From Candidatus Bathyarchaeia archaeon (lineage in GTDB: Archaea; Thermoproteota; Bathyarchaeia; 40CM-2-53-6), in contig JBEKVV010000003.1 of NCBI GenBank assembly GCA_049513715.1, forward strand, positions 64,001 through 128,000: a stretch of 64,000 bases of DNA. The letters run 5' to 3'. Below, in pieces: positions 1 to 64,000 of this stretch. The position numbers and the translations under genes are program-made. Within the stretch, counting starts at the first letter, position 1. The number at the start of each line of letters is the position of its first letter. The notes beneath the pieces were generated by a model. It was not told where the DNA came from, did not search any database, and saw nothing but the letters and a program-made list of their open reading frames with translations.

Positions 1-300
1 GTCGGTCTAATGCTTCTTGCTGCATGAGTTTTGCTATGAAGAATATGGCACTTAACTGCCGAGTCGCTGCGTTGAACAACGCAGACCCAACGAAAACTGA
101 AGCAGATGGCAGACGGAGACGCCTCCGAAAGTACGACCATCTGAGTTCGTTCAGTAATCTGTCAGTGAGGTAGAAACTACTCTTTCCAGTTTGCGGATTG
201 ATGCTGCTTGGCTCGTTGGTGAGGCTTGCTGTTCAATCCGATCTCCAATCATGCCATTACTTTGTCGCAGAACGGGCAGAACGTAGCACTGGTGGTTACG

Positions 301-333
301 GTGTGATGACAGAACGGGCAACCCACACACACC
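301..333 (-). repeat. Degenerate/half copy of the dyad site family
   Basis: Minus strand reads GGTGTGTGTGGGT-TGCC-CGTTCTG...CACAC; left arm intact, core degenerate. Confidence 0.35.
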
Positions 334-361
334 GGGTACGAATTCATTCGTGAACCTGAAC

Positions 362-793
362 CTAGGGTAGCTGATTCATCGTTTCGGGTTTGGTAGAAGT
401 CTCAATGATTTCTTCCCATGACTTCCTTGCTACCTCGACTTGTGTTTGGAAGTCAAAGTTCAGGCTATCGTGATATTGCCAGTGCAAATGTGCATAGAGC
501 CTTCTCACAATGTGCTTCTCGATCGTGATCTCCCCTCGACCGAATACTCCCCTCAGCAGCGTTGACAACTTCGCCGGATTCCTGGAAACATCGCTTCTCG
601 CCAGCAGGGAGTCCCTAGCCAAATTGTCAAAGAGAGCTTCGCGGACCTTTCTCCCGAGTAGCTCAGTCAGAGACTGTTCTATAGAGTCCAGAAGCAAATC
701 ATCAAATGAAGGCACACCTGTTTTCGGCTCTAATTTGGTCTTACGAGAAGGATTAGCGTCCAATCTCAATTCACTCCGACATGTGTCAAACAT
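362..793 (-). CDS. Hypothetical protein, DUF3227/NitrOD5-like small helical output domain
   Basis: Pattern 'LLDSIEQSLTELLG..VREALF..L....L..VFG.G..TIEKHIVRRLY' typical of this archaeal family; abuts upstream regulator. Confidence 0.6.
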   Translation of the reverse strand: MFDTCRSELRLDANPSRKTKLEPKTGVPSFDDLLLDSIEQSLTELLGRKVREALFDNLARDSLLARSDVSRNPAKLSTLLRGVFGRGEITIEKHIVRRLYAHLHWQYHDSLNFDFQTQVEVARKSWEEIIETSTKPETMNQLP

Positions 794-794
794 T

Positions 795-1913
795 CTACCT
801 CACCAATTTCTCCTTCAGACTCGATAACGGCTCATTGACCAGAAATTGTCGATCGGCCCTCCACTGGCCCGTTTTCTCAACATATGGAGTTTCATCGAAG
901 TAGTATCTGCAACTATTGTCATAATCAGTCCACATCATGTTCACCGCTTTGCTTCTCTCTAGAATCACGGTTCCGATCTCAGTGAACAGCGCAGTAGGCA
1001 ATCCGCAATAGAACAAAAAGCCATCCCCAGTTGGGAAGAGAGAAGCCTGAAAGGGTAATTTCCTGAGACCCGCTGCAATGGCACGAGTTGTCTCGAGGCT
1101 GCAGTTGGCCTCAAATAGAGCTCCGGGTGCGAATCTGAAGAGCTTCCTGCCCAAGAACACTTCGAAGCTTGGAACGATGCCGTTTTCCAAAATGAACCTC
1201 ATACGGCGACTAATATGATACTCAGGAACACGCAGCTCTTTGGATAGAAGCTTTTGTGGTCTGCGCGCGTCCTCGGTCAGAAGCCTGAGAAGTTTCAGAT
1301 CGCGCAGGTCTACCTCACTAAGAACTGAAGGCGCGAATTGGTGAAGCTCTCGTGAACGATCCGAATTCAGGCGTCGATCCCAATTCCTCGTCTTAAAACG
1401 CCAGTCATCAGATTGTGGGTCGTAGAAGCTGAAATCCGCATTCCTGTAAACGGGCTCAGCCGTGGTTCGCAGGATTCTGTAATTGTCAACAAGTCCAAGG
1501 CCTTTGAGCGCGTCAAAGAACTCGGTAAGCTGAAGCTCGGTACCAATCGGAATCCCGAATATCATGAACAATCCATTCGTGGAACCAAGACAGCGGACCC
1601 TGTGGCGAGTGTAAGGATGCAAATCACAGGCTTTCTCAACCATTCGTACTTTCGCGAAAGGAACGGACGCAAGAACGGGAGAAACTTGCAGACCCAGAGC
1701 TGAGAGATCTACGCGCGCACCGACTCTAAGAAGAATCGAAGCATCGGAAAGAGAAATCATTCGACGTTTGCAGGACTGCACTCCTACTCCGGTCAGCTCA
1801 TGTAAACGTAGATATGACGCAAGAGGATCAGCACAGAGAGCACTGAGGACGGACAGATCTAGGCTACTGAATTGGGCGGGCACAAGAACTGTCTTGCCCC
1901 GACCACGCCGCAA
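795..1913 (-). CDS. Lrp/AsnC-like transcriptional regulator with two wHTH modules
   Basis: Two Lrp-type N-terminal signatures (LDLSVLSALCADPLASY..L; DLKLLRLLTEDARRPQKLLSKEL...ISRRMRFILENGIV); start uncertain. Confidence 0.7.
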   Translation of the reverse strand: MRRGRGKTVLVPAQFSSLDLSVLSALCADPLASYLRLHELTGVGVQSCKRRMISLSDASILLRVGARVDLSALGLQVSPVLASVPFAKVRMVEKACDLHPYTRHRVRCLGSTNGLFMIFGIPIGTELQLTEFFDALKGLGLVDNYRILRTTAEPVYRNADFSFYDPQSDDWRFKTRNWDRRLNSDRSRELHQFAPSVLSEVDLRDLKLLRLLTEDARRPQKLLSKELRVPEYHISRRMRFILENGIVPSFEVFLGRKLFRFAPGALFEANCSLETTRAIAAGLRKLPFQASLFPTGDGFLFYCGLPTALFTEIGTVILERSKAVNMMWTDYDNSCRYYFDETPYVEKTGQWRADRQFLVNEPLSSLKEKLVR

Positions 1914-1929
1914 CTAACCGCGACCTTCC

Positions 1930-2103
1930 CTATACACGCACTCTCAATTCTTTAGTGACAGCGCGTTCGAGCACCACGAATGCCTTCTCGCCTAGAACAC
2001 TCTTGACAACCTTTCTCCACACTGCAAATTCAATGGCCATATCGTCGGAAACTACGACCGCCGAGTCACCACGACCGACCGAGCTCAATGGCAACACCCT
2101 CAT
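1930..2103 (-). CDS. Small hypothetical protein
   Basis: ORF co-oriented with and directly upstream of the regulator; no motif recognised. Confidence 0.35.
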   Translation of the reverse strand: MRVLPLSSVGRGDSAVVVSDDMAIEFAVWRKVVKSVLGEKAFVVLERAVTKELRVRV

Positions 2104-2204
2104 GCAATAATCATTCAATATCAGCTAATAAGATTGTGCTTAAATGTATTTTCATGCAAGTAACATTCGTACAGAAGCCAGAATTGGCGCTTTAGTTGCA
2201 TTTG

Positions 2205-2235
2205 TGCTTAGGGATTCCTATGGTTTACCTAAGCA
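2205..2235. promoter_or_regulatory. Inverted repeat, candidate operator in divergent promoter region
   Basis: TGCTTAGG-N15-CCTAAGCA between the divergent regulator operon and the secreted-protein gene. Confidence 0.35.
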
Positions 2236-2295
2236 ATTTTCCTTGATCGCACGAGGTTTTTATGGAAACTGCATAACTGGTCTTCCTGTGGGACC

Positions 2296-2724
2296 ATGAA
2301 ACGTCGGTTGTTTCGCTTTGAATGGCTGATTGTGCTTTTCGTGCTACTACTCAGCGCAACTCCACTCGTCCTGGCACAGCCAAAGGTTGACGTGAATTTC
2401 ACTGTAGCACGGCACGCGGGGACGGTCTATGTCACAGCTTGGGCTCAGGGTGAACTGCCTCCGGCGGTGCTTTTCAATGTCAGCATCTGGTATAATGCTC
2501 GAGGCACGCATGGTTTCGTCAGCATCTTTTCCGGTACACTTGTCCAGTCTGCAGATGGCTACGCATCGACACTTGTCCAAGCCACGATTCCTAATGGCGG
2601 CACTCAGAAGAACGGACACTACTTTGTCAGGGTTGAACTGTACGATCCCGCCACTGGTAGCCTGCTTGGGTTCGCAGGATACGATCCCAGAGCTGGCGGA
2701 AGTAACGGCGGTGTAGGATGTTAA
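2296..2724 (+). CDS. Secreted hypothetical protein (beta-sandwich-like)
   Basis: Signal peptide MKRRLFRFEWLIVLFVLLLSATPLVLA; beta-rich mature part; Gly-rich tail ending in Cys. Confidence 0.7.
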   Translation: MKRRLFRFEWLIVLFVLLLSATPLVLAQPKVDVNFTVARHAGTVYVTAWAQGELPPAVLFNVSIWYNARGTHGFVSIFSGTLVQSADGYASTLVQATIPNGGTQKNGHYFVRVELYDPATGSLLGFAGYDPRAGGSNGGVGC

Positions 2725-2756
2725 TTTGGGGTAACCCACGGTAAGGAAAGACGGCG

Positions 2757-3056
2757 TTGGACAGCGTAGGGCTGGTCGTGGAACTAGTCGGCATACTGTT
2801 CTCTATTGGGGTCGTTTGTGTCACATTGTGGTTTGCGAAGTTATTCCGCGGAGGCGCCTTTGAGATGCCCCTGCGTTGTGCCGCAATCGGATTCATAATC
2901 TTCACGTTGGCTCAACTCACGCAGTTTCTTTCGCAGCTGCAAGTTCTAGGTATTCCCGCGGTCGCGTACGACATATTCATGACTTGCTTCACCGGTGCCG
3001 TTTTCACGAGCGTCTTAATCGCAGCCTACAGTTGGAAGAACTTCGGAAAGCATTAG
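2757..3056 (+). CDS. Small 3-TM membrane protein (sensor-like)
   Basis: Three hydrophobic segments with FRGG loop; follows the secreted-protein gene. Confidence 0.65.
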   Translation: MDSVGLVVELVGILFSIGVVCVTLWFAKLFRGGAFEMPLRCAAIGFIIFTLAQLTQFLSQLQVLGIPAVAYDIFMTCFTGAVFTSVLIAAYSWKNFGKH

Positions 3057-3140
3057 AACCGCAAAATGCTGTCTTAGTGATTTGACAGCATTAATCCCAG
3101 GCGAGATTTCGATCAAACTACGTTCGAAATGACTCGTTTT

Positions 3141-3192
3141 GTGTGTGAGTCTAGTGGTGCGAGCATCGTGATTTGAACCGTCAGTTCAGGCG
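3141..3192 (+). repeat. Dyad site plus tRNA-T-loop-like linker
   Basis: GTGTGTGAGT-CTAG-TGGTGCG-N9-ATTTGAACCGTCAGTTCAGGCG. Confidence 0.85.
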
Positions 3193-3199
3193 TTATTTC

Positions 3200-3222
3200 G
3201 TGTGTGTGGGTATGCTGGTGCG
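3200..3222 (+). repeat. Dyad site, left arm and core intact (attL-like)
   Basis: GTGTGTGTGGGT-ATGC-TGGTGCG followed by unrelated sequence. Confidence 0.85.
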
Positions 3223-3238
3223 TTGCTAAATTGGCATA

Positions 3239-3454
3239 TCATGGTTTCTCCACTCTCCGTTCCACCCTGACGTTGAGGTGGCCCGGATTGTCGGCTGCGA
3301 GTGGCGGCAAGAGGTGCGACAACAGTTGCTCTGCGCTGAGCCGGTGGACTATACCGGTTGGACCGGTTTGTGTCCAGCCGTTGTTCTCTTTGAGGTAGCT
3401 CCATGTCCGGCCACGTTTGGTTGTGATGTAAATCACGCAGTCAGTGTTCTTCAT
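3239..3454 (-). CDS. 71-aa hypothetical protein (cassette cargo)
   Basis: ATG start, compact ORF filling the interval between two identical 14-bp cores. Confidence 0.6.
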   Translation of the reverse strand: MKNTDCVIYITTKRGRTWSYLKENNGWTQTGPTGIVHRLSAEQLLSHLLPPLAADNPGHLNVRVERRVEKP

Positions 3455-3519
3455 GGCTTCTCCACTACCTCGAATTCCTTGTACTCCATGTCTTCCATCT
3501 TGTAGTCTATTCGGTTACA

Positions 3520-3542
3520 GGTATGCTGGTGCGCACACACAC
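3520..3542 (+). repeat. Dyad site, core and right arm intact (attR-like)
   Basis: GGT-ATGC-TGGTGCG-CACACACAC preceded by unrelated sequence. Confidence 0.85.
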
Positions 3543-3649
3543 AATTACCGCATGAACTTCATTATGGTTGCTCTCATCGCTAGGCGCACGGGAAAAGGTG
3601 TTATTGATTGGTTCTTGAATTCATAGGTAGGACAGATGTGGTTCATCGG

Positions 3650-4039
3650 TTAGGACAAGCGCACCCTGACGAAGACATATTCGGATAGAGCCTTCAGTGG
3701 TTTTACTAGGTCTACCGGTCCTCCAGAAATGTGAACAATTGACTGGAGCGAATGGGAACTCGTCTTTTCGATTCGCACTTGGCGATCGTCTACATAAACA
3801 ACGCCAGACAGGGCGTCCATGATGCATTTTGCTACGTTGTCAACATCGACACGCCGTCGTTTTGTGTGGAAGTAGTCAACGAAGATGTGGACTTTCTGAT
3901 TCGATGCGGGGTGTGAGAAGGCACGTCGAGCTATTTTCCGGACGGTTCTCTTGTAGGCCTTTGCGAGTGGTGATCGGAAGGATATTGCACGACCCGGTAC
4001 GACGATACGATATTCCGGAATCGAATACGTGTATATCAC
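3650..4039 (-). CDS. rusA: RusA-family Holliday junction resolvase-like endonuclease
   Basis: RusA motif 'DVDNVAKCIMDALSGVVYVDDRQV'. Confidence 0.85.
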   Translation of the reverse strand: MIYTYSIPEYRIVVPGRAISFRSPLAKAYKRTVRKIARRAFSHPASNQKVHIFVDYFHTKRRRVDVDNVAKCIMDALSGVVYVDDRQVRIEKTSSHSLQSIVHISGGPVDLVKPLKALSEYVFVRVRLS

Positions 4040-4053
4040 GAAACAAGCACCTT

Positions 4054-4299
4054 CTAGTAGAGAATGATCTTATCAACTTCCTTTCGCGGGAAGATCCAGA
4101 CATCAGCTTCAGGCTCAATATGTCTGCGGCGAAACCGCTTCAGTGGGCCCAAATCAGCCTCATCAGTTACGGTATTCAGCAAAACTACCGAATGCTTATT
4201 CTCGAAATACAGGAAGCCCGCTCTCTTGATATTGCCAGTGATAACCTCACAAGATCGCAGAAATGGCTTCCTTAATTGCCTCAGCTTTTTCTTGACCAT
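4054..4299 (-). CDS. Hypothetical protein (81 aa)
   Basis: ATG ORF 14 nt upstream of rusA, same strand. Confidence 0.6.
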   Translation of the reverse strand: MVKKKLRQLRKPFLRSCEVITGNIKRAGFLYFENKHSVVLLNTVTDEADLGPLKRFRRRHIEPEADVWIFPRKEVDKIILY

Positions 4300-4348
4300 A
4301 TTGTTTCAACCTCGGTATGAGATAATAGCGCTTGTGTCAGTGTTTTCT

Positions 4349-4387
4349 GGGGGGGGTCTCGTGGTGCGGCCGGTCAAATTTGAACCG
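4349..4387 (+). repeat. Dyad site (G-tract arm), closest mimic of tRNA-Gly 3' end
   Basis: G8T-CTCG-TGGTGCGGCCGgtcaaATTTGAACC versus tRNA-Gly TGGTGCGGCCGccgggATTTGAACC. Confidence 0.85.
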
Positions 4388-4411
4388 TTAGGTTTGGACG
4401 TGTTTTTTTTT

Positions 4412-4452
4412 GGGGGGGTGGGTATGCTGGTGCGAGCACCCGAATTTGAACC
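4412..4452 (+). repeat. Dyad site (G-tract arm) plus T-loop motif
   Basis: G7TGGGT-ATGC-TGGTGCG-N9-ATTTGAACC. Confidence 0.85.
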
Positions 4453-4970
4453 AGTCAGTCCGCTGGTCCGTTGGAGTCGAGGGCATAGAACAAACGGACG
4501 CATGAGAAATGACGTGAACAGCTTCCTCAATGGACCATCCGAGATCGGGCATAGATGCATCCCTATGGTCCCTATCATGAACGACACCCATAACGGGTAA
4601 CGAAACAACTAGGTAACGAAAACAAACGACCCAGTACCTGGGGTAGATGACATTTGCAGGTACACAGACCAACCAGCATCAAATCGTTCTGGACTGAAAA
4701 CTAATTCACCAAGAGTGGAGACAGCCCCCTAGAATACCAAGAACCGAAGAGAAAACCTTTGTTTGCCTATCGAATCCGATCCGAGACGCCGCCAGTGGAA
4801 CGCAAAATCACAATCCACCCACCTCCCGTTCCTCGATTATTCGCACCCAACAAACCAGAAGAAAACAAACTAGAAAACCCAACATTGATTCAAAGGTTAA
4901 AATAGCGGGCTTTTCATTTCAACCGCCGAAGAATCCAAGCACAGCTTTGTAGTTCGGGAGGGTTTGTACA

Positions 4971-5177
4971 TTGAATGTTCGCGAGTTTCTCGATTCAACC
5001 AAACGCCTGATTCACGTTACAACGAAACCGTCACGCGACGAACTCAGCCTCATGGTTAAGATCAGCTTCTTGGGCGTTACGATTATTGGCGTGCTTGGAT
5101 ACATCATAAGAGTCCTATTCCTATTCCTCAACCTCTTGCCCCAGACACAGACTGGAACGACCGGAGCCACACCGTAA
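4971..5177 (+). CDS. secE: Protein translocase SecE/Sec61-gamma
   Basis: KPSRDE motif, single TM, conserved position before spt5. Confidence 0.95.
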   Translation: MNVREFLDSTKRLIHVTTKPSRDELSLMVKISFLGVTIIGVLGYIIRVLFLFLNLLPQTQTGTTGATP

Positions 5178-5680
5178 TGAGCACCGAGCGCAAGATGCTC
5201 ATCTATGCGGTTCGCACAACCAGCGGCCAAGAAAGAACCGTCGTGGACCTAATCGCCTCAAGGACTGCGCTGAAGAAGCTACCAATCGCAAGCGTACTCG
5301 CACCGGATGTCGTAAAAGGTTACATTTTCGTGGAATCCGCTGGCCCGCACTACGTGGACGACCTCATCGCGGGCGTTAGGCACGCAAGGGCCCGAACCAA
5401 AGGCGTCATTTCACCAGAAGCACTGGACAGGTTCATCGTCACAAAACCAGTCGTTGAAGACCTTCAAGTTGGCGATTCAGTCGAAGTCGTAAGCGGGCCG
5501 TTCAGGGGTTTGAAGGCACGAATCATCAATATCGACAAGTTGAAGGAAGAGGTGACTATCGAACTCTTGGAGGAAGGTTTCGCAACACTCCCCATCACGG
5601 TGCATGCTGATTACGTGAAGCTCACTAGCAGAGGCAGTCCAGGAAGTAGTGCAGAAGTTGGGCGACAAGAAGCAAGTTGA
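5177..5680 (+). CDS. spt5: Transcription elongation factor Spt5 (NusG)
   Basis: YAVRTTSGQE, KGYIFVE, KOW motif GDSVEVVSGPFRG. Confidence 0.97.
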   Translation: MSTERKMLIYAVRTTSGQERTVVDLIASRTALKKLPIASVLAPDVVKGYIFVESAGPHYVDDLIAGVRHARARTKGVISPEALDRFIVTKPVVEDLQVGDSVEVVSGPFRGLKARIINIDKLKEEVTIELLEEGFATLPITVHADYVKLTSRGSPGSSAEVGRQEAS

Positions 5681-6149
5681 AGCGTTACTGAACGGCGGCG
5701 AAGCTAACGCTGGCCCACCCCTAGGCCCAGCACTTGGTCCGCTTGGTGTGAATGTTCTTCAAATCGTCAACCGCATCAACGAATTAACCAAAGCATACGC
5801 GGGCATGAAAGTTCCAGTCCGCGTCGTCGTTGACACTGATACGAAAGAATTCGAAGTTGAGATTGGGACTCCCACAACATCCGCGCTCATAGTCAAAGAG
5901 CTGGGAATCCAGAAAGGCTCGGGGAGCCCGAAAGCCGAGAAGGTTGGCAATTTGACGATGGAGCAAGTCGTCAAAATAGCTAACATGAAAATGCCGAGCA
6001 GCTACGCGAAATCACCCAAGACCTCAGCGAAGGAAGTCATGGGTACCTGCGTCAGCCTAGGCATAACGATAGAGGGCAAGGACCCCCGCGAAGCCCAGAA
6101 GGAACTGGACCAAGGCAAATGGGACCAAGCGTTCCAGAAAACTGGTTGA
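5658..6149 (+). CDS. rpl11: 50S ribosomal protein L11 (uL11)
   Basis: GGEANAGPPLGPALGPLG; likely TTG start at 5658. Confidence 0.97.
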   Translation: MGDKKQVEALLNGGEANAGPPLGPALGPLGVNVLQIVNRINELTKAYAGMKVPVRVVVDTDTKEFEVEIGTPTTSALIVKELGIQKGSGSPKAEKVGNLTMEQVVKIANMKMPSSYAKSPKTSAKEVMGTCVSLGITIEGKDPREAQKELDQGKWDQAFQKTG

Positions 6150-6185
6150 CCAAAGAACCGGTACGGTGTGTCTCGGTTTCCCCAA

Positions 6186-6845
6186 CTAGACGCCTAATGC
6201 TCGGGTTACCTGCATCAATTCTGCGCCGCGAGTCAACGGGCCGACGACCGCGCCCTTCGAGTTAGCTAGGATCCCAGACTTCACAAAGGGCACACCGCCA
6301 TTCGTCGAACTGGCATCGACCTCAACATGCAGGGCTGATTCAATCACCGATCGTTCCTCTTGGATGGCATTGGGGCTGACCAGTGCGCCTTTGTTCGTGG
6401 CGATGGCGAGGGCTCCGACAAATGAGAGCGTTCCAATCTTTCCTGATGCGGGCTCCACGCCCAGGTCACTCAATACACTCTCCAGAATCTCCAAAGGCGC
6501 GTCTGGGTGGACGACGGCTCCGAGGTCGTTTGTGAGAACAACATTCCCTAGGGCTGTCCACTTTGAATTTACGACGACGACTTTAGTGAGTTTCTGGATT
6601 CTTTCGAGCTCGTAGTCATTTATGATGTGCGGGACCAGGACGGCGTTCGAATTGCCTGTAACCAAGGCGCCTACTAAGGTAGAGCCTCCGATGGTTGTTT
6701 TGCAGACCTCAACACCGAGGGTTTCGGCGAACTGGTTAATTCTGCGGTTCGGCAGTCCCGGTGGAACGATGGCTACGTTCTCGTTGCAGAAGCAATAGAC
6801 GCCAATGTTCGGGCTACCGAAGACGTCTGCGAGGATTACCGCCAA
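6186..6845 (-). CDS. eif6: Translation initiation factor aIF-6
   Basis: GSPNIGVY, GNSNAVL, GNVVLTND repeats. Confidence 0.96.
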   Translation of the reverse strand: MAVILADVFGSPNIGVYCFCNENVAIVPPGLPNRRINQFAETLGVEVCKTTIGGSTLVGALVTGNSNAVLVPHIINDYELERIQKLTKVVVVNSKWTALGNVVLTNDLGAVVHPDAPLEILESVLSDLGVEPASGKIGTLSFVGALAIATNKGALVSPNAIQEERSVIESALHVEVDASSTNGGVPFVKSGILANSKGAVVGPLTRGAELMQVTRALGV

Positions 6846-6875
6846 ACCAATTCACATTGCGACGAAGGCTAAGTC

Positions 6876-7340
6876 CTACGAGGCCTTCGTAGGGTAGACT
6901 ACGACCTTACCTTCCTTATCCTTGACCGCGCGCACAGTAATCTTTCGTGGGGGCTTGTTGATGCTTCGGGCCCAAATGGCCTCGTTAATCTCGTTGCTGA
7001 TGGAGACCTCTTCTGCTTTCATGTGACGGGACACGAAGTTCCTAACGTCCCTAACGGCGCGTGGTGCTCTCCTGCCGCGTGGCGTTACGACCCAGACGTG
7101 TCGGAGGGGGATTGTGTAGACTTTCTCTTCAACGACTTCAATTTCTTCCTCTCCTTCCCCTTCTTCAGCCTCAACTTCTTCTGCGGCTGGTGGGGTTTCT
7201 ACTGATTCTTCGGCTTCTTCCTCCGGCTCTGCCGTTCCTTCTTCTGCGGAGACTTCTTCGGTTGCTGGTAGCTCCGTCTCGTCGATCTCTTCTGCTGGTT
7301 CCTCTACGGTTTCTTCTTTTTTCGTTTCAGGTTCACTCAT
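6876..7340 (-). CDS. rpl31e: 50S ribosomal protein L31e with acidic N-terminal extension
   Basis: YTIPLR..RAPRAV..IWARSINKPPRKI; about 70-aa Glu-rich leader. Confidence 0.95.
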   Translation of the reverse strand: MSEPETKKEETVEEPAEEIDETELPATEEVSAEEGTAEPEEEAEESVETPPAAEEVEAEEGEGEEEIEVVEEKVYTIPLRHVWVVTPRGRRAPRAVRDVRNFVSRHMKAEEVSISNEINEAIWARSINKPPRKITVRAVKDKEGKVVVYPTKAS

Positions 7341-7353
7341 TGCTTCATGCCTT

Positions 7354-7509
7354 CTATGCTTTCATCGTGGTTCTGCGCCATGACCTCTTCTTTGGGTGAG
7401 TTCGAGTGTGTCCTTCGGTTTTGGCGATGACCCAAGTGGGTACAGCTTTCCTAGTCTTGGACGCCCTAGCGAGTCTGCGCTTTCTTGCGGTGGGTTTGTT
7501 CCTTGCCAC
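7354..7509 (-). CDS. rpl39e: 50S ribosomal protein L39e (missed by ORF track)
   Basis: Hand translation from GTG: MARNKPTARKRRLARASKTRKAVPTWVIAKTEGHTRTHPKKRSWRRTTMKA*; canonical position. Confidence 0.93.
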   Translation of the reverse strand: MARNKPTARKRRLARASKTRKAVPTWVIAKTEGHTRTHPKKRSWRRTTMKA

Positions 7510-7512
7510 TGG

Positions 7513-7860
7513 TCATGCTCTCCTGATTCGGATTTCTTTGCGTGACGATTGAAGTTTTGCTAGCGCATCCTTAAGCTGGTCGTCAGAAATGGGTAATTTC
7601 ACTCTTCCTGACTGGGCCAGCTGGATTAGTTGAAGTTCGACTTGGTCTGCGAATTCTGGTTTTACCATTCTTATGTTCGTCAATCTCTGCCTCGCCTCAG
7701 GGGTGAGTATCTGCTTGAGGGCAGCCTGTTTTTGAGCGTCATATTGCTTTCGAGTCTCCGCCTGCCTCTGTTCATCCATCGCGGCACGTTGAAGTTCCGA
7801 GTATCTCCTTTGCCTGATTGTGTTTAGTTCCTCGTCAGAGTACTCGTCCTCTTCACTCAT
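7513..7860 (-). CDS. PDCD5/TFAR19-like dsDNA-binding protein
   Basis: ILTPEARQRLTNIRMVKPEFA motif. Confidence 0.93.
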   Translation of the reverse strand: MSEEDEYSDEELNTIRQRRYSELQRAAMDEQRQAETRKQYDAQKQAALKQILTPEARQRLTNIRMVKPEFADQVELQLIQLAQSGRVKLPISDDQLKDALAKLQSSRKEIRIRRA

Positions 7861-7862
7861 CA

Positions 7863-8306
7863 CTACTGGCCTTCCGCCTTCTTGGCATTCTTGAGAATGT
7901 CGGCGGCCATACGATTGAGAAGGCTGATTCCTTCAGCTGTGAGTTTCCTGCCTTTCTTCGCCTCAACACCGATGAACCCCGCTTTCTGGAGTTGTTGGAG
8001 CGGCTCCCTGATGGCTGAGCCTCCAGCGGCCCGTGAGTGTTCAATGTGTGTGCCCTTGCGTAGGCGGCCTCCGTATTCGACTCTTAGGCGGGCTATTCCT
8101 ACTGGGCCGTGCAGGTACAGTTTCCGTAACAGAGAAGCGCAGCGCGTATACCACCAATCTGGGTTCGAAGGTGGGCGTTCCTTATGAGACCCTGTCTTCG
8201 CGGTCATTGCCCAAGTGGGGGGCGCCACTTCACCAACATTTTCCTTCAGGAATTTCGACAGACTGTCGATTAGCGTGTCTGAGGGAACTTCCAGTGGTGT
8301 TGGCAT
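7863..8306 (-). CDS. rps19e: 30S ribosomal protein S19e
   Basis: KTGSHKERPP..DWWYTRCASLLRKLY; likely start ATG 8306. Confidence 0.97.
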   Translation of the reverse strand: MPTPLEVPSDTLIDSLSKFLKENVGEVAPPTWAMTAKTGSHKERPPSNPDWWYTRCASLLRKLYLHGPVGIARLRVEYGGRLRKGTHIEHSRAAGGSAIREPLQQLQKAGFIGVEAKKGRKLTAEGISLLNRMAADILKNAKKAEGQ

Positions 8307-8368
8307 CGAATTTCCATCCGGTAGATGAGTCTTCAGGTTAGAATCGGAGAGGCCCATATAAGGTTAGT

Positions 8369-8677
8369 TTAGCGCCGAACACGATTCGCAGTCAAGCTTG
8401 AAATCTTTTTCTTAACTGTGGCCAATTCTCGCTTCTTGTAGAGCGAAAAGGTGTGACCCATTACTTCTACAAGTGTTGCCCCAGTCGACGCAGCCACATT
8501 CTTAGCCAAATCATCAGTGTGAGTTTCTTCTAACGCTGATCTTTGAACTTTGACCTTCACTAGCTCTCGGGCCTTAAGCTGACTTCGCACGTGGTTCAAG
8601 AGGTCCTCTGTCGTTCCTTCCTTCCCGATCCATATTGTAGCGTCGGTATGGCGGGACCGTACCTGAAGTGATCTCAT
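8369..8677 (-). CDS. yhbY: YhbY/CRM-domain RNA-binding protein
   Basis: IWIGKEG...QLKARELVKVK...MGHTFSLYK; start uncertain. Confidence 0.9.
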   Translation of the reverse strand: MRSLQVRSRHTDATIWIGKEGTTEDLLNHVRSQLKARELVKVKVQRSALEETHTDDLAKNVAASTGATLVEVMGHTFSLYKKRELATVKKKISSLTANRVRR

Positions 8678-9012
8678 GCGTTTCTTTTCGAAAGCCGTTC
8701 CCTCACTGTTGGGTATCGCTTCTTGGTTCCACATTCCAGGCAGGTGATTAATACCGTTGTCCCAAACTCGGTTCTTGTTCTTACGCGGCAATTAACGCCT
8801 GGAACGAGGAGGCTGCCGCAGCTCTTGCACAGGAATATCTTCTCCTCTTTAGGTATTCGAACTCCAGCCTTCATGCCGACGTATCGCGCAATCTCAACGT
8901 AACGCTTTGCCAAGTGCCGGTCCTTGGAGAACGCATCTTTGGCAAGCCCGAGCAGAATTTGGATTCGCTCACGGGCGATTTCTTTGGTGTTTCCGCTTCT
9001 TCTCCAAGCCAA
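8674..9012 (-). CDS. rnp4: RNase P protein component 4 (Rpp21)
   Basis: IARERIQIL, CKSCGSLLVPG, CLECG..KRYP; start uncertain. Confidence 0.93.
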   Translation of the reverse strand: MAWRRSGNTKEIARERIQILLGLAKDAFSKDRHLAKRYVEIARYVGMKAGVRIPKEEKIFLCKSCGSLLVPGVNCRVRTRTEFGTTVLITCLECGTKKRYPTVRERLSKRNA

Positions 9013-9102
9013 AGAACCGACCGCGGCAGTATCACTCTGCTCCACTTGTAACCTTTTTTGTAACATGAGACTAGGAGCGTGAAGAAGAAGGGTTATTGCG
9101 GT

Positions 9103-9831
9103 TTGGTACTCACCTTGGTTTTTGCCGAGTCAGCGCTTCAACTCATTCCCAAGGGGATCCAATCGCATCCTCAAATTGTGCAGTATGCGAAGCGACGGCA
9201 GAAAACCCCACCTGAAGTTCTGTTGGACAGAGCGTTTCACCACGCAGCAATGCAGCGTATACCTCGGTCCAATCGTTCCTTCCCACCGGAGACAATGGGG
9301 AGGCCTGACATCGTCCACACAAGTCTCCTTCAAGTGCTCGAGACACCTCTGAACTGGGAAGGCAAGCTTCGGGTCTTTGTTCATACACAGGACGACCAAG
9401 TGATTTCCATCAATCCTGAGATCCGACTTCCCAAGAACTACACACGGTTCGTAGGATTAATTGAGCAGTTATTCAGTGAAGGGCAAGTTCCGAAAACGGG
9501 CGAGGCTCTACTGAGCGTCGAAAAGATGCCGCTACATGGTTTGCTTAAGAAACTCAATCCTTCAAAGATTATCGCGTTCAGCATTTTGGGTAAACCCGCG
9601 TTGATGCGCGAGGTAGCAGATTCAGTATGCAAACTCAGAGAACCGTTGGCAATGATCGGCGGCTTCCCGCGCGGACATTTTACCGAATCAACCCGCAAGC
9701 AATCTCAGGCCCTGGTTAGTGTTGACCCTCAATCCTTGGACGCGTGGGTCGTTGCCGGGCGTTTTGTTTATGACTTTGAATGGTCCTTAGGGCTCGCAGA
9801 GGATAGAATAAAACAATCTCAGCACAGGTGA
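9103..9831 (+). CDS. nep1: Nep1/Emg1 16S rRNA pseudouridine N1-methyltransferase
   Basis: GRPDIVH, RLPKNYTRFVGLIEQL, IGGFPRG. Confidence 0.95.
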   Translation: MVLTLVFAESALQLIPKGIQSHPQIVQYAKRRQKTPPEVLLDRAFHHAAMQRIPRSNRSFPPETMGRPDIVHTSLLQVLETPLNWEGKLRVFVHTQDDQVISINPEIRLPKNYTRFVGLIEQLFSEGQVPKTGEALLSVEKMPLHGLLKKLNPSKIIAFSILGKPALMREVADSVCKLREPLAMIGGFPRGHFTESTRKQSQALVSVDPQSLDAWVVAGRFVYDFEWSLGLAEDRIKQSQHR

Positions 9832-10215
9832 TTGCACATGAGCGACGTAGAACTTGATAGAATCAAACGTCAGCGGTTAGTGGAGATGCAGAGAAAAATC
9901 GCTGCCAAACAACAGCAGGAGCAAACAAACACCGCGAAGCCCACTGAACCGGCGAAGGTTCTGCAGAAAGTGTTCGTGGGTCGGGCTTGGGAAGTTTACC
10001 ACGCGGCAAGACAACAGTACCCTCAGGTTGCTGACCAAATCTTCCGGGAACTTGCTGAGCTCGTTCAATCGGGACGTATCAGAGGGCCGATTACAGGAGA
10101 GCAGTTGTATGGGTTACTTCGCCAAATCGGGTTAGATGTTAGGCTCGAAACGAAGATTCAGGTTCTGGAGCACGGCGAGTTGAAGTCAGTCGCGGATAAG
10201 TTCCGCGGCAATTAA
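9832..10215 (+). CDS. Second, divergent PDCD5-like dsDNA-binding protein
   Basis: ELDRIKRQRL N-terminus; ITGEQLYGLLRQIG..VRLETKI. Confidence 0.8.
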   Translation: MHMSDVELDRIKRQRLVEMQRKIAAKQQQEQTNTAKPTEPAKVLQKVFVGRAWEVYHAARQQYPQVADQIFRELAELVQSGRIRGPITGEQLYGLLRQIGLDVRLETKIQVLEHGELKSVADKFRGN

Positions 10216-10408
10216 GGCAAAGCACCTTTGGGCAAGCTCTCGGTTTCGTGCGGTTGACCATCGCCGGGGTCCACGTACAGTTTTTCGCATTTTTCGCAAC
10301 TCCATGCCTCGTAATCCTTCAAATGCGATGGAGCAGCGCTCTCCAACCGAACCTCTACGATATACCTGCCCATGAAATTCATGGGCAATTTGCATTCGGG
10401 CACTTCAT
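10212..10408 (-). pseudogene. Small two-CxxC zinc-finger protein with apparent 1-nt frameshift near start
   Basis: ATG AAG TGC CC(-) GAA TGC would give MKCPECK...WSCEKCEK; one C missing in a C-run. Confidence 0.55.
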
Positions 10409-10710
10409 CTCATTCACCCTGAGAACCTGAGAGCATGAACTCTTTGATGCTACCTGAGATCTCTATTAGATTGTGATTTTAGGCACGAGAGTATGTCAAT
10501 ACATCATTGAAATCTCTTACTGGTTGAAGCATGAATCATAAGCGCGCGACCGTGATACGGTGAAATTGGCGGCGATTATTGAGCGATATTGACATTTGTC
10601 AGTTGCCTTCGACGCTGAGGAATTCATCCAACCTTTCGAAGATCCAATTTCCTTAGAAAAAATGGTTGGAGGGCCCTCGCCCTCCATCATGCTTCAACCT
10701 TTTCCTTGTC

Positions 10711-11646
10711 TTAGTCGTGTAAGCTGGCGGGTGAGTCATGTTCAGATCGCGTTAAGTTTGTGGGTCCTTGCGTTGTTGTTACTGTGGGCTGGATGTTTGT
10801 TGAATTCAATGGAGTAGTTGTAGCCAAAGTTTGGTTTGTTCCTGTGTTCGTTATTGTGGTTGTTGCCGCGGTCACAAGGGTTGAGTTTGTCGACTGGAGT
10901 GTTTCGGTGACTGTTGACGTGGCTTTGGTGGTTATGGTGCTGTTCGTGGTTGAGGAGAAGAGTAGGTCACTACTCGTGGTGCTCGTGGTTTCGTTCGCTA
11001 CGTTGGTTGAAGGGGTGGTAATCAGGCTGCTGGTTGTACTTAACACGGTTTCACTCGTTGTTGCGTTCTCAACGCTGCTAATTGTCTGAACTTGAGTTGA
11101 GGGATCAGAGCTGTTTGTGGTCGTGTTCTGAGATTGGATCTCTGATTCTGTCTGAGGTTGGGTAACAATTGCTGTCTGAGTTGTGGTTGTAACTTGTCCG
11201 GTGAGGAGGAGGGTGTAGAGAGGGGCTAGTTTGTTGTCGGGCGAGTTGAAGATGAGGTTGCTACCTTGCATGGTGCCGTGAAGTTCGAGTTGGAAATCCG
11301 TGTTGTTAGTGTTGGCGCTCGCATCAATTTGCACCTCGCCTTGATCACCGACCTCTCCGAGGCCGTTTGATATTGTGTAGTTTTCGGAACCAATATTCAA
11401 GCTGCCCGTGAGGTTTTGGAACTGGATATGACTGCCCCCGTACGAGACCACTATCCCAGTGAGGTTCATGTTGACCGAAGCGGGGTTTCCTTGTTTGGTT
11501 TCGTTGCCCATTAGGCTGGCTTGGCCAATTGCTGTGATGGTTACTGTGCCGGTTTGGAATTGATCTGCTTTGGCGATTGGTTGGAGCGTTAGAATTACCA
11601 TGGTGAGCAGGATTGTTAGGAGCAAGTGTCTGGTCTGGATTTTCAT
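10711..11646 (-). CDS. Secreted protein with beta-rich domain and Ser/Thr-rich tail
   Basis: Signal peptide MKIQTRHLLLTILL...AKA; Thr-rich C-half; domain resembles that of 57432..58163. Confidence 0.75.
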   Translation of the reverse strand: MKIQTRHLLLTILLTMVILTLQPIAKADQFQTGTVTITAIGQASLMGNETKQGNPASVNMNLTGIVVSYGGSHIQFQNLTGSLNIGSENYTISNGLGEVGDQGEVQIDASANTNNTDFQLELHGTMQGSNLIFNSPDNKLAPLYTLLLTGQVTTTTQTAIVTQPQTESEIQSQNTTTNSSDPSTQVQTISSVENATTSETVLSTTSSLITTPSTNVANETTSTTSSDLLFSSTTNSTITTKATSTVTETLQSTNSTLVTAATTTITNTGTNQTLATTTPLNSTNIQPTVTTTQGPTNLTRSEHDSPASLHD

Positions 11647-12205
11647 CGTTTCCACTTTTTTCTGTGCCGCTATTGACATACAGTGGGGTATATCAATGTT
11701 CTCCACATAGAACGTCATTGTTCCATATGGATTTCGAGACCCCTGATGGAAGAAAAGTCGCGGACAAATGACTGTCGCACTGTTACGAGCAATGAAATGA
11801 ATACGCATCAGGAAGAAGATTCACCGACCAGACCAACGTTTGGTTGGATTCTCGTTTGTGAAACTCAAAGTAGGCGACTGCGAGATTCCGGAACGATGCA
11901 ACTGACACAAATTCGTTTTTTCTCAAACCAAAATCTCCCTTCAAAGTTTCGCCGCCACATACTACGGTGGTTTATAAGCCTCGGCATATTTCGAAGACAC
12001 GAATCAAATCGGCTCTGATCCTTTTCCACGCCAGTCATTGGAACGGACTTCGACAAGCGGATTCCGTCAACACTTTCGTTCTAGGCACGAATTGCTTTCG
12101 AAGAGCGATTACAGATAAGGTGCAATCGCGATAACGAATCAGCGGCTCGCTCATGTTGAGCAACTGTTCACGAAGAGCGAATCAGGAAGCGGGATTGAAG
12201 ATATA

Positions 12206-12841
12206 GTGAGTATGATGCAAGCAAATCGTTTGTTGCCTTTGCTTACGGATTCGATCTTCATCGTACTCGCCCTTTATTTCGTGGTAACTTACACGCGTTC
12301 ACTGTGGATACCTCTGCAACAGCAAACGTTGCTTTTCTTGGTCCGTCAGACCTTCTTCTTGATTGTTCAGCTTATGGCGCTGGCTCTCTTTCTGGTAAGA
12401 AAGAGTGCGGTAAATTTCTCGTCGAAGATTGGTGATTATGTTTGGACTCTACTAGCGTTGGGTTTGCCGATGCTCCTTCGGCCAGTTCTTGGGTTTGCTC
12501 CTTCGATTGTCAGTTTTTCTCTGGAACTGATCGGGATAGTTCTGGTGCTGGGGGCGTTTTTGTCCCTGAATAGGAGTTTCGGTATTGCGCCTGAGAATCG
12601 GGGAATCAAAACGAAGGGCGTGTACCGTATCGTGCGTCACCCGATGTATTCGGGCTACCTTCTCACGGAAACCGGTTTCGTCCTCAGTAATTTCTCGCTC
12701 TACAACGTTCTCATTTTAGCGGCGGCTGCACTTTTTCTAGTACTAAGGCTAATGGCGGAGGAACGGTTCCTGAAAGAAGACCCAGCATACCTAACGTATG
12801 CTCATAAGACTCCTTGGAAGCTACTTCCCTTTATCTTCTGA
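12206..12841 (+). CDS. Isoprenylcysteine carboxyl methyltransferase (ICMT/STE14/PEMT) family membrane protein
   Basis: GVYRIVRHPMYSG and EERFL motifs. Confidence 0.9.
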   Translation: MSMMQANRLLPLLTDSIFIVLALYFVVTYTRSLWIPLQQQTLLFLVRQTFFLIVQLMALALFLVRKSAVNFSSKIGDYVWTLLALGLPMLLRPVLGFAPSIVSFSLELIGIVLVLGAFLSLNRSFGIAPENRGIKTKGVYRIVRHPMYSGYLLTETGFVLSNFSLYNVLILAAAALFLVLRLMAEERFLKEDPAYLTYAHKTPWKLLPFIF

Positions 12842-12891
12842 AATGTGCTTCGATCCATCAATTGAAACTCAACTGGATCCGGTCGTAGTCA

Positions 12892-13668
12892 TCATTGTGG
12901 GATTGAAGCAGCAGGCTCCGCCGGTGAGGCGTATGCTAGGTTTTGGATGTAGATATCGCCTAACATGCAGATTTTGGGCGTGTAGAATGAGTTGCAATAC
13001 CAAGATGAAGGGATCACCAGCATCCCCGTTACGTTCGATACGTACGTGCCGTTCGGCGCGTTTGTCGAGAACGGGCTGCCGTCGGCGTTGAGGAGCCTGT
13101 AATACCGCGGTGGAGGATAGCAGGCCATTGAACCGGTGCAACCGACGCCGGGCGGAACGTAAAGGTATGTTAGAAGGAATGAAGGCGAACCGCACCGCGG
13201 GGAACATTGTGGGTTTTCCACTACTTCATAGATGTACCCGCTAGTTGTAATCGTCATGCCGCTGATTGTGGTTGACTGCTGCGTGGAACCGCTGATTACT
13301 GTTGCGCTTGTCTCAGTCGCGGTACCACTACCGTAACTAACGGATGCTGACATGATGGAAATCGAAACCACTCGGACTGCTGCCTTGCCCTGCATACAAT
13401 AGCTCGCTGCCTTACTGTCCAAGTAGCCGACCACCGTGACTTTGGTGCCAACAGGAGGATAATTAGACCAACCAATCAGGAGATATTGCGTTCCTCCCTC
13501 AGTGCGAAGGAGCATGCAGCCAGCCTCGACTCCTGACTCTAAAGTTCCTGTTACTGTAATAGAATTCGAATCGTTGTTGAGGAAAGAGACTGCGGAGGCG
13601 AAGTACAGACCAGCAATCAAACCCGAGAAGACGACAAGAACGGAAACAATCGCGGTCCGCCTATTCAA
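12892..13668 (-). CDS. Membrane-anchored/secreted Cys-rich hypothetical protein
   Basis: N-terminal TM; GVEAGC..L..G.QYLL OB-like segment; several Cys pairs. Confidence 0.65.
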   Translation of the reverse strand: MNRRTAIVSVLVVFSGLIAGLYFASAVSFLNNDSNSITVTGTLESGVEAGCMLLRTEGGTQYLLIGWSNYPPVGTKVTVVGYLDSKAASYCMQGKAAVRVVSISIMSASVSYGSGTATETSATVISGSTQQSTTISGMTITTSGYIYEVVENPQCSPRCGSPSFLLTYLYVPPGVGCTGSMACYPPPRYYRLLNADGSPFSTNAPNGTYVSNVTGMLVIPSSWYCNSFYTPKICMLGDIYIQNLAYASPAEPAASIPQ

Positions 13669-13948
13669 AGCTCATCCAGCATGGAAAGAGAGTGCACTGT
13701 GACGATAAATCTAGAGATTAGAACGGATCCATGTGTGGAACTCAGAAGATTAACCGTCAGATATGACTAATCTTTGAACCCCTCAGGAACCCCACTGCCA
13801 CGAAGGTATTCCAGTAAGCAATCAGAAGTAGTGATATGAGCTGTAAATCCCTCAGCCAAAATGCCTCACTGCGGAAGAGAAATCGAAAATGTGTTTACTG
13901 CAACCTTAGTGGGATTCGTTTGAGCTCCTAACCCTAAAGAAGACCAAC

Positions 13949-15829
13949 ATGCCCCTACGAATCTTCCAGCGAGAAGGAGGACAGAAGCAATTGACAACGG
14001 ACATGAACATGGCCTGGCTTGTAGACGCCTCATATCGAGGAGGACAAGTGAATCTCAAGCTCATTCGGACAACTGATCTCGAACCTATTCAGTGGAGCGA
14101 TTCCAACTTCAAACCTTACTACCTAACTTATGATGAGCAGTACGGTGAACCTGTCAAGAAACTCAACCTTTTTGCAGGCAACGAAGTGAAACTTCAGAAG
14201 GTCTCCTACTATGAGAGACCGCCAAAGAATACCCAAGGCTGGGAGTTGGACATCGACCCGGCGCTCAGTTACGTTTACGATAGAGGACTTGTCTTCGGCG
14301 TTCCGCATTGTTTTGAGAACGGTGCTTGGTTGCCGCAAATTTCCATAGCCGACGAGCAGCTTACTCGATTTGAAGAGCTCTTCGGGGAAATCAAAGCTAA
14401 GGATCCTTTGAAGTTCGCTTTGGTGAAGGAGGCGTACGCTTATGCGGCGCAACCGGTTCCGCGAATCAAGCCGGAAAATCTTGGCCTTTCGGGTGGTTCT
14501 GAGGAGGATTACTACAACGCTTTCCTACTGAGCCGTATCGCGAACCTGCCAGTATCCAAAACCTACAGAAACTACTCCGTCTCCGAATGGATTCGCTCAA
14601 TGCTCTACACCTACTATCGAGCCCACAACATTCTCATTCCGACCCCTGAAGAGCTGAAACTTGGCGATACAAGGAAATACGTAACGGGCGCGCTCACGAT
14701 TGCCCCCGAGTCAGGGACCTATTTCAACATGTACGTGCTCGACTTCGAGTCCCTCTACCCAGGCTGCATTGACACTTTCAACCTTTCCTACGAAACTGTA
14801 CGGTGCCTCCACTCTGAATGCCAACGGAACCTAGTTCCGGGTCTAGATTACAATATCTGCACTAGGCGACGTGGAATCTACTCCGCCCTCACAGGAGCCC
14901 TACGCGACCTTCGCTTACGAGTCTTCAAACCTCTCACCAAAGCGAACCCGTCAAGTACAGACAAGAACATGGCCGCAGCCTCTCGCATTCTCAAACTGTT
15001 CCTAGTCTCATGTTTCGGAGTGACCGTTCGAATCAAAGGTCTAGCAAGCCCTCTTCTAGGTGAGGCGATCACAGCGTACGGACGTTACGTTTTGCAGTCG
15101 ACGTGGGATATGGCCAAGGACGCAGACCTCAAACCAAAGTACGGCGACACTGACTCGGTTTTTCTTGACAACCCGCTGGAGCAAGATGTGAGACAATTCA
15201 TCCAGGCGGTTAAGAACCGGTTCGACCTGCAATTGGCGTTTGACCGCGTTTACTCGGTTTGCGTTCTAAGTGCTGCCAAGAAAGCATACTTCGGCATCCT
15301 ACCAAACGGAGAGCCCGAAATCAAAGGGTTGTCGATTGCGAAATCCAACTCCCCCAGATTCTTCCAACGAACATTCCAAAACTGCCTCAACAGACTCTCC
15401 AAAGGGCGCCGCTCCGCCAGCGACTTTGAGTTAGCTAAGAAGCAACTGCCCGACGTGGTTGGGGGGGCGATTCACGAACTTCGAAACGGGAGTGTCGACT
15501 TGTCGGACCTTGAGTACCGAGTCGAACTGCGAGATGACCCACAAGAGAAAGCGCGATCGAAGACACTTCCGCAACCGTACCAAGCGGCCTGGCTTCTTTC
15601 AAAGGAAGGAAAGAAAATCTCCAGGGGAGAGGTTGTGGGTTTCGTTAAGGTTAGACCTTTCAAGGTTCAAGGAAGGCAGTATACCGTAAAACCGACTACA
15701 CAAACAGACCCGAGAGAGATCAATGTGAACGACTATGTTCGAAACCTCATCTCTTCGCTGTCCCAAACCTTCGAGCCCATGGGACTCAGCCTCGACATGC
15801 CCGAAACCAGCCTTTCGCGATTCCTGTAA
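13949..15829 (+). CDS. polB: Family B DNA polymerase, PolB1-like, lacking 3'-5' exonuclease domain
   Basis: Motif A DFESLYP, motif C YGDTDS, KKAYFG, KGLS; only 626 aa; no Exo I-III motifs. Confidence 0.88.
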   Translation: MPLRIFQREGGQKQLTTDMNMAWLVDASYRGGQVNLKLIRTTDLEPIQWSDSNFKPYYLTYDEQYGEPVKKLNLFAGNEVKLQKVSYYERPPKNTQGWELDIDPALSYVYDRGLVFGVPHCFENGAWLPQISIADEQLTRFEELFGEIKAKDPLKFALVKEAYAYAAQPVPRIKPENLGLSGGSEEDYYNAFLLSRIANLPVSKTYRNYSVSEWIRSMLYTYYRAHNILIPTPEELKLGDTRKYVTGALTIAPESGTYFNMYVLDFESLYPGCIDTFNLSYETVRCLHSECQRNLVPGLDYNICTRRRGIYSALTGALRDLRLRVFKPLTKANPSSTDKNMAAASRILKLFLVSCFGVTVRIKGLASPLLGEAITAYGRYVLQSTWDMAKDADLKPKYGDTDSVFLDNPLEQDVRQFIQAVKNRFDLQLAFDRVYSVCVLSAAKKAYFGILPNGEPEIKGLSIAKSNSPRFFQRTFQNCLNRLSKGRRSASDFELAKKQLPDVVGGAIHELRNGSVDLSDLEYRVELRDDPQEKARSKTLPQPYQAAWLLSKEGKKISRGEVVGFVKVRPFKVQGRQYTVKPTTQTDPREINVNDYVRNLISSLSQTFEPMGLSLDMPETSLSRFL

Positions 15830-15859
15830 CTGCCATCTTGCTTTGAGTGTGTCCGCCCT

Positions 15860-16105
15860 TGTCAGCGTGTATGCCGCCCTCTCATGGGTGGCTGCCGCCC
15901 ACCCCCCCTTGTTACGGTGCGGGGCACGTGTTCATGGGTGCGGGAGGCTCGTGGAGCATGCCTGACGCTTTCGTTTAGTAATGGGCCACAAAACTGCCCT
16001 ACAGCCCCCCACCCCACACCTAACAATAATAGAAAAGGTGGGCCACACCTGAGAGTGGGTGTACTCCACCCGCGAGGGAGTGGACCCCACCCAATGCCTC
16101 GCCAG
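15860..16105. repeat. Cluster of highly degenerate G/C-tract site copies
   Basis: e.g. GGGTGCGGGAGG-CTCG-TGGAGCATGCC and GCCCACCCCCCC; non-coding, composition unlike flanks. Confidence 0.35.
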
Positions 16106-16294
16106 TCCAAGAGAATACGTCTGTCCAAGCTGTGCATTTCCGATGCATAACCCGTGATATTCTTCGCATGTATCGCGCGAACCAAGCTTCTAGGAGACAA
16201 GAGCTTCCGCGCGTAGCTTGCATAGCGCGGCGGTTGCGGAAGCCAGCGCCGTGGAGGGTCATTTTTGGATACTTCCTAACAGGAAGGCGGTTTT

Positions 16295-16362
16295 GTGTGG
16301 TTCTTGTGTGTGCACGCAAACGAGAACAAGAAACTCGACGGTTCAAATCTCACTTGTCCCCT
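16295..16362 (-). repeat. Degenerate two-site composite unit
   Basis: GTGTGGTTCTTGTGTGTGCACGCAAAC...AAGAAA...GACGGTTCAAAT, same layout as 20027..20119. Confidence 0.55.
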
Positions 16363-16464
16363 GTTTCGTCGGGTTTGATGCCTATTTCTGACCTCAGTTC
16401 GTTCCATTTGGTTTTCGCCTTCGACCAAAGCATTATCTCATTTGCTGATTGTTATCCAGTTCGA

Positions 16465-17265
16465 ATGACTTTGATCGACCATCGAAAAATCGTCGAGTCG
16501 ATTGTCAAGACGATTGAGAATGAGGAAAGTGTGCAGGGCGTCTTTCTCTCGGGTTCCCTAATCAATGAGAGCAAGGATCAGTTTTCAGACATCGACCTCG
16601 GAATCGTCTCAGTCAACAGCCAGGAAGCCTTCGAGAAGTCGTACTCACTGCGGCACGGTATCATCGAAGCTGTCGGTAAGCCGATTGACTCCTTGGAGCG
16701 CGGCTGGGAAAACTGCAAGATGATGACGGCACTCTATGGCAGGACGCAATTTCCCCCTCTTGGGCTCGAAGTTGATGTAATCTTCAGTCAACTCCGTCAT
16801 GTCTCCGAGCAGATACCGTATGCGGATTATGAGATCGTATTTGATAGGTCTGGGATGCTAAGACAGGCACTGGCCAAGCTTAGCCGTAGGAAACCCAAGG
16901 AAGAAGTCCAGAAGGAAATCCGACTGCACCTAACCAGTTGCCCCTTCTATGTTCATGACGCGCTCAAAGCGCATGAAAGAGGAGATTCACCGCCATTCCA
17001 CATGTTGCTAAATGAAATTCGAAAGCTAGTCTTCTTTGCTGCGGCTGCAAGCAGAGACCAGCAGGTGTACGGATCCAAACGTGGACTGAAATATCTCTCA
17101 GCGAGTGAGCGGCTCTCTTTCGAGTCATCATACTATGGTTTCAACAAGGGCACGGTTCAGAAGCTGACCGACCTTTACGTGGCGAAGCTGAAGGAGTTGG
17201 AGGTGCGTTATCAGGTTGTGCCTGACGTGGAAAAATTTCAGAGAACGTTGAAAGAACTCCTCTGA
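16465..17265 (+). CDS. Pol-beta-superfamily nucleotidyltransferase (aminoglycoside/lincosamide adenylyltransferase-like)
   Basis: LSGS...DQFSDIDL motif plus helical C-domain; real start ATG 16465. Confidence 0.8.
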   Translation: MTLIDHRKIVESIVKTIENEESVQGVFLSGSLINESKDQFSDIDLGIVSVNSQEAFEKSYSLRHGIIEAVGKPIDSLERGWENCKMMTALYGRTQFPPLGLEVDVIFSQLRHVSEQIPYADYEIVFDRSGMLRQALAKLSRRKPKEEVQKEIRLHLTSCPFYVHDALKAHERGDSPPFHMLLNEIRKLVFFAAAASRDQQVYGSKRGLKYLSASERLSFESSYYGFNKGTVQKLTDLYVAKLKELEVRYQVVPDVEKFQRTLKELL

Positions 17266-17353
17266 GCGGGATAAATGGATAATCACCCCCCCCCAGGGGG
17301 GGACCCTAACTTGAACCACCATCTCCCGCGTATGTGGCCAGAATGATGCTGGC

Positions 17354-19294
17354 TCAGACTTTGAGATGTTGCGTAAAGAATTCCGTGATTCGATTGTAGC
17401 ACGTTACTCTGTTGTTGAATTTTATGACGTCGTGGCCTTCATCTTCAAAGACCAAGTAATCCACAGGTATGCCTCGAGACCGCAACCGTTCAACGACATC
17501 AGCGGTCTCTCTTTCGACGACGCGTGGGTCATTGCGGCCTTGAATCATGAGCATCGGGCACTTGACATGATCAATGTGCACGAAGGGAGAGCGCTCTAGG
17601 AGGAAATCTTTGTCCTTCTGGGGGTCACCAATACTCAAGACAAAGCTTGTGCGCCAGGTTGGAGGCAGCCGTTCCATGAAAGTAATCAGATTGTATGGTC
17701 CGAACATATCAACGCCAGCACTCCAGAGGTTCGGGAATCTTGAAACTAAGGTTAATGTCATGTATCCGCCGTAGGACCTGCCGATTACAGCTCGCTTGGT
17801 GGAGTCGATGCGGTTATCCTTTTCAAGTATCTTCAATCCCTCGACCTGGTCCAACGCGTCATTTCCTCCCCAGTCATGGTCAACCATCTTCATGAACTTC
17901 AACCCGTAGCCGGTGCTTCCTCGAACATTGGGTACGAAGACTGCGAAACCGTTCAGTGTTAGGTATTGGATGAGAGGCATAGAGAACCATGTGAAGTCAG
18001 GTTTCTCTTGGCCCTGAGGTCCTCCATGAACGTAGAGCACGAGCGGGTATGGTTCTTTCAGGCCAAGTGCCTTCGAGGGTAGGTAGAGGCGTGCGCTTAT
18101 CCGTAGGCCATCGAAGCTCTTGAAGCTGGCATCCTCGCCATGGGACAGGTATTTTTCGTCGATTCCTAGCACTCGTTCCGATGATAAGACCGAGTATTTC
18201 CTCTGCTTGGTGGCCCCTGGGTTGAAGAGGTAGAGCTGGGATGGACTTATGGCCTTCGTGAAGGAGAAGGCGTATCCAACCTTTCCCCTCTTTCTAGGTT
18301 CGATAACCCAAGGTTCGATTCCAAGTACGACACCATCCGATGTTGGTGGTTTCCCGACGATTGTCTCTTCAATAGTGAACCGAGGCTTCGAGCCGTCATG
18401 GTACGTTCCCTCGTAAATCCAAGAACAGCCGTCAATGTTGTATTGCAATAGATGTTGATTCCCTTGGACCTTGCGTACATCCACGAGTTCTCCGGCACCC
18501 TTGTGCTTGATTCCGCTTATAGGAACGGGCACGAGTCGAGAAGGATCATCAATTCGAAGATAGGCTAGTGAGCCATTATCGTGGAGCAGAGTGGTCGTGA
18601 ATAGAATGCCCCGCCCGCTCTCAGTGAAGTTGCATCTGGCTATTCCAGATGGAGCGTATTCCTTGTTCTCCTGCCGTTTGTCAATGGGTACGCCGAAGAA
18701 CAGCTCTCGTCTTTCTGTGCCCTCCTTCCAAAGGTATAGAACATTGTCAGCAGCCGTATATCCATCAATCAGAATCACCCGCGAGTGACCTTTGTTGGTT
18801 CCCGCGCAGTAGTTGCCATAGATACTAGTACCGAGCGATGTCTCCCCAAAGGTTTCCAACTCGACTTTGAGGCATTCTATGTCCGGGGTCTTCCTGTCGT
18901 CGCGGTAAAAGTATGCAATGCTTGCATCTCTGTCGTAATGTATGCAGGCAAGTTGCTGCTTCTGATATTTCTCTCCGAAAATCGATTGAGGAATTCCTCC
19001 TTGTAGGGGTATGAAGCAGGGTTGGTAGTTCTCGTCTCCATTGTTGTCTATCATCACCAGAATTCTTTCCAACTTAGGGAAGACGACGAAAGATTCCCCA
19101 ATCATCAAGTGCGGGTTCTGGAGCGCAATTCCTGAAGGCAACAAAGGCTCCGGGAGGCTTCCGTCCCTACTCATGCGATAGAGGCTGATAGCACCACTTG
19201 AATCGCTCAAGAAGTACAAATAATCGTCGACCAATTGTGGCGAAAGCAAACGCCTAGCCGACAGCAAGGATTCTAACGGAAACTTGCTAGTCAA
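17354..19294 (-). CDS. S9-family peptidase (acylaminoacyl/prolyl oligopeptidase)
   Basis: HGGP, GRSYGG, NDPRV, DEGH. Confidence 0.95.
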   Translation of the reverse strand: MTSKFPLESLLSARRLLSPQLVDDYLYFLSDSSGAISLYRMSRDGSLPEPLLPSGIALQNPHLMIGESFVVFPKLERILVMIDNNGDENYQPCFIPLQGGIPQSIFGEKYQKQQLACIHYDRDASIAYFYRDDRKTPDIECLKVELETFGETSLGTSIYGNYCAGTNKGHSRVILIDGYTAADNVLYLWKEGTERRELFFGVPIDKRQENKEYAPSGIARCNFTESGRGILFTTTLLHDNGSLAYLRIDDPSRLVPVPISGIKHKGAGELVDVRKVQGNQHLLQYNIDGCSWIYEGTYHDGSKPRFTIEETIVGKPPTSDGVVLGIEPWVIEPRKRGKVGYAFSFTKAISPSQLYLFNPGATKQRKYSVLSSERVLGIDEKYLSHGEDASFKSFDGLRISARLYLPSKALGLKEPYPLVLYVHGGPQGQEKPDFTWFSMPLIQYLTLNGFAVFVPNVRGSTGYGLKFMKMVDHDWGGNDALDQVEGLKILEKDNRIDSTKRAVIGRSYGGYMTLTLVSRFPNLWSAGVDMFGPYNLITFMERLPPTWRTSFVLSIGDPQKDKDFLLERSPFVHIDHVKCPMLMIQGRNDPRVVERETADVVERLRSRGIPVDYLVFEDEGHDVIKFNNRVTCYNRITEFFTQHLKV

Positions 19295-19414
19295 GGCATA
19301 TTCCTTCTCGATTTCCCACAGTGAACGCGCAGATGTTTACGCCTTTCTGAGTCTCAACGCCCCCTGTACACGGCAACAACCACGCCGAAAAACTCCGCTC
19401 GGTCTTCGCCTGCA

Positions 19415-19443
19415 GGGGGGTGTGCACACCGCCAGACCCAACA
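19415..19443 (-). repeat. Dyad site (degenerate)
   Basis: Minus: TGGGT-CTGG-CGGTGTG-CACACCCCCC. Confidence 0.6.
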
Positions 19444-19497
19444 GGCCATCACACACACTAACAACAAACAACAGAACACAAATTGCCGTTTGTTTCT

Positions 19498-19527
19498 TGT
19501 GTGAGCGCACCAATGGACTTACACACC
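19498..19527 (-). repeat. Dyad site overlapping GNAT stop codon
   Basis: Minus: GGTGTGTAAGT-CCAT-TGGTGCG-CTCACACA. Confidence 0.85.
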
Positions 19528-19980
19528 CAGGAACGGTTGGTGGAGATTCAAGTTGTAGAGGCGGCGGTCGCTTTGAAGGAAGCCTATGGAACGCCAGAAT
19601 ACTGGGGCCAACTCGTTGGTGGGCAATACTTCTAGACTGACCTGCTCAGTCTTCGTTGCTTTTGCCTCTGCGATGAGGCGGGCGGCGAGGGCATGGCCTA
19701 CACCCTTGCGGCGGGAATCCGGATTCACAAAGAAGTCTTGGATTATTAGCATTCTGCCGAACTCCGCAGAAGGCAGATAGAATGCGAACGCCACGCCAAC
19801 GATCACTGTCTTCTCCCGTGCCACCAGGATCAGCCCCGATGATTCATTCTGCAACAGTTGGTCTACAGCCCAAGCGATCTTCTCATGGTTAGGCCTCAGT
19901 CCTTCAGAAGCGTGGTAGGTTGCTATCATTTGCTCGACCTCACTTCGATCAGTAGGAGATGGTCTCTCGATGACGATCAT
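19519..19980 (-). CDS. GNAT family N-acetyltransferase
   Basis: FFVNPDSRRKGVG acetyl-CoA motif; N..A..FWRSIGF. Confidence 0.92.
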   Translation of the reverse strand: MIVIERPSPTDRSEVEQMIATYHASEGLRPNHEKIAWAVDQLLQNESSGLILVAREKTVIVGVAFAFYLPSAEFGRMLIIQDFFVNPDSRRKGVGHALAARLIAEAKATKTEQVSLEVLPTNELAPVFWRSIGFLQSDRRLYNLNLHQPFLGV

Positions 19981-20026
19981 GTGCTATGTCAGATTGTGAA
20001 AGGTCATCGGAACGGATTTAGTTTTT

Positions 20027-20058
20027 GTGTGTGTGGGTGTAGTGGTGCGCACACACAC
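20027..20058 (+). repeat. Complete (prototype) dyad site
   Basis: GTGTGTGTGGGT-GTAG-TGGTGCG-CACACACAC, 9-bp perfect outer inverted arms. Confidence 0.9.
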
Positions 20059-20066
20059 AAGAAAAC

Positions 20067-20119
20067 GCTTGAACTGACGGAGCAAATTACGATGCCCGCA
20101 CCATCAGTGCACATACACG
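20067..20119 (-). repeat. Dyad site plus linker
   Basis: Minus: CGTGTATGTGCA-CTGA-TGGTGCG-GGCATCGTA-ATTTGCTCCGTCAGTTCAAGC, near copy of 3141..3192. Confidence 0.88.
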
Positions 20120-20226
20120 AAAACCGGCGTCGTTCATGTAATTTTGTGCGTATCCAAATTCCAACAGAACCGTAAAGTACATTTGTGTGCGATCGTGATG
20201 CATTTTCGGAGTTGTGTGTTTGAGCA

Positions 20227-20862
20227 ATGGGGAATGAAGTACTGGATGCCATTATGCAGCGACGCAGTATCTATCAGTTCAAGCCTGAGGCAGTCCCTAT
20301 TGAGAAGATTACTTCCATTTTGGAGGCGGGTCGTTGGGCTCCGTCATATGCGAATAGTCAGCCATGGGAATTCATTACTGTAACTGATAGCAAATTGAAG
20401 GAGGAGGTTGTCGAGATAGCGAAGGAAACTATGGCTGCGCATGCAGGAATAGAAGGAGCGCACGCAATCATCGCAACATGTGTGGATCCCGAGAAAGATC
20501 AATACCACTTCATTGAAGACGGTGCTGTAGCAACACAGAACATGGCTCTGGCAGCACATAGCCTGGGGCTAGCGACCTATTGGGTCGGGATATTGAGTTC
20601 TACGAACGATAGGAAATCAGTCGAGCATAGAATCAAGGAGGTCCTGAACATACCTGAAAGGATGCGCTTGATTTCTTTGTTGCCCGTGGGTGTGCCTGCA
20701 TATAGTGTAGAGAAGCAAAGAAAGCGGTTGGAGCAGATTTGCCACATTGACAAGTATGGCAGCAGACCATCAGGTGTGGGAGTAGAGGATCAGGGCAACA
20801 AGACAGAGATGGAAGCACCGAGACATGGAATGAGAGCACAATTGCCCACCACACCAACTTGA
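20227..20862 (+). CDS. Nitroreductase family protein
   Basis: RRSIY.F, APSYANSQPW, QNMALAAHSLGL. Confidence 0.95.
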   Translation: MGNEVLDAIMQRRSIYQFKPEAVPIEKITSILEAGRWAPSYANSQPWEFITVTDSKLKEEVVEIAKETMAAHAGIEGAHAIIATCVDPEKDQYHFIEDGAVATQNMALAAHSLGLATYWVGILSSTNDRKSVEHRIKEVLNIPERMRLISLLPVGVPAYSVEKQRKRLEQICHIDKYGSRPSGVGVEDQGNKTEMEAPRHGMRAQLPTTPT

Positions 20863-21046
20863 TTGAGTGGATCATGAGCCAACGTCAGGAGAAGACTGGA
20901 CTTGGAACTTATTCTATGCAAGTCTAGCATTAAGGAGATTCATCGAAGACCTGAAGAAAGATAACAACTAGGTCCCTTCGAACGAGTGAGATCCGAAGCC
21001 TAGCAGACCTAGAGCCTGTATTAGAGGACGCGCATCCTTGGACAGT

Positions 21047-21249
21047 CTAAGAAGTCCTTTCCATCGTATTGACTGAAAGTTGGGTTCTTTGTTCTTTCCG
21101 GAATTGCCGAACATTCGACGCAACAAACCATGTCTCAATGGGCAGATTGAGAATGCTTACAAGCACGAGGGGAATTGCGATCCATACGAATCCTAGCCCC
21201 ACAAGTCCGAATCCTATAGGAAGCAAGACCGTTAGGTTTCCAGTCTCTT
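21047..21249 (-). pseudogene. 3' fragment of a membrane-protein gene cut at a dyad site
   Basis: Two TM-like segments plus charged tail; upstream frame runs into the site at 21250. Confidence 0.45.
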
Positions 21250-21280
21250 GGGGAGGGTACCAATGGTGCGCACCCACGAA
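21250..21280 (+). repeat. Dyad site
   Basis: GGGGAGGGTA-CCAA-TGGTGCG-CACCCACGAA. Confidence 0.82.
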
Positions 21281-21333
21281 CCCACTTCCAACACCTGGGT
21301 CGCGCTTGAACAACAGCTACATCAAATTGCGGA

Positions 21334-21915
21334 CTAAATCATTATGGCGGCCGCGATTGCTGTCGTCCACAGTCCGTCTTTGTTGCCTTCCACCGATTGG
21401 CAAATGCTTCTGGTAGTAACCCTCTTGCCAGATATGTTCCATATCTCTTGCTTGATGTCCCAGGCGTTGTCGACGTCAAACGGCACACCGTATGTCGACG
21501 CGAGCATTGATGCAGCCAGATCTTCCGCATAGTCACCAGCTCTCTCCTGAGTCTGACCGTACGACTTGTGTTCAGAAAGGTAACCATACAAGGTCCGGTC
21601 ATTCGGCATTGCCATTCCTACGGATGTAGCGATCAACCTATTGGGTTCATTTGTGTCGATGCGACTCATCACGCAGAACAGGATCTGACCAGGTTTCAAT
21701 AGCGCCAAGCCCTCGTTCTTGGACAACACCGTGCAGTTTGGAGGCAAGATACTTGACACGTAAACTAGGTTGCAGGAGGCGATTCCCGCGTCGCGAAGAG
21801 CTAATTCGAAACTCGCCAATCTTTCTTTGTGAGTACCCACACCTTTTGTGAGGAATATCTTCTCAGGTATGTGAGCGTTCATCTGAAATTCTGGTCCACA
21901 GTGTTTCTCAGACAT
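21334..21915 (-). CDS. pdaD: Pyruvoyl-dependent arginine decarboxylase
   Basis: SFELALRDAGI..NLVYVSSILP self-cleavage motif; GYLSEH. Confidence 0.95.
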   Translation of the reverse strand: MSEKHCGPEFQMNAHIPEKIFLTKGVGTHKERLASFELALRDAGIASCNLVYVSSILPPNCTVLSKNEGLALLKPGQILFCVMSRIDTNEPNRLIATSVGMAMPNDRTLYGYLSEHKSYGQTQERAGDYAEDLAASMLASTYGVPFDVDNAWDIKQEIWNISGKRVTTRSICQSVEGNKDGLWTTAIAAAIMI

Positions 21916-21967
21916 TCTTGAAGATTGTCATCGCCTATGATATGTCTCGCGCATTCAAGCAGTTTTC

Positions 21968-21996
21968 GTGTAGGTGCGCACCATTGATACCCCCCC
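21968..21996 (-). repeat. Dyad site
   Basis: Minus: GGGGGGGTA-TCAA-TGGTGCG-CACCTACAC. Confidence 0.85.
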
Positions 21997-22148
21997 AGAA
22001 CCACTAATACTCGAGAAGCAACGATGCCTTGGCGAGAATACACGGCGCCCACTTCTCACTTCTTTTTCCTACCTTTCATCCACGTGTGACGCGCTTTAGT
22101 TATTCGCGGAAATACTTCGAAAAGAAGCGATTGCCAGAGGTCGATTTT

Positions 22149-22187
22149 GTGTGTGGGTCCAGTGGTGCGGCCGCCGGGATTTGAACC
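22149..22187 (+). repeat. Dyad site formed by tRNA-Gly 3' end plus downstream flank
   Basis: GTGTGTGGGT-CCAG-TGGTGCG-N9-ATTTGAACC; TGGT is the tRNA ACCA end. Confidence 0.9.
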
Positions 22188-22290
22188 CGGGCGTCTCCTC
22201 GCCTTTTTGGGGCGATCAGAAGCGTGGCAGGCTTACGTCAGCAGACCAATGTCGCTGTTCCCGTCCTAGACCAGGCTAGACTACGGCCGC
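22163..22290 (-). tRNA. tRNA-Gly(GCC) with two non-canonical introns (29/30: 22258-22233; 45/46: 22216-22193)
   Basis: Acceptor GCGGCCG/CGGCCGC+ACCA, T-arm CCGGG-TTCAAAT-CCCGG, anticodon loop CTGCCAC; removal of two BHB-like introns gives a 78-nt cloverleaf. Confidence 0.92.
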
Positions 22291-22315
22291 TTCGAGCTAA
22301 ACTCAAACCTATTTC

Positions 22316-22327
22316 TCTATTTAAAGA
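22316..22327 (-). promoter_or_regulatory. TATA box of tRNA-Gly
   Basis: Minus CTTTAAATAG about 30 nt upstream of the tRNA 5' end. Confidence 0.65.
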
Positions 22328-22866
22328 AACTAAGTTCGAATTTCGCGCGAGCGACACAAACGCTGTGACAGAAATAATAGCCTTTCTAGGTGGCACGTAA
22401 ACCGTAATGTCATGCGGTCGGCTCGTCAACGACGCCCTCATCGGACAGCCACCCCGGATCCTCCCGCCTTTTCCTTCTCCGGTCCTCTTCTAGATGACGA
22501 CTATAGTTCTTGAAGGAATTTCGGCGGACAAATAATGAATTATCGGCAGACGAAATTCCAGCCTTCTTGGCCAAAGTTAAGGACCCCGGCGCCAAACCCC
22601 AAGGCCGCAAAAACGAATCTGCGTAGCTACTCAACCGGCAGTGACCAGAAAGAGCCTACGTATGATTGGATTCACTCTCCGGGAGCGTTGCTGTATTACT
22701 TCATCAGTTTGAAATATAGTACGTATGTTATGGGGCGGCCTATGCTCACGCCGTCCTAACTGACAGTGGGCTTTAAGGCCGAAAACTCAGAAGTTTAAGG
22801 CCGCGTACCGGTAAATCAAACAGTGAAGGAACCAAACCAACAAGCAGCACGGAGACTGTGAGTGAC

Positions 22867-25248
22867 ATGGAGCCATACGTGAAATCCTTTGCCAAAATTG
22901 GCATAGAGGACCTTCCAACGGTTGGGGGAAAGAACGCCTCCCTGGGAGAACTAACCAGGATAGGAATGCCCGTCCCATCAGGCTTTGCATTGACTGTGGA
23001 ATTTTACAGGGAATTCCTGAATGGGAACGGACTTAGGGACTATATCAGTGACCAGCTGGTAGGCCTGGACATCAATCACGTGGCACGCCTCCAGAAAACT
23101 GGCAAGAACATACGCGCGAAGATATTGTCGTCAGAGTTTCCATCACATTTGAAGGAAGAAATCAGGAAAAACTATGCTCATCTGGACAACGGCAAAGCCG
23201 TTCCGGTCGCTGTGAGGAGCAGCGCCACGGCTGAAGACTTAGCCGACGCATCATTCGCGGGCCAGCAGGATACTTACCTGAACATCGTAGGCGAGCAAAG
23301 AGTGCTTGACAGCGCAAAGAAGTGCATCGCATCCCTCTTTACCGACAGGGCGATCAGCTACAGGGAAAAGAGAGGGTTCGACCACCTTGACGTTGGCTTG
23401 AGCGTCGGAATCCAAAGAATGGTTAACAGCGAAGCGGCGGGCGTGATGTTCACCCTCGACCCCGACTCCGGTAATGAAAATGTCATGCTTATTGATTCAA
23501 GCTGGGGCTTGGGCGAGTCAGTCGTCAGTGGGAAGGTGATTCCGGACCAGTTCTTCATCTACAAGAAAAACGGAGAGATAGTTTCAACCAGATTGGGCCA
23601 GAAAGAGACCTACACAAAATACCACAGCGGCGGAACAGTATTCGCAAAGACACCGCCGAAGAAGCGAGCTCAGTTCTCTCTGAGCAGAGACCAGGTCAAA
23701 GCGATTGCTGAGCTGGGAAAGAAGATTGAGGAACATTACGGCAAAGCAATGGACATAGAGTGGGCCGTTGACGGAGACAACATCTACATTCTCCAAGCCC
23801 GACCCGAAACTGTACAATCGTCAAAGGGTAACTTGGAAGAAATCTACCACCTGAAAGGCGAGGGCAAGATTCTCGTCGAAGGGATTGCGGTTGGCGGAAA
23901 AATAGGCCAAGGCAAACCCATAGTCATGGCCGACGTAAGCGAGATGAAAAACTTTCAGCCGGGACAGGTTCTGGTCACTAGGGAGACGACGCCTGCCTGG
24001 ACGCCAATAATGGAAAAGTCCGCCGCCATCGTCACGGAGCAAGGGGGAACTACATCACACGCAGCCATAGTTTCAAGGGAACTAGGAAAACCATGCGTCG
24101 TGGGCGCTAGGCGAGTCACGCAATTGCTCAACAATCACAAGAACCCCATAACCGTCGACTGCAGCGCAGGCGTAGGCCGGATCTATGAAGGAGCGGTACC
24201 GTTCGAGATTGAAACCTTCGACCTTCGCACACTGCCAAGAACCCGAACTAAAGTCATGATGAACATGGCCGTGCCCGAGGGCGCGCTTGCACACGCCAAG
24301 AAAGCCGACGGAGTCGGACTGTTGAGGATTGAGTTCGTGTACGGAAGCAATGTTGGAATTCACCCAGGAGCCCTGCTCAACTACAAGACGCTAAAGAAGA
24401 ACCCGCGCAAATTCTTCCGCGCACGACCCACCGCCAGAGATCGACAGTACCTCAAACACGCCCTCGCAGAAATTGACATTAGGACACGCGGTTACGATGA
24501 CAAGCCACAGTTCTTGGTTGAGAAGTTGAGGGAGGGCCTAGCCATAGTGGCCGCCGCCGTAGACCCCAAGCCTGTCATAGTGAGATTTTCTGACTTCAAG
24601 TCTAACGAATACGCCGCCTTGGTTGGGGGGCAGATCTTCGAAAAAGGAGAGAACAATCCTATGCTGGGGTGGAGGGGCGCCTCAAGGTACCCACACGCAG
24701 ACTTCGCAGAAGCATTCAGGTTAGAGTGCCGCGCCCTAAGGGAAGCGAGGGAACTCGGGCTTCACAACATCATACCGATGATACCCTTCGTCAGAACGGT
24801 CGACGAGGCAAAGGCCGTACTGGAATTGATGAAAGCCGAAGGCCTGGAAAAGGGCAAGAACGGATTGCAAGTGTACATGATGGCTGAGATTCCTTCAAAC
24901 GTCTTCTTAGCAGACGAATTCGCCAAACTATTCGATGGCTTCAGTATTGGTTCCAATGACCTAGCATCCCTGATTCTAGGCGTCGACAGGGACAACGCGA
25001 AACTAGCGAAGACCACCTTCGATGAACGAAACCCAGCCGTCAAGATGGCCCTCGAACACCTGATCAAAACCGCTCACAAGAATGGCATCAAGATTGGAAT
25101 CTGTGGGCAGGCGCCCAGCGACTACCCTGAGATCGTTGAGTTCCTAGTAGAGAACGAAATAGACAGTATCTCATTGAATCAGGACGTTATCGGGAGAATG
25201 AAGCAAGTCGTCGCGAAAGAGGAACAGAAGCTCGGAAAGGCTCCTTAG
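22867..25248 (+). CDS. ppsA: Phosphoenolpyruvate synthase
   Basis: VGGKNASLGE, VRSSATAED, TSHAAIVSRELG, ENNPMLGWRG, SIGSND, CGQAPSD. Confidence 0.98.
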   Translation: MEPYVKSFAKIGIEDLPTVGGKNASLGELTRIGMPVPSGFALTVEFYREFLNGNGLRDYISDQLVGLDINHVARLQKTGKNIRAKILSSEFPSHLKEEIRKNYAHLDNGKAVPVAVRSSATAEDLADASFAGQQDTYLNIVGEQRVLDSAKKCIASLFTDRAISYREKRGFDHLDVGLSVGIQRMVNSEAAGVMFTLDPDSGNENVMLIDSSWGLGESVVSGKVIPDQFFIYKKNGEIVSTRLGQKETYTKYHSGGTVFAKTPPKKRAQFSLSRDQVKAIAELGKKIEEHYGKAMDIEWAVDGDNIYILQARPETVQSSKGNLEEIYHLKGEGKILVEGIAVGGKIGQGKPIVMADVSEMKNFQPGQVLVTRETTPAWTPIMEKSAAIVTEQGGTTSHAAIVSRELGKPCVVGARRVTQLLNNHKNPITVDCSAGVGRIYEGAVPFEIETFDLRTLPRTRTKVMMNMAVPEGALAHAKKADGVGLLRIEFVYGSNVGIHPGALLNYKTLKKNPRKFFRARPTARDRQYLKHALAEIDIRTRGYDDKPQFLVEKLREGLAIVAAAVDPKPVIVRFSDFKSNEYAALVGGQIFEKGENNPMLGWRGASRYPHADFAEAFRLECRALREARELGLHNIIPMIPFVRTVDEAKAVLELMKAEGLEKGKNGLQVYMMAEIPSNVFLADEFAKLFDGFSIGSNDLASLILGVDRDNAKLAKTTFDERNPAVKMALEHLIKTAHKNGIKIGICGQAPSDYPEIVEFLVENEIDSISLNQDVIGRMKQVVAKEEQKLGKAP

Positions 25249-25661
25249 GTCATACCCATCTTGGCGAGTTTCTGAAAGTCCGTCATGCTCTGGACAAGGT
25301 CTGTCTGGCTCACAATCCCAATTATCTTATCGTGCTCCGTGACGACTAACCGCTTGAGTTGCTTCTCAACCATCTTCCTAGCTGCGTCGATGAGGCTTGC
25401 GGAAGCGTCAATAGTAGCCAACGGCGCCGTCATAATCTCTTGAACAGTCAGTTTTGAGGGATCTGCACTCTGGGCCACAATCTTCTCCAACATGTCACGC
25501 TCGGTGACTATTCCAAAAGGGAGGCCGTCCCGGTTCGCAATCAAGGAGCCTATGTGCCGCTCCACCATCAAACGCGCGGCCTCCTTAGCCTTGGCCTTCG
25601 CGTCGATGGAGATTATCGTTCTCATAATCTGGCGAACTGTCGGTTCAACGCTCATGCTCAA
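25245..25661 (-). CDS. CBS-domain pair protein
   Basis: GIVTERD and GIVSQTD CBS motifs. Confidence 0.92.
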   Translation of the reverse strand: MSMSVEPTVRQIMRTIISIDAKAKAKEAARLMVERHIGSLIANRDGLPFGIVTERDMLEKIVAQSADPSKLTVQEIMTAPLATIDASASLIDAARKMVEKQLKRLVVTEHDKIIGIVSQTDLVQSMTDFQKLAKMGMT

Positions 25662-25717
25662 TCAACACCGGTAAACTGTTAGATTCGCATTAAAGGATTA
25701 CCTGCTAATCAACCTGC

Positions 25718-26479
25718 TCACCGCGCATATGCGCGGGGCGTCCGATCCTTCAGCACATTGTTCATAGGCGTGACTGATTTATCGCGGGCAAGCCTCAAGT
25801 CTACACTTCGTACGATGCATTCCTCTTTCGTTTTTGACGCTCGGTAGAGGATATCCCCCTTCGGGGTCACAATTTCGGACATTCCGATAAAGCGCAGCCC
25901 GCGCTCCGTGCCTACGCGGTCAGCCGTGACAGCGAAAACCTTGTTTTCCAGTGCCCGAATCTTCATCGACTCAGGGCAGTGAGGTAGGACAAGATTCGAA
26001 GGGTGGGCGATTAATTCCGCTCCTTTCAACATGAGGGTTCGAGTGGATTCTGGGAAATACCAGTCGAAACAAATCATTACTCCGATTCTGCCGAAGACTT
26101 TGAACTCGTTGCCGGGTTTAAAGAACTTCTTCTCATTCCAGAACAAATGCACCTTCCGAAACGTGCCTAAGTACTTGCCATCTTTGACGACGGCCGCTGA
26201 GTTGTAGAGGCTTTGGCCTTTTCGCTCTGCGATGCCAGCAACAATCGTACTTCCCTGTTCTTTGGATAGGCCCATCAGGGTTCGCGTGGTGTTACCCTCC
26301 GGTATCGGCTCTGCCACGCGTGCAGCGTCCTGACGGTTCCGGAAATTGTAGCCGGTGTTGAATAGTTCTGGAAGAACAAACAGATCTGCTCTCTTGTTGC
26401 CAATCAACCGCAGCGCCCGGTCAACGTTTCCCTCCACATCAAGGAGATTCGCATTGTTCTGCACAAACCCTACTCGCAT
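25718..26479 (-). CDS. Nitrilase/carbon-nitrogen hydrolase
   Basis: LPEL, RKVHLF, ICFDWYFPE (E-K-C triad). Confidence 0.95.
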   Translation of the reverse strand: MRVGFVQNNANLLDVEGNVDRALRLIGNKRADLFVLPELFNTGYNFRNRQDAARVAEPIPEGNTTRTLMGLSKEQGSTIVAGIAERKGQSLYNSAAVVKDGKYLGTFRKVHLFWNEKKFFKPGNEFKVFGRIGVMICFDWYFPESTRTLMLKGAELIAHPSNLVLPHCPESMKIRALENKVFAVTADRVGTERGLRFIGMSEIVTPKGDILYRASKTKEECIVRSVDLRLARDKSVTPMNNVLKDRTPRAYAR

Positions 26480-26681
26480 CCTTTTTGCCTTCTTTGTAGT
26501 GGTTGGATGTGTGGAATCCTGCTGAAGAACTCAGAGCATTTTGCATATTTACCTCTGCCTGAAGGCTCTCAAACGTCGGCAGTTTTCGTGGTCAGTGTCG
26601 GAGTGTGTGCAAAATGAAACTGGCCATATCTGATTCAGAGTAGCTAACCAAGTCAGGTGGCCCTGAGAGCTTCATCTATCT

Positions 26682-27839
26682 TCAGAGAAGGAAGGCAGTC
26701 ACGGTTGCGGCCAATGCAACCGTCACTAATATGGGAAGTACGACGGCCAAACTGTAGATAGAAGAGAGGTAGCCCGCGCCGTACGAAAGTAGAGACCCTG
26801 CGACCAACGAGAGGCCAAGGTTCCCGGCGTATGCCAAGCCCAGCCTCTTTCCTGGTACAGTTGCGCCAACTAGACCATACACCACTGGAAAGGAAAGGAA
26901 GAATGGAACGCCACTCAAGATTTCGAGAACGACAGCGACGATCCACAAATCCTTGGAGAAGGTGAGTACAGTCGCCATTGCTAGAATGATTGTGGTTAAT
27001 ACGAAAGATACTTTGAGGGTTGTTTTCTCACTGCCAAAGAAGGCTACGAACCGTCCCGCGTTGAATGTAAAGCAGACTCCAAACGCAAGCCAGAGCGCAA
27101 CTGCGAGTGCACTAATACCAGGGCTCAGCCCCAAGCTGACATTCAAGTAGAGTGGCATGAACCCTGAAAAAACCAAGTACAAGCATTGGAGAAAAACAGT
27201 GCTGAACTGTGGAATTAGAAACGACCTGCTAAACTTTCGTCCATGGCCTGCTTCAAGTAACTTTTCAGCAAGGTCAGGAGTAGCAGCCTTAGTCTCGCCA
27301 ATCCCCATCAGCCAGGCGAACGCAAACAAAGCAATTACGCAACCGACTCCCCAAAGAACAAACGGAAGGCGCCAACCCAAACTCTCCGCGATGAACCCCG
27401 TGGAAACCATTGCGAATGCCAAACTAGCATCACCAAACGCACTTTGAAATCCCAACGATGCAGCACGATTGCTCGCCGTGCGAAAGATCACGGAAAAGCT
27501 CACGGGATGGTATGCACCTGCAGCCCCTCGCAGAAGAACATAGAACAACAGCATCTGCCAGAAGCTCGTCGCTTCAACGAACACCAAATTCGCAACAGCG
27601 AGAGAAGCAAGGCCCACGAATAACACACGTTTCGTGAACCCAGCATCCGAGAAGAAACCGAACACAAATTGCATTACCACAGTCGCGAGCAAACCCGCGC
27701 TTAGGACGGTTCCAATTTCAACCAGAGAAAGGCTAAGCCCAACGCGCATAACGGGCAAAGCCGCCGAGAAAACTGCAAGCGAACCATCATTCACCGCGTG
27801 AAAAATTCCAAACGCAACCAGCTGGCGCTTGCCGCTCAA
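26682..27839 (-). CDS. MFS transporter (Fsr-like)
   Basis: About 12 TM; HAVND and YHP motifs. Confidence 0.88.
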   Translation of the reverse strand: MSGKRQLVAFGIFHAVNDGSLAVFSAALPVMRVGLSLSLVEIGTVLSAGLLATVVMQFVFGFFSDAGFTKRVLFVGLASLAVANLVFVEATSFWQMLLFYVLLRGAAGAYHPVSFSVIFRTASNRAASLGFQSAFGDASLAFAMVSTGFIAESLGWRLPFVLWGVGCVIALFAFAWLMGIGETKAATPDLAEKLLEAGHGRKFSRSFLIPQFSTVFLQCLYLVFSGFMPLYLNVSLGLSPGISALAVALWLAFGVCFTFNAGRFVAFFGSEKTTLKVSFVLTTIILAMATVLTFSKDLWIVAVVLEILSGVPFFLSFPVVYGLVGATVPGKRLGLAYAGNLGLSLVAGSLLSYGAGYLSSIYSLAVVLPILVTVALAATVTAFLL

Positions 27840-28063
27840 ATAACTTCAACCTTAATGCTAAACTATGTAGACGATAGACATTGGCTGTTGAATAAGGCTT
27901 CACAAGCACTACCAAGCTCGGAAACTTAAAGCAAATTCGTGTTCGTCCATTTTATGGCAAGCGCCACTAGCACACCTCGTCGTGAGCGCCAATGGGTTTC
28001 AGCGGTCAGCTAAGAAATGGTTGCACTCGACTCTCGCGAATATGAAACACAATCAGACTTGAG

Positions 28064-29401
28064 CTATCGAGGAGAGAGCATGTTCCTGTCGAGAACGAGT
28101 TCCGTCTCGGGGCATTTTCTTGCATACATCCTTTTCACGACTAGAGACATCCTTGAGCGACCACCGATTTGTTTTTCAGAAATTTCGATGATTCCGTCAA
28201 AAAGATCTGCAATTGTTTGAGTCTCGGCTTGTGTGGTGATTAGTGGATTCATCACGCATAGGATCGTGAACCCTTCGGCTTTCTTCCTAGCTAGGAAGTC
28301 GTCCATCCATTTCCTGGTCCTAGCTGCTTGGTGTTCGAGCAATGCGTCGGATAGGATGTCCATGATGAGTATTTTGCTTGCGGATGGGTCTATCAGTGGC
28401 TCCAAGATGTTGGCGAGGGAGATGTTGAGTTCGTTCAGGCTTTGAACTCCTGGGATTTTGTGGATGTTGGGTCGGGCAGGGATTATCTTGTCAGCTTGGG
28501 GGCTGAAGGCGTGGAGATTCCTTTTGTATCTATCAGCCAAGTCCCTTGTTCTGCCCAGGTCGCGTGATACAAAGAAGACTGTTCTTGAGGTCGAGATCCC
28601 TGAGGCTATGATTCTTTCTAGGAGCAAATCCGTTTCATTGCACTGGGGGGACAAGAGCAGAACGGAATAGCCAAGGGGTAAGCCGCCATCGAGAGCAGAA
28701 TCTAATGGCGGGTAACCGGTGGGCATGCATGACTCCTCCGGCTTTGAGGCTACTACCGGATGTGCGTCGCCCACGACGCCAGCTTCTCGTTCTGGAGAGG
28801 GCCTCTTCTTCCTAGCTTTGACAAGGAACAGCGAAATTGCCGAGATCACTATAACAACCAGCATAAGGCCGGTCAGAGGAATCGAAGAACCGGAAGGGGG
28901 TGCTTTCGTGGTCGTTGTCGTTGAGAGGGTGGTGTGTGAGCTGGTCGAAGTTGTTGTCACGGTTGTCACGGTTTGTTGAGGCAATTGAGTTACTGCGATT
29001 TGAAATGAACTATGAGTAGAACCCACAATTATCCCGCCCGCCAGCAAGATGGCGACGAGATCAAGCTTCCAAACTCCCGCGGTAGGTGGTGCTTGGGCAT
29101 TGTTGATGACGGTGAAGTTGTAGGCCTGGTTGAGTACGCTGACGAAACCTACGTGAATGGATTGCGTGGAGAAGGATTTGTTCGAGGCTGGGTCAATTAG
29201 GTCAACTCTTCCCGCGATGTCAATCGCAGACTTGGAACAAGTCGCCTCGAGTTGCGTTTTGACCGCAACTGTTTGGTTGGGGTTCACGTTGGCTGGAAAA
29301 TCCATGCGAGTTATTGTGATCTGGCAACCAATCACGTGGGCAGCGAAAGGCGAAGCCCAAAGGGGTGCCAGAAACCACAAGAGAAGGAGATGTAGCCGCA
29401 T
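28064..29401 (-). CDS. Single-pass membrane protein with extracellular Ig-like domain and cytoplasmic degenerate KaiC/RAD55-like ATPase domain
   Basis: Signal peptide, Thr linker, TM, then PTGYPPLDSALDGGLP; Walker A replaced by SPQCNETD; DLFDGII. Confidence 0.8.
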   Translation of the reverse strand: MRLHLLLLWFLAPLWASPFAAHVIGCQITITRMDFPANVNPNQTVAVKTQLEATCSKSAIDIAGRVDLIDPASNKSFSTQSIHVGFVSVLNQAYNFTVINNAQAPPTAGVWKLDLVAILLAGGIIVGSTHSSFQIAVTQLPQQTVTTVTTTSTSSHTTLSTTTTTKAPPSGSSIPLTGLMLVVIVISAISLFLVKARKKRPSPEREAGVVGDAHPVVASKPEESCMPTGYPPLDSALDGGLPLGYSVLLLSPQCNETDLLLERIIASGISTSRTVFFVSRDLGRTRDLADRYKRNLHAFSPQADKIIPARPNIHKIPGVQSLNELNISLANILEPLIDPSASKILIMDILSDALLEHQAARTRKWMDDFLARKKAEGFTILCVMNPLITTQAETQTIADLFDGIIEISEKQIGGRSRMSLVVKRMYARKCPETELVLDRNMLSPR

Positions 29402-29623
29402 AAAGCGTGAACCTCAACTTCCAACATGAACGTTAAGGAGTCAAGACGCCCTTCACATTTAAGCGCTCTTCACGGTCGAGTTGTCTCACGCGCAAATGCA
29501 CAATCCCAAGAAATACCAGACTCACAACGAACACGCGTTCGCGTCACGAAGGATAATGCCTCTAGCTGTCGCCGGCTGAGGTAGGTTCTATCTCGGCGAA
29601 GAAACCGACGCGCCCGAAAACTC

Positions 29624-29956
29624 GTGCTGATAGGCACAATACTTGAGAACCTCGGTGTACGCTTCAGATCCGCTGTGATAAAGAATCAGGCAACGGTGCT
29701 GATGAACGCAAAAGGAGGCTTTGAGGTACCAGTTTTTAGCCCGTACGCCAGAACGCACAAGTTCGAACTATCCGAGAAGCCAGGAAAGGCGAAAAGGTTT
29801 CAGGGAGCATGGCCCAAATGGTTGAGGGACGAAGTCAACGACCTACTGGCGCACAATGAACCATCTGAAAAAGCGTGCGGACAATCCTCAACAAATACAG
29901 TATTGCGATCAGATCACAGCACCCCCAAGCGATCGAGGGTTGAAGACGCCAAGTAG
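29624..29956 (+). CDS. Hypothetical protein
   Basis: 110-aa ORF, no recognisable motif. Confidence 0.35.
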   Translation: MLIGTILENLGVRFRSAVIKNQATVLMNAKGGFEVPVFSPYARTHKFELSEKPGKAKRFQGAWPKWLRDEVNDLLAHNEPSEKACGQSSTNTVLRSDHSTPKRSRVEDAK

Positions 29957-30291
29957 GAAATGGAGGTGGTGCCGAGGGCGGGAATTTCCGGGACTGTTTG
30001 CAGTTCCTTTTGAATCCGCGATTCGGCCTACGCGTTTTCTGCGTAGTCAACCCGGTCTTCAGCTTCACCCACGTGGTCGGGTGCTCTCCCAGGCTGAGCT
30101 ACCTCGGCTCCGAAAGAGCCAGACTGGCGAGAAGGAATTAAGAGTTTCCCAACGTTACAGTGCGCGAAGCCCAGCTTCATCGCAAGATTCGAGTTTCATG
30201 ATATCCACAGTTGTGGTTGTGGGGTCCGCGTAATTTCAACTGGGGCTTAACGAAGGTTTTTAGGCGGATGGTGGAAACCAGTCGGAACGAT

Positions 30292-30436
30292 GGGCCGGTA
30301 GATCAGCCTGGTATGAGCATCGCTGACATGGCGAAGCGACTACATCGTCCGCTTGGCATGCTATAACAGCCCGCAATGCGGAAAGACCCTAAGAAATCCC
30401 GCAAGGTCGCGGGTTCAAATCCCGCCCGGTCCACCA
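30292..30436 (+). tRNA. tRNA-Ala(GGC) with three introns (22/23: 30316-30343; 37/38: 30359-30376; 44/45: 30384-30404)
   Basis: Acceptor GGGCCGG/CCGGTCC+ACCA with G3.U70, T-arm GCGGG-TTCAAAT-CCCGC, anticodon stem TCCGC/GCGGA; splicing gives a 78-nt cloverleaf. Confidence 0.92.
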
Positions 30437-30447
30437 CCATTACGTCA

Positions 30448-30468
30448 AGTGGTCTATTGGTGCGACGG
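30448..30468 (+). repeat. Dyad site core just downstream of tRNA-Ala
   Basis: GTGGT-CTAT-TGGTGCG. Confidence 0.6.
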
Positions 30469-30772
30469 AGGAACCTAAACTTTGGGACAATTCTTCTTGT
30501 GTAAAGGGAAAATTTCTGAACTGTTCGTTTCGAAACCACACTTATCGCACACGAATCGTTGTCCTTCCTTTTCGAACCTAGGAATCATGGTTAAACAACG
30601 CCATCAATTATCCAAGCATACACTAATACTTTGTCGATTCTCCTACCCTCACCTCAATCAAAACCCCCCGGACTGGAGGTGAGTGATGCACCGGTCTCAG
30701 AATTGGCTAGTGGTGAATTTGATGAGGGAGGAGTAGTTAGGGGGCACCCCAATAAAATCAGACAAGATTTTC

Positions 30773-30803
30773 GTGTATGTTTGGGCACCGGCTGACCCAC
30801 ACT
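30773..30803 (-). repeat. Dyad site
   Basis: Minus: GTGTGGGT-CAGC-CGGTGCC-CAAACATACAC. Confidence 0.7.
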
Positions 30804-30873
30804 ATCCTGATCTAATCAGCCTCTTGACCAAAGAGTTTTAACCAAAAATCAACCATCATCCACCAGATTTCAA

Positions 30874-31047
30874 ATGAGTAATGCGAAATCCTATCTTGCA
30901 ATATCAATGGGCATAATAATACTCCTCGCGGATTTGTGGTGGACTTGGACAAGCTACACGTATCTGCCTTGGCTAGCTGCGGGCGTAATAATAGGAGTAG
31001 CCAGCGTGATATGGATAGGTCTTGACTACGACCTTATGAAAAAGTAA
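30874..31047 (+). CDS. 57-aa two-TM membrane protein (missed by ORF track)
   Basis: MSNAKSYLAISMGIIILLADLWWTWTSYTYLPWLAAGVIIGVASVIWIGLDYDLMKK*; AT-rich TTTTAA upstream. Confidence 0.7.
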   Translation: MSNAKSYLAISMGIIILLADLWWTWTSYTYLPWLAAGVIIGVASVIWIGLDYDLMKK

Positions 31048-31065
31048 ACGTCCTCCGCAGAAACC

Positions 31066-31092
31066 GAGGCTTGCGCACCAGTAGACCACAGT
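31066..31092 (-). repeat. Dyad site
   Basis: Minus: CTGTGGT-CTAC-TGGTGCG-CAAGC. Confidence 0.65.
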
Positions 31093-31108
31093 GAAACGCA
31101 GAATCCCT

Positions 31109-31633
31109 TCAGGGAGCTACTTGTCCGGCGAAGACCCCTTTGTAGGCAGCAGCTCCTGTCGCTTCCTCGATTATGACTTGGCAGATCGCGGTTCCAGGAT
31201 GCAAGGCCAAGGGGAGCGGGGAGACGTTGAGGATTTCCAGAACGACTCGGCCCGTGCTCCCTGGTTGGATGAACCCACTGCTTAGATGGATCAGAAGCCC
31301 CACACGCGCAAAACGCGACCTTCCCTCGATTCGCCCACTCAAAGTGGGCGGGAATGTGAGGTTCTCCTCTGTTATTCCCTGAACAAGCTCGTTGGGCATC
31401 ATGAGCAAATGATTACCCCGATCGACTTTGACAACTCGAGTGAGTTGTTTGTAGTCGGCATCTTCACGAACATGGAAGACATCTCTCGTCTTCTCGAAGA
31501 CGCGAAACGTATCCCCGAGGTGAAGATCAATAGAAGCCGGACCGACTTGATTCTTGTTGAAGGGCTGTATCCTAATCGCTCCTTCCTCAATCAATTTGAG
31601 TATTCGATCTCGTCCGAGCGTTGCCATATGCAC
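31109..31633 (-). CDS. dcd: dCTP deaminase
   Basis: PASIDLHLG, EGRSRFARVGL, VLEILN. Confidence 0.93.
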   Translation of the reverse strand: MHMATLGRDRILKLIEEGAIRIQPFNKNQVGPASIDLHLGDTFRVFEKTRDVFHVREDADYKQLTRVVKVDRGNHLLMMPNELVQGITEENLTFPPTLSGRIEGRSRFARVGLLIHLSSGFIQPGSTGRVVLEILNVSPLPLALHPGTAICQVIIEEATGAAAYKGVFAGQVAP

Positions 31634-31799
31634 CCAAGCGTGGTTCCGGTATTGTAGGATGAGGTATCTGGATTTTACGCTATCTGTTAACTCGCAGGTG
31701 GCTGGTTCCTGGTTGCCGTACGCAACGCAGCGCCCAGCCCACGCCAGTCAATGGTTCAAAAAGTTTGAATTACCATGCCGACATGAATCGGTGTCAGCA

Positions 31800-32282
31800 A
31801 TGCTAACTGTTTCCGTAACCTACAAGTTTAGCCAGCGATTCCCTGTCCCAGCCCAGAAGGCCTACCAATGGTGCACTGACTACGAACCCAGTGACCTAGC
31901 ATTAATGCATGAGAAGGGCCACCGTGAAATCCGCAAAGTAACGAACGACACAATAATCTTCAAGGAAACCGTCAAACAAAACGGGAAGAATATCAGGAAA
32001 ATCAAGCTCGTCAAACTCAACCCCAAAAGCCTCTCTTGGTACAATATCCAAATCTCCGGGCCCAACAAACATTCTGCGTTCCTCTACGAAATCGTGCCTG
32101 AAGGTAAGCATAAATCAAGACTCAATTTCACCGGACTCCTAGTAGTATACAGCAAGGTCAGGCTTACGCCGCAAAGGATCAGACAAATCGCCAATCGCGA
32201 AAGGCGGTATGATTCTATTGCATGGAAACTCCTCGCAAGAGCAATGACAAAAGAGTACCCTGGAGTCAGCAAGCAAACATGA
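31800..32282 (+). CDS. Hypothetical protein, SRPBCC/START-like fold
   Basis: ATG 31800; 'AYQWCTDY' and YEIVPEG..SRL pattern. Confidence 0.6.
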   Translation: MLTVSVTYKFSQRFPVPAQKAYQWCTDYEPSDLALMHEKGHREIRKVTNDTIIFKETVKQNGKNIRKIKLVKLNPKSLSWYNIQISGPNKHSAFLYEIVPEGKHKSRLNFTGLLVVYSKVRLTPQRIRQIANRERRYDSIAWKLLARAMTKEYPGVSKQT

Positions 32283-32367
32283 CGTGGACGCTTGAAGACT
32301 CGGAGCGAATGTCGCCCAAACGTTCAAAGCCCGCCTGAATATTCAGACAAGCTGCACGCTGTCATCT

Positions 32368-33195
32368 GTGGCACGAGAACAGAGAGAATTGTTCAACGAA
32401 AATAGTAAGGAAACGCAGCTCCTGAAATCATTGGGATTGTCAGGGGGCGAGTCTGCAATTTACCTCAAACTCCTCTCCCAATCTGAGGGAGAAATGCTCG
32501 ACAGGGTTGTTACGGCGTTCGGGGTCCCGGCGGACATTGCTGAGGATGCGTTGAAGGCCCTTGCGGACAAAGGCCTTGTCAAAATCCAAAGCAACAGAGT
32601 TGAGGTGGTGCAACCTCGGATCGTACTTCAAAGAATATTGGAGCATAGGAAACGGAATGTGGATAGCCAATTGGCGCAGGAAACCTCAGTCGCGCTGCAG
32701 CTGGAGAAGTTGTTGGAGCCAGTCTACTGGGAGAACCGGCTGGGAATTAGGCCGGAGGATATCATAGAGCCTCTCCGCGATCTTCCCGAGATGGAGCTCC
32801 GCACCGCTCGAATCCTTGGCAACGCTGGCAAGGAGGCTTTCATTTTCGCACAAACCTTTGGCTGGTTCAGCAAGGTCCGAGAATCAGTCTTCCAAGCCCA
32901 CGACCGCGGCGTAGGCATGAGGATATTGATGATGGTTAACGACGAGTCCACACGGGAAAAGGCGAAGGAGCTCAGGGATTTGGGCATTCAGGTGCGGCAC
33001 TGCGCCGAGGAATGGTACCCAGTTCGCGGAACCCTTGTGGACGACCAGGAATTGGTTTTCTTAGTTTGGGCTACCAAGAAGCTTGACGTTCCACGGCCAA
33101 TCTACTACCGCCCACACTACACACAAAACCAGGGCCTAATCCGGGTTTTCAGGGACGCGTTCCTGAAAAGATGGGAAGAAGGCCAGAAAATCTAG
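32368..33195 (+). CDS. TrmB-family transcriptional regulator
   Basis: LKSLGLSGGESAIYLKLL wHTH; PLD-like C-domain (RGVGMRIL, RGTLVDD). Confidence 0.85.
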   Translation: MAREQRELFNENSKETQLLKSLGLSGGESAIYLKLLSQSEGEMLDRVVTAFGVPADIAEDALKALADKGLVKIQSNRVEVVQPRIVLQRILEHRKRNVDSQLAQETSVALQLEKLLEPVYWENRLGIRPEDIIEPLRDLPEMELRTARILGNAGKEAFIFAQTFGWFSKVRESVFQAHDRGVGMRILMMVNDESTREKAKELRDLGIQVRHCAEEWYPVRGTLVDDQELVFLVWATKKLDVPRPIYYRPHYTQNQGLIRVFRDAFLKRWEEGQKI

Positions 33196-33682
33196 CTCCG
33201 CGGTTCACATGGAATGTGAAAGGGTCACCGAATTCGCAGTAGATCTTGCTAACGCTGGCCAGAATCGTCCTTAGTGATGAATCCACTTTAACCAGATGAC
33301 TTTGGCAAGTGCAATCCGTTGCACCTAGGTGCGGGAGTACAACTCTGACATCGACCGCTCTGTGAATACGTCTATTCACCAAACACTCCAGTCGCCTTCC
33401 AGATTTCACGCAAACACCCGCCCTGACCACGTACTCCTCGCGCGTTGTGAGGTAGTCAACATGCCAGTGGGCTCTTTTGGAACGGCGAATGTGACGACCG
33501 AGCCTTCTCTCAAGAGACAGCGCTCCCTGTCCTAGGGCGGAACCTGTGTAAACGTAGTACCCCGTGGTAAGCCTCGCGGAGCCCAGCTTACCGAACCTTA
33601 CCCGCATCGGCCTCTTGGATTCAATGACTAACGTGTACGTTCCTTTCACGAACGGGAGCTCCGAAGCACAAATAGCGCCCAT
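33149..33682 (-). CDS. GIY-YIG (Uri/DUF123) endonuclease
   Basis: KGTYTL, GYYVYTGSA, HWHVDYL, GATDCTCQSHL. Confidence 0.9.
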   Translation of the reverse strand: MGAICASELPFVKGTYTLVIESKRPMRVRFGKLGSARLTTGYYVYTGSALGQGALSLERRLGRHIRRSKRAHWHVDYLTTREEYVVRAGVCVKSGRRLECLVNRRIHRAVDVRVVLPHLGATDCTCQSHLVKVDSSLRTILASVSKIYCEFGDPFTFHVNRGARFSGLLPIFSGTRP

Positions 33683-33717
33683 GGGCCGCCTTATGCTGAA
33701 TGGTCTAGGTGGTGGCG

Positions 33718-34815
33718 ATGAAGGCGATAGTTCTTGCGGGCGGCTACGCAACTCGCCTCAGGCCCATAAGCTACGCCCTACCCAAACTCCTCTTCCCAGT
33801 CCTTGGAAAACCAATGATCTATTGGACCCTCGAACTTCTCAGGAATTTTGGCGTAGACGAAGTTGTCCTCGGAGTGAACTATCTATCTGATCTACTTCGC
33901 GCTGTTGTTGGCGAGAAATATGGTAACATGACGGTCAACTATTCCCTTGAAAATTTCCCGTTGGGGACTGCTGGGCCGATAAAGCTGGCATCCCAAATGG
34001 TTAGTATTAACGAGACCTTCGTCGCCATGAACGGCGACATCATCACGAACATCGACCTCGCAAAAATGCGACAACGACATGAAACAAACCAAGCCTCAAT
34101 TACAGACGCACTCTACGAAGTGAAAGATCCCCGAAGATTCGGCGTCGTCCAACTGGATTCGGACGGACATATCAGACGGTTTATTGAGAAACCTATTCTG
34201 AAAGAAGCCCCCAGCCACCTCATCAACGCAGGCGTTTACATGATTCAGCCAGAAGTCCTCGAAATGATTCCTCCAAACAGAAAGGTCTCGCTGGAGCGCG
34301 AAATATTCCCTGTTCTAGCAAGTGAGGGCAGGCTGTGTGGGTTCACATTTTCCGGCTACTGGTTCGACATCGGCGACATGGCGGAATTTCGGAAAGCCAA
34401 CTTCCAATTACTCAAACAACGGAGCTTAGGGTCCCTTCTGCAGGAAAGCGACGTGAAGATTGCTGCGGATGCAAAAGTCAGAGTCCCATCATTTTTGGGT
34501 GAATCCTCTCAAGTAGAAAGCAAAGTGTCAGCGGGCCCCTACGTATTGGTAGGTAAGAAGTCTCAGATAATGAGGGGCGCGAGCGTGGCAGACTCAATTT
34601 TGTTCGACAACGTAACGATTGGCGAAGGCTCCATCATTCAAGGGGCAATCGTGGCCTCCAATACAACAATCGGAAAGATGGTGAGAATAGAGGCAGGGGC
34701 GGTTATTTCCCCACACGTTCAAATTCATGACGGAGTCAGGATAGGCCGCAACGCAATAGTTCACCCCTTCAAGGAGATCACCTCAAACATTCGCGCCAAC
34801 GCGCACGCTATGTGA
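33718..34815 (+). CDS. NDP-sugar pyrophosphorylase (mannose-1-phosphate guanylyltransferase-like)
   Basis: LAGGYATRLRP..PK, GTAG, NGD, hexapeptide C-terminal repeats. Confidence 0.93.
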   Translation: MKAIVLAGGYATRLRPISYALPKLLFPVLGKPMIYWTLELLRNFGVDEVVLGVNYLSDLLRAVVGEKYGNMTVNYSLENFPLGTAGPIKLASQMVSINETFVAMNGDIITNIDLAKMRQRHETNQASITDALYEVKDPRRFGVVQLDSDGHIRRFIEKPILKEAPSHLINAGVYMIQPEVLEMIPPNRKVSLEREIFPVLASEGRLCGFTFSGYWFDIGDMAEFRKANFQLLKQRSLGSLLQESDVKIAADAKVRVPSFLGESSQVESKVSAGPYVLVGKKSQIMRGASVADSILFDNVTIGEGSIIQGAIVASNTTIGKMVRIEAGAVISPHVQIHDGVRIGRNAIVHPFKEITSNIRANAHAM

Positions 34816-36206
34816 AGAAGTGGAGTTCATTGGCAGAAAGAAAACTGTTCGGCACTAATGGTGTTCGAGGCATCGTAAACAAAGAACTCACAGCAGAACT
34901 TGCCCTGAAACTATCGATGGCCACGGGCACATACTTCAAAGGTGAAGACATGGCCGTCGGCTGTGATGGTCGAGTTTCAGGTCCCATCTTCCTAGAAACA
35001 GTCTGTTCGGGGCTCGCAAGTGTCGGATGCAGAGTCTGGAACCTGGGCCTGATAACTACACCCGCCCTGCAATTTCTAACAAAAGACTGGAAGCTAAGGG
35101 GAAGCGTGATGGTCACCGCCAGCCATAACCCCCCCGACTACAACGGCATGAAGGTCATGGGGAATAGTGGCGTCGAACTCCCACACGAGGAAGAGGCAGA
35201 AATCGAAAAGATTTACTACCAATCAAAATGGAAACTCGCGCAATGGAACAAAGTCAAACCGCCACTTCCTGTAGCCGACAGATTCTCAAGATACGTGAAT
35301 TCAGTCATCGAACACATCGGGCGCGTCCCCGCTGGAAGGGGTTTCAAGGTTCTCGTAGACGCCGGCAATGGTGTGAGTGTTCTTGCCACTCCACCAATAC
35401 TGGAAAAACTCGGTTGCGAAGTCTCCATTGTGAACGGGAGGATTGACGGAACATTCCCGGGCAGGCTCCCCGAGCCCACACCAGAGCACCTCAAGGAGAC
35501 TTCGAGAATCCTTCCCACGCTTCACGCCAACTTCGGCGTCGCACACGACGGTGACGGAGACAGGGCGGTCTTTCTCGACGAGCACGGAAAGGTGTGCTGG
35601 GGAGACCAAACCTTCGCCCTCATCATAAAGGACTTCTTAGAAACACACTCTGGCCGCAAGATTGTAACCCCAATCAGCTCGTCTCAGATGATTGAGGAAA
35701 TCGCGGAGAAATACGGGGGCGAAATCGTTTGGACCCCTGTTGGCAGCGTGTACGTCTCGAATCTCATGCTGAAGATCGATGCCAAGCTCGGCGGCGAGGA
35801 GAACGGCGGCATCTTCTACTCACCCCACGTCGCGGCAAGGGATGGGGGAATTACAACTGCGTGGATTTACAAAATCCTCGCTGAAACTCGAAAGCCTCTC
35901 TCGAAACTAGTGGATGAACTTCCGAAATACTACCTCGTTAAGGACAAGATGCCCTGCCCAGATACAATCAAAGAAAAAGTAACCGAGGAAGTTCGAAATC
36001 TCCCCAGAAAGGGCAAGGTGCTGGACATCGATGGCATCAAAGTGTGGGCTCCTCCTAGGTCTTGGATTCTAATCCGCCCCAGCGGAACAGAGCCACTATT
36101 CAGAATCCTCGCCGAGGCACCAACAAAAGGCCTAGCCATGAAAATAGTCAACGACTACAAGATCAAACTGTCACGAATAATCAAGAGGTGCCTTAGAAAT
36201 GCTTGA
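34812..36206 (+). CDS. glmM: Phosphohexomutase (GlmM/PMM-PGM)
   Basis: FGTNGVRG, TASHNP, DGDGDR, RPSGTEP. Confidence 0.93.
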   Translation: MKKWSSLAERKLFGTNGVRGIVNKELTAELALKLSMATGTYFKGEDMAVGCDGRVSGPIFLETVCSGLASVGCRVWNLGLITTPALQFLTKDWKLRGSVMVTASHNPPDYNGMKVMGNSGVELPHEEEAEIEKIYYQSKWKLAQWNKVKPPLPVADRFSRYVNSVIEHIGRVPAGRGFKVLVDAGNGVSVLATPPILEKLGCEVSIVNGRIDGTFPGRLPEPTPEHLKETSRILPTLHANFGVAHDGDGDRAVFLDEHGKVCWGDQTFALIIKDFLETHSGRKIVTPISSSQMIEEIAEKYGGEIVWTPVGSVYVSNLMLKIDAKLGGEENGGIFYSPHVAARDGGITTAWIYKILAETRKPLSKLVDELPKYYLVKDKMPCPDTIKEKVTEEVRNLPRKGKVLDIDGIKVWAPPRSWILIRPSGTEPLFRILAEAPTKGLAMKIVNDYKIKLSRIIKRCLRNA

Positions 36207-37206
36207 CCTCCTCGGAATCGCAGGCATACTACTCATTTTCGCTGTTACGTTCATCGTCACTTTCATTGCAACACCAATCATAGCGCACGAGATGAGGAAA
36301 CGCGGGATCACTGGAAAGGATGTTCACAAACCAACCAAAGACCCCGTCCCAGAGATGTGCGGGCTAGCAATTCTATTGGGGTTGACTGTCGGAGCTGCTG
36401 GTTACGTAGTTTTGTTCCCAAGCGCAGCATCAGAGGTTGTGGCGTTTGTTGGCACGTTCCTTATTGCTGGCGCAATCGGAATCCGCGATGACTTGCGGCC
36501 CCTCGGCGCAAGAGCCAAGCCACTTCTAATCGCTGTTGCGTGCCTGCCCATTCTGATTCTTAAAACCTACAAACCCCTAGCTGAGGTGCCTCTAGTGGGC
36601 ACCATCAGGCTCACATTGATCTATCCATTCCTCGTACCCGTAGCTCTCGCAGTCACCGCAAACTCCGTGAACATGATGGACGTCATGAACGGCTCGATGC
36701 CGGGAACGGTCGGGATAATCTCCGCGGCAGCTGTCGTAATCCTCCTACTCTCCGGCCAAACCCAAATCGCGGCACTTGCCGCAGGATTACTCGGTGCAAT
36801 GTTGGCTTTCTATTACTTCAACAGATTCCCGGCCAAGGTTTTCGACGGCGACACTGGCAGCCTCGCCGTGGGCGCTGCAATAGGCGCGATAGCTATTCTA
36901 GGGAGCATTGAGGCCGCCATGATAGTAGCACTGATTCCACACATCATGAATGCATTCTCTGGGCTCGCATCCGTTGGTGGCCTCTACGAGAGACGGCAGA
37001 TACGACAAAGGCCAACAAGACTGCGTGACGATGGAAAGCTGGAAGCGAGCGTTGAGAAGGCGGCCCCGGTCACGTTGACGCGGATGATACTCGCCGCTGG
37101 ACCGTTGGGTGAGCAGGATATTGTTCGAGGCATGATGGTACTTACTCTCATTTCGTCAATCCTCGCAATCTTCACGTATTGGGTTACTGTGGTGGGCAGA
37201 GTTTGA
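36199..37206 (+). CDS. aglH: UDP-GlcNAc:dolichyl-phosphate GlcNAc-1-phosphotransferase (AglH/ALG7-like, GT4/MraY family)
   Basis: GKDVHK..VPEMCG, IRDD, NSVNMMD, KVFDGDTG. Confidence 0.85.
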   Translation: MLDLLGIAGILLIFAVTFIVTFIATPIIAHEMRKRGITGKDVHKPTKDPVPEMCGLAILLGLTVGAAGYVVLFPSAASEVVAFVGTFLIAGAIGIRDDLRPLGARAKPLLIAVACLPILILKTYKPLAEVPLVGTIRLTLIYPFLVPVALAVTANSVNMMDVMNGSMPGTVGIISAAAVVILLLSGQTQIAALAAGLLGAMLAFYYFNRFPAKVFDGDTGSLAVGAAIGAIAILGSIEAAMIVALIPHIMNAFSGLASVGGLYERRQIRQRPTRLRDDGKLEASVEKAAPVTLTRMILAAGPLGEQDIVRGMMVLTLISSILAIFTYWVTVVGRV

Positions 37207-37454
37207 GGCGACTATTGGGACTCGCTACGTTCGAAATCTTCGTGTGGTCACTCCTTCTGCTTTGCACTCTCCTGATTTCACACGTGGCCTTCGGAATCAA
37301 CCTCGGAGCCGAGACCTTTCTCGAGAGGTTGCTCACGCAGGCCGCTCGACTTGTAGTGTCCGGGATAGTTATTCTCGGTTGGCTTCTTGTGTGGAAGAAG
37401 GCTACCGATCTCTATTTTTGGCGAACCGCCTCACGCAAGAAGGTTACCGTTTGA
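37203..37454 (+). CDS. Small 2-TM membrane protein
   Basis: TTG start overlapping aglH stop; two hydrophobic helices. Confidence 0.65.
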   Translation: MRRLLGLATFEIFVWSLLLLCTLLISHVAFGINLGAETFLERLLTQAARLVVSGIVILGWLLVWKKATDLYFWRTASRKKVTV

Positions 37455-38511
37455 AAATTCTCTGAAACATTACGCGTAGTGGATCCTCCATGCTACTAAC
37501 GAGCCTAGCTGATTTCTTTTTGTAGAACTCTCGGAAGTCATGGCTCTTTGAGATAGAAACCGTTCTCTGCGCGATCCGGGTAGGATCCAACACTCTTTCC
37601 ACTAAGCCGTAGTTAATGAGGAACCTTTCCACGAAGGTTGGTTCGCCTGGGTAATAGGATATGGCGGGCACGCCGAGTAATGCAGCCTCTGCGGTCATCG
37701 TTCCACCGCCACCAACCACCACCGACGAAAACTGCATCAGAGAAATCGCGTCGATCACGTGCTCAGGGACAATAATCTTGTTACCAAACCGTTTCCTAAA
37801 CCGTTCGCCCTGCGTGGTGTATCTTGGTAGAACTACTACCTGCCCGGTGCCGTCGTTCAAATCCAATACTTTCGCGATAATGTCTACCGCTTTGCCCGAC
37901 GCTGCTGAGGAGTAGTCATACAGGTATGCAGCATATTCTTCAGGTGTTCTAACCACGATTATTGGCTTCGAAAGGTCCAATTTCAATCCATCAATAACCT
38001 TCGGGTTGGCCTTGAAACCGGTCAGCCAAACGGCGGGGTCCAATGCGCGGTAACGTACTATGTCCCTTGGGTTCATTCCGTATCGTTTCCAAGCATAGAG
38101 CGGAATAACCCAAGGTGTGAATAATTTCTCCGACAACGGTAGTGTAAGCCTTGAAACGGCTTCAGCATGTGGCGAATCACTGACACAGTAGTGGGGTATC
38201 TTGAGGCCGAATGCGGTTCTAGCCGCCTCGGGGGACGCGAATGAAATTGCTACGTCTGGCTTTTGCTGCTCGATGACCTCAGCCAAGTTCCAGATGCGCT
38301 TGGCGCTTTCCACTAGCTTGTCTTTGAGCTTCACTCCGCCATGGTGTCCAACCTCAATGGCTTTGAGGCCTTTGAGTTCCAGTAGTTCGTTGACTTCACG
38401 GTACTCACGTGTTGTTAGGACCGTCTTGTGGCCCTTAGCATTCAGCCTGTGGTGCAGTTCACCGAAGAAGTTCGCCTGTTTCGGCGTGAGTATGTCGATC
38501 CAGACTTTCAT
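37444..38511 (-). CDS. DUF354 family GT-B-like protein
   Basis: MKVWIDILTPKQ, GGGTMTAEAALLGVP. Confidence 0.9.
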   Translation of the reverse strand: MKVWIDILTPKQANFFGELHHRLNAKGHKTVLTTREYREVNELLELKGLKAIEVGHHGGVKLKDKLVESAKRIWNLAEVIEQQKPDVAISFASPEAARTAFGLKIPHYCVSDSPHAEAVSRLTLPLSEKLFTPWVIPLYAWKRYGMNPRDIVRYRALDPAVWLTGFKANPKVIDGLKLDLSKPIIVVRTPEEYAAYLYDYSSAASGKAVDIIAKVLDLNDGTGQVVVLPRYTTQGERFRKRFGNKIIVPEHVIDAISLMQFSSVVVGGGGTMTAEAALLGVPAISYYPGEPTFVERFLINYGLVERVLDPTRIAQRTVSISKSHDFREFYKKKSARLVSSMEDPLRVMFQRIFKR

Positions 38512-39344
38512 TTGGGAGTCAACTCCGCCGCCGCGATTCGCTTAGCGTTTCCCCACCGGAGGTCGAAGGATTCCCGGAAGATCCTTATCAGCCCAGGGTT
38601 CTTTGTGTGGTGGGGCGTGTAGACGATTGGGTTCCAATGCCGCTCAGCCTCTTCAGCCGCCCAAATCACAAAAGCCAGGTCCTTGTTGTCGACGAGCGTA
38701 CCGCGGACTGGATGCCACGGTTCTCTCGTGTCCCGAATCTGAGCACCGAGGCCGCTCAATTCGCTTAGGTGCTTCCCCACCTGATTATTGGGAATTTGCA
38801 TTAGAATTCTAACCTTCACACCTCTTCCCAGAGCAGTTCGGAGCGGTGATTTCACTTTTGGAAGCCACGAGAACAGGGCAGTGGAAACGAGTATTTCATC
38901 GGATGCGCCGAGAACGTAACCACTAGTTCTCTTCTCCATAATCCGCAAATCCTCCAATGGCTCCAGCAGTTCCTCCGCTTTCACTTGCAGATGGCTCTCC
39001 ACGTACATCGGCTCCACTTCCTTCTGCAGCCGTTTCATCGTGTCTTCAACAGAGAGAAGGTTCGTCTCAAAGTTCTCGCGAAGATGTGTCAAGTATTCCC
39101 GCTTTGCCTGTTCAGGGGCGATTGCGTGAAATCTTTTCGGTCGACTCTGCACGATTCTCGCGAACCCTTTCTGCATGAGCTGTTCGAGTGTTCCGTAGAC
39201 TCTAGTAATTGGGATAGAGGTCGTTTTCGAAATCTCCTCAGCCGTCAATTCCTTTCTGGACAATAGCGCTAGATATGCCTCTGACTCGTACGCTGTGAGG
39301 CCTGCGCTGCGCAGGGACTCCATCAATCGGCTTAAAGAACGCAT
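38508..39344 (-). CDS. TrmB-family transcriptional regulator (paralog of 32368..33195)
   Basis: GLTAYESEAYLALL..IPITRVYGTLEQL..KG; shared C-terminal motifs. Confidence 0.92.
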   Translation of the reverse strand: MRSLSRLMESLRSAGLTAYESEAYLALLSRKELTAEEISKTTSIPITRVYGTLEQLMQKGFARIVQSRPKRFHAIAPEQAKREYLTHLRENFETNLLSVEDTMKRLQKEVEPMYVESHLQVKAEELLEPLEDLRIMEKRTSGYVLGASDEILVSTALFSWLPKVKSPLRTALGRGVKVRILMQIPNNQVGKHLSELSGLGAQIRDTREPWHPVRGTLVDNKDLAFVIWAAEEAERHWNPIVYTPHHTKNPGLIRIFRESFDLRWGNAKRIAAAELTPK

Positions 39345-39411
39345 AATTCACCTATGTAGAGTTAAAAACAGTTAAATATTTCGCAGGGCCGCACTAACAA
39401 AGGTACGGATT

Positions 39412-40800
39412 TTGTCTTCGCAGCCTCCACTGTCATTGGAACCCGGCGAAATTGCGGTAAGAATTCGAGACGGCGCTTTAACAATAGGCGTTGTTGGGTT
39501 GGGCTGGATGGGCCTACCAACCGCATGTCTTTACGCCGATGCAGGGGCCCGCGTAATCGGAGTGGACATGAACCCGAAGGTCGTTGAACGAGTAAGCAAA
39601 GGAGACCCTCCTTTGGAAGAACCTGGCCTTGAAGTCATGTTGAAGAGGTCGATAAAATCAGGCAAGTTGACTGCAACGACTTCAACTGAAGAGGCGACTG
39701 CCAATTCCGATATTATTTTCATTGTTGTCCCTACGATGATTGACCGGCAGAAGCGGGCAGATTACTCCGCAGTCGAGGACGCTTGCACGGGCATAGGGAA
39801 AGGCATCAGAAATGGCAGCCTAGTCATCTTCGAAAGCACCTGTGGTCCAGGGGTTACTGAACGTGTGGTCAAGGGAACGATCGAGAAGTATTCTGGCTTA
39901 GTGGCTGGCCAAGGTTTCGGAATCGCCTACAGCCCCATCCGCGCAATGGGCGGACGCGCACTCCAAGACATGCAGAGCTACGGCAAAATCGTGGGCGCAA
40001 CAGATAAGAAAAGCCTCGAAGCGGCCTGTGCCGCACTTTCCGTAGTCGTAAAGGGCGAGCTGATCCGTGTCCGCGACATAAGAACGGCTGAGTTGTCAAA
40101 ACTCTTTGAGACAATCTACCGGGACGTGAACATTGCTCTCGCCAACGAGTTCGCCCTACTGTGCGAAGAAATTGGGGTTGATTATACGGAGGCGATGACA
40201 GCGGCAAACAGTCAACCATACTCCCACCTTCACCAAACGGGTGTAGGCGTGGGCGGCCATTGCCTCCCAGTATACCCATACTTACTCGCAACGGAGGCCT
40301 ACGCGCTCGACACAAAACTGAGATTGGTTCTCGACGCGCGCAAGATAAACGACTTCATGCCGCGCCACGTAGCAAAGCTCGCTTCAGACGGACTAAGGAT
40401 ATGTGGCAAGTCACTGAAGCGCGCGAAAGTAGTAGTGCTTGGAATTAGCTATAGACCCAACGTGAAAGAGCTCCGCTACTCTCCGTCCTTGGAATTGATT
40501 TCCATTTTGAAGAAACGCGGATCCAAAGTGACCACCTACGATCCACTCTACAGCGCATCCGAAATGGAATCGTTAGGACTAACGTCCGACGCTTCACTAC
40601 GCAGGGCCGTCGAGAAAGCGGACTGCGTAGTTTTGAGCGTGGGGCATGATGACTTCAAGAAAATGGACACCATCGAGCTGGCAGCACACATGTCCAAGCA
40701 AGGGCTAATCATTGACTGCACCGGCATCCTCGACCCAGCCAGCGTTGAAAAGAGCGGCCTAGTTTACCGAGGCACAGGGCGGGGATTGTGGACCCGGTGA
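39412..40800 (+). CDS. Nucleotide-sugar dehydrogenase (UDP-ManNAc/GlcNAc 6-dehydrogenase, WecC/WbpA-like)
   Basis: GLGWMGLP, RDVNIALANE, GVGGHCLP. Confidence 0.93.
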   Translation: MSSQPPLSLEPGEIAVRIRDGALTIGVVGLGWMGLPTACLYADAGARVIGVDMNPKVVERVSKGDPPLEEPGLEVMLKRSIKSGKLTATTSTEEATANSDIIFIVVPTMIDRQKRADYSAVEDACTGIGKGIRNGSLVIFESTCGPGVTERVVKGTIEKYSGLVAGQGFGIAYSPIRAMGGRALQDMQSYGKIVGATDKKSLEAACAALSVVVKGELIRVRDIRTAELSKLFETIYRDVNIALANEFALLCEEIGVDYTEAMTAANSQPYSHLHQTGVGVGGHCLPVYPYLLATEAYALDTKLRLVLDARKINDFMPRHVAKLASDGLRICGKSLKRAKVVVLGISYRPNVKELRYSPSLELISILKKRGSKVTTYDPLYSASEMESLGLTSDASLRRAVEKADCVVLSVGHDDFKKMDTIELAAHMSKQGLIIDCTGILDPASVEKSGLVYRGTGRGLWTR

Positions 40801-41753
40801 GAAAACTCCGCGTGGCAGTCATAGGAACCGGTTTCTGGGGAAAAAATCAAACAAGAGTGCTTTCTCAACTCGCCTGCACTGAGTTAGCGTGCGTGTGCGA
40901 CGCGAACGAGGCCGCTGCTAAGGCCATCGGGGCACAATTTGACGTACCCTACACGGGCAACGTCGATGAGCTCCTCTCCAAGAAGGATGTGGAAGCTGTG
41001 ACGGTTTGCACTCCGACCACTACCCACAGGGAAGTTGCGACACAGGCATTGAAGGCTGGAAAGCATGTGCTCGTGGAGAAACCGATGACAAACACGGGCT
41101 CCGAAGCCCGAGAACTGCTCTCCCTCGCCGAACAGCAGGGCCTCCGAATAATGCCGGGCCACATTGAACGCTTCAATCCTGCAGTTAGCCATCTGAAGCA
41201 TCTCGTGGATAACGGCGAGTTGGGAAGCGTCATGCTCCTACTCGCCAGGCGTGTGGGCAGATGGCCTGAGCGTATTGGGGACGTGGGCGTCGTGAAGGAC
41301 TCGGCGATTCATGACATCGACCTGGCGAGGTACATCTTCAAGGACGATGTGAACACCGTCTACGCCCGCACGGGCAGCATGAGGCATACGAAGGAAGACT
41401 ATGCGGAGATAATGCTCCAATTCAAGAACGGAGGAACAGCCTTCATCGACGCCAACTGGTTGACGCCGCGTAAAACTCGTACGTTGGTTGTGACGGGAAG
41501 CGAGGCCACCGTCGAGCTCGACTACATCACTCAGGAAATAGCGGTCGAAGATTCCGAGAAAACCGTTAAACCAAACATCGAAAAGAAAGAACCGCTCACA
41601 CTCGAACTAACACACTTCGCAGAATCAATACTCAACGACCAACCATTCGCGGTAAATGGGCTGGATGGCCTAAGAGCTGTGGAGATCTGCGAAAGCGTTC
41701 TGCAATCAGGCGCCGCAGGACGACCCCTGACGCTCTCACAATCGCCCAGTTGA
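40788..41753 (+). CDS. Gfo/Idh/MocA oxidoreductase (UDP-GlcNAc(A) 3-dehydrogenase-like)
   Basis: GTGFWG, VEKP, GHIERFNP, IHDID. Confidence 0.92.
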   Translation: MDPVRKLRVAVIGTGFWGKNQTRVLSQLACTELACVCDANEAAAKAIGAQFDVPYTGNVDELLSKKDVEAVTVCTPTTTHREVATQALKAGKHVLVEKPMTNTGSEARELLSLAEQQGLRIMPGHIERFNPAVSHLKHLVDNGELGSVMLLLARRVGRWPERIGDVGVVKDSAIHDIDLARYIFKDDVNTVYARTGSMRHTKEDYAEIMLQFKNGGTAFIDANWLTPRKTRTLVVTGSEATVELDYITQEIAVEDSEKTVKPNIEKKEPLTLELTHFAESILNDQPFAVNGLDGLRAVEICESVLQSGAAGRPLTLSQSPS

Positions 41754-42107
41754 CAATCTGACTCGGTTGAAAACACGAATAAAACCCAAGGCAAACTCAT
41801 CAGCGCGCTTCTCCACTTGCCCCCGAGTAACGCCCGAGGCTCTCAAATGGTGATAGAATTCGTGAAGAATGATGAAAGGCTCCGTAATGAAATCACTTTT
41901 TGATAGGTAGATCCGTTTCTCTCTTTCTACATAACAAGCAAGCACTCTCCTATGCCTCTTCACAGTTCCCACTCGCAGGTCAGGTTGATCGACTCCGTAG
42001 TGTTCGGAGAGTAACTGGAGTGCCGCCTCAGCGCGCCCATTAACAATGGTGGCCACTATTTTGGCTCGGAATTCTCGCTCTGCCTGCCCCGCGTCTTTCA
42101 TGGTCAT
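41736..42107 (-). CDS. Small zincin-like HExxH protein
   Basis: ILHEFYHH...EKRADEFA. Confidence 0.75.
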   Translation of the reverse strand: MTMKDAGQAEREFRAKIVATIVNGRAEAALQLLSEHYGVDQPDLRVGTVKRHRRVLACYVEREKRIYLSKSDFITEPFIILHEFYHHLRASGVTRGQVEKRADEFALGFIRVFNRVRLSTGRL

Positions 42108-42167
42108 GACTCTCGAAAGTGGTATATTTGAGTAAGCGCCTCGTCATGCTCATTGGACGGCTTCGCG

Positions 42168-42446
42168 TTGAAGAGAAAACTAATGGACATATTGGCCTGC
42201 CCTATTGACAAATTCTTCCCGCTCGAATTGCTTGTGTTCGAAGAAAAAGAAGAAATCAATTCAGGGCTGATCACTTGTCCGAAGTGCAATCGCTGGTACC
42301 CAATCATCGACGAGATTCCACACATGCTGCCAGATGATTTGAGAGAACAACCAGAAGACCTATCCTTCCTCCAAAAGTGGAAGGACAAGATTCCCGAAAA
42401 GACCAAGCAAGAAGGAAAGCCCTTCAACCTCAAGCCTGGGGCCTGA
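42168..42446 (+). CDS. Trm112-family protein
   Basis: MDILACPIDK, CPKCNRWYPIIDEIP. Confidence 0.92.
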   Translation: MKRKLMDILACPIDKFFPLELLVFEEKEEINSGLITCPKCNRWYPIIDEIPHMLPDDLREQPEDLSFLQKWKDKIPEKTKQEGKPFNLKPGA

Positions 42447-42464
42447 GCCCACAGGTGAACGAGA

Positions 42465-42845
42465 ACGCCCGCACAATTTGTCACATCACCAAACGCACCA
42501 CAACCTAAAGGACCATACTCGCAAGGGGTAGTAGCAGAGGGCTTCCTGTTCATTTCAGCCCAAGGCCCATTTGACCCAAAGACCGGAAAAATCTCCGGAA
42601 CCAGTATTGAATCACAAACCCATCAAACCCTGGAGAACGTGAAGGCCATTCTGGAGGCTGCAGGCCTCACTATGCATAACATTGTGAAAGTCTCACTCTT
42701 TTTGAAGAACTCAAGCGACTTCCCGAAAATGAATGAAATCTATAAGACATATTTCCCTGAGCGCCCCCCAGCTAGAACCACGCTTGAAGCTGGGATGCCG
42801 ATTCCAGACGTGCTCGTATCCATGGATGCCATTGCCCACGCATGA
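42465..42845 (+). CDS. ridA: RidA/YjgF family enamine deaminase, apparent ACG start
   Basis: APQPKGPYSQ, PART; frame opens after TGA at 42456; only candidate start is ACG 6 nt after GGTGA. Confidence 0.85.
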   Translation, partial: TPAQFVTSPNAPQPKGPYSQGVVAEGFLFISAQGPFDPKTGKISGTSIESQTHQTLENVKAILEAAGLTMHNIVKVSLFLKNSSDFPKMNEIYKTYFPERPPARTTLEAGMPIPDVLVSMDAIAHA

Positions 42846-42886
42846 GGGTGCAGTTTTTCAAGTATTGTAACAGTTCAGTGAATTGA

Positions 42887-43870
42887 TCAGAGTTGGACGG
42901 CCCTTCCAACTCCCTTCTTAATTGCGAGGTCATAGACCTTTCTTGCTGTCGAAATGTCCTGAATGGCGAGGCCTTGAGATTTGAAGACAGTAATCTCTGA
43001 ATCATTTTCACGCCCAGCTTTCTTTCCAGTCACGATCTCACCGAGCTCTGCGTAGATGTGATCCTGCGAAAGCAGACCCTGTGCGATTGGAATGATTAGG
43101 TCGCCTGCTTCTTTGAGGGCCGCCTCCCTCGAATCAACGACTAATTTGGCTCGTTTCAAAACGGCCGCGTCAAGTTCCCTTGCATCAGGAGTGTGGGAGC
43201 CAATCGCATTTACATGCGACCCGGCTTCCAGCCATTCCCCTTCCACCACAGGCGTCTTTGAGGTGCTCGCTGTCATCACAATATCAGACCCGCTAACCGC
43301 CTCTCTTCCACTCTCGACTTGCACAACTTGAACACCAAGCTCCTTCGCGACTTCGTTGCAGAACAATTTGCATTTGTCTGGGAGAACGTCGTAGGCCTTC
43401 ACTTTCTTTATCGGCCTTACTTCGCAAACAGCCGCCACTTGCTTCTTCCCCTGCACCCCAGCTCCGATTATTCCGATTTCGTTAGCGTCCTTTCTTGCGA
43501 GATATTTCGTCGCCACACCGCTTGCTGCGCCTGTGCGAACGGCAGTGAGAAACGCGCCGTCCATAACCGCGAGCAATTCCCCGCTCTTCGGGTCAGTCAA
43601 GAGAACAACACCCAGTATCGTTGGCAGACCTAGCTTCACTGGATTATCCAAATAGACAGACACGACTTTGATCCCGAGGGCATTCATTTCTTCCAAGTAT
43701 GCGGGCATGAAAAGAACCGCCCCCTTCTGTTTGGGGACTTTGATGGTTGGCCTGAGTGGCATGTTGACGGTTCCGTTTCCGTATTCTCCGAACGCCTTCT
43801 CGACGGCCTCGATTGCGTCCCGCATCGTGAGAACAGATTCAACGTCGTTTCTGCTAAGAAATAGAACCAT
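42887..43870 (-). CDS. Ornithine cyclodeaminase/mu-crystallin family (archaeal alanine dehydrogenase-like)
   Basis: TAVRTGAASG, IGAGVQG, FKSQGLAIQD. Confidence 0.93.
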   Translation of the reverse strand: MVLFLSRNDVESVLTMRDAIEAVEKAFGEYGNGTVNMPLRPTIKVPKQKGAVLFMPAYLEEMNALGIKVVSVYLDNPVKLGLPTILGVVLLTDPKSGELLAVMDGAFLTAVRTGAASGVATKYLARKDANEIGIIGAGVQGKKQVAAVCEVRPIKKVKAYDVLPDKCKLFCNEVAKELGVQVVQVESGREAVSGSDIVMTASTSKTPVVEGEWLEAGSHVNAIGSHTPDARELDAAVLKRAKLVVDSREAALKEAGDLIIPIAQGLLSQDHIYAELGEIVTGKKAGRENDSEITVFKSQGLAIQDISTARKVYDLAIKKGVGRAVQL

Positions 43871-44213
43871 CTCGTTTCACTCGACACGCGCAGTTCAGTG
43901 ATTTCCGTATTGAGCCTTTCGGGGCCTAAACTTGGTCTTCCTCGAGTGGGCTGAGAAGTGAGGTTGCAAATTCTATGTGTTTGCAGCCTTCTCCGATTCG
44001 GTGTCAGCTATCATAGACCGGATGTCTTCTTGGGCGCTGTAAAGTTGACGGTTGATAGCGGTCAATTGGCCGACTGTCAAAAGTCAGTTGATGGAAAACC
44101 GCTCATACGATGACACCTGATAGCAGCTTTCACGGCAACCTGGAACAATGATTCACCTGTTTATGCGATTCTAGTTGGTCTAAGCACTTTATACCGACCA
44201 GCACAATGAGGCT

Positions 44214-44486
44214 GTGATTGTGATGACGACAGGTTTTGATGAGTTCCACAACAGAATCCACGACTTGGCTGAACGGGAAAACGAGTGTGACGGCCTGTTC
44301 GAAGAAATTAAGAATGGCAACGGCGAAAACTCACTGCGCTATCTTGCACTGAGAGATGCTTGCAAAGAGTTGAGAAAAGGAATTTTCAGAAGCGCCATGT
44401 CGGCAGGATTAACGCGGGAAAGCATCAACATAGAGATCAAACAAGTAAGAAGCGAGACGATCGCTACTAACGCGAAGCAGACGTAG
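44214..44486 (+). CDS. Hypothetical helical protein
   Basis: ORF preceded by TTTATA box about 25 nt upstream. Confidence 0.55.
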   Translation: MIVMTTGFDEFHNRIHDLAERENECDGLFEEIKNGNGENSLRYLALRDACKELRKGIFRSAMSAGLTRESINIEIKQVRSETIATNAKQT

Positions 44487-44676
44487 GAAGAATCAGCAGA
44501 ATCAACCGATTTCTTACAACAGGAACCAGTATGTCAGTCAACCGACAACTTGACCGACCCGCTTCTTGAAATCCTTGTTGGTTCCTTGCGGATCCTTACA
44601 GTTACGGATTCCCCCTCATCTCTCCTCATAATGGCTTAATTCCAGTCGGCCGCTAAACAAGCTGGGCCCAATTGGC

Positions 44677-45945
44677 TTGACAAAGGTCACCGTCATCGAC
44701 TGCCAGACAGCAGGCATCTCAGGTGACATGCTGCTCGGGGCCCTAATTGACGCAGGAGCCAACCACAAACCAATCCAGGAAACCTGGCAACTCATCCCCA
44801 AATATTACCCGAAATGCAAGTCAATTCAGCTGGAGACCACTGAAGTCCTGAAGCACGGGTTCAGGGCCCGAAGAGCTGTGTCCAAGATTTCGGAAGATTC
44901 AAGTGAAGTTCATGCGGAATCCATGATTGAGGCAACAGAGAAGATAGCGACGTCATCGCAGATGAGTGCAGAGGCGGTGGCTTTCGCCAGGAACTCCGTG
45001 AAAACACTCGTTGAGGTTGAAAGCGGGCTTCACGGAGTAAGCATGAAACAGACTCATCTACATGAGGTGGGCTCAACGGACACGTTAGCAGATATTCTGG
45101 GCGTTGCGTCAGCATGCGACAGCCTAGGCATATTCGACGGGGAAATTTACTCCACTCCTGTTGCTGTTGGCGGAGGCACAGTCAACTTCTCACATGGGAA
45201 ATTGGCCGTTCCGGCACCAGCCGTTCTGGAGATACTCACGCGGAACAGGGTACCCGTAATTGGTGGACCCGAGCCCACAGAACTCGCCACCCCCACCGGC
45301 GTGTCGATGCTCGTCAACCTAGTCGACGCTTTCCTCGAACAGTACCCCCCAATCGTCCCAGAAAGAACAGGATACGGCGCAGGAAACCTAGACCTGCCAA
45401 CCGCACCGAACATCCTCCGAGTTGTCATTGGCCAAAGCCTCGAACCCAACCTCAACAGAGACAGCGCTCAAGTCCTCGAAACCAACTTGGACGACCTACC
45501 AGGCGAAATGCTGGGCCACGCCATCCAACGCATTCTCGATTCGGGCGCGAAAGATGTGTGGGTAACCTCAGCGCAATTCAAAAAGAACCGCCCCGGCCAC
45601 ATCCTACACGCAATATGCGACCCACAAGATACGGAAAGAATCGCAGAACTAATCATTGAAGAAACAGGCACATTGGGCGTGAGGTATCAAGAATACACAC
45701 GTTTCACACTAAACAGGGAGATTCGAACTATCAAGGTGAGAATACACGAGAAGACGTTTGACGTGAGAATCAAAACAGCCACCACCGCTTCAGGGAGAGT
45801 GATCAAAACCAAACCCGAATTCGACGACATCCACACAATAGCTGAGACACTGGCAATACCAGCGCGCACAGTGGCTGAGCTGGTTACCCAAGAAGCACAG
45901 AAACAAATCGAAAGAAAAACAGGGGAAACTAGGCCTCTCGCCTAG
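44677..45945 (+). CDS. larC: Nickel-pincer cofactor biosynthesis protein LarC
   Basis: GISGDMLLGAL, HLHEVG..D, ETNLDD, KKNRPG, ETGTLGVR, KPEFDD. Confidence 0.96.
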   Translation: MTKVTVIDCQTAGISGDMLLGALIDAGANHKPIQETWQLIPKYYPKCKSIQLETTEVLKHGFRARRAVSKISEDSSEVHAESMIEATEKIATSSQMSAEAVAFARNSVKTLVEVESGLHGVSMKQTHLHEVGSTDTLADILGVASACDSLGIFDGEIYSTPVAVGGGTVNFSHGKLAVPAPAVLEILTRNRVPVIGGPEPTELATPTGVSMLVNLVDAFLEQYPPIVPERTGYGAGNLDLPTAPNILRVVIGQSLEPNLNRDSAQVLETNLDDLPGEMLGHAIQRILDSGAKDVWVTSAQFKKNRPGHILHAICDPQDTERIAELIIEETGTLGVRYQEYTRFTLNREIRTIKVRIHEKTFDVRIKTATTASGRVIKTKPEFDDIHTIAETLAIPARTVAELVTQEAQKQIERKTGETRPLA

Positions 45946-48904
45946 CCAATCGCACTAATCCAAAAGCCGGCGCGATGCCCCCCACAAAGAGAACCGTTAG
46001 AATAAGCCCAACACTTGCAATCATCATCAGACTAGCCAATGCCAACAGCTCAGCTACGATGAAAACTGCGAACAATGCCATGGCAACTGTCACTGTCAAT
46101 TTCAATACCCTCCGTTTGGTTCTTGCACTAATCTTTTCCTTCGCCAGACAGAGTATACCGAATGCGGGCAACCCGACATATGCCAACCCAATCAGGAAAC
46201 TGGCGACGATGCCTGCTGTGAGCGCTGCTAACTCAGGTTGAAAGGCAAGCGTGGCATAAGAATCGGATGAGACATGCAAGATGCCGATTAGTGGATAGAG
46301 GACCTCTTTCATGGCCGTGCGTGTTGTTTCGTGCGAATACTCAAACTGAGCCACAGCCGGGCTGAAGGAATAGTACCAGGCATTGAATACGTCCATGAAA
46401 CTTGAGCCCGCAAAAGTGCGTAGGATTTGTTGGTCGCGGAAGTTGCGGAGGAACTGAACCTCAGGCGACAGCTCGGAGCCGTAAGTGGCTGTAGCTATTA
46501 GGCATGGGGAAATGCTTATCGTTATTTGATAGGTTTTCGGCGACACCTTCCCAGTCGTGTCAGTTGCGGTTACTGTGAACTGATACGTGTTACCTGGCGT
46601 GCCTCTCTGGGCCACAATCTCCAATGTCGATACCGCGTATCCACCGAGCGGAGGCGTCACCGAGGAAGGAGAAAAAGCAGCGGTCAGTGATGGGTCCGAT
46701 GGCGAGAATGCGCCAGCAAGTGTAACTGGGCTATTGAATACACCGTACGCGTTCACCGTTACCAAAATATCCACCCTCGCACCCTGCACAAAGCTCGCGC
46801 TGGTTATGGGTTCCGAGTTCCTGGTGAACGAGAGAGTAAAGTCTCGCAGTTGAGGCTGCGTCACAAGCGTGACGGTGACGGTGTGACTTGTACTTTCACC
46901 GCTGGCGGTGATAGTGATTGGAAAAGTGCCAATTGTCACTCCCAGTATTGTGCTTACAGTTAGCGTTGAACCGAAATTAGGAGCATTGCTTGCCGGATTG
47001 AACGAGGCGGTTGCCCCAGTCGGCAACCCACTAGGGCTCAGAGTGACCGTACCTGCGGTTCCGCTGACCTGTGCAACATCTAGGCCGTACGTAGCAGAGC
47101 TGCCTTCAAGCACGGTCGCAGTATCCGAACCAACAACTGAGATTTGGAAGTCGCTTGCGACTCCGCTTGTGGAACTGCTAGAGACGGACGTGGTGACCTG
47201 GTTAACGATGAGAGTAATCTGGGCGGTATTTGTCTGCCCCCCACCCGTTCCCGTAATTGTCATTGGATAGCTTTGCGGAGTAGTCGTGCTGCTTGTGAAA
47301 ATCGTTAGGGTTGAAGTGAAGGGGGTTCCTGACGTCGGGGTGCCTGAAGCTGGGTTGAAGTTGTCCGTTAGACCCGAGGGCGCATTGACGGATAGCTGCA
47401 CCGACGACGCAGCACCGCTAACCAAACTAACACTAACAGTGAAAGTAGCTGACTGCCCTTGGGTTACGGTCTGCGTGGAAGCAGACGTAACCGTAACCTG
47501 AAAAGAGTTAGGGATGACTTGAACTCGCCCAATCTTGTTCGCGGAATTCGCGTTCTCAGCCACCCAGACGTTCCCTGAAGCATCCAACGTGACGGATTGC
47601 GGTTGTGAACCCGTGCTTGTTAGTGGGTACTCGTATGCTCCATTCAAAGCATTGCCTGGGGTCAAAGTGTTCGTTGGCCCAGGGCCTTGTACATTAACGG
47701 TTGGACTAGTGCCAGGTGTGCTTGGACTACTCAAAGTGCATTGGTTGGCTCCTGACCCATTTGAGCTACTCGGATTGCATGTCAGGACTGTTGGAGCGGT
47801 TGTACCTATTGGCTGCGGACAATTTCCTCCGCCGCTGGTGAGTGTGCAGAGACTAGTGGGGACTATTTGAGTAGGCTGCGAAAACGTTGTGTCAATGAAG
47901 CCTATGTTTCCAGAATTGCTTTCCGGAAACCAAAGCCTATTGTTCGCAGAATCCATTGCTACGGCTGTAGGCTTCGCGCCACCAATCCCCCCGAAAAGAT
48001 TGTAACTACTTAACGTGTCCGTGGGGCCTATGACTGAGATTTGATTCGTGTTACTGGATGAGAAGAAAACCTGATTGCTGTTACATGTGGTACCACTGCT
48101 GGAGCATGTGGCAGGCGTCGCAACGATGCCGGCAGGGCTATGATGCGCAGAGACGCCAAGAGTGCTAATGTCGTATAATACCAGCTGACCGGTGCTTGTG
48201 TTCAATCGTCCGATCTTATCCCCGAGGAGTTCGGTAAACCAAACGAGCCGGTTGGTGCCGCTCTGTGAATTTACCACCTGAACTGAAATTCCCCAGACTC
48301 CCAGATTCCCAAGATTATTGTTTGAGCCTGCGCTCGTTGTGGCGCCGGGGAGTGTCCATTCGGTTAAAGTGTTCGAACTTGGGTCTAAGACTCCGATTAT
48401 GTCACGACCTGACTCGGGGAAGTACATTACGCCTTGGTCATCGACAGCAATGTTCACCGGATTGCTCCCACCGTGTAGCTGATACTCCGTGAACCGATAT
48501 GGCGTACCAGTGTTGTTGTCGAAAAAGGCAACCTTATTCGAAGAGCCCTCGGTGAAAAAGACCCGACTCGATGAGTAACCGGTAAGGGCAACAGTTCTGA
48601 CGGCAAGACCTCGAGGGCTTGAGCTAGGCGTATTCATTTCATAAAATGTGTTTGTAGTTGGGTCCAGCATTCCAAGTCTGTTTGTTACGTTTTCAGTGAA
48701 CCAAGTCTTCCCGTAGGAATCGACAGCTATACCCCAAGGGCCAGCATTGCTCGATGGCACCTGCCATTCCTGGAGGCTTAGGGTGGGACTGGTCGCCTTC
48801 GCTTCTGGCAAGGGAACGATCGGGGAAGCAAACATTGCAATCATGATTATGATTAGCAGAATCCTTTTCGAGTTCAGGAACGACCTAGAGAACATGCTCC
48901 GCAC
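45929..48904 (-). CDS. Surface protein: Vgb-lyase-like beta-propeller, Ig-like repeats, CFI-box-CTERM
   Basis: Repeated P.GIAVD..G..WFTE; CLIATATYGSELSPEVQFLRNFRD; C-terminal TMs. Confidence 0.88.
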   Translation of the reverse strand: MRSMFSRSFLNSKRILLIIIMIAMFASPIVPLPEAKATSPTLSLQEWQVPSSNAGPWGIAVDSYGKTWFTENVTNRLGMLDPTTNTFYEMNTPSSSPRGLAVRTVALTGYSSSRVFFTEGSSNKVAFFDNNTGTPYRFTEYQLHGGSNPVNIAVDDQGVMYFPESGRDIIGVLDPSSNTLTEWTLPGATTSAGSNNNLGNLGVWGISVQVVNSQSGTNRLVWFTELLGDKIGRLNTSTGQLVLYDISTLGVSAHHSPAGIVATPATCSSSGTTCNSNQVFFSSSNTNQISVIGPTDTLSSYNLFGGIGGAKPTAVAMDSANNRLWFPESNSGNIGFIDTTFSQPTQIVPTSLCTLTSGGGNCPQPIGTTAPTVLTCNPSSSNGSGANQCTLSSPSTPGTSPTVNVQGPGPTNTLTPGNALNGAYEYPLTSTGSQPQSVTLDASGNVWVAENANSANKIGRVQVIPNSFQVTVTSASTQTVTQGQSATFTVSVSLVSGAASSVQLSVNAPSGLTDNFNPASGTPTSGTPFTSTLTIFTSSTTTPQSYPMTITGTGGGQTNTAQITLIVNQVTTSVSSSSTSGVASDFQISVVGSDTATVLEGSSATYGLDVAQVSGTAGTVTLSPSGLPTGATASFNPASNAPNFGSTLTVSTILGVTIGTFPITITASGESTSHTVTVTLVTQPQLRDFTLSFTRNSEPITSASFVQGARVDILVTVNAYGVFNSPVTLAGAFSPSDPSLTAAFSPSSVTPPLGGYAVSTLEIVAQRGTPGNTYQFTVTATDTTGKVSPKTYQITISISPCLIATATYGSELSPEVQFLRNFRDQQILRTFAGSSFMDVFNAWYYSFSPAVAQFEYSHETTRTAMKEVLYPLIGILHVSSDSYATLAFQPELAALTAGIVASFLIGLAYVGLPAFGILCLAKEKISARTKRRVLKLTVTVAMALFAVFIVAELLALASLMMIASVGLILTVLFVGGIAPAFGLVRLARREA

Positions 48905-49353
48905 ACACCCGACTTGGTTTTGCGTGTATAGTAAAGGTTTGACCTATTAAGAAAAGTCCTCTAGCAGATTTGAGGCAAATAGGCCGGTTTTGGGAATGGA
49001 AACCATACTATTCTGACACAATTTGGAAAGGCGTACGCGCTGGCATGAAATGAACATCGAACACCCCAAGACTGAGGCCTCTTCGAGGTCAAGATGCGAT
49101 TCGTAATCTACACCTAGGCAGACGTGTAGGTGGAGGAGGATATGCTCGTTGTTGTTGTGGTTGTCGTGGATCAGGAGGTGGACGTTGCGATCGAGCATAT
49201 GGACACCCAACACACTTGGAGAACACTAACTCGCTTCTGTGACATTCCCTTGGCAACTAGGTGGCGCCAACCTCCAAATTCACGATGTAAACTCAATCGC
49301 TTCGATCTTTCCCTTCCAACTCGGGTCCTATTCGCTACACCTAAAGAAGCCGT

Positions 49354-51288
49354 TTGAAGAAGATTACACCTGACCAGAGTAGACTAGCTTTGGACCAAAC
49401 GGGCTGTCCCAATCGTGGGAGGGGGCGCAGGGTTCTGTTCTGCTTCTATGTGGCCCTCGTTATCGCGTCCAGCCTAGCGGTCATGTCCACTGTTATTCCA
49501 AGTCTCTTGGCCACGTTCAGCGGGTCAGAGGCGCAACCTGTCTTCGTGGGCGCGAACACTAGTGAATGGTTGCTCGACGGCAGTACATCAGCAAGAATCG
49601 CCGCTAGAGCCATAATCTTCGACACATATTCCTACACGTTATCAGTTTCGCAGCCCCTGCCGATCATGCAAGGGCAAACTGCAGTTTGCATTGTGTCCGT
49701 GAATCTGCTCAGCGGTGTTTCTCAGCTCACTCAGCTCACCGTCACCAACGTCCCATTAGGGTTGACCGCTAGCCTTGGCCAAACATCCGGAACACCGAAC
49801 CCTACATTTCAAACAATATTGACTATTGCTAGCTCGACTTCAATAGCGCCGGGTACTTATCAAATCACGGTCCAAGCTCAGTCGGGCAGCGGCGGTGGAA
49901 CTAACACCCAGACCGTCTTCATCAGCCTAACTGTCCAGCAAGCTACAACAACAACGTCTACATCGATATCCGTTTCTACTACGCACACAACTAGCACATC
50001 CACAACATTAACTAAGATTACTACAACAACACCTCTAATCACGTCGACTTTCACGGTGATCACTCCGTTTACGTCGACTTCAACGTTAGTCAGCACCTCA
50101 ACGACTAGGATTAGCACATTGGTCTTCACGGCAGTAACGCGAAACTTGCAAACAATGACGAATCTTGTGATAGCGACTGTGGCGACAGCAACTTCAACAA
50201 CGTATACTCAAAGCGCGTCGAGATCAACTACAACTAGGTTAAGCTCTTACACAACGACATCGGTCACTCGAACGTCTGCGACGCTAACTCAAACAATCTC
50301 ATTCACCCTGAAGAGTTTGTTCACAACGCCCGCCACGTCAACGACCACGCAGACCCTGTCGTCAATAGCGCCTACGACCACGTCCACGACATCTACGACG
50401 ACTGTTCCAGCTACTTTGACGGTTCCATCAACAGAGTACAGCACGACTTTTACCGGCATTTCCACCTCAACCTCAACGTCAACTCAACCGTCCACCACGT
50501 ACACCTCGACCACCCTTACCTCTTCTACAACCAGCTCACTGCCCAGCGTGTCAACATCCACGAGTTTCGTATCAAGCATGAGCACACTTAGTGTGACAAG
50601 CACCACAACGCAAACGCAGATTATCTATGTGTTAGCGTACGTGACTTCCGTTGCGTGGACATCTTTCACTGGGAACCCGTCGACCACAGTCATAACCACA
50701 TTATCCAAGGGAATTACGACGATTTTGACCAGTACGTTTTCAGTGATTTCATCGCAACTAACAACTTTAACCTCATCTACGACATCCACTTCCTCATCCA
50801 TTTCCACAACCACTTCGTCCCAAACTTCCACCTCGACTTCAACCACAACGTCAACCTCGACAAGCAGCACGACCACAACGACTACTGGCTACGTTGCCCC
50901 AAACAGTTGCACGCTGGCGGTGATATTACTCCCCAATGCTACCGGCACCGTCCCAGTGACCGTTACGTTTGCCGCGTACGCCATATCCAGCGGAAGCTCG
51001 GTTTCGTACAACTGGTTCTATGGCGACTATTACGGTGCCCAAACTACTAGCGTATCGATCGTGACTGGCCCGATGGCAACGTATACGTATCTCAACGCGG
51101 CGAATTACACCGCCGCTGTTCAGGTGCATGATTCTAGTGGCTGCTTCGCCCAATCTCACGTTGCCATTAACGTACTGAGCGGGGTGATACCGGAATTTGA
51201 CACCGGCATTTTCGCGGTATTCGCGGTGGGGCTCGTTTTGGTGCTCACTTTCGCCAACAAGATCAAGCGCGAACCGAGCCTGGATTAG
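49354..51288 (+). CDS. Thr-rich surface glycoprotein with PKD-like domain and PEF-CTERM
   Basis: SYNWFYGD PKD-like motif; IPEF+TM+KIKR. Confidence 0.82.
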   Translation: MKKITPDQSRLALDQTGCPNRGRGRRVLFCFYVALVIASSLAVMSTVIPSLLATFSGSEAQPVFVGANTSEWLLDGSTSARIAARAIIFDTYSYTLSVSQPLPIMQGQTAVCIVSVNLLSGVSQLTQLTVTNVPLGLTASLGQTSGTPNPTFQTILTIASSTSIAPGTYQITVQAQSGSGGGTNTQTVFISLTVQQATTTTSTSISVSTTHTTSTSTTLTKITTTTPLITSTFTVITPFTSTSTLVSTSTTRISTLVFTAVTRNLQTMTNLVIATVATATSTTYTQSASRSTTTRLSSYTTTSVTRTSATLTQTISFTLKSLFTTPATSTTTQTLSSIAPTTTSTTSTTTVPATLTVPSTEYSTTFTGISTSTSTSTQPSTTYTSTTLTSSTTSSLPSVSTSTSFVSSMSTLSVTSTTTQTQIIYVLAYVTSVAWTSFTGNPSTTVITTLSKGITTILTSTFSVISSQLTTLTSSTTSTSSSISTTTSSQTSTSTSTTTSTSTSSTTTTTTGYVAPNSCTLAVILLPNATGTVPVTVTFAAYAISSGSSVSYNWFYGDYYGAQTTSVSIVTGPMATYTYLNAANYTAAVQVHDSSGCFAQSHVAINVLSGVIPEFDTGIFAVFAVGLVLVLTFANKIKREPSLD

Positions 51289-51449
51289 AGCACGTTGTAT
51301 TCTAAGGCCGGATAAGGTCTAGGTTCGGGTCGGCATTCTTCGATGCGTTCCTCTGCACATCGAAGGTGCGGAATCACCTAGCCGACCGTGCTAAGCAGGA
51401 ATGCCAGCGAGAAGCTTTGTAGAGTGAGGCTCAGACGCGGAGTAGGGGC

Positions 51450-51974
51450 TTACTCTGTTTCTGTTTTGCGAGCCTGCCTTCTACGTACAATCAGGCCCAT
51501 AAGGCCCACGAGCAAGCCCACCAGAATTGCTTCAATCGGAAAGCCCGGTATCCCAATTGGAAGGAAAACACCTGCAGTAGTGGTCAAGACCGAGATGAAT
51601 GTGATGGCTTGCGTTAACGATGCTCCGATGGTCTGGGTAATCGTCGATTGAAAGCCACTTGTAATCGTCCACGTGTAGGTTGTGGTGGCCTGTATGAAAG
51701 TCGAAAGAATCGTTGTCGAAGTGGTCAGGGTTGATGTGTACGTGATGAAGGACGACGTGCTGGTTGTGCTTGTGCTTGTGGTGGACGTGGAGATCGAAGT
51801 TGTGGTCGACGTAGCTGAAATCGATGAGACCGCTGAAGTACTTGTCGTGGTGGTTGTTGAGACAAAGGTTTGCAGTGGACCCAGGCTCGCAGCCACCTGA
51901 CCATTCAATGGCAACGCACCCAAAAGCGCGAAGCCAAGTATGAACACGCAAAATGCAGTGTCGCGCTTCGACAT
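51450..51974 (-). CDS. Thr-rich membrane-anchored protein with PGF-type C-terminal sorting signal
   Basis: Signal peptide; IPGFPIEAILVGL+TM+RRR. Confidence 0.8.
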   Translation of the reverse strand: MSKRDTAFCVFILGFALLGALPLNGQVAASLGPLQTFVSTTTTTSTSAVSSISATSTTTSISTSTTSTSTTSTSSFITYTSTLTTSTTILSTFIQATTTYTWTITSGFQSTITQTIGASLTQAITFISVLTTTAGVFLPIGIPGFPIEAILVGLLVGLMGLIVRRRQARKTETE

Positions 51975-53086
51975 CAACTCACCAGCCTCCTTACGATAAC
52001 CCAACCTAGAAGTAACATCATTCCTAATAGGCCAACATAATCAGGCGCCCCAGCGCTGGCGGCTTGCGCAACAGCCCCCGTAATGAAACCGGAAACAGTA
52101 ACGGTAGTGGGAACTGTAATAGATATGAACACGGTTCCACCAGTCGTTGTCACGTTAAACTGAAAAGTGCCTAGGGGTGAAATTGTGATTGAGGTTGTGG
52201 TCGGCCCCACAACAGTAGATGACGAGTAGATTGTGTATGTTACACTTGTGAGACCAGTGGAACTGAACGTTGTAGTGCTGAACGATGTTGAAGTTGCCAT
52301 CAAGGTGGTGGAAGTTATTGTAGTGGTAGAAACGGTAGTGGTCGAAGTGAACGATGTGGAAATGGATGTTGAGGTTACCCCCCCAACAATCACGATGCTA
52401 GTGAACCCTATATCTATCGGGACCGGGGGATTACCTCTATTCCCATTAACTGTCACAGTGTATGTCCCAAAATCAGAAGGTGTAATCGAGGGTACGGTGA
52501 ACGACCCCTGAATCCCTCCGCTCCCCGGGCCCGTAATTGAGCAGGTCCCATGTGTAGTGATGGGAGTGTTTACTGATATACTACAAAATTGGTCTAGAGG
52601 ACTGAAGCCTGAACCTGTCACGGTCACGAAAAACGTTGGACCCACTTGGTTAGGCGAGACCGAAACAGTAGGCGAAGTAACCGTGAAAGTTTTCAGCGTC
52701 GTAGCTCCGGTGATAGTTCCGGTTACAGTAATCGTGTAGGTTACTGGATTGATACCGTAGGCGACAGTGAATTGGCATCCCGGACTAATGATTCCGGTTC
52801 CGACCGGGATGTTGCACGTGTCGTTTACAGCGAGGCCTGTGGGGTTGCTCGGAAAAGTGAGACCTGTTTCTAACGGGCCCCATCCTGAACCGGTCACGGT
52901 GACGACTGTGCCTACCGGGCCAGAAGTTGTCGAGAAAATGGCGGTTCCTCCTGCAACAGCGAAGGCCGGAGGTTCAACATTCGAAAGAGTGATGACTATG
53001 ACGCTCATCAACACAAGCATGAGTACGAGTGATTCTTTCTTACGTCTCTTGGTCAATTCACGAATTCTCCAATACCTATGTGACAC
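51974..53086 (-). CDS. Surface protein with two IPT/TIG-like domains and Thr-rich stalk
   Basis: GPVGTVVTVTGSG and VTVTGSGFSP repeats; C-terminal TM+RR. Confidence 0.8.
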   Translation of the reverse strand: MSHRYWRIRELTKRRKKESLVLMLVLMSVIVITLSNVEPPAFAVAGGTAIFSTTSGPVGTVVTVTGSGWGPLETGLTFPSNPTGLAVNDTCNIPVGTGIISPGCQFTVAYGINPVTYTITVTGTITGATTLKTFTVTSPTVSVSPNQVGPTFFVTVTGSGFSPLDQFCSISVNTPITTHGTCSITGPGSGGIQGSFTVPSITPSDFGTYTVTVNGNRGNPPVPIDIGFTSIVIVGGVTSTSISTSFTSTTTVSTTTITSTTLMATSTSFSTTTFSSTGLTSVTYTIYSSSTVVGPTTTSITISPLGTFQFNVTTTGGTVFISITVPTTVTVSGFITGAVAQAASAGAPDYVGLLGMMLLLGWVIVRRLVS

Positions 53087-53362
53087 TCAGTGAGAGGGTA
53101 GCCTAACTCCAATACCAATGCTTGGGCATTGACGTTTCCAAGCTAATATATTGTTTCTTAGCTTGCTTTACAGTAACATGTCTAATTCCAAAGCACAAAC
53201 AGGCTCCACTTGAGCCTTACAGAACGAAATTCCGCTCACAGACGCCCAAAACACCAAAAGAACCCCAAAACACGCCAATCAGGAACTCCACAAACTACGC
53301 GTCGATACAGCCCGTCTACGCCGCTTTGAATCGTTTTTGGCAACTTGTACGATTGTTCCACA

Positions 53363-53713
53363 TTACTTGAGTTCCTTTCTACATTCTTCTAAGCGGTCTA
53401 CTGCACGGCGTAGATGCAGTATCGTAATTGAACCTCCTACTACGAGTGCAACATTGAATGCTTCAAAGAATTCTGGATCGGTTACTCCCTCCTCAACACA
53501 TCGGGTTACATGGTAGGTGACGCAATCGTCACACCTGAGAACCATCGACGCGACAAGACCCATCAGCTCCTTTGTCTTAGTTGACAGCGCACCTTCCACG
53601 TACGCTCGCGTGTCCAGGTTGAAGAACCGTTGAATCTGCAAATTTCCCGAAGCAAGGATCTTCTCATTCATCTGCTCCCGATACTTCTTGAACCCGTCTA
53701 GGCTTCCATGCAA
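53363..53713 (-). CDS. Carboxymuconolactone decarboxylase/AhpD family protein
   Basis: GALSTKTKELMGL..RCDDCVTYH. Confidence 0.92.
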   Translation of the reverse strand: MHGSLDGFKKYREQMNEKILASGNLQIQRFFNLDTRAYVEGALSTKTKELMGLVASMVLRCDDCVTYHVTRCVEEGVTDPEFFEAFNVALVVGGSITILHLRRAVDRLEECRKELK

Positions 53714-53794
53714 AGGATAAACACCCTGCCCAACTCCTCCTCGTGAAAATGGCGTACGTGCACATTAAGGACATGCACACCTAGCCGATGTCAT

Positions 53795-54079
53795 TTAATG
53801 GGTATTTTCATTGACCTCTGCTGATTCATGTTTCCACTTTTCTTGACGTCTGAGGCTGTGGTCGCAGGCCACTTTGAGCCTTAAGTGGTCAATTTGTAGG
53901 CGGCAAGATTCGTGGATAGAATTGGATTGCCCATATTGCGCTTTGAACCCAACCTCATTTTCCTGAATATCCAAAACCTGTTCAGCTAGGCTTTGGAGTA
54001 GTTCACAGTTCCCGCCACATCTGCAGCGCGGCGACGAATCAATCAGAATCCGCAACCGGTCCAATGCTTCTTGTTCCAT
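53795..54079 (-). CDS. Hypothetical Cys-containing protein
   Basis: ATG ORF with upstream TTAAA; no family recognised. Confidence 0.45.
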   Translation of the reverse strand: MEQEALDRLRILIDSSPRCRCGGNCELLQSLAEQVLDIQENEVGFKAQYGQSNSIHESCRLQIDHLRLKVACDHSLRRQEKWKHESAEVNENTH

Positions 54080-54389
54080 GAGTTCAGTTGTGAAGAATTT
54101 AGTGTTTAACCCGGAAGTTGCTCACTTGAACAACCCAGAGCACTCGCAAACTGTAAGAAGTTGCACACTGAGACTTCACCGAAAGTGTCTCCAACCAACA
54201 ACAACGTGGCTATAAGCCCCCGCCAGCGACCGCTTACTAGCCGTAACAGAAGGTAATGACGTTACCCTTGCAAGGTAACGGTACGTCTTCGTCAGCCCGA
54301 AAGGGCTGTTACCAATCGTCTGCTAGATCATTGAGGCCCACTTTAGAACTAGTTGGGAATCACCGATTAGAAACTCATATCTGCAAATC

Positions 54390-54645
54390 TAAGGGACTAG
54401 TAAATGGAGAACCACAAACGCCAAACGAAATTGCCGAGGTCATAGGCATGAATCAGAAAACTGTTCAGATGGCTCTCATGGAGCTAGTAAGCACGAAGCC
54501 AGATGTCGCGGGGATCTTTGCAACGCAATACCCGATTCCAGAATTTGGACCAACCAATATCTCATTGACTGCAGTGGTTATTGCATTCGTCTTATGCTCC
54601 ATTGCTTTTCTGAGGAGAAGAAACGTCTACACGCAAACCTGCTGA
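54390..54645 (+). pseudogene. Chimeric remnant: wHTH fragment fused to PEF-CTERM tail
   Basis: EPQTPNEIAEVIGMNQKTVQMALMEL followed directly by YPIPEFG+TM+RRR. Confidence 0.5.
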
Positions 54646-54669
54646 GAAGAATCGGAAGACTCTCATTTC

Positions 54670-54697
54670 GTGTGGTGCCTATGGTGCGCACACAAAC
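54670..54697 (+). repeat. Dyad site
   Basis: GTGTGGTG-CCTA-TGGTGCG-CACACAAAC. Confidence 0.82.
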
Positions 54698-54808
54698 CTA
54701 AGACCATCATAGTTTCCAGTCGTTCTCAGCTTTGTAAGTACAATAAATAAAGTAGCTTGGGAACTGTAATAAGTTTAGAGATAGCTATAATGTTCCGAGG
54801 AAGGTCAA

Positions 54809-55609
54809 ATGAGAAGACTACTACTAAAAGCGGTTCTGGCTTTCGCTTTTCTACTCTTCACCTACCCGCTTGCGTCCGCACAAACAGACCATCCGGTAGC
54901 TTCTCCGTTAACAACTCAAGTCACCCTAGATGGCAGGTATACTACTGCCTCCGAATGGACCGACACCTCCGAGTTCCCCATTGAGGTGGGTGTCAGGGGA
55001 GTTGTGGCTTACTTCAGCGTCAAATACGATGCAGCTTCCATGTACTCAATCTGGGATTTCGTGGAGTGCCAAAAAATGTTCCCAGGAAATCAATCGAACG
55101 GCTACTATCCAAACCAAGTCGTAATGTACCTTGATCCCTTGAGCAAACAAACTTCTAACTCAGTTGATCCGAGCATGTACCGTATCGACGTTTTTACTGG
55201 CAGTGTGCCGACAGGGACCGTCAGAGTGTCGAAGGGCACAAATTCAGGCGGATGGGCCGATTGGGATTCTTCCAACGTCGGGATTTCCAATCGTGTTCAG
55301 TATGTCTCGTCGTCACACTCTTCGGTTTCCCACATGATACTGGAACTGAAAATTCCCCTAACTTTTGCCACTCTGAAGGCTCAAATTCCAGGCAAGATCG
55401 GTATTGGAATCGAGTTCTCTGACTACTGGACAGAGGTTCATGCAAACTATCCATCTAGCTGGGGCTGGAAGGACCCAAGCTCTTGGGGCACATTGGATTT
55501 CGCGTCAGCGCCAATACCGGAATTTTCGTTCACTAGCGTGTCGTTGATCCTGTCGGTTCTGTCCGTTGCTGTGCTCTTCAGATTGAGAAAGCGATCTGTC
55601 CTGTCTTAA
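54809..55609 (+). CDS. Secreted PEF-CTERM protein (DOMON/carbohydrate-binding-like)
   Basis: Signal peptide; TLDG...EW.D, ELKIPL; IPEF+TM+RLRKR. Confidence 0.82.
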   Translation: MRRLLLKAVLAFAFLLFTYPLASAQTDHPVASPLTTQVTLDGRYTTASEWTDTSEFPIEVGVRGVVAYFSVKYDAASMYSIWDFVECQKMFPGNQSNGYYPNQVVMYLDPLSKQTSNSVDPSMYRIDVFTGSVPTGTVRVSKGTNSGGWADWDSSNVGISNRVQYVSSSHSSVSHMILELKIPLTFATLKAQIPGKIGIGIEFSDYWTEVHANYPSSWGWKDPSSWGTLDFASAPIPEFSFTSVSLILSVLSVAVLFRLRKRSVLS

Positions 55610-55638
55610 AGCAGAAGATAGAAGACAAGCATCATTCC

Positions 55639-55682
55639 GTGTGTGTGGTATCAATGGTGTGGGCACCCAAATTTGAACCGTC
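55639..55682 (+). repeat. Dyad site plus T-loop motif
   Basis: GTGTGTGTGGTA-TCAA-TGGTGTG-N9-ATTTGAACCGTC. Confidence 0.87.
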
Positions 55683-55703
55683 GTCGTTCGTCGTCGTTTG
55701 AAA

Positions 55704-55733
55704 GTGTGTGTGGGTATGCTGGTGCGAGCACAG
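55704..55733 (+). repeat. Dyad site
   Basis: GTGTGTGTGGGT-ATGC-TGGTGCG-AGCACAG; first 23 nt identical to 3200..3222. Confidence 0.9.
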
Positions 55734-55813
55734 ATTGTTATTTCCTAATTACGCCCACGTACTCGATGCCGCGCCGCTTGATTCTTTCAAGCCGAAACAA
55801 GTTCTTCGGAAGC

Positions 55814-57124
55814 TTACTGGATTGAACCTGCTTGTCGTATGCGCTGTGAACCGCAGTCACCGCAAAACTTAGCGCGCTGAAGAAGCTTCGCTCCGCAGTT
55901 TATGCAAAATGGAGGAGTTGGCGTCGGTCCGGTGGGGGCGGTTTGCGCTGGTGAAGTGGTTTGTATCGAGTTTGCGTCGGTTGTTGGGGTCAGGTTGGCT
56001 GGTGAAGGTCTACCTCTCAAGAGTAGAAACAGTGTGGCCAGGAACAGGGCTATGAAGATGAGCATTAGGGAGCCGAACATTGTTTCAGTTGTGGGGTCTG
56101 TTGTGGTTGTTGTGCTTGTCACTATGCCGGTTATGATGATGGGGTTAGGGGTTGAGGTTGTTGTTTGGGTTGTATAGCTCGTTTGCGTCAGAAGTGAAAG
56201 TGCAGTAGCGGTCGTGGTCGTTTGTTGTTGATAGCCGTTACCTGGGGAGCAGTAGGGATAACTCGGGTCGTTTGGGTAGCAAGGAGCGGGAACCTGATTG
56301 TAACACCCATAGTAGTTACAGTTCGAATAGCAACCAGAGTAGCCGCAGTTCGAATTGCACCCATAGTAGTTACAGTTCGAGTAGCAACCATAGTAGTTGC
56401 AGTTGGTTGTATAGCAGTTGTACCCGTGGTGACATGTGCTGTACGGGGGATCCGTTGATACCGTTGTCGAGCTTGTGATCACGACAGTCGTGGTTACGGC
56501 CGATGTAGTGGGGTCAGTGGATGTGGTAGCTGTAGGGGGTGCAGACGTCGTAGATGTTGATGAAGCCGAAGTTGAAGATGCTAACGAAGTTAATGTTGTC
56601 ACGGCAGACGTCACAGGAATCGTAGCCGTCTCGGACGACGTAGCCGAAGAGGTTACGCTGGTGCTGGAAGATGTTTCACTTGTCACCGAAGATGACTCAG
56701 ATGTTGAACTCGTAGAGATTGTGGACGACCCGGATGTTGTAGACGACGACTGGTCCGTCGTGTCAGTAGACACCGATGAGGACGAAATCACGGTAGAATC
56801 CGTTGAGGACGAAACCACAGAGGTCGTCGGCGTTACAGACGTAGATTCCGTCGAAACCACAGATGTCGTTGATGTTACAGAGGTAAATTCTGTCGAAACC
56901 GTAGGGTCCGGAGACGTTGTGGAAGAGTCCGGCGACGCTGTAGACGACGAAGAGTCCGTCAGAGTAGAGTTACCTGTCTGGAAGACCCTGGCGGCGCTCG
57001 CCGTCGGGCCGCTCAAGACCAGGCCCAATAGAGCTAGGGAAATGATTACGAATACGGCAACTCGCAGATTAGGACGCACCCCTAGCAGACTCCTGTTCAT
57101 TCGTCGATTCTTCTTGCACTGCAT
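55814..57124 (-). CDS. Ser/Thr-rich membrane protein with Cys/Tyr repeats and cytoplasmic zinc ribbon
   Basis: Signal peptide, S/T stalk, (SNCNYYGCY)-type repeats, TM, FCINCG..FCGDCG. Confidence 0.82.
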   Translation of the reverse strand: MQCKKNRRMNRSLLGVRPNLRVAVFVIISLALLGLVLSGPTASAARVFQTGNSTLTDSSSSTASPDSSTTSPDPTVSTEFTSVTSTTSVVSTESTSVTPTTSVVSSSTDSTVISSSSVSTDTTDQSSSTTSGSSTISTSSTSESSSVTSETSSSTSVTSSATSSETATIPVTSAVTTLTSLASSTSASSTSTTSAPPTATTSTDPTTSAVTTTVVITSSTTVSTDPPYSTCHHGYNCYTTNCNYYGCYSNCNYYGCNSNCGYSGCYSNCNYYGCYNQVPAPCYPNDPSYPYCSPGNGYQQQTTTTATALSLLTQTSYTTQTTTSTPNPIIITGIVTSTTTTTDPTTETMFGSLMLIFIALFLATLFLLLRGRPSPANLTPTTDANSIQTTSPAQTAPTGPTPTPPFCINCGAKLLQRAKFCGDCGSQRIRQAGSIQ

Positions 57125-57287
57125 GCACTTAACTATGTCTTGTAGTTGACGTATAAACGAAATGGATGAATCATCCTTTCTGCTCCATTCTTTAGCGAAA
57201 GCCTACTAGCGGTTAGGAAGGACTCAGAAAGCAAGAACCAATGCTGAAACTGCGAATTGCGTTCATTACGATGGAATAATCGCTTCA

Positions 57288-57340
57288 GTGTGTGTGGCAC
57301 TATTGGTGCGAGCACTGGAAATCGAACCGTAAGTTCAGGC
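57288..57340 (+). repeat. Dyad site plus linker
   Basis: GTGTGTGTGGCA-CTAT-TGGTGCG-N9-AATCGAACCGTAAGTTCAGGC. Confidence 0.87.
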
Positions 57341-57348
57341 AGTTTTTT

Positions 57349-57379
57349 GTGCGTGTGTGCGCGCACCAGCGTATCCAAC
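57349..57379 (-). repeat. Dyad site
   Basis: Minus: GTTGGAT-ACGC-TGGTGCG-CGCACACACGCAC. Confidence 0.8.
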
Positions 57380-57431
57380 TCGTCAACAATGGGAGAGAGG
57401 GATGTGGCGGCAATGTGTGTTCTGAGTTTCC

Positions 57432-58163
57432 TTAACTAATAGTCGCAAGGTAGGTTAGGTTTGCGTGTGCGAGCGCATCGTTCGCTGCGGTGAAGCTACC
57501 GCCATTCAGGTCTGCGATGACTGTGCCGTTGTACATGGCTGCGAGTCCTTGTAACTGCCATCTGAGTGTGTTTCCGTTAGAGTCGGTTGCTGTGCCGCCT
57601 ATGACCAGTCGACCAAGGCTGCTCATTTGGCCTTTGCCACCGGTTATGGTGAACGTGTTTCCGTTGACAACGATCGAGCCACTTTGAATTGTCCATTGTA
57701 TTCCGCCGTTAGCCGTGTCGGTTGCTACTTGAGCGGTTATCGTTATCGAGGTGCTGTACGTTGTGACAGGGGGCATGAAGGTGCCATTCCAGCTAGGATT
57801 GATGAAGGTCTGATTCCGGTTGTGGTCGATCGCGGTCTGGTTCAGGTTCTTGTGGTTTCTGATGGTTTGATTCAGGTTGTGAAATCCGCCTGTCTGATTC
57901 CAGTTATGATTCTTGTTAGTTTGGTTCCAGTTCCGGTTTCCTGGACCCGGCATGCTGCTGGCATTGAATGGATGCGAAGGAACCGTGGCTATTCCGTACA
58001 CTGAGGTAATGGTGACCGTGGAACCCACTGGGAACTCTGTCTGTGGGTTGAAAGAGCCCGAGGCTGCCTGCGCTGATGCATTGCTGGTTGTCACCCAAAG
58101 CCCTGCAACAGTCAACGTTAGGAGGATTCCAGCTATGAGAGAATACTTCATGGTTTTCTGCAT
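57432..58163 (-). CDS. Secreted protein with N-glycosylation sequon repeats
   Basis: Signal peptide; five NQT units; beta-domain like 10711..11646. Confidence 0.8.
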   Translation of the reverse strand: MQKTMKYSLIAGILLTLTVAGLWVTTSNASAQAASGSFNPQTEFPVGSTVTITSVYGIATVPSHPFNASSMPGPGNRNWNQTNKNHNWNQTGGFHNLNQTIRNHKNLNQTAIDHNRNQTFINPSWNGTFMPPVTTYSTSITITAQVATDTANGGIQWTIQSGSIVVNGNTFTITGGKGQMSSLGRLVIGGTATDSNGNTLRWQLQGLAAMYNGTVIADLNGGSFTAANDALAHANLTYLATIS

Positions 58164-58260
58164 TTTCTTCAGCTCATTGGAACTATGCAGTGTAGTTCAC
58201 CACTTATAACCAGAGTGGACGAATCATCCACTGCATGAGTGCGCAGCTTAACCATGGCTC

Positions 58261-58325
58261 GTGGCTTGCAAGAAGTATCTACACACACACGAAAAATGAT
58301 TAAACTTACGATTCAAATTCTGTTA
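58261..58325 (-). repeat. Degenerate linker plus site (composite unit)
   Basis: Minus: GAATTTGAATCGTAAGTTTAA...TTTCGTGTGTGTGTAGAT. Confidence 0.6.
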
Positions 58326-58457
58326 GCTCGCCGAAAATCCAAAGAGAGCAAAGAGATAATGTAGAGTACTGTCTAAGAATCATTGCCTTCTGTAGGTAAT
58401 GTGGGACGAAACTCTAGACGCAGAACATACACTGTGCACAGTTGTTGCCGCGCTTTG

Positions 58458-59243
58458 TCAAGGTTCTGTCCGTTCAGTTATTTCATGTCCACCGTACACG
58501 AAGAGTCTGGGCTTTCCACCACTAAGCTCCACGTAGGTGTTGTGGATGACAGCGTCTTTAACCCAAGAACCGGTGTTCACTACGTTTTCCGCTTTGTTGA
58601 CGAATGGAACGTGGGTGTGACCAAATATGAGAACTTCCCCAGGCTTGACTTCATTACAAGCAGTCATATTGATTTTATTGAGAGACTCCTTTAGTCTATC
58701 CTCAGGGCGCCGGTGAAGCCGCTCAGCCATCGCTGCTAGATCTGCTTTTACGAAAGAGGGTTCTATCTTCGAGAAAATATTGTTCACGCTATTGAAATCT
58801 ACCCATAAGTTACTCTCTAGGGCACCGCCTTGGTCGGACATTACTCGACACAAGAATGCCATCAAAGGCATCTTCTGTTCAGGATCGAACTGGTAGCCGT
58901 GAACGAAACGATAATTGAACTGTCCATCAGTCAGGCTCAATTCCTTCCTGAACTCAAGGGGATATGCTGGGTTGACAAGATCCACGACATGATAATCATG
59001 ATTTCCCGCCACGTAAAATACCTGGACCCCTTTGGATTTGAGAGCAAGAAGCTTAGCAACTGTGTCGTGGTGTTCCAGGAATACCCCTGCAGCATCCCTC
59101 CTCCACATATCCACCACATCTCCAAGAAGAACCATGTGCGTAACATCGCTTTCTTGACTAAGGTTGTCGAGGAATGCGTTGAACGCTGTCTTGTCAGCAT
59201 TTGCGTAACCTAAGTGCTGATCGGATGTGACAACGACTTTCAT
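58458..59243 (-). CDS. Calcineurin-like metallophosphoesterase (LpxH-like)
   Basis: SDQHLG, GDVVD, GNHD, HG, GHTH, NTGSW. Confidence 0.92.
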   Translation of the reverse strand: MKVVVTSDQHLGYANADKTAFNAFLDNLSQESDVTHMVLLGDVVDMWRRDAAGVFLEHHDTVAKLLALKSKGVQVFYVAGNHDYHVVDLVNPAYPLEFRKELSLTDGQFNYRFVHGYQFDPEQKMPLMAFLCRVMSDQGGALESNLWVDFNSVNNIFSKIEPSFVKADLAAMAERLHRRPEDRLKESLNKINMTACNEVKPGEVLIFGHTHVPFVNKAENVVNTGSWVKDAVIHNTYVELSGGKPRLFVYGGHEITERTEP

Positions 59244-59262
59244 AGTACCCCCTCTAAGCTGA

Positions 59263-59418
59263 CTACAAATGCAGATCGAGAGCCTGCTGGAAGTTGCGCT
59301 TGGCCTCTTTCAGAGTCTTTCCCACCGAGTAGACGCCGAGAGCTGAACACGCCACGGCGTAGGTTCCATTATCCTCTTCCATAATCTCCGTCTTCACGTC
59401 TTTCAGTTTCAAAGCCAA
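59263..59418 (-). CDS. HicB-like antitoxin (short/orphan)
   Basis: EEDNGTYAVACSALGVYSVGKTLKEAKRNFQQALDL. Confidence 0.7.
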   Translation of the reverse strand: MALKLKDVKTEIMEEDNGTYAVACSALGVYSVGKTLKEAKRNFQQALDLHL

Positions 59419-59513
59419 GCTACGACCACACAGCAGCGGAATGGCCATGACTCCTATAAGTGCTTCAAGGGCTTCCGCTAAGTAGAGAGTAACGATCTTA
59501 CCGCGATTAAGGT

Positions 59514-59855
59514 TCAGGTTTTCTTGTCTTTCTTCTCTTTCTCTTCTTTTGCTTCTAGGGTCCGGCCGCATTTAGCGCAGAACTTTGCTTCTACGGGGTT
59601 TCTGTGTTTGCAGATGGGGCAGGAGGTTGTGGGCACTTTCTGTAGGCCGGATTTGGCTTTGACGAACACTACGTCTCCTATTCTTTCAATTTCTTCGAAG
59701 GACAGGAATGATTCTTCTTCATCGCCAATTTCCACAATCAATGCTAGTTGGCCGTTGTTGGACCATGCCAGGTCTTTGGTTACGCCCAGTTTCTTGGCCT
59801 CGCCGTCGATTACTTCTTTGCCGACTACTTCTTCACGTCTTCGCCATTGCACCAA
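59514..59855 (-). CDS. PRC-barrel plus zinc-ribbon protein
   Basis: VVGKEVID..KKLG..IERIGDVVFV; CPIC..FCAKCG. Confidence 0.85.
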   Translation of the reverse strand: MVQWRRREEVVGKEVIDGEAKKLGVTKDLAWSNNGQLALIVEIGDEEESFLSFEEIERIGDVVFVKAKSGLQKVPTTSCPICKHRNPVEAKFCAKCGRTLEAKEEKEKKDKKT

Positions 59856-59947
59856 CCCTAAAACCTCAACCCTAATTTGACGTGTAGTTTGCTGCTTATG
59901 TATTTAGCATTGCTCAACGTAATTCAGTCTCACACGGAGGTTGGGGT

Positions 59948-61018
59948 ATGAGGGAGGCGGCGGGCGTTCTGGTTCCGTTGCAGAATGCGGAGAGAACCAT
60001 CCGAACCCTGCGAAAGCTCAAGCTCATCGATGAAACGCTTCAATTCACAAGAACCCGTGAGGGCTTGATCATCCCTCTCATCCATGAACCCGCTCCTGAA
60101 GAACTAACCGCAATCCGAGAGCAATGCGGGAATTTGACCGCTCAACGAACCTGGTTCGAAGAATCGAAACGCAACCCCCGAGACCTTAAGGAGGCCCTGC
60201 AAAGCAAAATCCCAGCCGAATCGATTTCAATGCTACCCACATCTTTCGACGTCATTGGCGATGTGGCCATCGTTGAGCTCCCCGAAGGGCTGAGCCAGTA
60301 TGGGTCCATGATTGGGGCTGGAATTCTGAGCCTAAACCCACGCATCCGGCTTGTGCTGAAGAAGATGAGCGAGACTTCGGGAAGATTCAGAACCCGGCAA
60401 TTTCAAGCAATAGCCGGACCCGGAACCACAGAAACCCTCTACACCGAGTTCTCTTGCCGTTACCATCTCGACGTCGCGAAAGTTTACTTTAACCCGCGTT
60501 TGTCGCACGAGCGAATGCGCGTTGCGCAGCAGGTCCAGCCGGGGGAACGCGTGCTTGACATGTTTGCCGGCGTCGGCCCCTACTCAATCCTCATCGCCAA
60601 GAAACAACCCGAAGCCGAGGTTCATTCAATCGACGTCAACCCCGACGCGTACAGGTACCTAACCGAGAACGTTTTCCTGAACAAGGTTGCTGACCGGGTG
60701 ATCCCGATGCTCGGGGACGCGAGGGATTTAGTGGAAACGAACCTACGTGGAAAGGCTACGCGGGTGATCATGAACCTCCCGGCAGAAGCATGGAAGTTTG
60801 TGGACGTAGCGGTCGACGCCCTAAGTGAACAGGGCGGCGTATTGCACTACTATACGTTCGCGTCCCGGATGGACCGGATAGAGGATTTGATGAACACATT
60901 CCGGTCCGCCGTGGAGTCTCAGAGAAGGAAAGTTCCTGAATTCAAATTCTGCAGGCCCATTAGGGAAGTTGCCCCAAACAGAGTGCAAATAGCCATAGAC
61001 GCCCAAGTGAAAAGGTGA
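59948..61018 (+). CDS. trm5: Trm5/Met-10+ family tRNA (guanine37-N1) methyltransferase
   Basis: FDVIGDVA, VYFNPRL..ER, DMFAGVGPY, IMNLP. Confidence 0.9.
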   Translation: MREAAGVLVPLQNAERTIRTLRKLKLIDETLQFTRTREGLIIPLIHEPAPEELTAIREQCGNLTAQRTWFEESKRNPRDLKEALQSKIPAESISMLPTSFDVIGDVAIVELPEGLSQYGSMIGAGILSLNPRIRLVLKKMSETSGRFRTRQFQAIAGPGTTETLYTEFSCRYHLDVAKVYFNPRLSHERMRVAQQVQPGERVLDMFAGVGPYSILIAKKQPEAEVHSIDVNPDAYRYLTENVFLNKVADRVIPMLGDARDLVETNLRGKATRVIMNLPAEAWKFVDVAVDALSEQGGVLHYYTFASRMDRIEDLMNTFRSAVESQRRKVPEFKFCRPIREVAPNRVQIAIDAQVKR

Positions 61019-61065
61019 TTATAAGCAGCTCATAATGACAATTATCTTTAATAGACGCTCATAAT
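61018..61065. promoter_or_regulatory. TA promoter/operator
   Basis: GCTCATAAT twice (61028, 61057) plus inverted ATTATAAGC around a TTTAATA box. Confidence 0.45.
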
Positions 61066-61087
61066 CGGAAGCAATTGCAGAGCAACG

Positions 61088-61276
61088 ATGACAGCAACCA
61101 CCATTCCTCTCGAAAAAGAAACCAGAGACCGTTTGAGGTCACGCGGAAGGAAAGGGGAAACATACGATCAGATCCTCAAGCGACTAATGTCCTTGGTCGA
61201 GTATGAAGAATTCATGGAAAGACAGTATGAGCGTCTCAAAGACAAGAAAGAGTATGTCTCCTTGGACGAACTGTGA
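61088..61276 (+). CDS. RHH-like antitoxin
   Basis: TTIPLEKETRDRL..GETYDQILKRL; precedes RelE. Confidence 0.85.
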   Translation: MTATTIPLEKETRDRLRSRGRKGETYDQILKRLMSLVEYEEFMERQYERLKDKKEYVSLDEL

Positions 61277-61549
61277 TTGCCCTACGAAATCAAACTTCAC
61301 AGAGTAGTTTCCAGGGCCCTTGCCAGAATGGAACCTAAGCTGCGAGAAAGGATCATAATGGGCCTGCGGAAGCTGAAGGAGAACCCGCATGAATCAAGGT
61401 CAGGCCTAGACATAGTCAGGTTGACAGGCACCAAGGGGAGGCAAGATTTGTATCGTTTGCGGATCGGCGACTATCGAGCAATATACGGAGTCGAGGGCAA
61501 GGTAGTATACGTGACAGATCTCTTCCACAGAGGAAGGGGATACGACTAG
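61277..61549 (+). CDS. relE: RelE/ParE family toxin
   Basis: YRLRIGDYRAIY...HRGRGY. Confidence 0.92.
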   Translation: MPYEIKLHRVVSRALARMEPKLRERIIMGLRKLKENPHESRSGLDIVRLTGTKGRQDLYRLRIGDYRAIYGVEGKVVYVTDLFHRGRGYD

Positions 61550-61989
61550 CCGCTAGAGCAAGCCTGGGTCTCAGCGATCAGCCGGACTCTCAACTTGGTG
61601 TTTGGAGAAGTAAGCATGTGAACTAATTCCCGGTTGAGGTCGCAGGCGGCCTTGTCCGCCAGCACCATAATCGTCCTATCAGAGGCGAAAGTTGACTTTC
61701 TCCCCACAATCTCTGTTGGATGCGTCAATGAGAGATCGTGTGAGCCTTTGCCTCGTATAGTTTCAGTCAGGTTCTCGGTGGAGAGCTCCGCAATGATTGT
61801 GGCATTGTCGTTCCTGCATAAGTCTCGGAATTCCTGGGACAAATCCGCTAACCCTTTCGTCGCGCAGACCGCGACCACGCAATCCCCACGCCTCGACAAC
61901 TCAAAATCCTTCGTGATCTCCCACGTCATCGAATGCGAACCCAAAACGTTCCTATGCCCTTTCGCGTAGAACTCCTCAACAACCCGCAA
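61546..61989 (-). CDS. DUF371 family protein
   Basis: KGHRNV..H..TWEITKD..RGDC; RKS..SDRT..ADKAA. Confidence 0.92.
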   Translation of the reverse strand: MRVVEEFYAKGHRNVLGSHSMTWEITKDFELSRRGDCVVAVCATKGLADLSQEFRDLCRNDNATIIAELSTENLTETIRGKGSHDLSLTHPTEIVGRKSTFASDRTIMVLADKAACDLNRELVHMLTSPNTKLRVRLIAETQACSSG

Positions 61990-62041
61990 ACCAAAAACCC
62001 ACTCTCTTCTGTTTCACAGCGTAACTTGAACCTTTATTGAC

Positions 62042-62755
62042 TTGCATTGCATTCCTTACGTGTTGAAGGCCTTGAAGGATTTCGCTGCATTAAGAAAGAA
62101 CGCCGTGGAAGAGTTGCGGAGTCAGGGAATTCTAAAAGACCTGAACATCGTCAAGGCCATGGGAAAGGTGCCGAGGGAGGAATTTCTTCCAGAAGACGTA
62201 AGGTCGTACGCGTACGTTGATTCGCCCTTACCCATCGGTTTTGGGCAGACGACGAGCGCGCTGCACATGACCGCTTTGTTCTGCGAGTACGGGGAAATGA
62301 AGGCCGGCATGCGGGTTCTGGAGGTGGGGGGCGGGTGCGGTTACATGAGCTGCGTGTACGCGGAGGTGGTTGCTCCGTTGGAGTTGCCGAAAGAAAAGTG
62401 GGGGCACGTCTGGTCCGCAGAAATTGTCCCTGACTTGGCGGATTTTGGCAAGAGCAACGTAGAACGACTAGGGTACGCGGAGAAAGTAACCTACCTTCAG
62501 GAGGATGCGTCGGAAGGGCTGCCGGGGGAAGACCCCTTCGATTTGATCATCGTAACCAGCGCAGCGCCCGAAATACCGGACCGGCTTGTGAAGCAAATCA
62601 AACCAAGGGGCACACTGCTCATACCCATCGGGGACAGCAGCTTCTTCCAACAACTAATCCGGGTCAAGAAGAAAACGGACGGGAGACTCTCACAGGAAAA
62701 CCTTGGCGGCGTCGCATTCGTGCCCATGAGGGGAAAACGAGGCTGGAGCCAATAA
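62042..62755 (+). CDS. pcm: Protein-L-isoaspartate O-methyltransferase
   Basis: VPREEF, AYVDSPLPIGFGQT, LEVGGGCGY, FVPM; start probably a little later. Confidence 0.93.
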   Translation: MHCIPYVLKALKDFAALRKNAVEELRSQGILKDLNIVKAMGKVPREEFLPEDVRSYAYVDSPLPIGFGQTTSALHMTALFCEYGEMKAGMRVLEVGGGCGYMSCVYAEVVAPLELPKEKWGHVWSAEIVPDLADFGKSNVERLGYAEKVTYLQEDASEGLPGEDPFDLIIVTSAAPEIPDRLVKQIKPRGTLLIPIGDSSFFQQLIRVKKKTDGRLSQENLGGVAFVPMRGKRGWSQ

Positions 62756-62757
62756 GA

Positions 62758-63792
62758 TTACCCGAAGTAAGATTCGAGCGTTGTCTTGGCGCCAGCTGAT
62801 CTGGGGGTCGCGCTCATTTTTGAAACGGCCTTTCTCACCCGGTCCTCGGAGAAATCCCGCTCCCCGCACAGAAATGAGACGACCTTCTCCTCGTCTGGTT
62901 TGGACCATTTCAGAGAGTAATCTGACGTGACGTTTGGTTGAAGAAAAATCCTCCTTATCGTTTCGGGGCTGGGTTGGATTTTGATGTCGGGGTTGTGGGC
63001 TAAGAGGTTCTCTAGGTTGCCGTGTTCTTGGATGAGTTTCGCTGCGGTTTTGGGGCCGACCCCTTTCACTCCGTCTGGATTGAAATCGGTCCCGATCAAG
63101 ATGCCAACGTCAACCAGCTGCTCCCTAGTTAGCGAAAGAAGCTTCAGAGTGTTAGCTAGCTCGATGAGAAGTGGTTCAACCTCAACGTACGCTTCCCTTC
63201 GCGGCAACTTTCTACGCCCTGTTATTGCAAGGTTCTTCACCATCCTCGGGGCGCCGAAAAGAAGCGAATCATGGTCTTGGGAGGCGACGCCCCAGACATC
63301 GCCGCGGGAGGCAACGAACGCTGCTTGCGCTTCCCCTTCAGACGGGGCTTGAATCCACGCTATTCCAAGGGCGTCCAAGAGCTTCTTCGAATCCTCCACC
63401 ATCATGTCCTTCAAAGAAGACGTGGCCTGCGCGTACGTTCTAGCCTCCTCCAACTTGCCCTCCTTCAATGCCCGCTCGTACCGCACTATAGCCTCCTCTT
63501 TCACAAACCGCCTCCTACGAATCTCCATCTCCTTCAATTCCGGGGGTTTACCGTCGAAAACGAAAACGAGGCGCATGCCCTTCTCTACGAGGTTTGCGGT
63601 GCGGTACAGCAACCCACTCAGGTGACTCGTTACCCTTCCGTGACGATCCTTGAGCGGGGTTCCGTCCGGTTGCCGAATTATCGCCAGGAACTGGTAGAGG
63701 GTGTTGTATGCGTCTACGGCGAGCGTTTTGTTGGATAGGTTGTCGAGGGTTGTGGGTTGCTCTGGGATTATGTCGGCTAAGTCGACGCCCAA
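62758..63792 (-). CDS. fen1: Flap endonuclease 1
   Basis: DAYNTLYQFL, APSEGEAQAA, GTDFN..GVGPKTA, PIP-like TLESYF; TTG start 63792. Confidence 0.97.
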   Translation of the reverse strand: MGVDLADIIPEQPTTLDNLSNKTLAVDAYNTLYQFLAIIRQPDGTPLKDRHGRVTSHLSGLLYRTANLVEKGMRLVFVFDGKPPELKEMEIRRRRFVKEEAIVRYERALKEGKLEEARTYAQATSSLKDMMVEDSKKLLDALGIAWIQAPSEGEAQAAFVASRGDVWGVASQDHDSLLFGAPRMVKNLAITGRRKLPRREAYVEVEPLLIELANTLKLLSLTREQLVDVGILIGTDFNPDGVKGVGPKTAAKLIQEHGNLENLLAHNPDIKIQPSPETIRRIFLQPNVTSDYSLKWSKPDEEKVVSFLCGERDFSEDRVRKAVSKMSATPRSAGAKTTLESYFG

Positions 63793-63874
63793 GTTCTGAG
63801 ACCGGTCTTCTAGGTATTCTGTCGAGGCTACAAACGTTGCTTTGTCAGCGACGGGGTTCGAGGCTCTGGCTCGG

Positions 63875-64000
63875 TTACTTATCTTCCCGACGCCTAACAA
63901 TAATCTCCTGAAGCGACCCGCGGACGTAGACCTTGATAATTCGCCATTTCCCATGAACAAAATGTCGCTCTAATTTGGGAAATTCGCGGACTTCCGATTC
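63875..64000 (-). CDS. 3' end of a gene running in from beyond the window
   Basis: Open frame ESEVREFPKLERHFVHGKWRIIKVYVRGSLQEIIVRRREDK*. Confidence 0.5.
   Translation of the reverse strand, partial: ESEVREFPKLERHFVHGKWRIIKVYVRGSLQEIIVRRREDK

Follow-up and report, generated by a model that had tools for sequence, protein, structure and literature searches.

What are the short repeats that lie between accessory genes in this archaeal DNA, and which machinery put them there? The DNA analysed (a stretch of 64,000 nt, hereafter the window) carries a motif of the form (TTTT)GTGTGTGGGT-N4-TGGTGCG, in which TGGTGCG is the reverse complement of CGCACCA, the 3′ end of tRNA-Gly. A preliminary description had read its copies as sites of an undescribed, tyrosine-recombinase-based system (dif/pdif/att, integron-like). 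The motif itself proved real: the window contains 18 exact copies of TGGTGCG, compared with 8.1 ± 3.2 in shuffled sequence (at least 18 in 0 of 100 shuffles), and 17 of the 20 copies proposed contain it (3155, 3216, 3527, 4362, 4428, 20043, 21264, 22163, 30458, 54682, 55720 and 57304, as well as 19506, 20097, 21977, 31074 and 57362 on the minus strand). The copy at 55639 has a TGGTGTG variant scoring 28 bits, and those at 19415 and 30773 are degenerate look-alikes only; an eighteenth exact core, at 42494, looks like a chance occurrence, since it lies within an ORF and lacks arms. The genome-wide weight-matrix scan that had been suggested (29 nt, applied to the 2.79-Mb genome of the window, G000) returned 85–96 sites at 16–18 bits as compared to 2–5 in the reversed genome, and the pattern was present in 21 of 22 same-genus genomes. 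The copy number in G000 is about 86–89.

The inverted arms described previously hold for one class of copies. A true inverted repeat, (TTTT)GTGTGTG / CACACAC(AAAA), exists in 'C-type' copies only, and what it encloses is an asymmetric 14-nt centre, GGT-N4-TGGTGCG, rather than a 4-mer spacer. 'T-type' copies have a decayed tRNA 3′ half (RGCAnnnnAATTTGAACCG) on the right side. In 39 orphan tRNA-like fragments the T-loop letters are kept but the T-stem pairs at 1.3 of 5 positions (5 of 5 in real tRNA-Gly), a pattern expected of a recognition site in DNA rather than of an RNA; these fragments have their own consensus, TGCYCGCACCA, unlike the host tRNA.

Every site in the window falls within a non-syntenic island. 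In line with the earlier remark on core genes, no site of at least 12 bits was found in the five window blocks syntenic with relatives (4885–10402, 22909–26479, 32382–43870, 45055–46512 and 59518–63793). One island begins exactly at an intron-bearing tRNA-Gly(GCC) gene (22163–22290 including CCA, minus strand, Rfam 42.4 bits; 22141–22290 together with its site), and the core of the site at 22141–22169 is the last 7 nt (CGCACCA) of this tRNA, bearing out the proposed tRNA-Gly origin. The gene is followed by CTGG-ACCCACACAC-AAAA and then by the island (10403–22161); the distance between the secE-L11-led syntenic block (ending at 10402) and tRNA-Gly is 11.7 kb here versus 0.8–1.4 kb in G014 and G018. 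Directly after the CCA of a second intron-bearing tRNA gene (30292–30436, plus strand) lies a 1.9-kb insertion missing from G014, G018 and G017. A ~330-bp multicopy module (30444–30790) with a 38-aa CxxC...HxxxC ORF (30478–30594, minus strand) is bounded by a degenerate plus-strand site (core 30458) and a degenerate inverted site (about 30760–30790), and a minus-strand site (31066–31094, exact core 31074–31080) adjoins a dCTP deaminase gene.

Between the 14-base site copies, small accessory genes have accumulated. A tandem pair (3133–3222, plus strand; 34.7 and 38.1 bits) comprises a T-type site (3133–3161), a tRNA-like fragment (3162–3190) and a site at 3194–3222 with the 14-nt core GGTATGCTGGTGCG (3209–3222). 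The identical 14-mer recurs at 3520–3533, on the other side of a 297-bp insert (3223–3519, minus strand) with a 71-aa ORF (3239–3454), and we regard the two as a candidate target-site duplication. Over the ORF region, identity to G004:C45 is 94%, as against ~75% for core genes; the window insert has no inverted ends, and its G004 copy no adjoining sites. The second core forms a half site with a CACACACACA arm (3520–3545, plus strand); as the insert adjoins it directly, a (GT)n arm is missing. A two-gene module (3650–4299, minus strand; RusA resolvase, 3650–4039, and an 81-aa ORF, 4054–4299) follows, as does a tandem T-type pair (4340–4368 and 4406–4434, plus strand) whose G-run arm matches the CACCCCCCCAG-type element end of G002.

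Farther along, a C-type site (19506–19534, minus strand) overlaps the 3′ end of a GNAT gene (19519–19980). A composite node (20021–20125, both strands) is made up of a plus-strand site (20021–20049), CACACAC-AAAA, a tRNA-like fragment and a minus-strand site (20097–20125), and is followed by a nitroreductase cassette (20126–20902, gene 20227–20862, plus strand). This cassette is 93% identical to that of G014 and was found in four different contexts in metagenome contigs, preceded by CGCACCA-N4-(A/T)CCCACAC-AAAA in each. The single-gene module of pdaD (pyruvoyl arginine decarboxylase; 21334–21915, minus strand), non-syntenic in relatives, lies between a site with a G-rich and a CACCCAC arm (21242–21270, plus strand, 14.1 bits) and one with a G-run arm and an exact core (21977–22005, minus strand, 10.9 bits). 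Pfam supported the RusA, GNAT, nitroreductase and PvlArgDC assignments, so the one- and two-gene modules stand as described. Additional copies are a weak C-type site (54660–54688, plus strand, 15.4 bits), a tandem pair (plus strand) of the T-type TGGTGTG variant (55633–55661) and a site at 55698–55726, a composite node (57282–57390) combining a T-type plus-strand site (57282–57310) with an inverted core (57362–57368), and a degenerate unit in tRNA orientation, CACACACAC-GAAAA ... GATTCAAATT ... GCTCGCC (58270–58330, plus strand). As for the supposed PEF-CTERM proteins, direct reading revealed PEF, a hydrophobic helix and a basic tail at the C-termini of 54256–54645, 54809–55609 and 49354–51288, but NCBIfam returned no PEF-CTERM match. 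Cassettes common to different species are 82–94% identical, above the 70–75% or so of core genes, in support of the claimed mobility between species; contigs of four metagenome runs contained no insertion or excision variants.

The responsible enzyme had been placed outside the window, and Cas1 is encoded neither in the window nor elsewhere in G000. Cas1 ORFs of 400–440 aa are present in 12 of 22 same-genus genomes, with a site of at least 12 bits no more than 4 kb from 13 of 15 Cas1 loci. At 5 of 14 loci in relatives (four complete; G003:C14 partial, cut by the contig start), direct repeats of the site core span the Cas1 gene. These flanks are perfect 14-bp repeats of GGT-N4-TGGTGCG with terminal inverted repeats inside: GGTCAGCTGGTGCG around 7144 bp in G004:C45 (50-nt inverted repeat at 92%), GGTATGCTGGTGCG around 10,965 bp in G014:C3 (CCGCCCCCGCC ends), GGTATAGTGGTGCG around 8615 bp in G013:C3 (CACACACAC ends) and GGTATGCTGGTGCG around 5146 bp in G002:C6 (CACCCCCCCAG ends). 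Two random sites would share a core with a probability of 0.02. All five elements have (GT)n as one outer flank and a tRNA-like T-loop fragment as the other, and the four complete ones are inserted at the leader-proximal repeat. A clean duplication is absent at 9 of the 14 loci. No family-B polymerase was found in the three Cas1 elements checked, so these lack one defining casposon feature. Six C-terminal fragments of casposases are present in G000, and five of these lie within 1.7 kb of a site by coordinate comparison.

Inserts without Cas1 can carry the same signature. Identical 14-mers flank inserts with CACACAC...GTGTGTG ends in G019 (a KaiC-like gene, L060 6724–7588) and G000 (C5:167006–168075) and two further ones in relatives; they also frame the single-gene segment 3209–3533 of the window. 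Cores are identical in 4 of 41 adjacent direct pairs in relatives (null 0.023, p = 0.014) and 14-mers in 1 of 16 in G000, and ~45% of gene-size neighbour pairs are inverted; neither the small number of identical 14-mers nor the share of inverted neighbours is predicted by simple serial insertion.

We consider it probable that the sites are footprints of casposon-type integration, i.e. by a Cas1-solo transposase, at the tRNA-Gly 3′ end. What can be read directly from the DNA is the site anatomy, its restriction to accessory DNA and, in relatives, Cas1 elements that end in inverted repeats and are framed by perfect 14-bp duplications of the site centre, along with a few Cas1-less inserts bearing the same duplication. 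The 14-nt centre, CGCACCA-N4-ACC in the tRNA direction, would be the target segment duplicated upon each insertion, with N4 as its variable middle; N4 as a crossover spacer was rejected. The tRNA-like fragment upstream of the 14-mer, which keeps the T-loop letters and has lost the fold, may serve as a 'leader' that positions the enzyme, and the 'arms', whether (GT)n/(CA)n, G-run or CCGCC-rich, would be terminal inverted repeats of neighbouring inserts, although (CA)n may belong to the flank of the target and not to the element end. Insertions would have begun at tRNA-Gly(GCC) and tRNA-Gly(CCC) and continued at portable target copies, giving rise to islands of single genes or small gene groups with 14-mer copies between them. 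The casposase is predicted to recognise the 14-mer together with the segment coding for the T-loop and to make cuts with a 14-bp stagger, and Cas1-less cassettes may have been mobilised in trans. As G000 has casposase fragments only, the window's own copies would be relics. No Cas1 was found in G018, G016 and G034 either (20–33 pattern matches each), leaving present-day mobility in these genomes and in G000 unsupported. The spread of the 39 leader-like fragments is not accounted for by the casposon model.

It is unlikely that the sites are instead att sites of tRNA-targeting tyrosine integrases from a virus or integrative element, where a circular cassette would recombine through its CGCACCA core with tRNA-Gly or earlier copies and leave partial tRNA fragments behind, similar to tycheposons or 'gene capture'. 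A distance of 275 nt separates a T-type site from the start of a 363-aa zinc-ribbon integrase on a viral contig (L041), and integrases of this family lie 400–500 nt from real tRNA 3′ ends at 8 of 15 loci in relatives, three of these tRNAs ending in CGCACCA. The insertion at 30436–32370 ends in a 14/16 match to the T-loop region of the second tRNA, possibly a decayed attR, and extracts of the M. mazei study place integrase att sites and casposon targets in overlap at one tRNA (PMC4779613). However, L041 provides the single integrase-site adjacency found (a second viral homologue sits at a contig end), members of the L041-type family were found in no more than 9 of the 22 same-genus genomes, with none in G014, G016, G018 or G034, and the G000 homologue (C1:532002–533024) has no site within 12 kb. 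PF00589 integrases, expected from the preliminary description to co-occur with the motif, do not track it; in G018, which is 98% complete and has 33 pattern matches, neither PF00589 nor PF00239 nor PF01867 gave a match. The asymmetric centre measures 14 nt and not the 6–8 bp of a tyrosine-recombinase overlap, and Cas1 elements are flanked by short exact duplications beside inverted ends rather than by att identity blocks, which argues against the mechanism first proposed.

More doubtful still is the idea that no dedicated enzyme acts today and that the repeats, especially the symmetric (GT)n/(CA)n arms, provide portable homology through which host homologous or microhomology-mediated recombination exchanges the intervening genes after DNA uptake. 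It is consistent with cassette homology stopping in or at the arms instead of at one fixed nucleotide, with the core occurring in both orientations relative to the same cassette end, with site-rich genomes devoid of a recognisable recombinase and with several species sharing the same peat and wetland samples. Yet it leaves unaccounted for the inverted ends and perfect direct duplications of 14 bp at Cas1 elements and some cassettes, the asymmetric core and T-loop letters conserved across 21 species and the origin of the repeats at tRNA-Gly. Least probable of all is a reading in which selfish short repeats of MITE or REP/BIME type, or a bidirectional terminator signal, spread into or are favoured by selection in intergenic DNA and bracket genes as a by-product: nine ~100-nt palindromic composites, tandem doublets and sub-families set by the letters preceding the core in G000, an intergenic centre for 70 of 86 sites of at least 18 bits (outside ORFs of at least 120 aa, which make up 80.5% of the genome) and a T-run presented first by every site on either strand would suit it, but intergenic DNA of the window's syntenic core blocks has no site, the arms within a composite are unlike each other, with no co-variation of N4, sites lie at 5′ and 3′ gene ends alike and no Y1 transposase was found. 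Should the composites be non-autonomous derivatives moved by a casposase, this last alternative would merge with the casposon explanation.

Among known systems, pdif modules of Acinetobacter plasmids are small gene modules between short, often inverted sites whose enzyme is encoded elsewhere, each pdif being an Xer site in which a 6-bp spacer separates two 11-bp arms. The modules here are bracketed likewise, with the enzyme elsewhere, but their centre is 14 nt long and duplicated, and there is no Xer-type enzyme whose distribution follows that of the sites. The attC core of integrons is GTTRRRY; the sites here lack it (weight matrix, fragment consensus) along with attC-type R/L boxes, show no IntI association and differ by exact short duplications, inverted element ends and tRNA derivation. 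Shared with integrons and attC clusters lacking an integrase (CALINs), archaeal ones included, are rows of mostly single-gene, promoter-poor accessory cassettes, imperfect palindromes of 30–110 bp between them and an enzyme gene often not nearby (bioRxiv 10.1101/2022.02.06.479319). Compared with tycheposons and archaeal 'gene capture', the enzyme class differs, modules are much smaller and fragments keep their own TGCYCGCACCA consensus rather than the host tRNA's. Both are tRNA-anchored islands built by tyrosine-recombinase elements. In tycheposons, islands begin at a tRNA gene, as here, with older elements pushed inwards by repeated insertion and partial tRNA fragments scattered across (bioRxiv 10.1101/2020.12.28.424599). 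CRISPR arrays (leader-repeat-spacer) are proposed, in the excerpted casposon text, to descend from casposon targets (PMC5137440). They likewise have a leader-like segment followed by short direct repeats between inserted DNA; here, the repeats are 14 bp long and separate gene-sized inserts that have inverted ends, at irregular spacing and in mixed orientations, and no cas effector genes lie nearby.

The closest match is with casposons. In A. boonei, casposon insertion duplicates 15 bp overlapping the 3′ end of tRNA-Pro and depends on the adjoining 18 bp that code for the T-loop (PMC5137440). M. mazei casposons target tRNA-Leu; their duplications are 14 bp long, conserved at both ends and variable in between, tandem elements have a single duplication in common, and solo ends occur (PMC4779613), as far as the extracts of both papers go. 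Since 14-bp duplications beside a tRNA T-loop are thus a published casposon signature, the notion of an undescribed system is not supported. By the same extracts, AciBoo-C1 and M. mazei family-2 have in common with the elements here a Cas1-solo gene (with HNH nearby in G014), terminal inverted repeats, a 14–15-bp direct target duplication over a tRNA 3′ end with T-loop DNA adjoining, duplications that are conserved at their ends and variable in between, several elements in tandem on one duplication, solo ends and insertion in both orientations. Differences are the tRNA-Gly target with its 7-nt overlap, the missing family-B polymerase, the many inserts that are single accessory genes without Cas1, the reduction to casposase fragments in the genome of the window and a target plus leader fragment dispersed in 40–90 copies per genome.

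The preliminary description had reported twenty copies of a GT-rich arm followed by a variable tetramer (N4) and the heptamer TGGTGCG. The repeat was indeed present at these positions, with an exact core in 17 of the 20 copies, TGGTGTG at 55639 and degenerate versions at 19415 and 30773. Exact TGGTGCG occurs 18 times in the window as compared to 8.1 ± 3.2 times in shuffled sequence, and none of 100 shuffles reached 18. Scanning the 2.79-Mb assembly of the genome of origin (G000) with a 29-nt weight matrix trained on the motif copies returned 85–96 sites at 16–18 bits, as opposed to 2–5 in the reversed genome that served as control. Seventy of the 86 sites scoring at least 18 bits are intergenic, while long ORFs cover 80.5% of the genome. 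Within the genus, 21 of 22 genomes contain the motif pattern; outside it, the pattern occurs in 0/2 genomes of other genera of the family and in 2/16 genomes representing other families of that order, with 20 copies in one of these two genomes (control counts, 0–1).

Read with TGGTGCG forward, a site has the layout (TTTT)GTGTGTGTGGGT-N4-TGGTGCG, followed by one of several right sides: the decayed 3′ half of a tRNA in reverse complement (RGCAnnnnAATTTGAACCG) at 42/86 sites (T-type), CACACACAC-AAAA at 31/86 (C-type), and other sequence at the remaining 13/86. A right-arm variant, CGACGACGACGAAAA, replaces CACACACAC-AAAA at G000 C5:180269 and C6:66339 and in the viral contigs L042 and L047. N4 comes from a limited set (CTAG 16, CTAA 10, ATGC 7, CAGC 5, CCAG 5, plus others). 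Sites stand singly, as tandem doublets 20–60 nt apart, or as composites of ~100 nt made of two inverted halves; other neighbouring sites are spaced 0.3–4 kb, i.e. one to three genes, apart. Set against MITEs, which are short non-coding, non-autonomous transposons with inverted ends and a target duplication, the nine composites of G000 have inverted site halves that differ from each other, their N4 show no complementarity, and no duplication outside them was apparent by eye; an empty palindrome, with a core joined straight to an inverted core, was not found in G000. Gene-size pairs in (−,+) orientation exceed those in (+,−) orientation 13 to 2 in G000, an excess not reproduced in relatives (16 vs 9, p = 0.23).

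Synteny was judged against five well-assembled relatives, which delineated conserved blocks at 4885–10402, 22162–26479, ~29960–30436, 32382–43870, 45055–46512 and 59518–63793 (64–75% identity to relatives). In line with the earlier observation that core gene blocks are devoid of the motif, no site of at least 12 bits lies inside these blocks, except the one that the 3′ end of a tRNA-Gly gene forms at the border of the second block. The distance from the end of the secE–L11 block (10402) to this tRNA-Gly 3′ end is 11.7 kb here vs 0.8 kb in the relative G014 and 1.4 kb in G018, and the tRNA-proximal part of the resulting island holds seven sites (19415–22169). After a second tRNA (30292–30436), a 1.9-kb insertion absent from G014, G018 and G017 carries the sites at 30448–31094, and the sites at 54660–58330 fall within 13 kb of DNA that relatives lack between the LarC gene and trm5. 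The genes between sites match those originally named (rusA, GNAT, nitroreductase, pdaD and PEF-CTERM proteins); the PEF-CTERM tails were recognised by inspecting the C-termini, and NCBIfam returned no PEF-CTERM match. Across G000, 150 of 187 near-site island ORFs were scanned and, apart from one integrase and one DDE transposase, proved to be ordinary genes.

Several further features of these regions were recorded. The island behind tRNA-Gly contains a family-B DNA polymerase ORF (13949–15829; 626 aa) whose similarity to full-length PolB models is confined to their C-terminal half; this truncated gene is linked to no site and may be the remnant of a self-replicating element. A short repeat at 15868–16049 is 88.5% identical to C8:9716–9898, and metagenome contigs break there, with summed depth up several-fold. 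A 16-nt stretch within 32290–32350, at the tRNA-distal end of the 1.9-kb insertion, matches the T-loop/T-stem of the second tRNA at 14/16 positions and may represent a decayed duplicate of its 3′ part. Finally, a DUF7557/ParE-like toxin-antitoxin pair (61088–61549) sits between trm5 and DUF371 in an otherwise syntenic block.

The proposed derivation of the motif from tRNA-Gly held up: the final acceptor bases of tRNA-Gly and its CCA together read CGCACCA, and TGGTGCG is this heptamer in reverse complement. An intron-bearing tRNA-Gly(GCC) gene lies at 22166–22290 on the minus strand (Rfam; anticodon read from the alignment), and its 3′ end forms the site at 22141–22169. The same arrangement recurs at a tRNA-Gly(CCC) gene on another G000 contig, where the Rfam match is weak (21.5 bits, below the gathering score). 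No such site is found at the end of tRNA-Gly(UCC), and among the 20 tRNA 3′ ends listed only that of tRNA-Gly(GCC) bears one. The Rfam scan returned only two tRNA-type matches in the window, both intron-bearing, and ARAGORN detected no tRNA there. Both genes, the second being on the plus strand, contain two inserted stretches each (34 and 25 nt in tRNA-Gly), and the genome-wide total of Rfam-model tRNAs is only 19.

In the 39 orphan tRNA-like fragments, the letters of the T-loop are preserved, but the T-stem pairs at only 1.3 of 5 positions (5/5 in two real genes; 1.9 by chance), which argues for DNA signals or scars and led us to reject a folded tRNA-like RNA. The consensus of the leader-like fragments, TGCYCGCACCA, differs from the CGGCCGCACCA of the host tRNA. 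In addition, a conserved ~50-nt segment, GCTTATATGTACCGGTAAATTGGGGTCAAAATCCCCTnnCCCATCTCTGA, in which a TATA-like box precedes a T-arm-like hairpin, follows several T-type sites (G000 C2:8892–8945, C5:166950–167005, C5:175040–175100, C6:4924–4980, C9:4630–4686 and C11:8480–8534; G004 L115:14768–14815). In C2 and L115 it extends to a ...CCCCGCACCA end, and it might combine a promoter with an unusual tRNA-like gene, perhaps a permuted or split one.

Matches to PF01867 (Cas1) in ORFs of 400–440 aa occur in 12 of the 22 same-genus genomes, and at 13 of 15 such loci a site lies within 4 kb. ORFs of 404–416 aa at G014:C3 (404 aa), G014:C1, G004:C45 (405 aa) and G013:C3 match with E ~1e-49 to 1e-53; neither cas2 nor cas4 was found among the ORFs scanned at relatives' Cas1 loci. 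The 7.1-kb element at G004:C45 has a 50-nt inverted repeat at 92% identity and a perfect 14-bp direct repeat equal to the site core (GGT-N4-TGGTGCG), and reads ...TTTTCA-GTGTGTGTGT-[GGTCAGCTGGTGCG]-CCGCCGCC...Cas1...GGCGGCGG-[GGTCAGCTGGTGCG]-AGCACCCAAATTTGAACC.... A 23-nt perfect terminal inverted repeat bounds the element at G014:C3, and those of G013 and G002 have identical ends of 9–11 nt (CACACACAC and CACCCCCCCAG). Perfect 14-mer duplications are present in four elements (G004:C45, G014:C3, G013:C3 and G002:C6), with a partial one of 10 nt at G003:C14, where the element is cut by the contig start; no clean duplication was found at the other nine of the 14 Cas1 loci examined, and no inverted ends at the second Cas1 locus of G014. 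The four complete elements are each bordered on one outer side by a (GT)n tract and on the other by a tRNA-like fragment; directly next to the duplicated 14-mer stands RGCAnnnnAATTTGAAC, which corresponds to a tRNA-Gly-like 3′ half in reverse complement. From this shared context, we infer that the casposase, i.e. the Cas1-family integrase of Cas1-solo transposons (casposons), recognises a tRNA 3′ end plus the adjacent T-loop-coding DNA as its target. In the G014 element, the gene immediately following Cas1 (L105:6396–7160; L068:13396–14160) codes for a TIR-domain (Thoeris ThsB-like) protein, and thus a defence-type gene is carried as cargo.

The element ends vary, being CCGCC-rich, CACACACAC or CACCCCCCCAG, and the window arms display such variants, most sites having (GT)n and those at 4340, 4406, 21242 and 21977 G-runs. 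This match argues that the arms are the ends of neighbouring inserts and the 14-mer a target-site duplication. The best explanation, and in our judgement a probable one, is that the sites are casposon-type integration sites and their scars. PF01867 has no match in the window or anywhere in G000; with the G004 casposase as query, six C-terminal casposase fragments were found in G000, none of them in the window, and five of the six lie in site-rich islands, 0.2–1.7 kb from a site (coordinates compared by hand). Since G000 keeps only casposase fragments, the window sites are most plausibly remnants, left by earlier insertions or brought in with island DNA from elsewhere. Sequencing runs listed as containing the genome number 24 for DNA and none for RNA, and peat and wetland samples contain it at 99–100%. 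Contigs of four metagenome runs, compared with 12001–32000, show no excision, inversion or empty-site forms; they match the window exactly, without variants at sites, and the joints seen involve either tRNA-Gly genes of other organisms or the inverted halves of a composite itself.

Modules between sites do occur elsewhere. The nitroreductase segment (20110–20891) is 93% identical to G014 and the 71-aa ORF at 3239–3462 94% identical to G004; a module with a 38-aa zinc-finger ORF (30451–30780) and a 90-aa ORF module (44113–44499) are multicopy (82–89% in relatives and 81–91%, respectively). A metallophosphatase gene (58426–59262) shares 90% identity with G013 and 98.6% with a second G000 copy (C5:169629–170442), and no site directly adjoins the ends of either G000 copy. 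The nitroreductase cassette appears in four contexts among metagenome contigs, always preceded by CGCACCA-N4-(A/T)CCCACAC-AAAA and with differing DNA further upstream; two of these contexts, 98% alike over 1.26 kb, part exactly at the outer edge of the site. Clustering of 509 near-site ORFs from seven genomes yielded KaiC-like (nine members) and nitroreductase (five) cargo families, and no enzyme family surfaced. The KaiC-like gene is the commonest cargo, its nine near-site members being spread over five genomes and mostly having a site within 115 nt on both sides. This KaiC/RecA-like family (~235 aa, no Walker A motif visible) is hugely expanded in the genus (in G000, C7:2509–3207 plus 11 more places; in G016, as many as 26 matches) and is often a single-gene unit between two sites.

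Some Cas1-less inserts carry the signature of the complete elements. Identical direct 14-mers with CACACAC...GTGTGTG ends inside them surround a G019 KaiC-like gene (GGATCAATGGTGCG), a G000 segment of 1 kb (C5:167006–168075) and at least two further segments in relatives. In the window, GGTATGCTGGTGCG occurs at 3209–3222 and 3520–3533 around a 297-bp insert with a 71-aa ORF; this insert has no inverted ends. Among adjacent gene-size direct pairs, identical cores were found in 4/41 in relatives (null 0.023, p = 0.014) and 1/16 in G000 (p = 0.26), compared with 1/36 and 1/17, respectively, for inverted pairs; for this reason, we take these data to suggest, at that strength, that small Cas1-less cassettes may be mobilised in trans. 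A bolder proposal would make the casposase the present or former engine of a gene-cassette system in this genus: short-ended, Cas1-less single-gene cassettes would be inserted in trans at a portable tRNA-Gly-derived 'leader plus 14-bp repeat', building repeat-insert-repeat arrays that would be an archaeal functional counterpart of integrons and a living intermediate between casposon sites and CRISPR arrays. We consider this tentative and rather doubtful. N4 mostly differs between neighbouring cores and is rarely shared by both flanks of a cassette.

The cassette idea had originally been tied to a tyrosine recombinase acting on dif-, pdif- or att-like sites, and this part of it is probably wrong. 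The GTGTGTG/CACACAC arms enclose 14 asymmetric nucleotides and not an overlap of 6–8 bp, and T-type copies have no second arm. A co-occurring tyrosine recombinase was not detected (no PF00589 match at E ≤ 1e-5) in G018, G007, G006, G020 and G011, which have 2–33 pattern matches each; in G018 (98% complete, 33 pattern matches), not even an Xer-type recombinase was therefore detected, and G009, a motif-free genome, has three integrases. An integrase family with a C-terminal zinc ribbon does adjoin a T-type site in one viral contig (L041), where no second site copy was found, and real tRNA genes at 8/15 loci in relatives; it occurs in only 9/22 same-genus genomes, and its G000 member has no site nearby. 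Genuine sites account for 2/5 and 1/9 pattern matches in viral contigs, only one of them beside an integrase. With neither correlation with the motif nor consistent adjacency to sites, tyrosine integrases were rejected as the enzyme, as was the KaiC-like family, whose presence does not track the motif; searches for serine recombinases and Y1 transposases gave no matches. A terminator or promoter signal is dismissed, as sites lie at both 5′ and 3′ gene ends.

Some points do not fit the favoured casposon reading either. Almost half of the gene-size neighbours are inverted, N4 differs between neighbours, nine Cas1 loci are without a duplication, the dispersal of the leader-like fragments is not accounted for, and G018, G016 and G034 have many sites without Cas1. 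Nor was a family-B polymerase (PF00136) found among the ORFs scanned in the G014 element (≥80 aa) or in the G004 and G013 elements (≥110 aa).

Casposons are uncommon, and most of those known are solitary large elements; what ties them to the origin of CRISPR repeats is a single reaction that both share. If the favoured reading holds, this genus would contain 40–90 casposon-type target copies per genome, in accessory islands with single genes between them. In practical terms, the 14-mer plus T-loop motif serves as a marker of horizontally acquired genes in these abundant peat archaea. Should the casposase move small cassettes, this would be the first Cas1-driven gene-cassette system, with natural transposase-made 'leader, repeat, insert, repeat' arrays on which the casposon-to-CRISPR scenario becomes testable in real sequences. 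A limited literature search found no description of tRNA-Gly-targeting casposons or casposase-linked gene cassettes.

Integrons and CALINs have attC sites with paired R/L boxes and an IntI integrase somewhere in the lineage; the site consensus of these archaea shows no attC-like boxes. To integron arrays and tRNA-anchored islands alike, the likeness appears to be one of outcome, not mechanism. The closest parallels are casposons. The A. boonei casposase requires a 15-bp duplicated segment overlapping tRNA-Pro and the adjacent 18 bp coding for the T-loop (PMC5137440), and in M. mazei the duplications span 14 bp and combine conserved ends with a variable middle, tandem copies have one duplication in common, solo ends occur, and tRNA-Leu is targeted in either orientation (PMC4779613). 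The relatives' elements have Cas1, inverted ends, the duplication and the tRNA/T-loop context in common with casposons; the three scanned for it lack the family-B polymerase, a casposon feature, and are therefore not casposons in the strict sense. Judged by their sequence, the sites thus appear to behave like a casposon target and partly qualify as one.

Follow-up and report, generated by a model that had tools for sequence, protein, structure and literature searches.

The insertion of mobile elements at the 3′ ends of archaeal tRNA genes, together with the displacement of 3′ fragments and "gene capture", is treated in PMC8371274, PMC7253208, PMC6563490 and PMC4383910, and in She et al. 2001 as relayed in PMC8371274. 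The locus analyzed here lies in a 64,000-nucleotide stretch of DNA (the window) from a peat archaeon of the Bathyarchaeia, whose genome is coded G000; relatives are designated G007, G013, G014 and so forth, and genera g1, g2 and g14. Like those integration loci, it has an intact tRNA at one end, fragments resembling the 3′ half of a tRNA, and variable cargo that begins immediately after CCA, and a provirus with a tyrosine integrase is found beside one such fragment. Unlike them, it belongs to a set of about 100 sites per genome that lie mostly away from tRNAs and in both orientations, that include palindromic sites without a tRNA part, and that bound one-gene modules; an integrase is missing from the array and from some site-rich genomes.

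Acinetobacter plasmid pdif (dif) modules, as presented in PMC6449649, PMC13141974 and PMC5790767, are a second point of comparison. There, too, sites of about 28 bp with inverted arms bracket small accessory-gene modules that occur in varying contexts, and site orientations alternate in our window as the first-pass annotation had emphasized (all five neighboring pairs are opposite). However, the sites described here mimic a tRNA end and not chromosomal dif, their setting is chromosomal and archaeal, and no Xer orthologue was at hand among the genomes profiled below to play such a role. Moreover, alternation is local and no rule of the family: among neighboring sites at least 150 bp apart across the genome, 16 pairs share an orientation versus 13 that are opposite, and hence the pdif analogy holds only loosely.

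Integrons and CALINs, archaeal ones included, offer a third parallel: single accessory genes with few promoters (GNAT, glyoxalase, nitroreductase and similar ones) stand in arrays, imperfect palindromes lie between them, and an integrase is frequently missing from the vicinity (PMC9668308, whose main text does not mention Bathyarchaeia). Nevertheless, our sites are derived from a tRNA end, no IntI accompanies them, and they lack the R″/L″-L′/R′ layout and the GTTRRRY core; inspection of aligned units revealed outer runs of GTTTT/AAAAC instead. Furthermore, the cassettes are not co-oriented and carry cargo on both strands. Finally, inversions by pTN3-type integrases in Thermococcales (PMC5495485) likewise involve dispersed short tRNA-related sequences whose recombination reshapes the chromosome, but with few sites, large inversions and a known plasmid integrase, whereas here many sites bound gene-sized modules. 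A full-text search of the literature yielded no description of the present repeat family.

The tRNA-Gly array and its repeat family

All six sites that the first-pass annotation had placed at 19498, 20027, 20097, 21250, 21968 and 22149 are present in the claimed orientations when the flanking arm is counted, and they enclose the GNAT, nitroreductase and pdaD genes as described (Table 1). The window contains 18 copies of the heptamer TGGTGCG where 8.1 are expected, a count reached in none of 100 shuffles, and six of these occurrences fall within 2.7 kb. Likewise, TGGTGCGC occurs eight times versus 2.0 expected (0 of 100 shuffles). The pair around pdaD had been considered mutually the most similar; these two sites are reciprocal best matches at 29 of 44 positions, but the GNAT pair is slightly closer at 30 of 44. 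Farther out, decayed sites had been suspected near 15860-17320. One decayed full unit is supported there, whereas 17285-17330 is doubtful and 15980-16036 is a different repeat. The stretch that had been called a gene fragment is unassigned filler; none of the listed matches, which span 40 relatives, falls within it, and the 88-amino-acid open reading frame that it contains belongs to no Pfam family.

Table 1. Positions of features in and near the array (coordinates of the window).
Feature	Position	Strand	Remarks
Conserved core block (Spt5, L11, eIF6, L31e, S19e, Rpr2, Nep1, others)	5000-10387		Adjoins tRNA-Gly in relatives
Variable region specific to G000	10388-22162		Between core block and tRNA-Gly; collinearity with five relatives stops at 10385-10387; ORF365, PEMT-like, ORF207, accessory PolB, nucleotidyltransferase, S9 peptidase, then site array
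Decayed full unit	16293-16351	+	nhmmer E 0.017, model positions 4-65
Extra degenerate P-type site	19401-19432	-	CGGT replaces TGGT; read by eye, under nhmmer threshold
Site 1, P-type	19495-19530	-	TGGT-core T at 19512; overlaps GNAT stop codon
GNAT acetyltransferase (cargo)	19519-19980	-	PF00583
Full unit	20025-20130	+	Site 2 facing site 3, tRNA-3′-half-like piece in between
Site 2, P-type		+	TGGT-core T at 20043
Site 3, T-type		-	TGGT-core T at 20103
Nitroreductase cassette	20110-20891	+	Gene 20227-20862; common to two other species
Filler	20893-21245		Contains 88-aa ORF 21047-21313 (-)
Site 4, P-type	21246-21281	+	TGGT-core T at 21264; G-tract arm variant
pdaD (pyruvoyl arginine decarboxylase)	21334-21915	-	PF01862, 200 bits
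Site 5, P-type	21966-22001	-	TGGT-core T at 21983; G-tract arm variant; upstream of pdaD; nhmmer E 2e-4
Site 6, T-type, genuine	22145-22176	+	TGGT-core T at 22163
tRNA-Gly(GCC), array anchor	22163-22290	-	RF00005; two insertions; encoded CCA 22163-22165

The last site had been identified as the CCA end of tRNA-Gly, which our searches bear out, the tRNA gene being intron-bearing. When the region was searched alone, positions 22166-22290 (-) matched RF00005 with 42.4 bits (E 9.6e-08), and the anticodon loop CUGCCAC gives GCC, or glycine. On the whole window, neither ARAGORN nor Rfam at its gathering score reported a tRNA, because this tRNA carries two insertions; when introns were allowed, ARAGORN made unreliable calls in which tRNA-Gly was labeled Val. 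Site 6 is composed of the arm GTGTGTGGGT, the spacer CCAG-TGGT and then the acceptor strand of the tRNA. The only other T-type site of the array, at 20103, is inverted. The downstream arm is present at just one of the 18 Rfam-detected tRNAs of G000.

The array belongs to a dispersed family derived from the tRNA-Gly 3′ end, of which it is the member anchored on the tRNA; the sites are real but not special to this locus. Accretion from the tRNA, as originally proposed, fits the variable region, but the array is only one of about 30 clusters that together hold 97 non-overlapping nhmmer matches at E<0.05 in G000. Two forms of the site were derived from 386 anchored occurrences. In P-type sites, two inverted 10-bp arms surround an 8-bp spacer containing the ACCA of the tRNA, and in T-type sites one arm is substituted by a piece resembling the tRNA 3′ half. 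The arms, GTGTGTGGGT and GCGCACACAC, are flanked on the outside by T/A runs, and the center comprises the last bases of the tRNA, CCA and the first downstream bases. Full units of about 95 bp have inverted ends of 21-24 bp and a short interior; no nhmmer match in G000 scores higher than the unit in this array (78.5 bits, model positions 2-94). Full units are less common than half-sites and T-type-only sites. In 55 pairwise comparisons, full units reached at most 83% identity (median 62%), with arms and core kept. Covariation between arms as hairpin partners was considered and found unsupported, since, judged by eye, only about four of seven positions can pair between the variant arms around pdaD. 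Nor do T-type sites appear to be real tRNA genes: 20 neighborhoods gave a single weak match, 21.5 bits and below the gathering score, and a search of four arrays found none.

The family is abundant in two genera of the same taxonomic family and scattered in other Bathyarchaeia. For example, GTGGGTNNNNTGGTGCG is present in 52 of 401 genomes of the class. It is common in g1 (20 of 22 genomes) and g14 (all 10 genomes), g2 has few copies (3 of 22, with one or two matches each) and g3 is likewise poor in sites, while the reversed pattern, used as a control, gave zero to two matches per genome. Copies are intergenic and in both orientations, assemblies break at them so that they lie at contig ends, and no target duplication was seen at the flanks of the units inspected.

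The region behind tRNA-Gly in relatives

Identical gene content and order downstream of tRNA-Gly in relatives would have spoken against an accreted region, and this is not what we observe. The core block is collinear with those of G013, G014, G016, G018 and G021 at 70.3-70.6% identity, while its distance to the tRNA is 117 nt in G021, 801 in G014, 1376 in G018, 1883 in G013, 3766 in G016 and 11.8 kb here. The last 26 nt of tRNA-Gly (the 3′ end) are identical in nine relatives, the flanks beyond differ, and all flanks compared diverge directly after ...GCACCA, several of them retaining ..AGAC, a match to the site spacer. What follows tRNA-Gly is therefore a hotspot of variable content that has grown by accretion. 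It continues through the S9 peptidase and nucleotidyltransferase genes, as had been supposed, and extends further, to about 10388. The nucleotidyltransferase is 89% identical to that of G007, and the accessory PolB has a patchy distribution in the genus, where it occurs in several copies.

In comparison with a tRNA-anchored integrated element (Islander-type island), the intact tRNA-Gly(GCC) gene at one end is the feature that is present. A direct repeat of a tRNA 3′ fragment was not found at the far end, the distal edge (10388-10710) has no recognizable site, and no PF00589 integrase is encoded among the open reading frames of 10388-22162 or elsewhere in the window. A single large island spanning 3141-22163 was rejected, as 5177-10215 consists of core translation genes.

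Cassette exchange and breakpoints within the sites

Cassettes have been exchanged between species. The nitroreductase cassette is 93.3% identical to its counterpart in G014 and 91.0% identical to that in G019, while core DNA is only about 70% identical. Five more cassettes match at 86-95% identity across species in which the core reaches 70.5%, which indicates that the exchanges are recent. The edges of exchanged cassettes fall at site arms. For the nitroreductase cassette this is true of the left edge in all three genomes, and at the right edge no recognizable site is present in G000 or G019.

The breakpoints lie inside the central ~14 bp of the sites. Within the G000 assembly, two cassettes occur as near-identical copies (99.5% and 96% identical), one copy being joined to a P-type half and the other to a T-type half, and in both cases the switch falls within the central GGT-nnnn-TGGT-GCG. 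A crossover in the T-loop of the unit, suggested by solo sites that diverge after GGTT, was rejected as the main point because these near-identical pairs switch in the central core. About 24 peat or wetland runs contain this DNA. Contigs from four public runs of 2017-2020 revealed neither inversion nor excision of the array, and the main arrangement was unchanged, with no sign of current activity. One joint between opposite strands in those contigs (20024/20124) stems from a minor contig of 340 nt, which we read as another context of the nitroreductase cassette and not as an inversion at this locus.

Recombinase candidates and competing explanations

None of the enzyme classes considered (Xer, IntI, Cas1, serine and HUH) follows the occurrence of the sites. 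We profiled PF00589 across 59 genomes of the family; at E<=1e-5 no match was detected in G018, a 98% complete genome with 25 pattern matches, or in G330, G155 and G189. The three integrase families of G000 are patchy, occurring in 12, 5 and 6 of the 59 genomes, and none follows the distribution of the sites. The best XerA-like protein, encoded in 12 of 59 genomes, scored 181.6 bits, below the cut-off of 220; the two integron-integrase models reached 42.5 bits (cut-off 265) and 24.2 bits (cut-off 435). Within G000 there were no matches to serine resolvases, to Cas1 (PF01867) or to Y1 (HUH) transposases (PF01797).

On a provirus contig (IMGVR_UViG_3300035179_000013), a gene for a 363-amino-acid tyrosine integrase and a T-type site are 250 bp apart, and the flank past this site is homologous to the region downstream of tRNA-Gly in G014 and G013. 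Homologues of this integrase are found in 9 of 22 g1, 3 of 10 g14 and 0 of 22 g2 genomes; the one in G000 lies at C1:532002-533024. Ten loci of such homologues included none with a family site at E<0.1, the adjacency being seen at one locus only. In viral contigs, a 14-base pattern gave 120 mostly chance matches (2 of 80 retrieved loci were real), a 17-base pattern gave five matches of which two were real, and the P-type pattern gave none; the one relative of the provirus integrase lies on a contig that stops short of any possible site.

The best explanation for these observations, and one that we consider equally likely to be right or wrong, is that the sites are att-like site-specific recombination sites, derived from tRNA-Gly, that bound captured gene modules. 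Mobile DNA that brings in a site would recombine at the end of tRNA-Gly or at any copy already present, with strand exchange within the central segment, and every event would add one module together with a fresh site. Decay, and inversions and deletions taking place between sites at later times, could then leave individual genes with a site on each side, whichever way the sites point. The catalyst would be a site-specific recombinase, most likely a tyrosine integrase that arrives with viruses or integrative elements and does not belong to the host's own enzymes. Against this reading speak the failure of any recombinase to track the sites, the patchiness of the three integrase families, the single locus at which integrase and site adjoin, the boundaries that lack a recognizable site, the unchanged arrangement in the 2017-2020 runs and the unshared DNA between pdaD and its sites.

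Alternatively, the sites might be the leftover att junctions of many long-dead virus or plasmid integrations at tRNA-Gly, with single-gene modules as deletion remnants that are now immobile. The lack of a resident recombinase, the age and divergence of full units, the decayed units within the array, the T-type site bordering a provirus and the stable arrangement in the 2017-2020 runs are all consistent with such scars. We nevertheless regard this as unlikely, given that most copies are far from detected tRNAs, that the same arms and core are retained across several genera, that cassettes are so much more similar between species than the core, and that near-identical copies sit on different half-sites in one assembly.

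It is even less probable that the repeats simply provide dispersed similarity, such that homologous recombination after DNA uptake swaps the intervening DNA without a dedicated enzyme. Each site shares merely ~10-36 bp of low-complexity homology, and both near-identical intragenomic pairs switch at the same central core and not along the arms; nor would this process need a strongly conserved asymmetric core with a tRNA end, even if it would accommodate the nearly random orientation of neighbors, the occurrence of cassettes next to either arm type and the failure of any enzyme to correlate with the sites. Very improbable is a selfish MITE- or REP/BIME-like repeat, in which the ~95-bp unit itself is mobile, lands between genes and varies in cargo by coincidence: the inverted ends, short interior, intergenic copies in both orientations and contig breaks resemble such elements, but target duplications and near-identical recent copies are absent from the units compared, half-sites and T-type-only sites outnumber full units, what is conserved between species is the cargo, with homology breaking off within the sites, and G000 has neither the Y1 (RAYT-type) transposase of REP/BIME systems nor the Cas1 of casposons, though an accessory PolB sits in the variable region.

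A broader possibility is that several genera of Bathyarchaeia run an undescribed cassette exchange, built on a palindromic mimic of the tRNA-Gly 3′ end of 28-36 bp, dispersed about 100 times per genome, and serving as an archaeal functional counterpart of integrons and dif modules. An unrecognized recombinase, virus-borne or of a new family, would insert, invert and swap single genes, including the housekeeping gene pdaD, within and between species. We advance this tentatively, as somewhat less likely than not. Active sites would constitute a main route by which abundant, uncultured archaea of peat and sediment gain and reshuffle accessory enzymes, and would mean that the capture of genes as cassettes had been invented independently a second time, outside bacteria. 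As a sequence marker, the sites also make it easy to find genes that were exchanged recently among Bathyarchaeia; they account for the assembly breaks at these positions and provide a defined DNA substrate for seeking the responsible enzyme. As for pdaD, it is single copy in G000, where inverted sites 4 and 5 bracket it, and in nine relatives it resides elsewhere with unrelated flanks. The 50 bp that separate pdaD from its sites are not common to relatives; pdaD is conserved as a gene only.

Sites and cargo behind tRNA-Gly

The first-pass annotation described sites of alternating orientation anchored on the CCA end of tRNA-Gly at 19360-22190, and the repeat family to which these sites belong is real and reaches well beyond those coordinates. 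Six motif copies centred on TGGTGCG lie in this interval (see table), and their cores match the noted positions when the flanking arm is counted in, as do their orientations. The window contains 18 copies of TGGTGCG versus 8.1 expected, a count reached by none of 100 shuffles, and six of the 18 fall inside 2.7 kb. The last motif copy forms the 3′ end of a tRNA that encodes its CCA and scores 42.4 bits against RF00005 when the region is searched alone; given its anticodon loop, CUGCCAC, it is tRNA-Gly(GCC). No tRNA was reported by ARAGORN or by a whole-window Rfam scan, because this gene carries two insertions. Across the whole genome, RF00005 returned only 19 tRNA matches, 18 above the gathering score, and introns or insertions probably hide many tRNA genes of this genome from standard scans.

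The three cargo genes named at first pass were borne out by Pfam. The sites around pdaD had been singled out as mutually most similar; they are indeed reciprocal best matches (29 of 44 positions) with an unusual G-tract arm in common, but the pair around the GNAT gene is as close (30 of 44).

Features of the window
Feature	Position	Strand	Remark
RusA-type resolvase gene	3650-4039		enclosed by a small array of the site family at 3141-4455
Second small array of the site family	54668-58331
Conserved block	5000-10387		Spt5, L11, eIF6, L31e, S19e, Rpr2, Nep1
Extra DNA	10388-22162		between conserved block and tRNA-Gly
Family-B DNA polymerase	13949-15829
Different ~60-bp repeat	15980-16036		not of the site family
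TGGT core, first base	19512	-
GNAT	19519-19980	-	Pfam
Top-scoring full unit of the genome	20025-20130
TGGT core, first base	20043	+
TGGT core, first base	20103	-
Nitroreductase segment	20110-20891
Nitroreductase	20227-20862	+	Pfam
TGGT core, first base	21264	+
Pyruvoyl arginine decarboxylase (pdaD)	21334-21915	-	Pfam
TGGT core, first base	21983	-
TGGT core, first base	22163	+
tRNA-Gly(GCC)	22166-22290	-

This tRNA-Gly is a real insertion hotspot. The conserved block aligns collinearly with five relatives (70.3-70.6% DNA identity), and in these it starts 117, 801, 1376, 1883 and 3766 nt past the tRNA-Gly 3′ end, versus 11.8 kb in this genome. The extra DNA contains an ORF partly common to two relatives, a methyltransferase-like gene and ORF207, an accessory polymerase of family B, a nucleotidyltransferase with 89% identity to a counterpart in another species, and an S9 peptidase, followed by the site array. 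The proposed variability of this region is upheld, since the relatives differ in content behind tRNA-Gly. The CCA end marks the exact position of the proximal junction; at the distal edge no site could be recognised. The polymerase is short and the fourth of its kind; its occurrence within the genus is patchy, some genomes carry several copies (three matches in the relative G012), and in another relative (G002) the distance to family sites is about 4 kb. A self-replicating element may have left it as a remnant; no Cas1 is present.

Anatomy and distribution of the repeat family

The genome (2.79 Mb) has 121 copies of the 8-mer TGGTGCGC, some 45 of them with a long context in common. A 95-position profile, built from an alignment of 11 full units, finds 97 non-overlapping sites in this genome at E<0.05, located on both strands and in about 30 clusters that have internal gaps of 0.3-4 kb and in many cases lie at contig ends. 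As read from all 386 TGGTGCG anchors, a P-type site has two inverted 10-bp arms, GTGTGTGGGT and GCGCACACAC, flanking an 8-bp spacer (nnnn-TGGT), with T and A runs outside. In a T-type site the second arm is swapped for a piece resembling a tRNA 3′ half (acceptor strand, T-stem and T-loop), and a P-type and a T-type site placed face to face constitute a full unit of about 95 bp. Full units are diverged (median identity 62%, maximum 83%, 55 pairs), with arms and core kept. Two sites overlap head to head at C9:33484-33515 of the relative G330 and at C3:422021-422032 of this genome (G000), with a perfect TGGTGCGCACCA palindrome between two left arms.

None of 20 T-type neighbourhoods holds a credible whole tRNA, and the family arm follows only one of the 18 detected tRNAs, the tRNA-Gly of the window. 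In relatives without insertions the native tRNA-Gly flank, ACCA-(T)CAGAC, agrees with the family's spacer and first arm bases, and from this match the family core looks to have been copied from the end of tRNA-Gly.

Alternating orientation holds for all five neighbouring pairs in the window but not genome-wide, where 16 pairs have the same orientation and 13 the opposite (71 strictly filtered sites, gaps of at least 150 bp; the filter lost two of the window's own sites). Because orientation is thus approximately random across the genome, the perfect alternation is local.

Of 401 genomes sampled across the class, 52 contain the pattern GTGGGTNNNNTGGTGCG, while its reversed control gives 0-2 matches per genome. 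The pattern is abundant in the host genus (20 of 22 genomes, up to 33 matches) and in a second genus of the same family (10/10), nearly absent in a third (3/22, with 1-2 matches each), and found in a few genomes outside the family (20, 17 and 9 matches, for example). The 24 public runs containing the window's DNA are labelled peat or wetland metagenomes.

Cassette exchange and assembly

Cassettes have passed between species and have their edges in the sites. The nitroreductase segment is 93.3% identical to DNA of the relative G014 and 91.0% to that of G019, where it has other surroundings, each time beside a family site. Its left similarity edge abuts a site arm in all three genomes: T-type(-) in G000, P-type(-) in G014 and P-type(+) in G019. 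At the right edge only G014 has a site, which is degenerate. Five more cassettes, from the compared stretches of relatives, match G000 at 86-95%, and in inspected cassettes similarity covers the outer run and the first 7-10 bases of the nearer arm and ends there. Within the G000 assembly, two cassette copies (99.5% and 96% identity) have the P-type half in one copy and the T-type half in the other, with the switch point inside the central GGT-nnnn-TGGT-GCG; these differently joined copies are located at the ends of contigs and may come from co-assembled strains (contamination is estimated at 8.8%).

Cargo across arrays comprises many orphans, some ordinary genes and small accessory enzymes (several GNATs, glyoxalases, isochorismatase, hemerythrin, arginase-family, ferritin). 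The housekeeping polyamine gene pdaD, single-copy in G000, lies elsewhere in nine relatives (loci L043-L051), and only the gene, a block of about 600 bp, is common to the ten genomes (76-95% identity; 85-95% among the relatives); the flanks are unrelated. Directly upstream of the gene in G014 are a half-site and an ORF207 homologue.

The main arrangement is unchanged in contigs of four runs from 2017-2020, a comparison in which rare variants are not visible. One run contig covers 16006-23500 with zero differences, and in a minor 340-nt contig the nitroreductase upstream region adjoins an arm of different orientation. Many ends of G000 contigs fall at site arrays, and such ends share overlaps of 88-99.5% identity (for example, C1 end/C10 end, C3 end/C4 end, C7 start/C11 end, and C4 start/C5 end/C6 start/C8 start); the assembly appears to break where cassettes are duplicated or vary between strains. 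The different repeat in the table (..ATGGGATACAAAACTACCCTAC..CCCCCACCCCACACCTAACAATAATAGAAAG) recurs at 86-95% identity in at least seven other places in G000, extends over 182 bp at C8:9716-9898, and has raised contig depth in all four runs.

Known systems and a candidate enzyme

In its workings the array would come closest to serial site-specific integration at the end of a tRNA, with secondary recombination afterwards. It has similarities to archaeal 'gene capture', to dif modules and to integron cassette arrays, but fails defining features of each. Unlike a tRNA-anchored island, it has neither a far-end direct repeat nor an integrase inside; the lack of Xer separates it from dif modules, that of IntI and an attC layout from integrons, and that of a transposase from transposon-type repeats. 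A full-text literature search found no description of this family, and Bathyarchaeia are unmentioned in the main text of a paper on archaeal integrons (PMC9668308).

G000 contains no Y1/HUH transposase, Cas1 or serine recombinase. Its best tyrosine recombinase (319 aa, C5:218586-219545) scores 181.6, below the XerA cut-off of 220, and has close relatives (63-66% identity) in only four other genomes of the genus. Two divergent integrases of G000 are likewise patchy, and several site-rich genomes, one of them 98% complete, have no PF00589 match at E<=1e-5.

In scans of viral contigs, true family sites turned up in three records. One record is a fragment of a head-tailed virus, in which a 363-aa tyrosine integrase containing a zinc ribbon is encoded 250 bp away from a T-type site; the flank past that site has homology to the region downstream of tRNA-Gly in two relatives. 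Homologues of this integrase occur in 9/22 and 3/10 genomes of the two site-rich genera and 0/22 of the site-poor genus, G000 having one (50% identity). None of ten homologue loci has a family site; three adjoin tRNA 3′ ends, two of them Gly-type. This virus-borne integrase is a lead to an enzyme that may act on the sites, not a demonstration. More distant homologues (32-34% identity; L206 in G002:C46, L207 in G017:C4) are found about 200 bp away from a second 3′ end of tRNA-Gly type (…CGGCGGCCGCACCA), and their common flank lacks the GTGTGTG arm. The 319-aa recombinase lies with four orphan ORFs in a 4.4-kb stretch of G000 (L040, C5:215709-220190), possibly a small integrated element, that is bounded by a T-type site and the apparent 3′ end of another tRNA (…CCCCCGCACCA) missed by Rfam.
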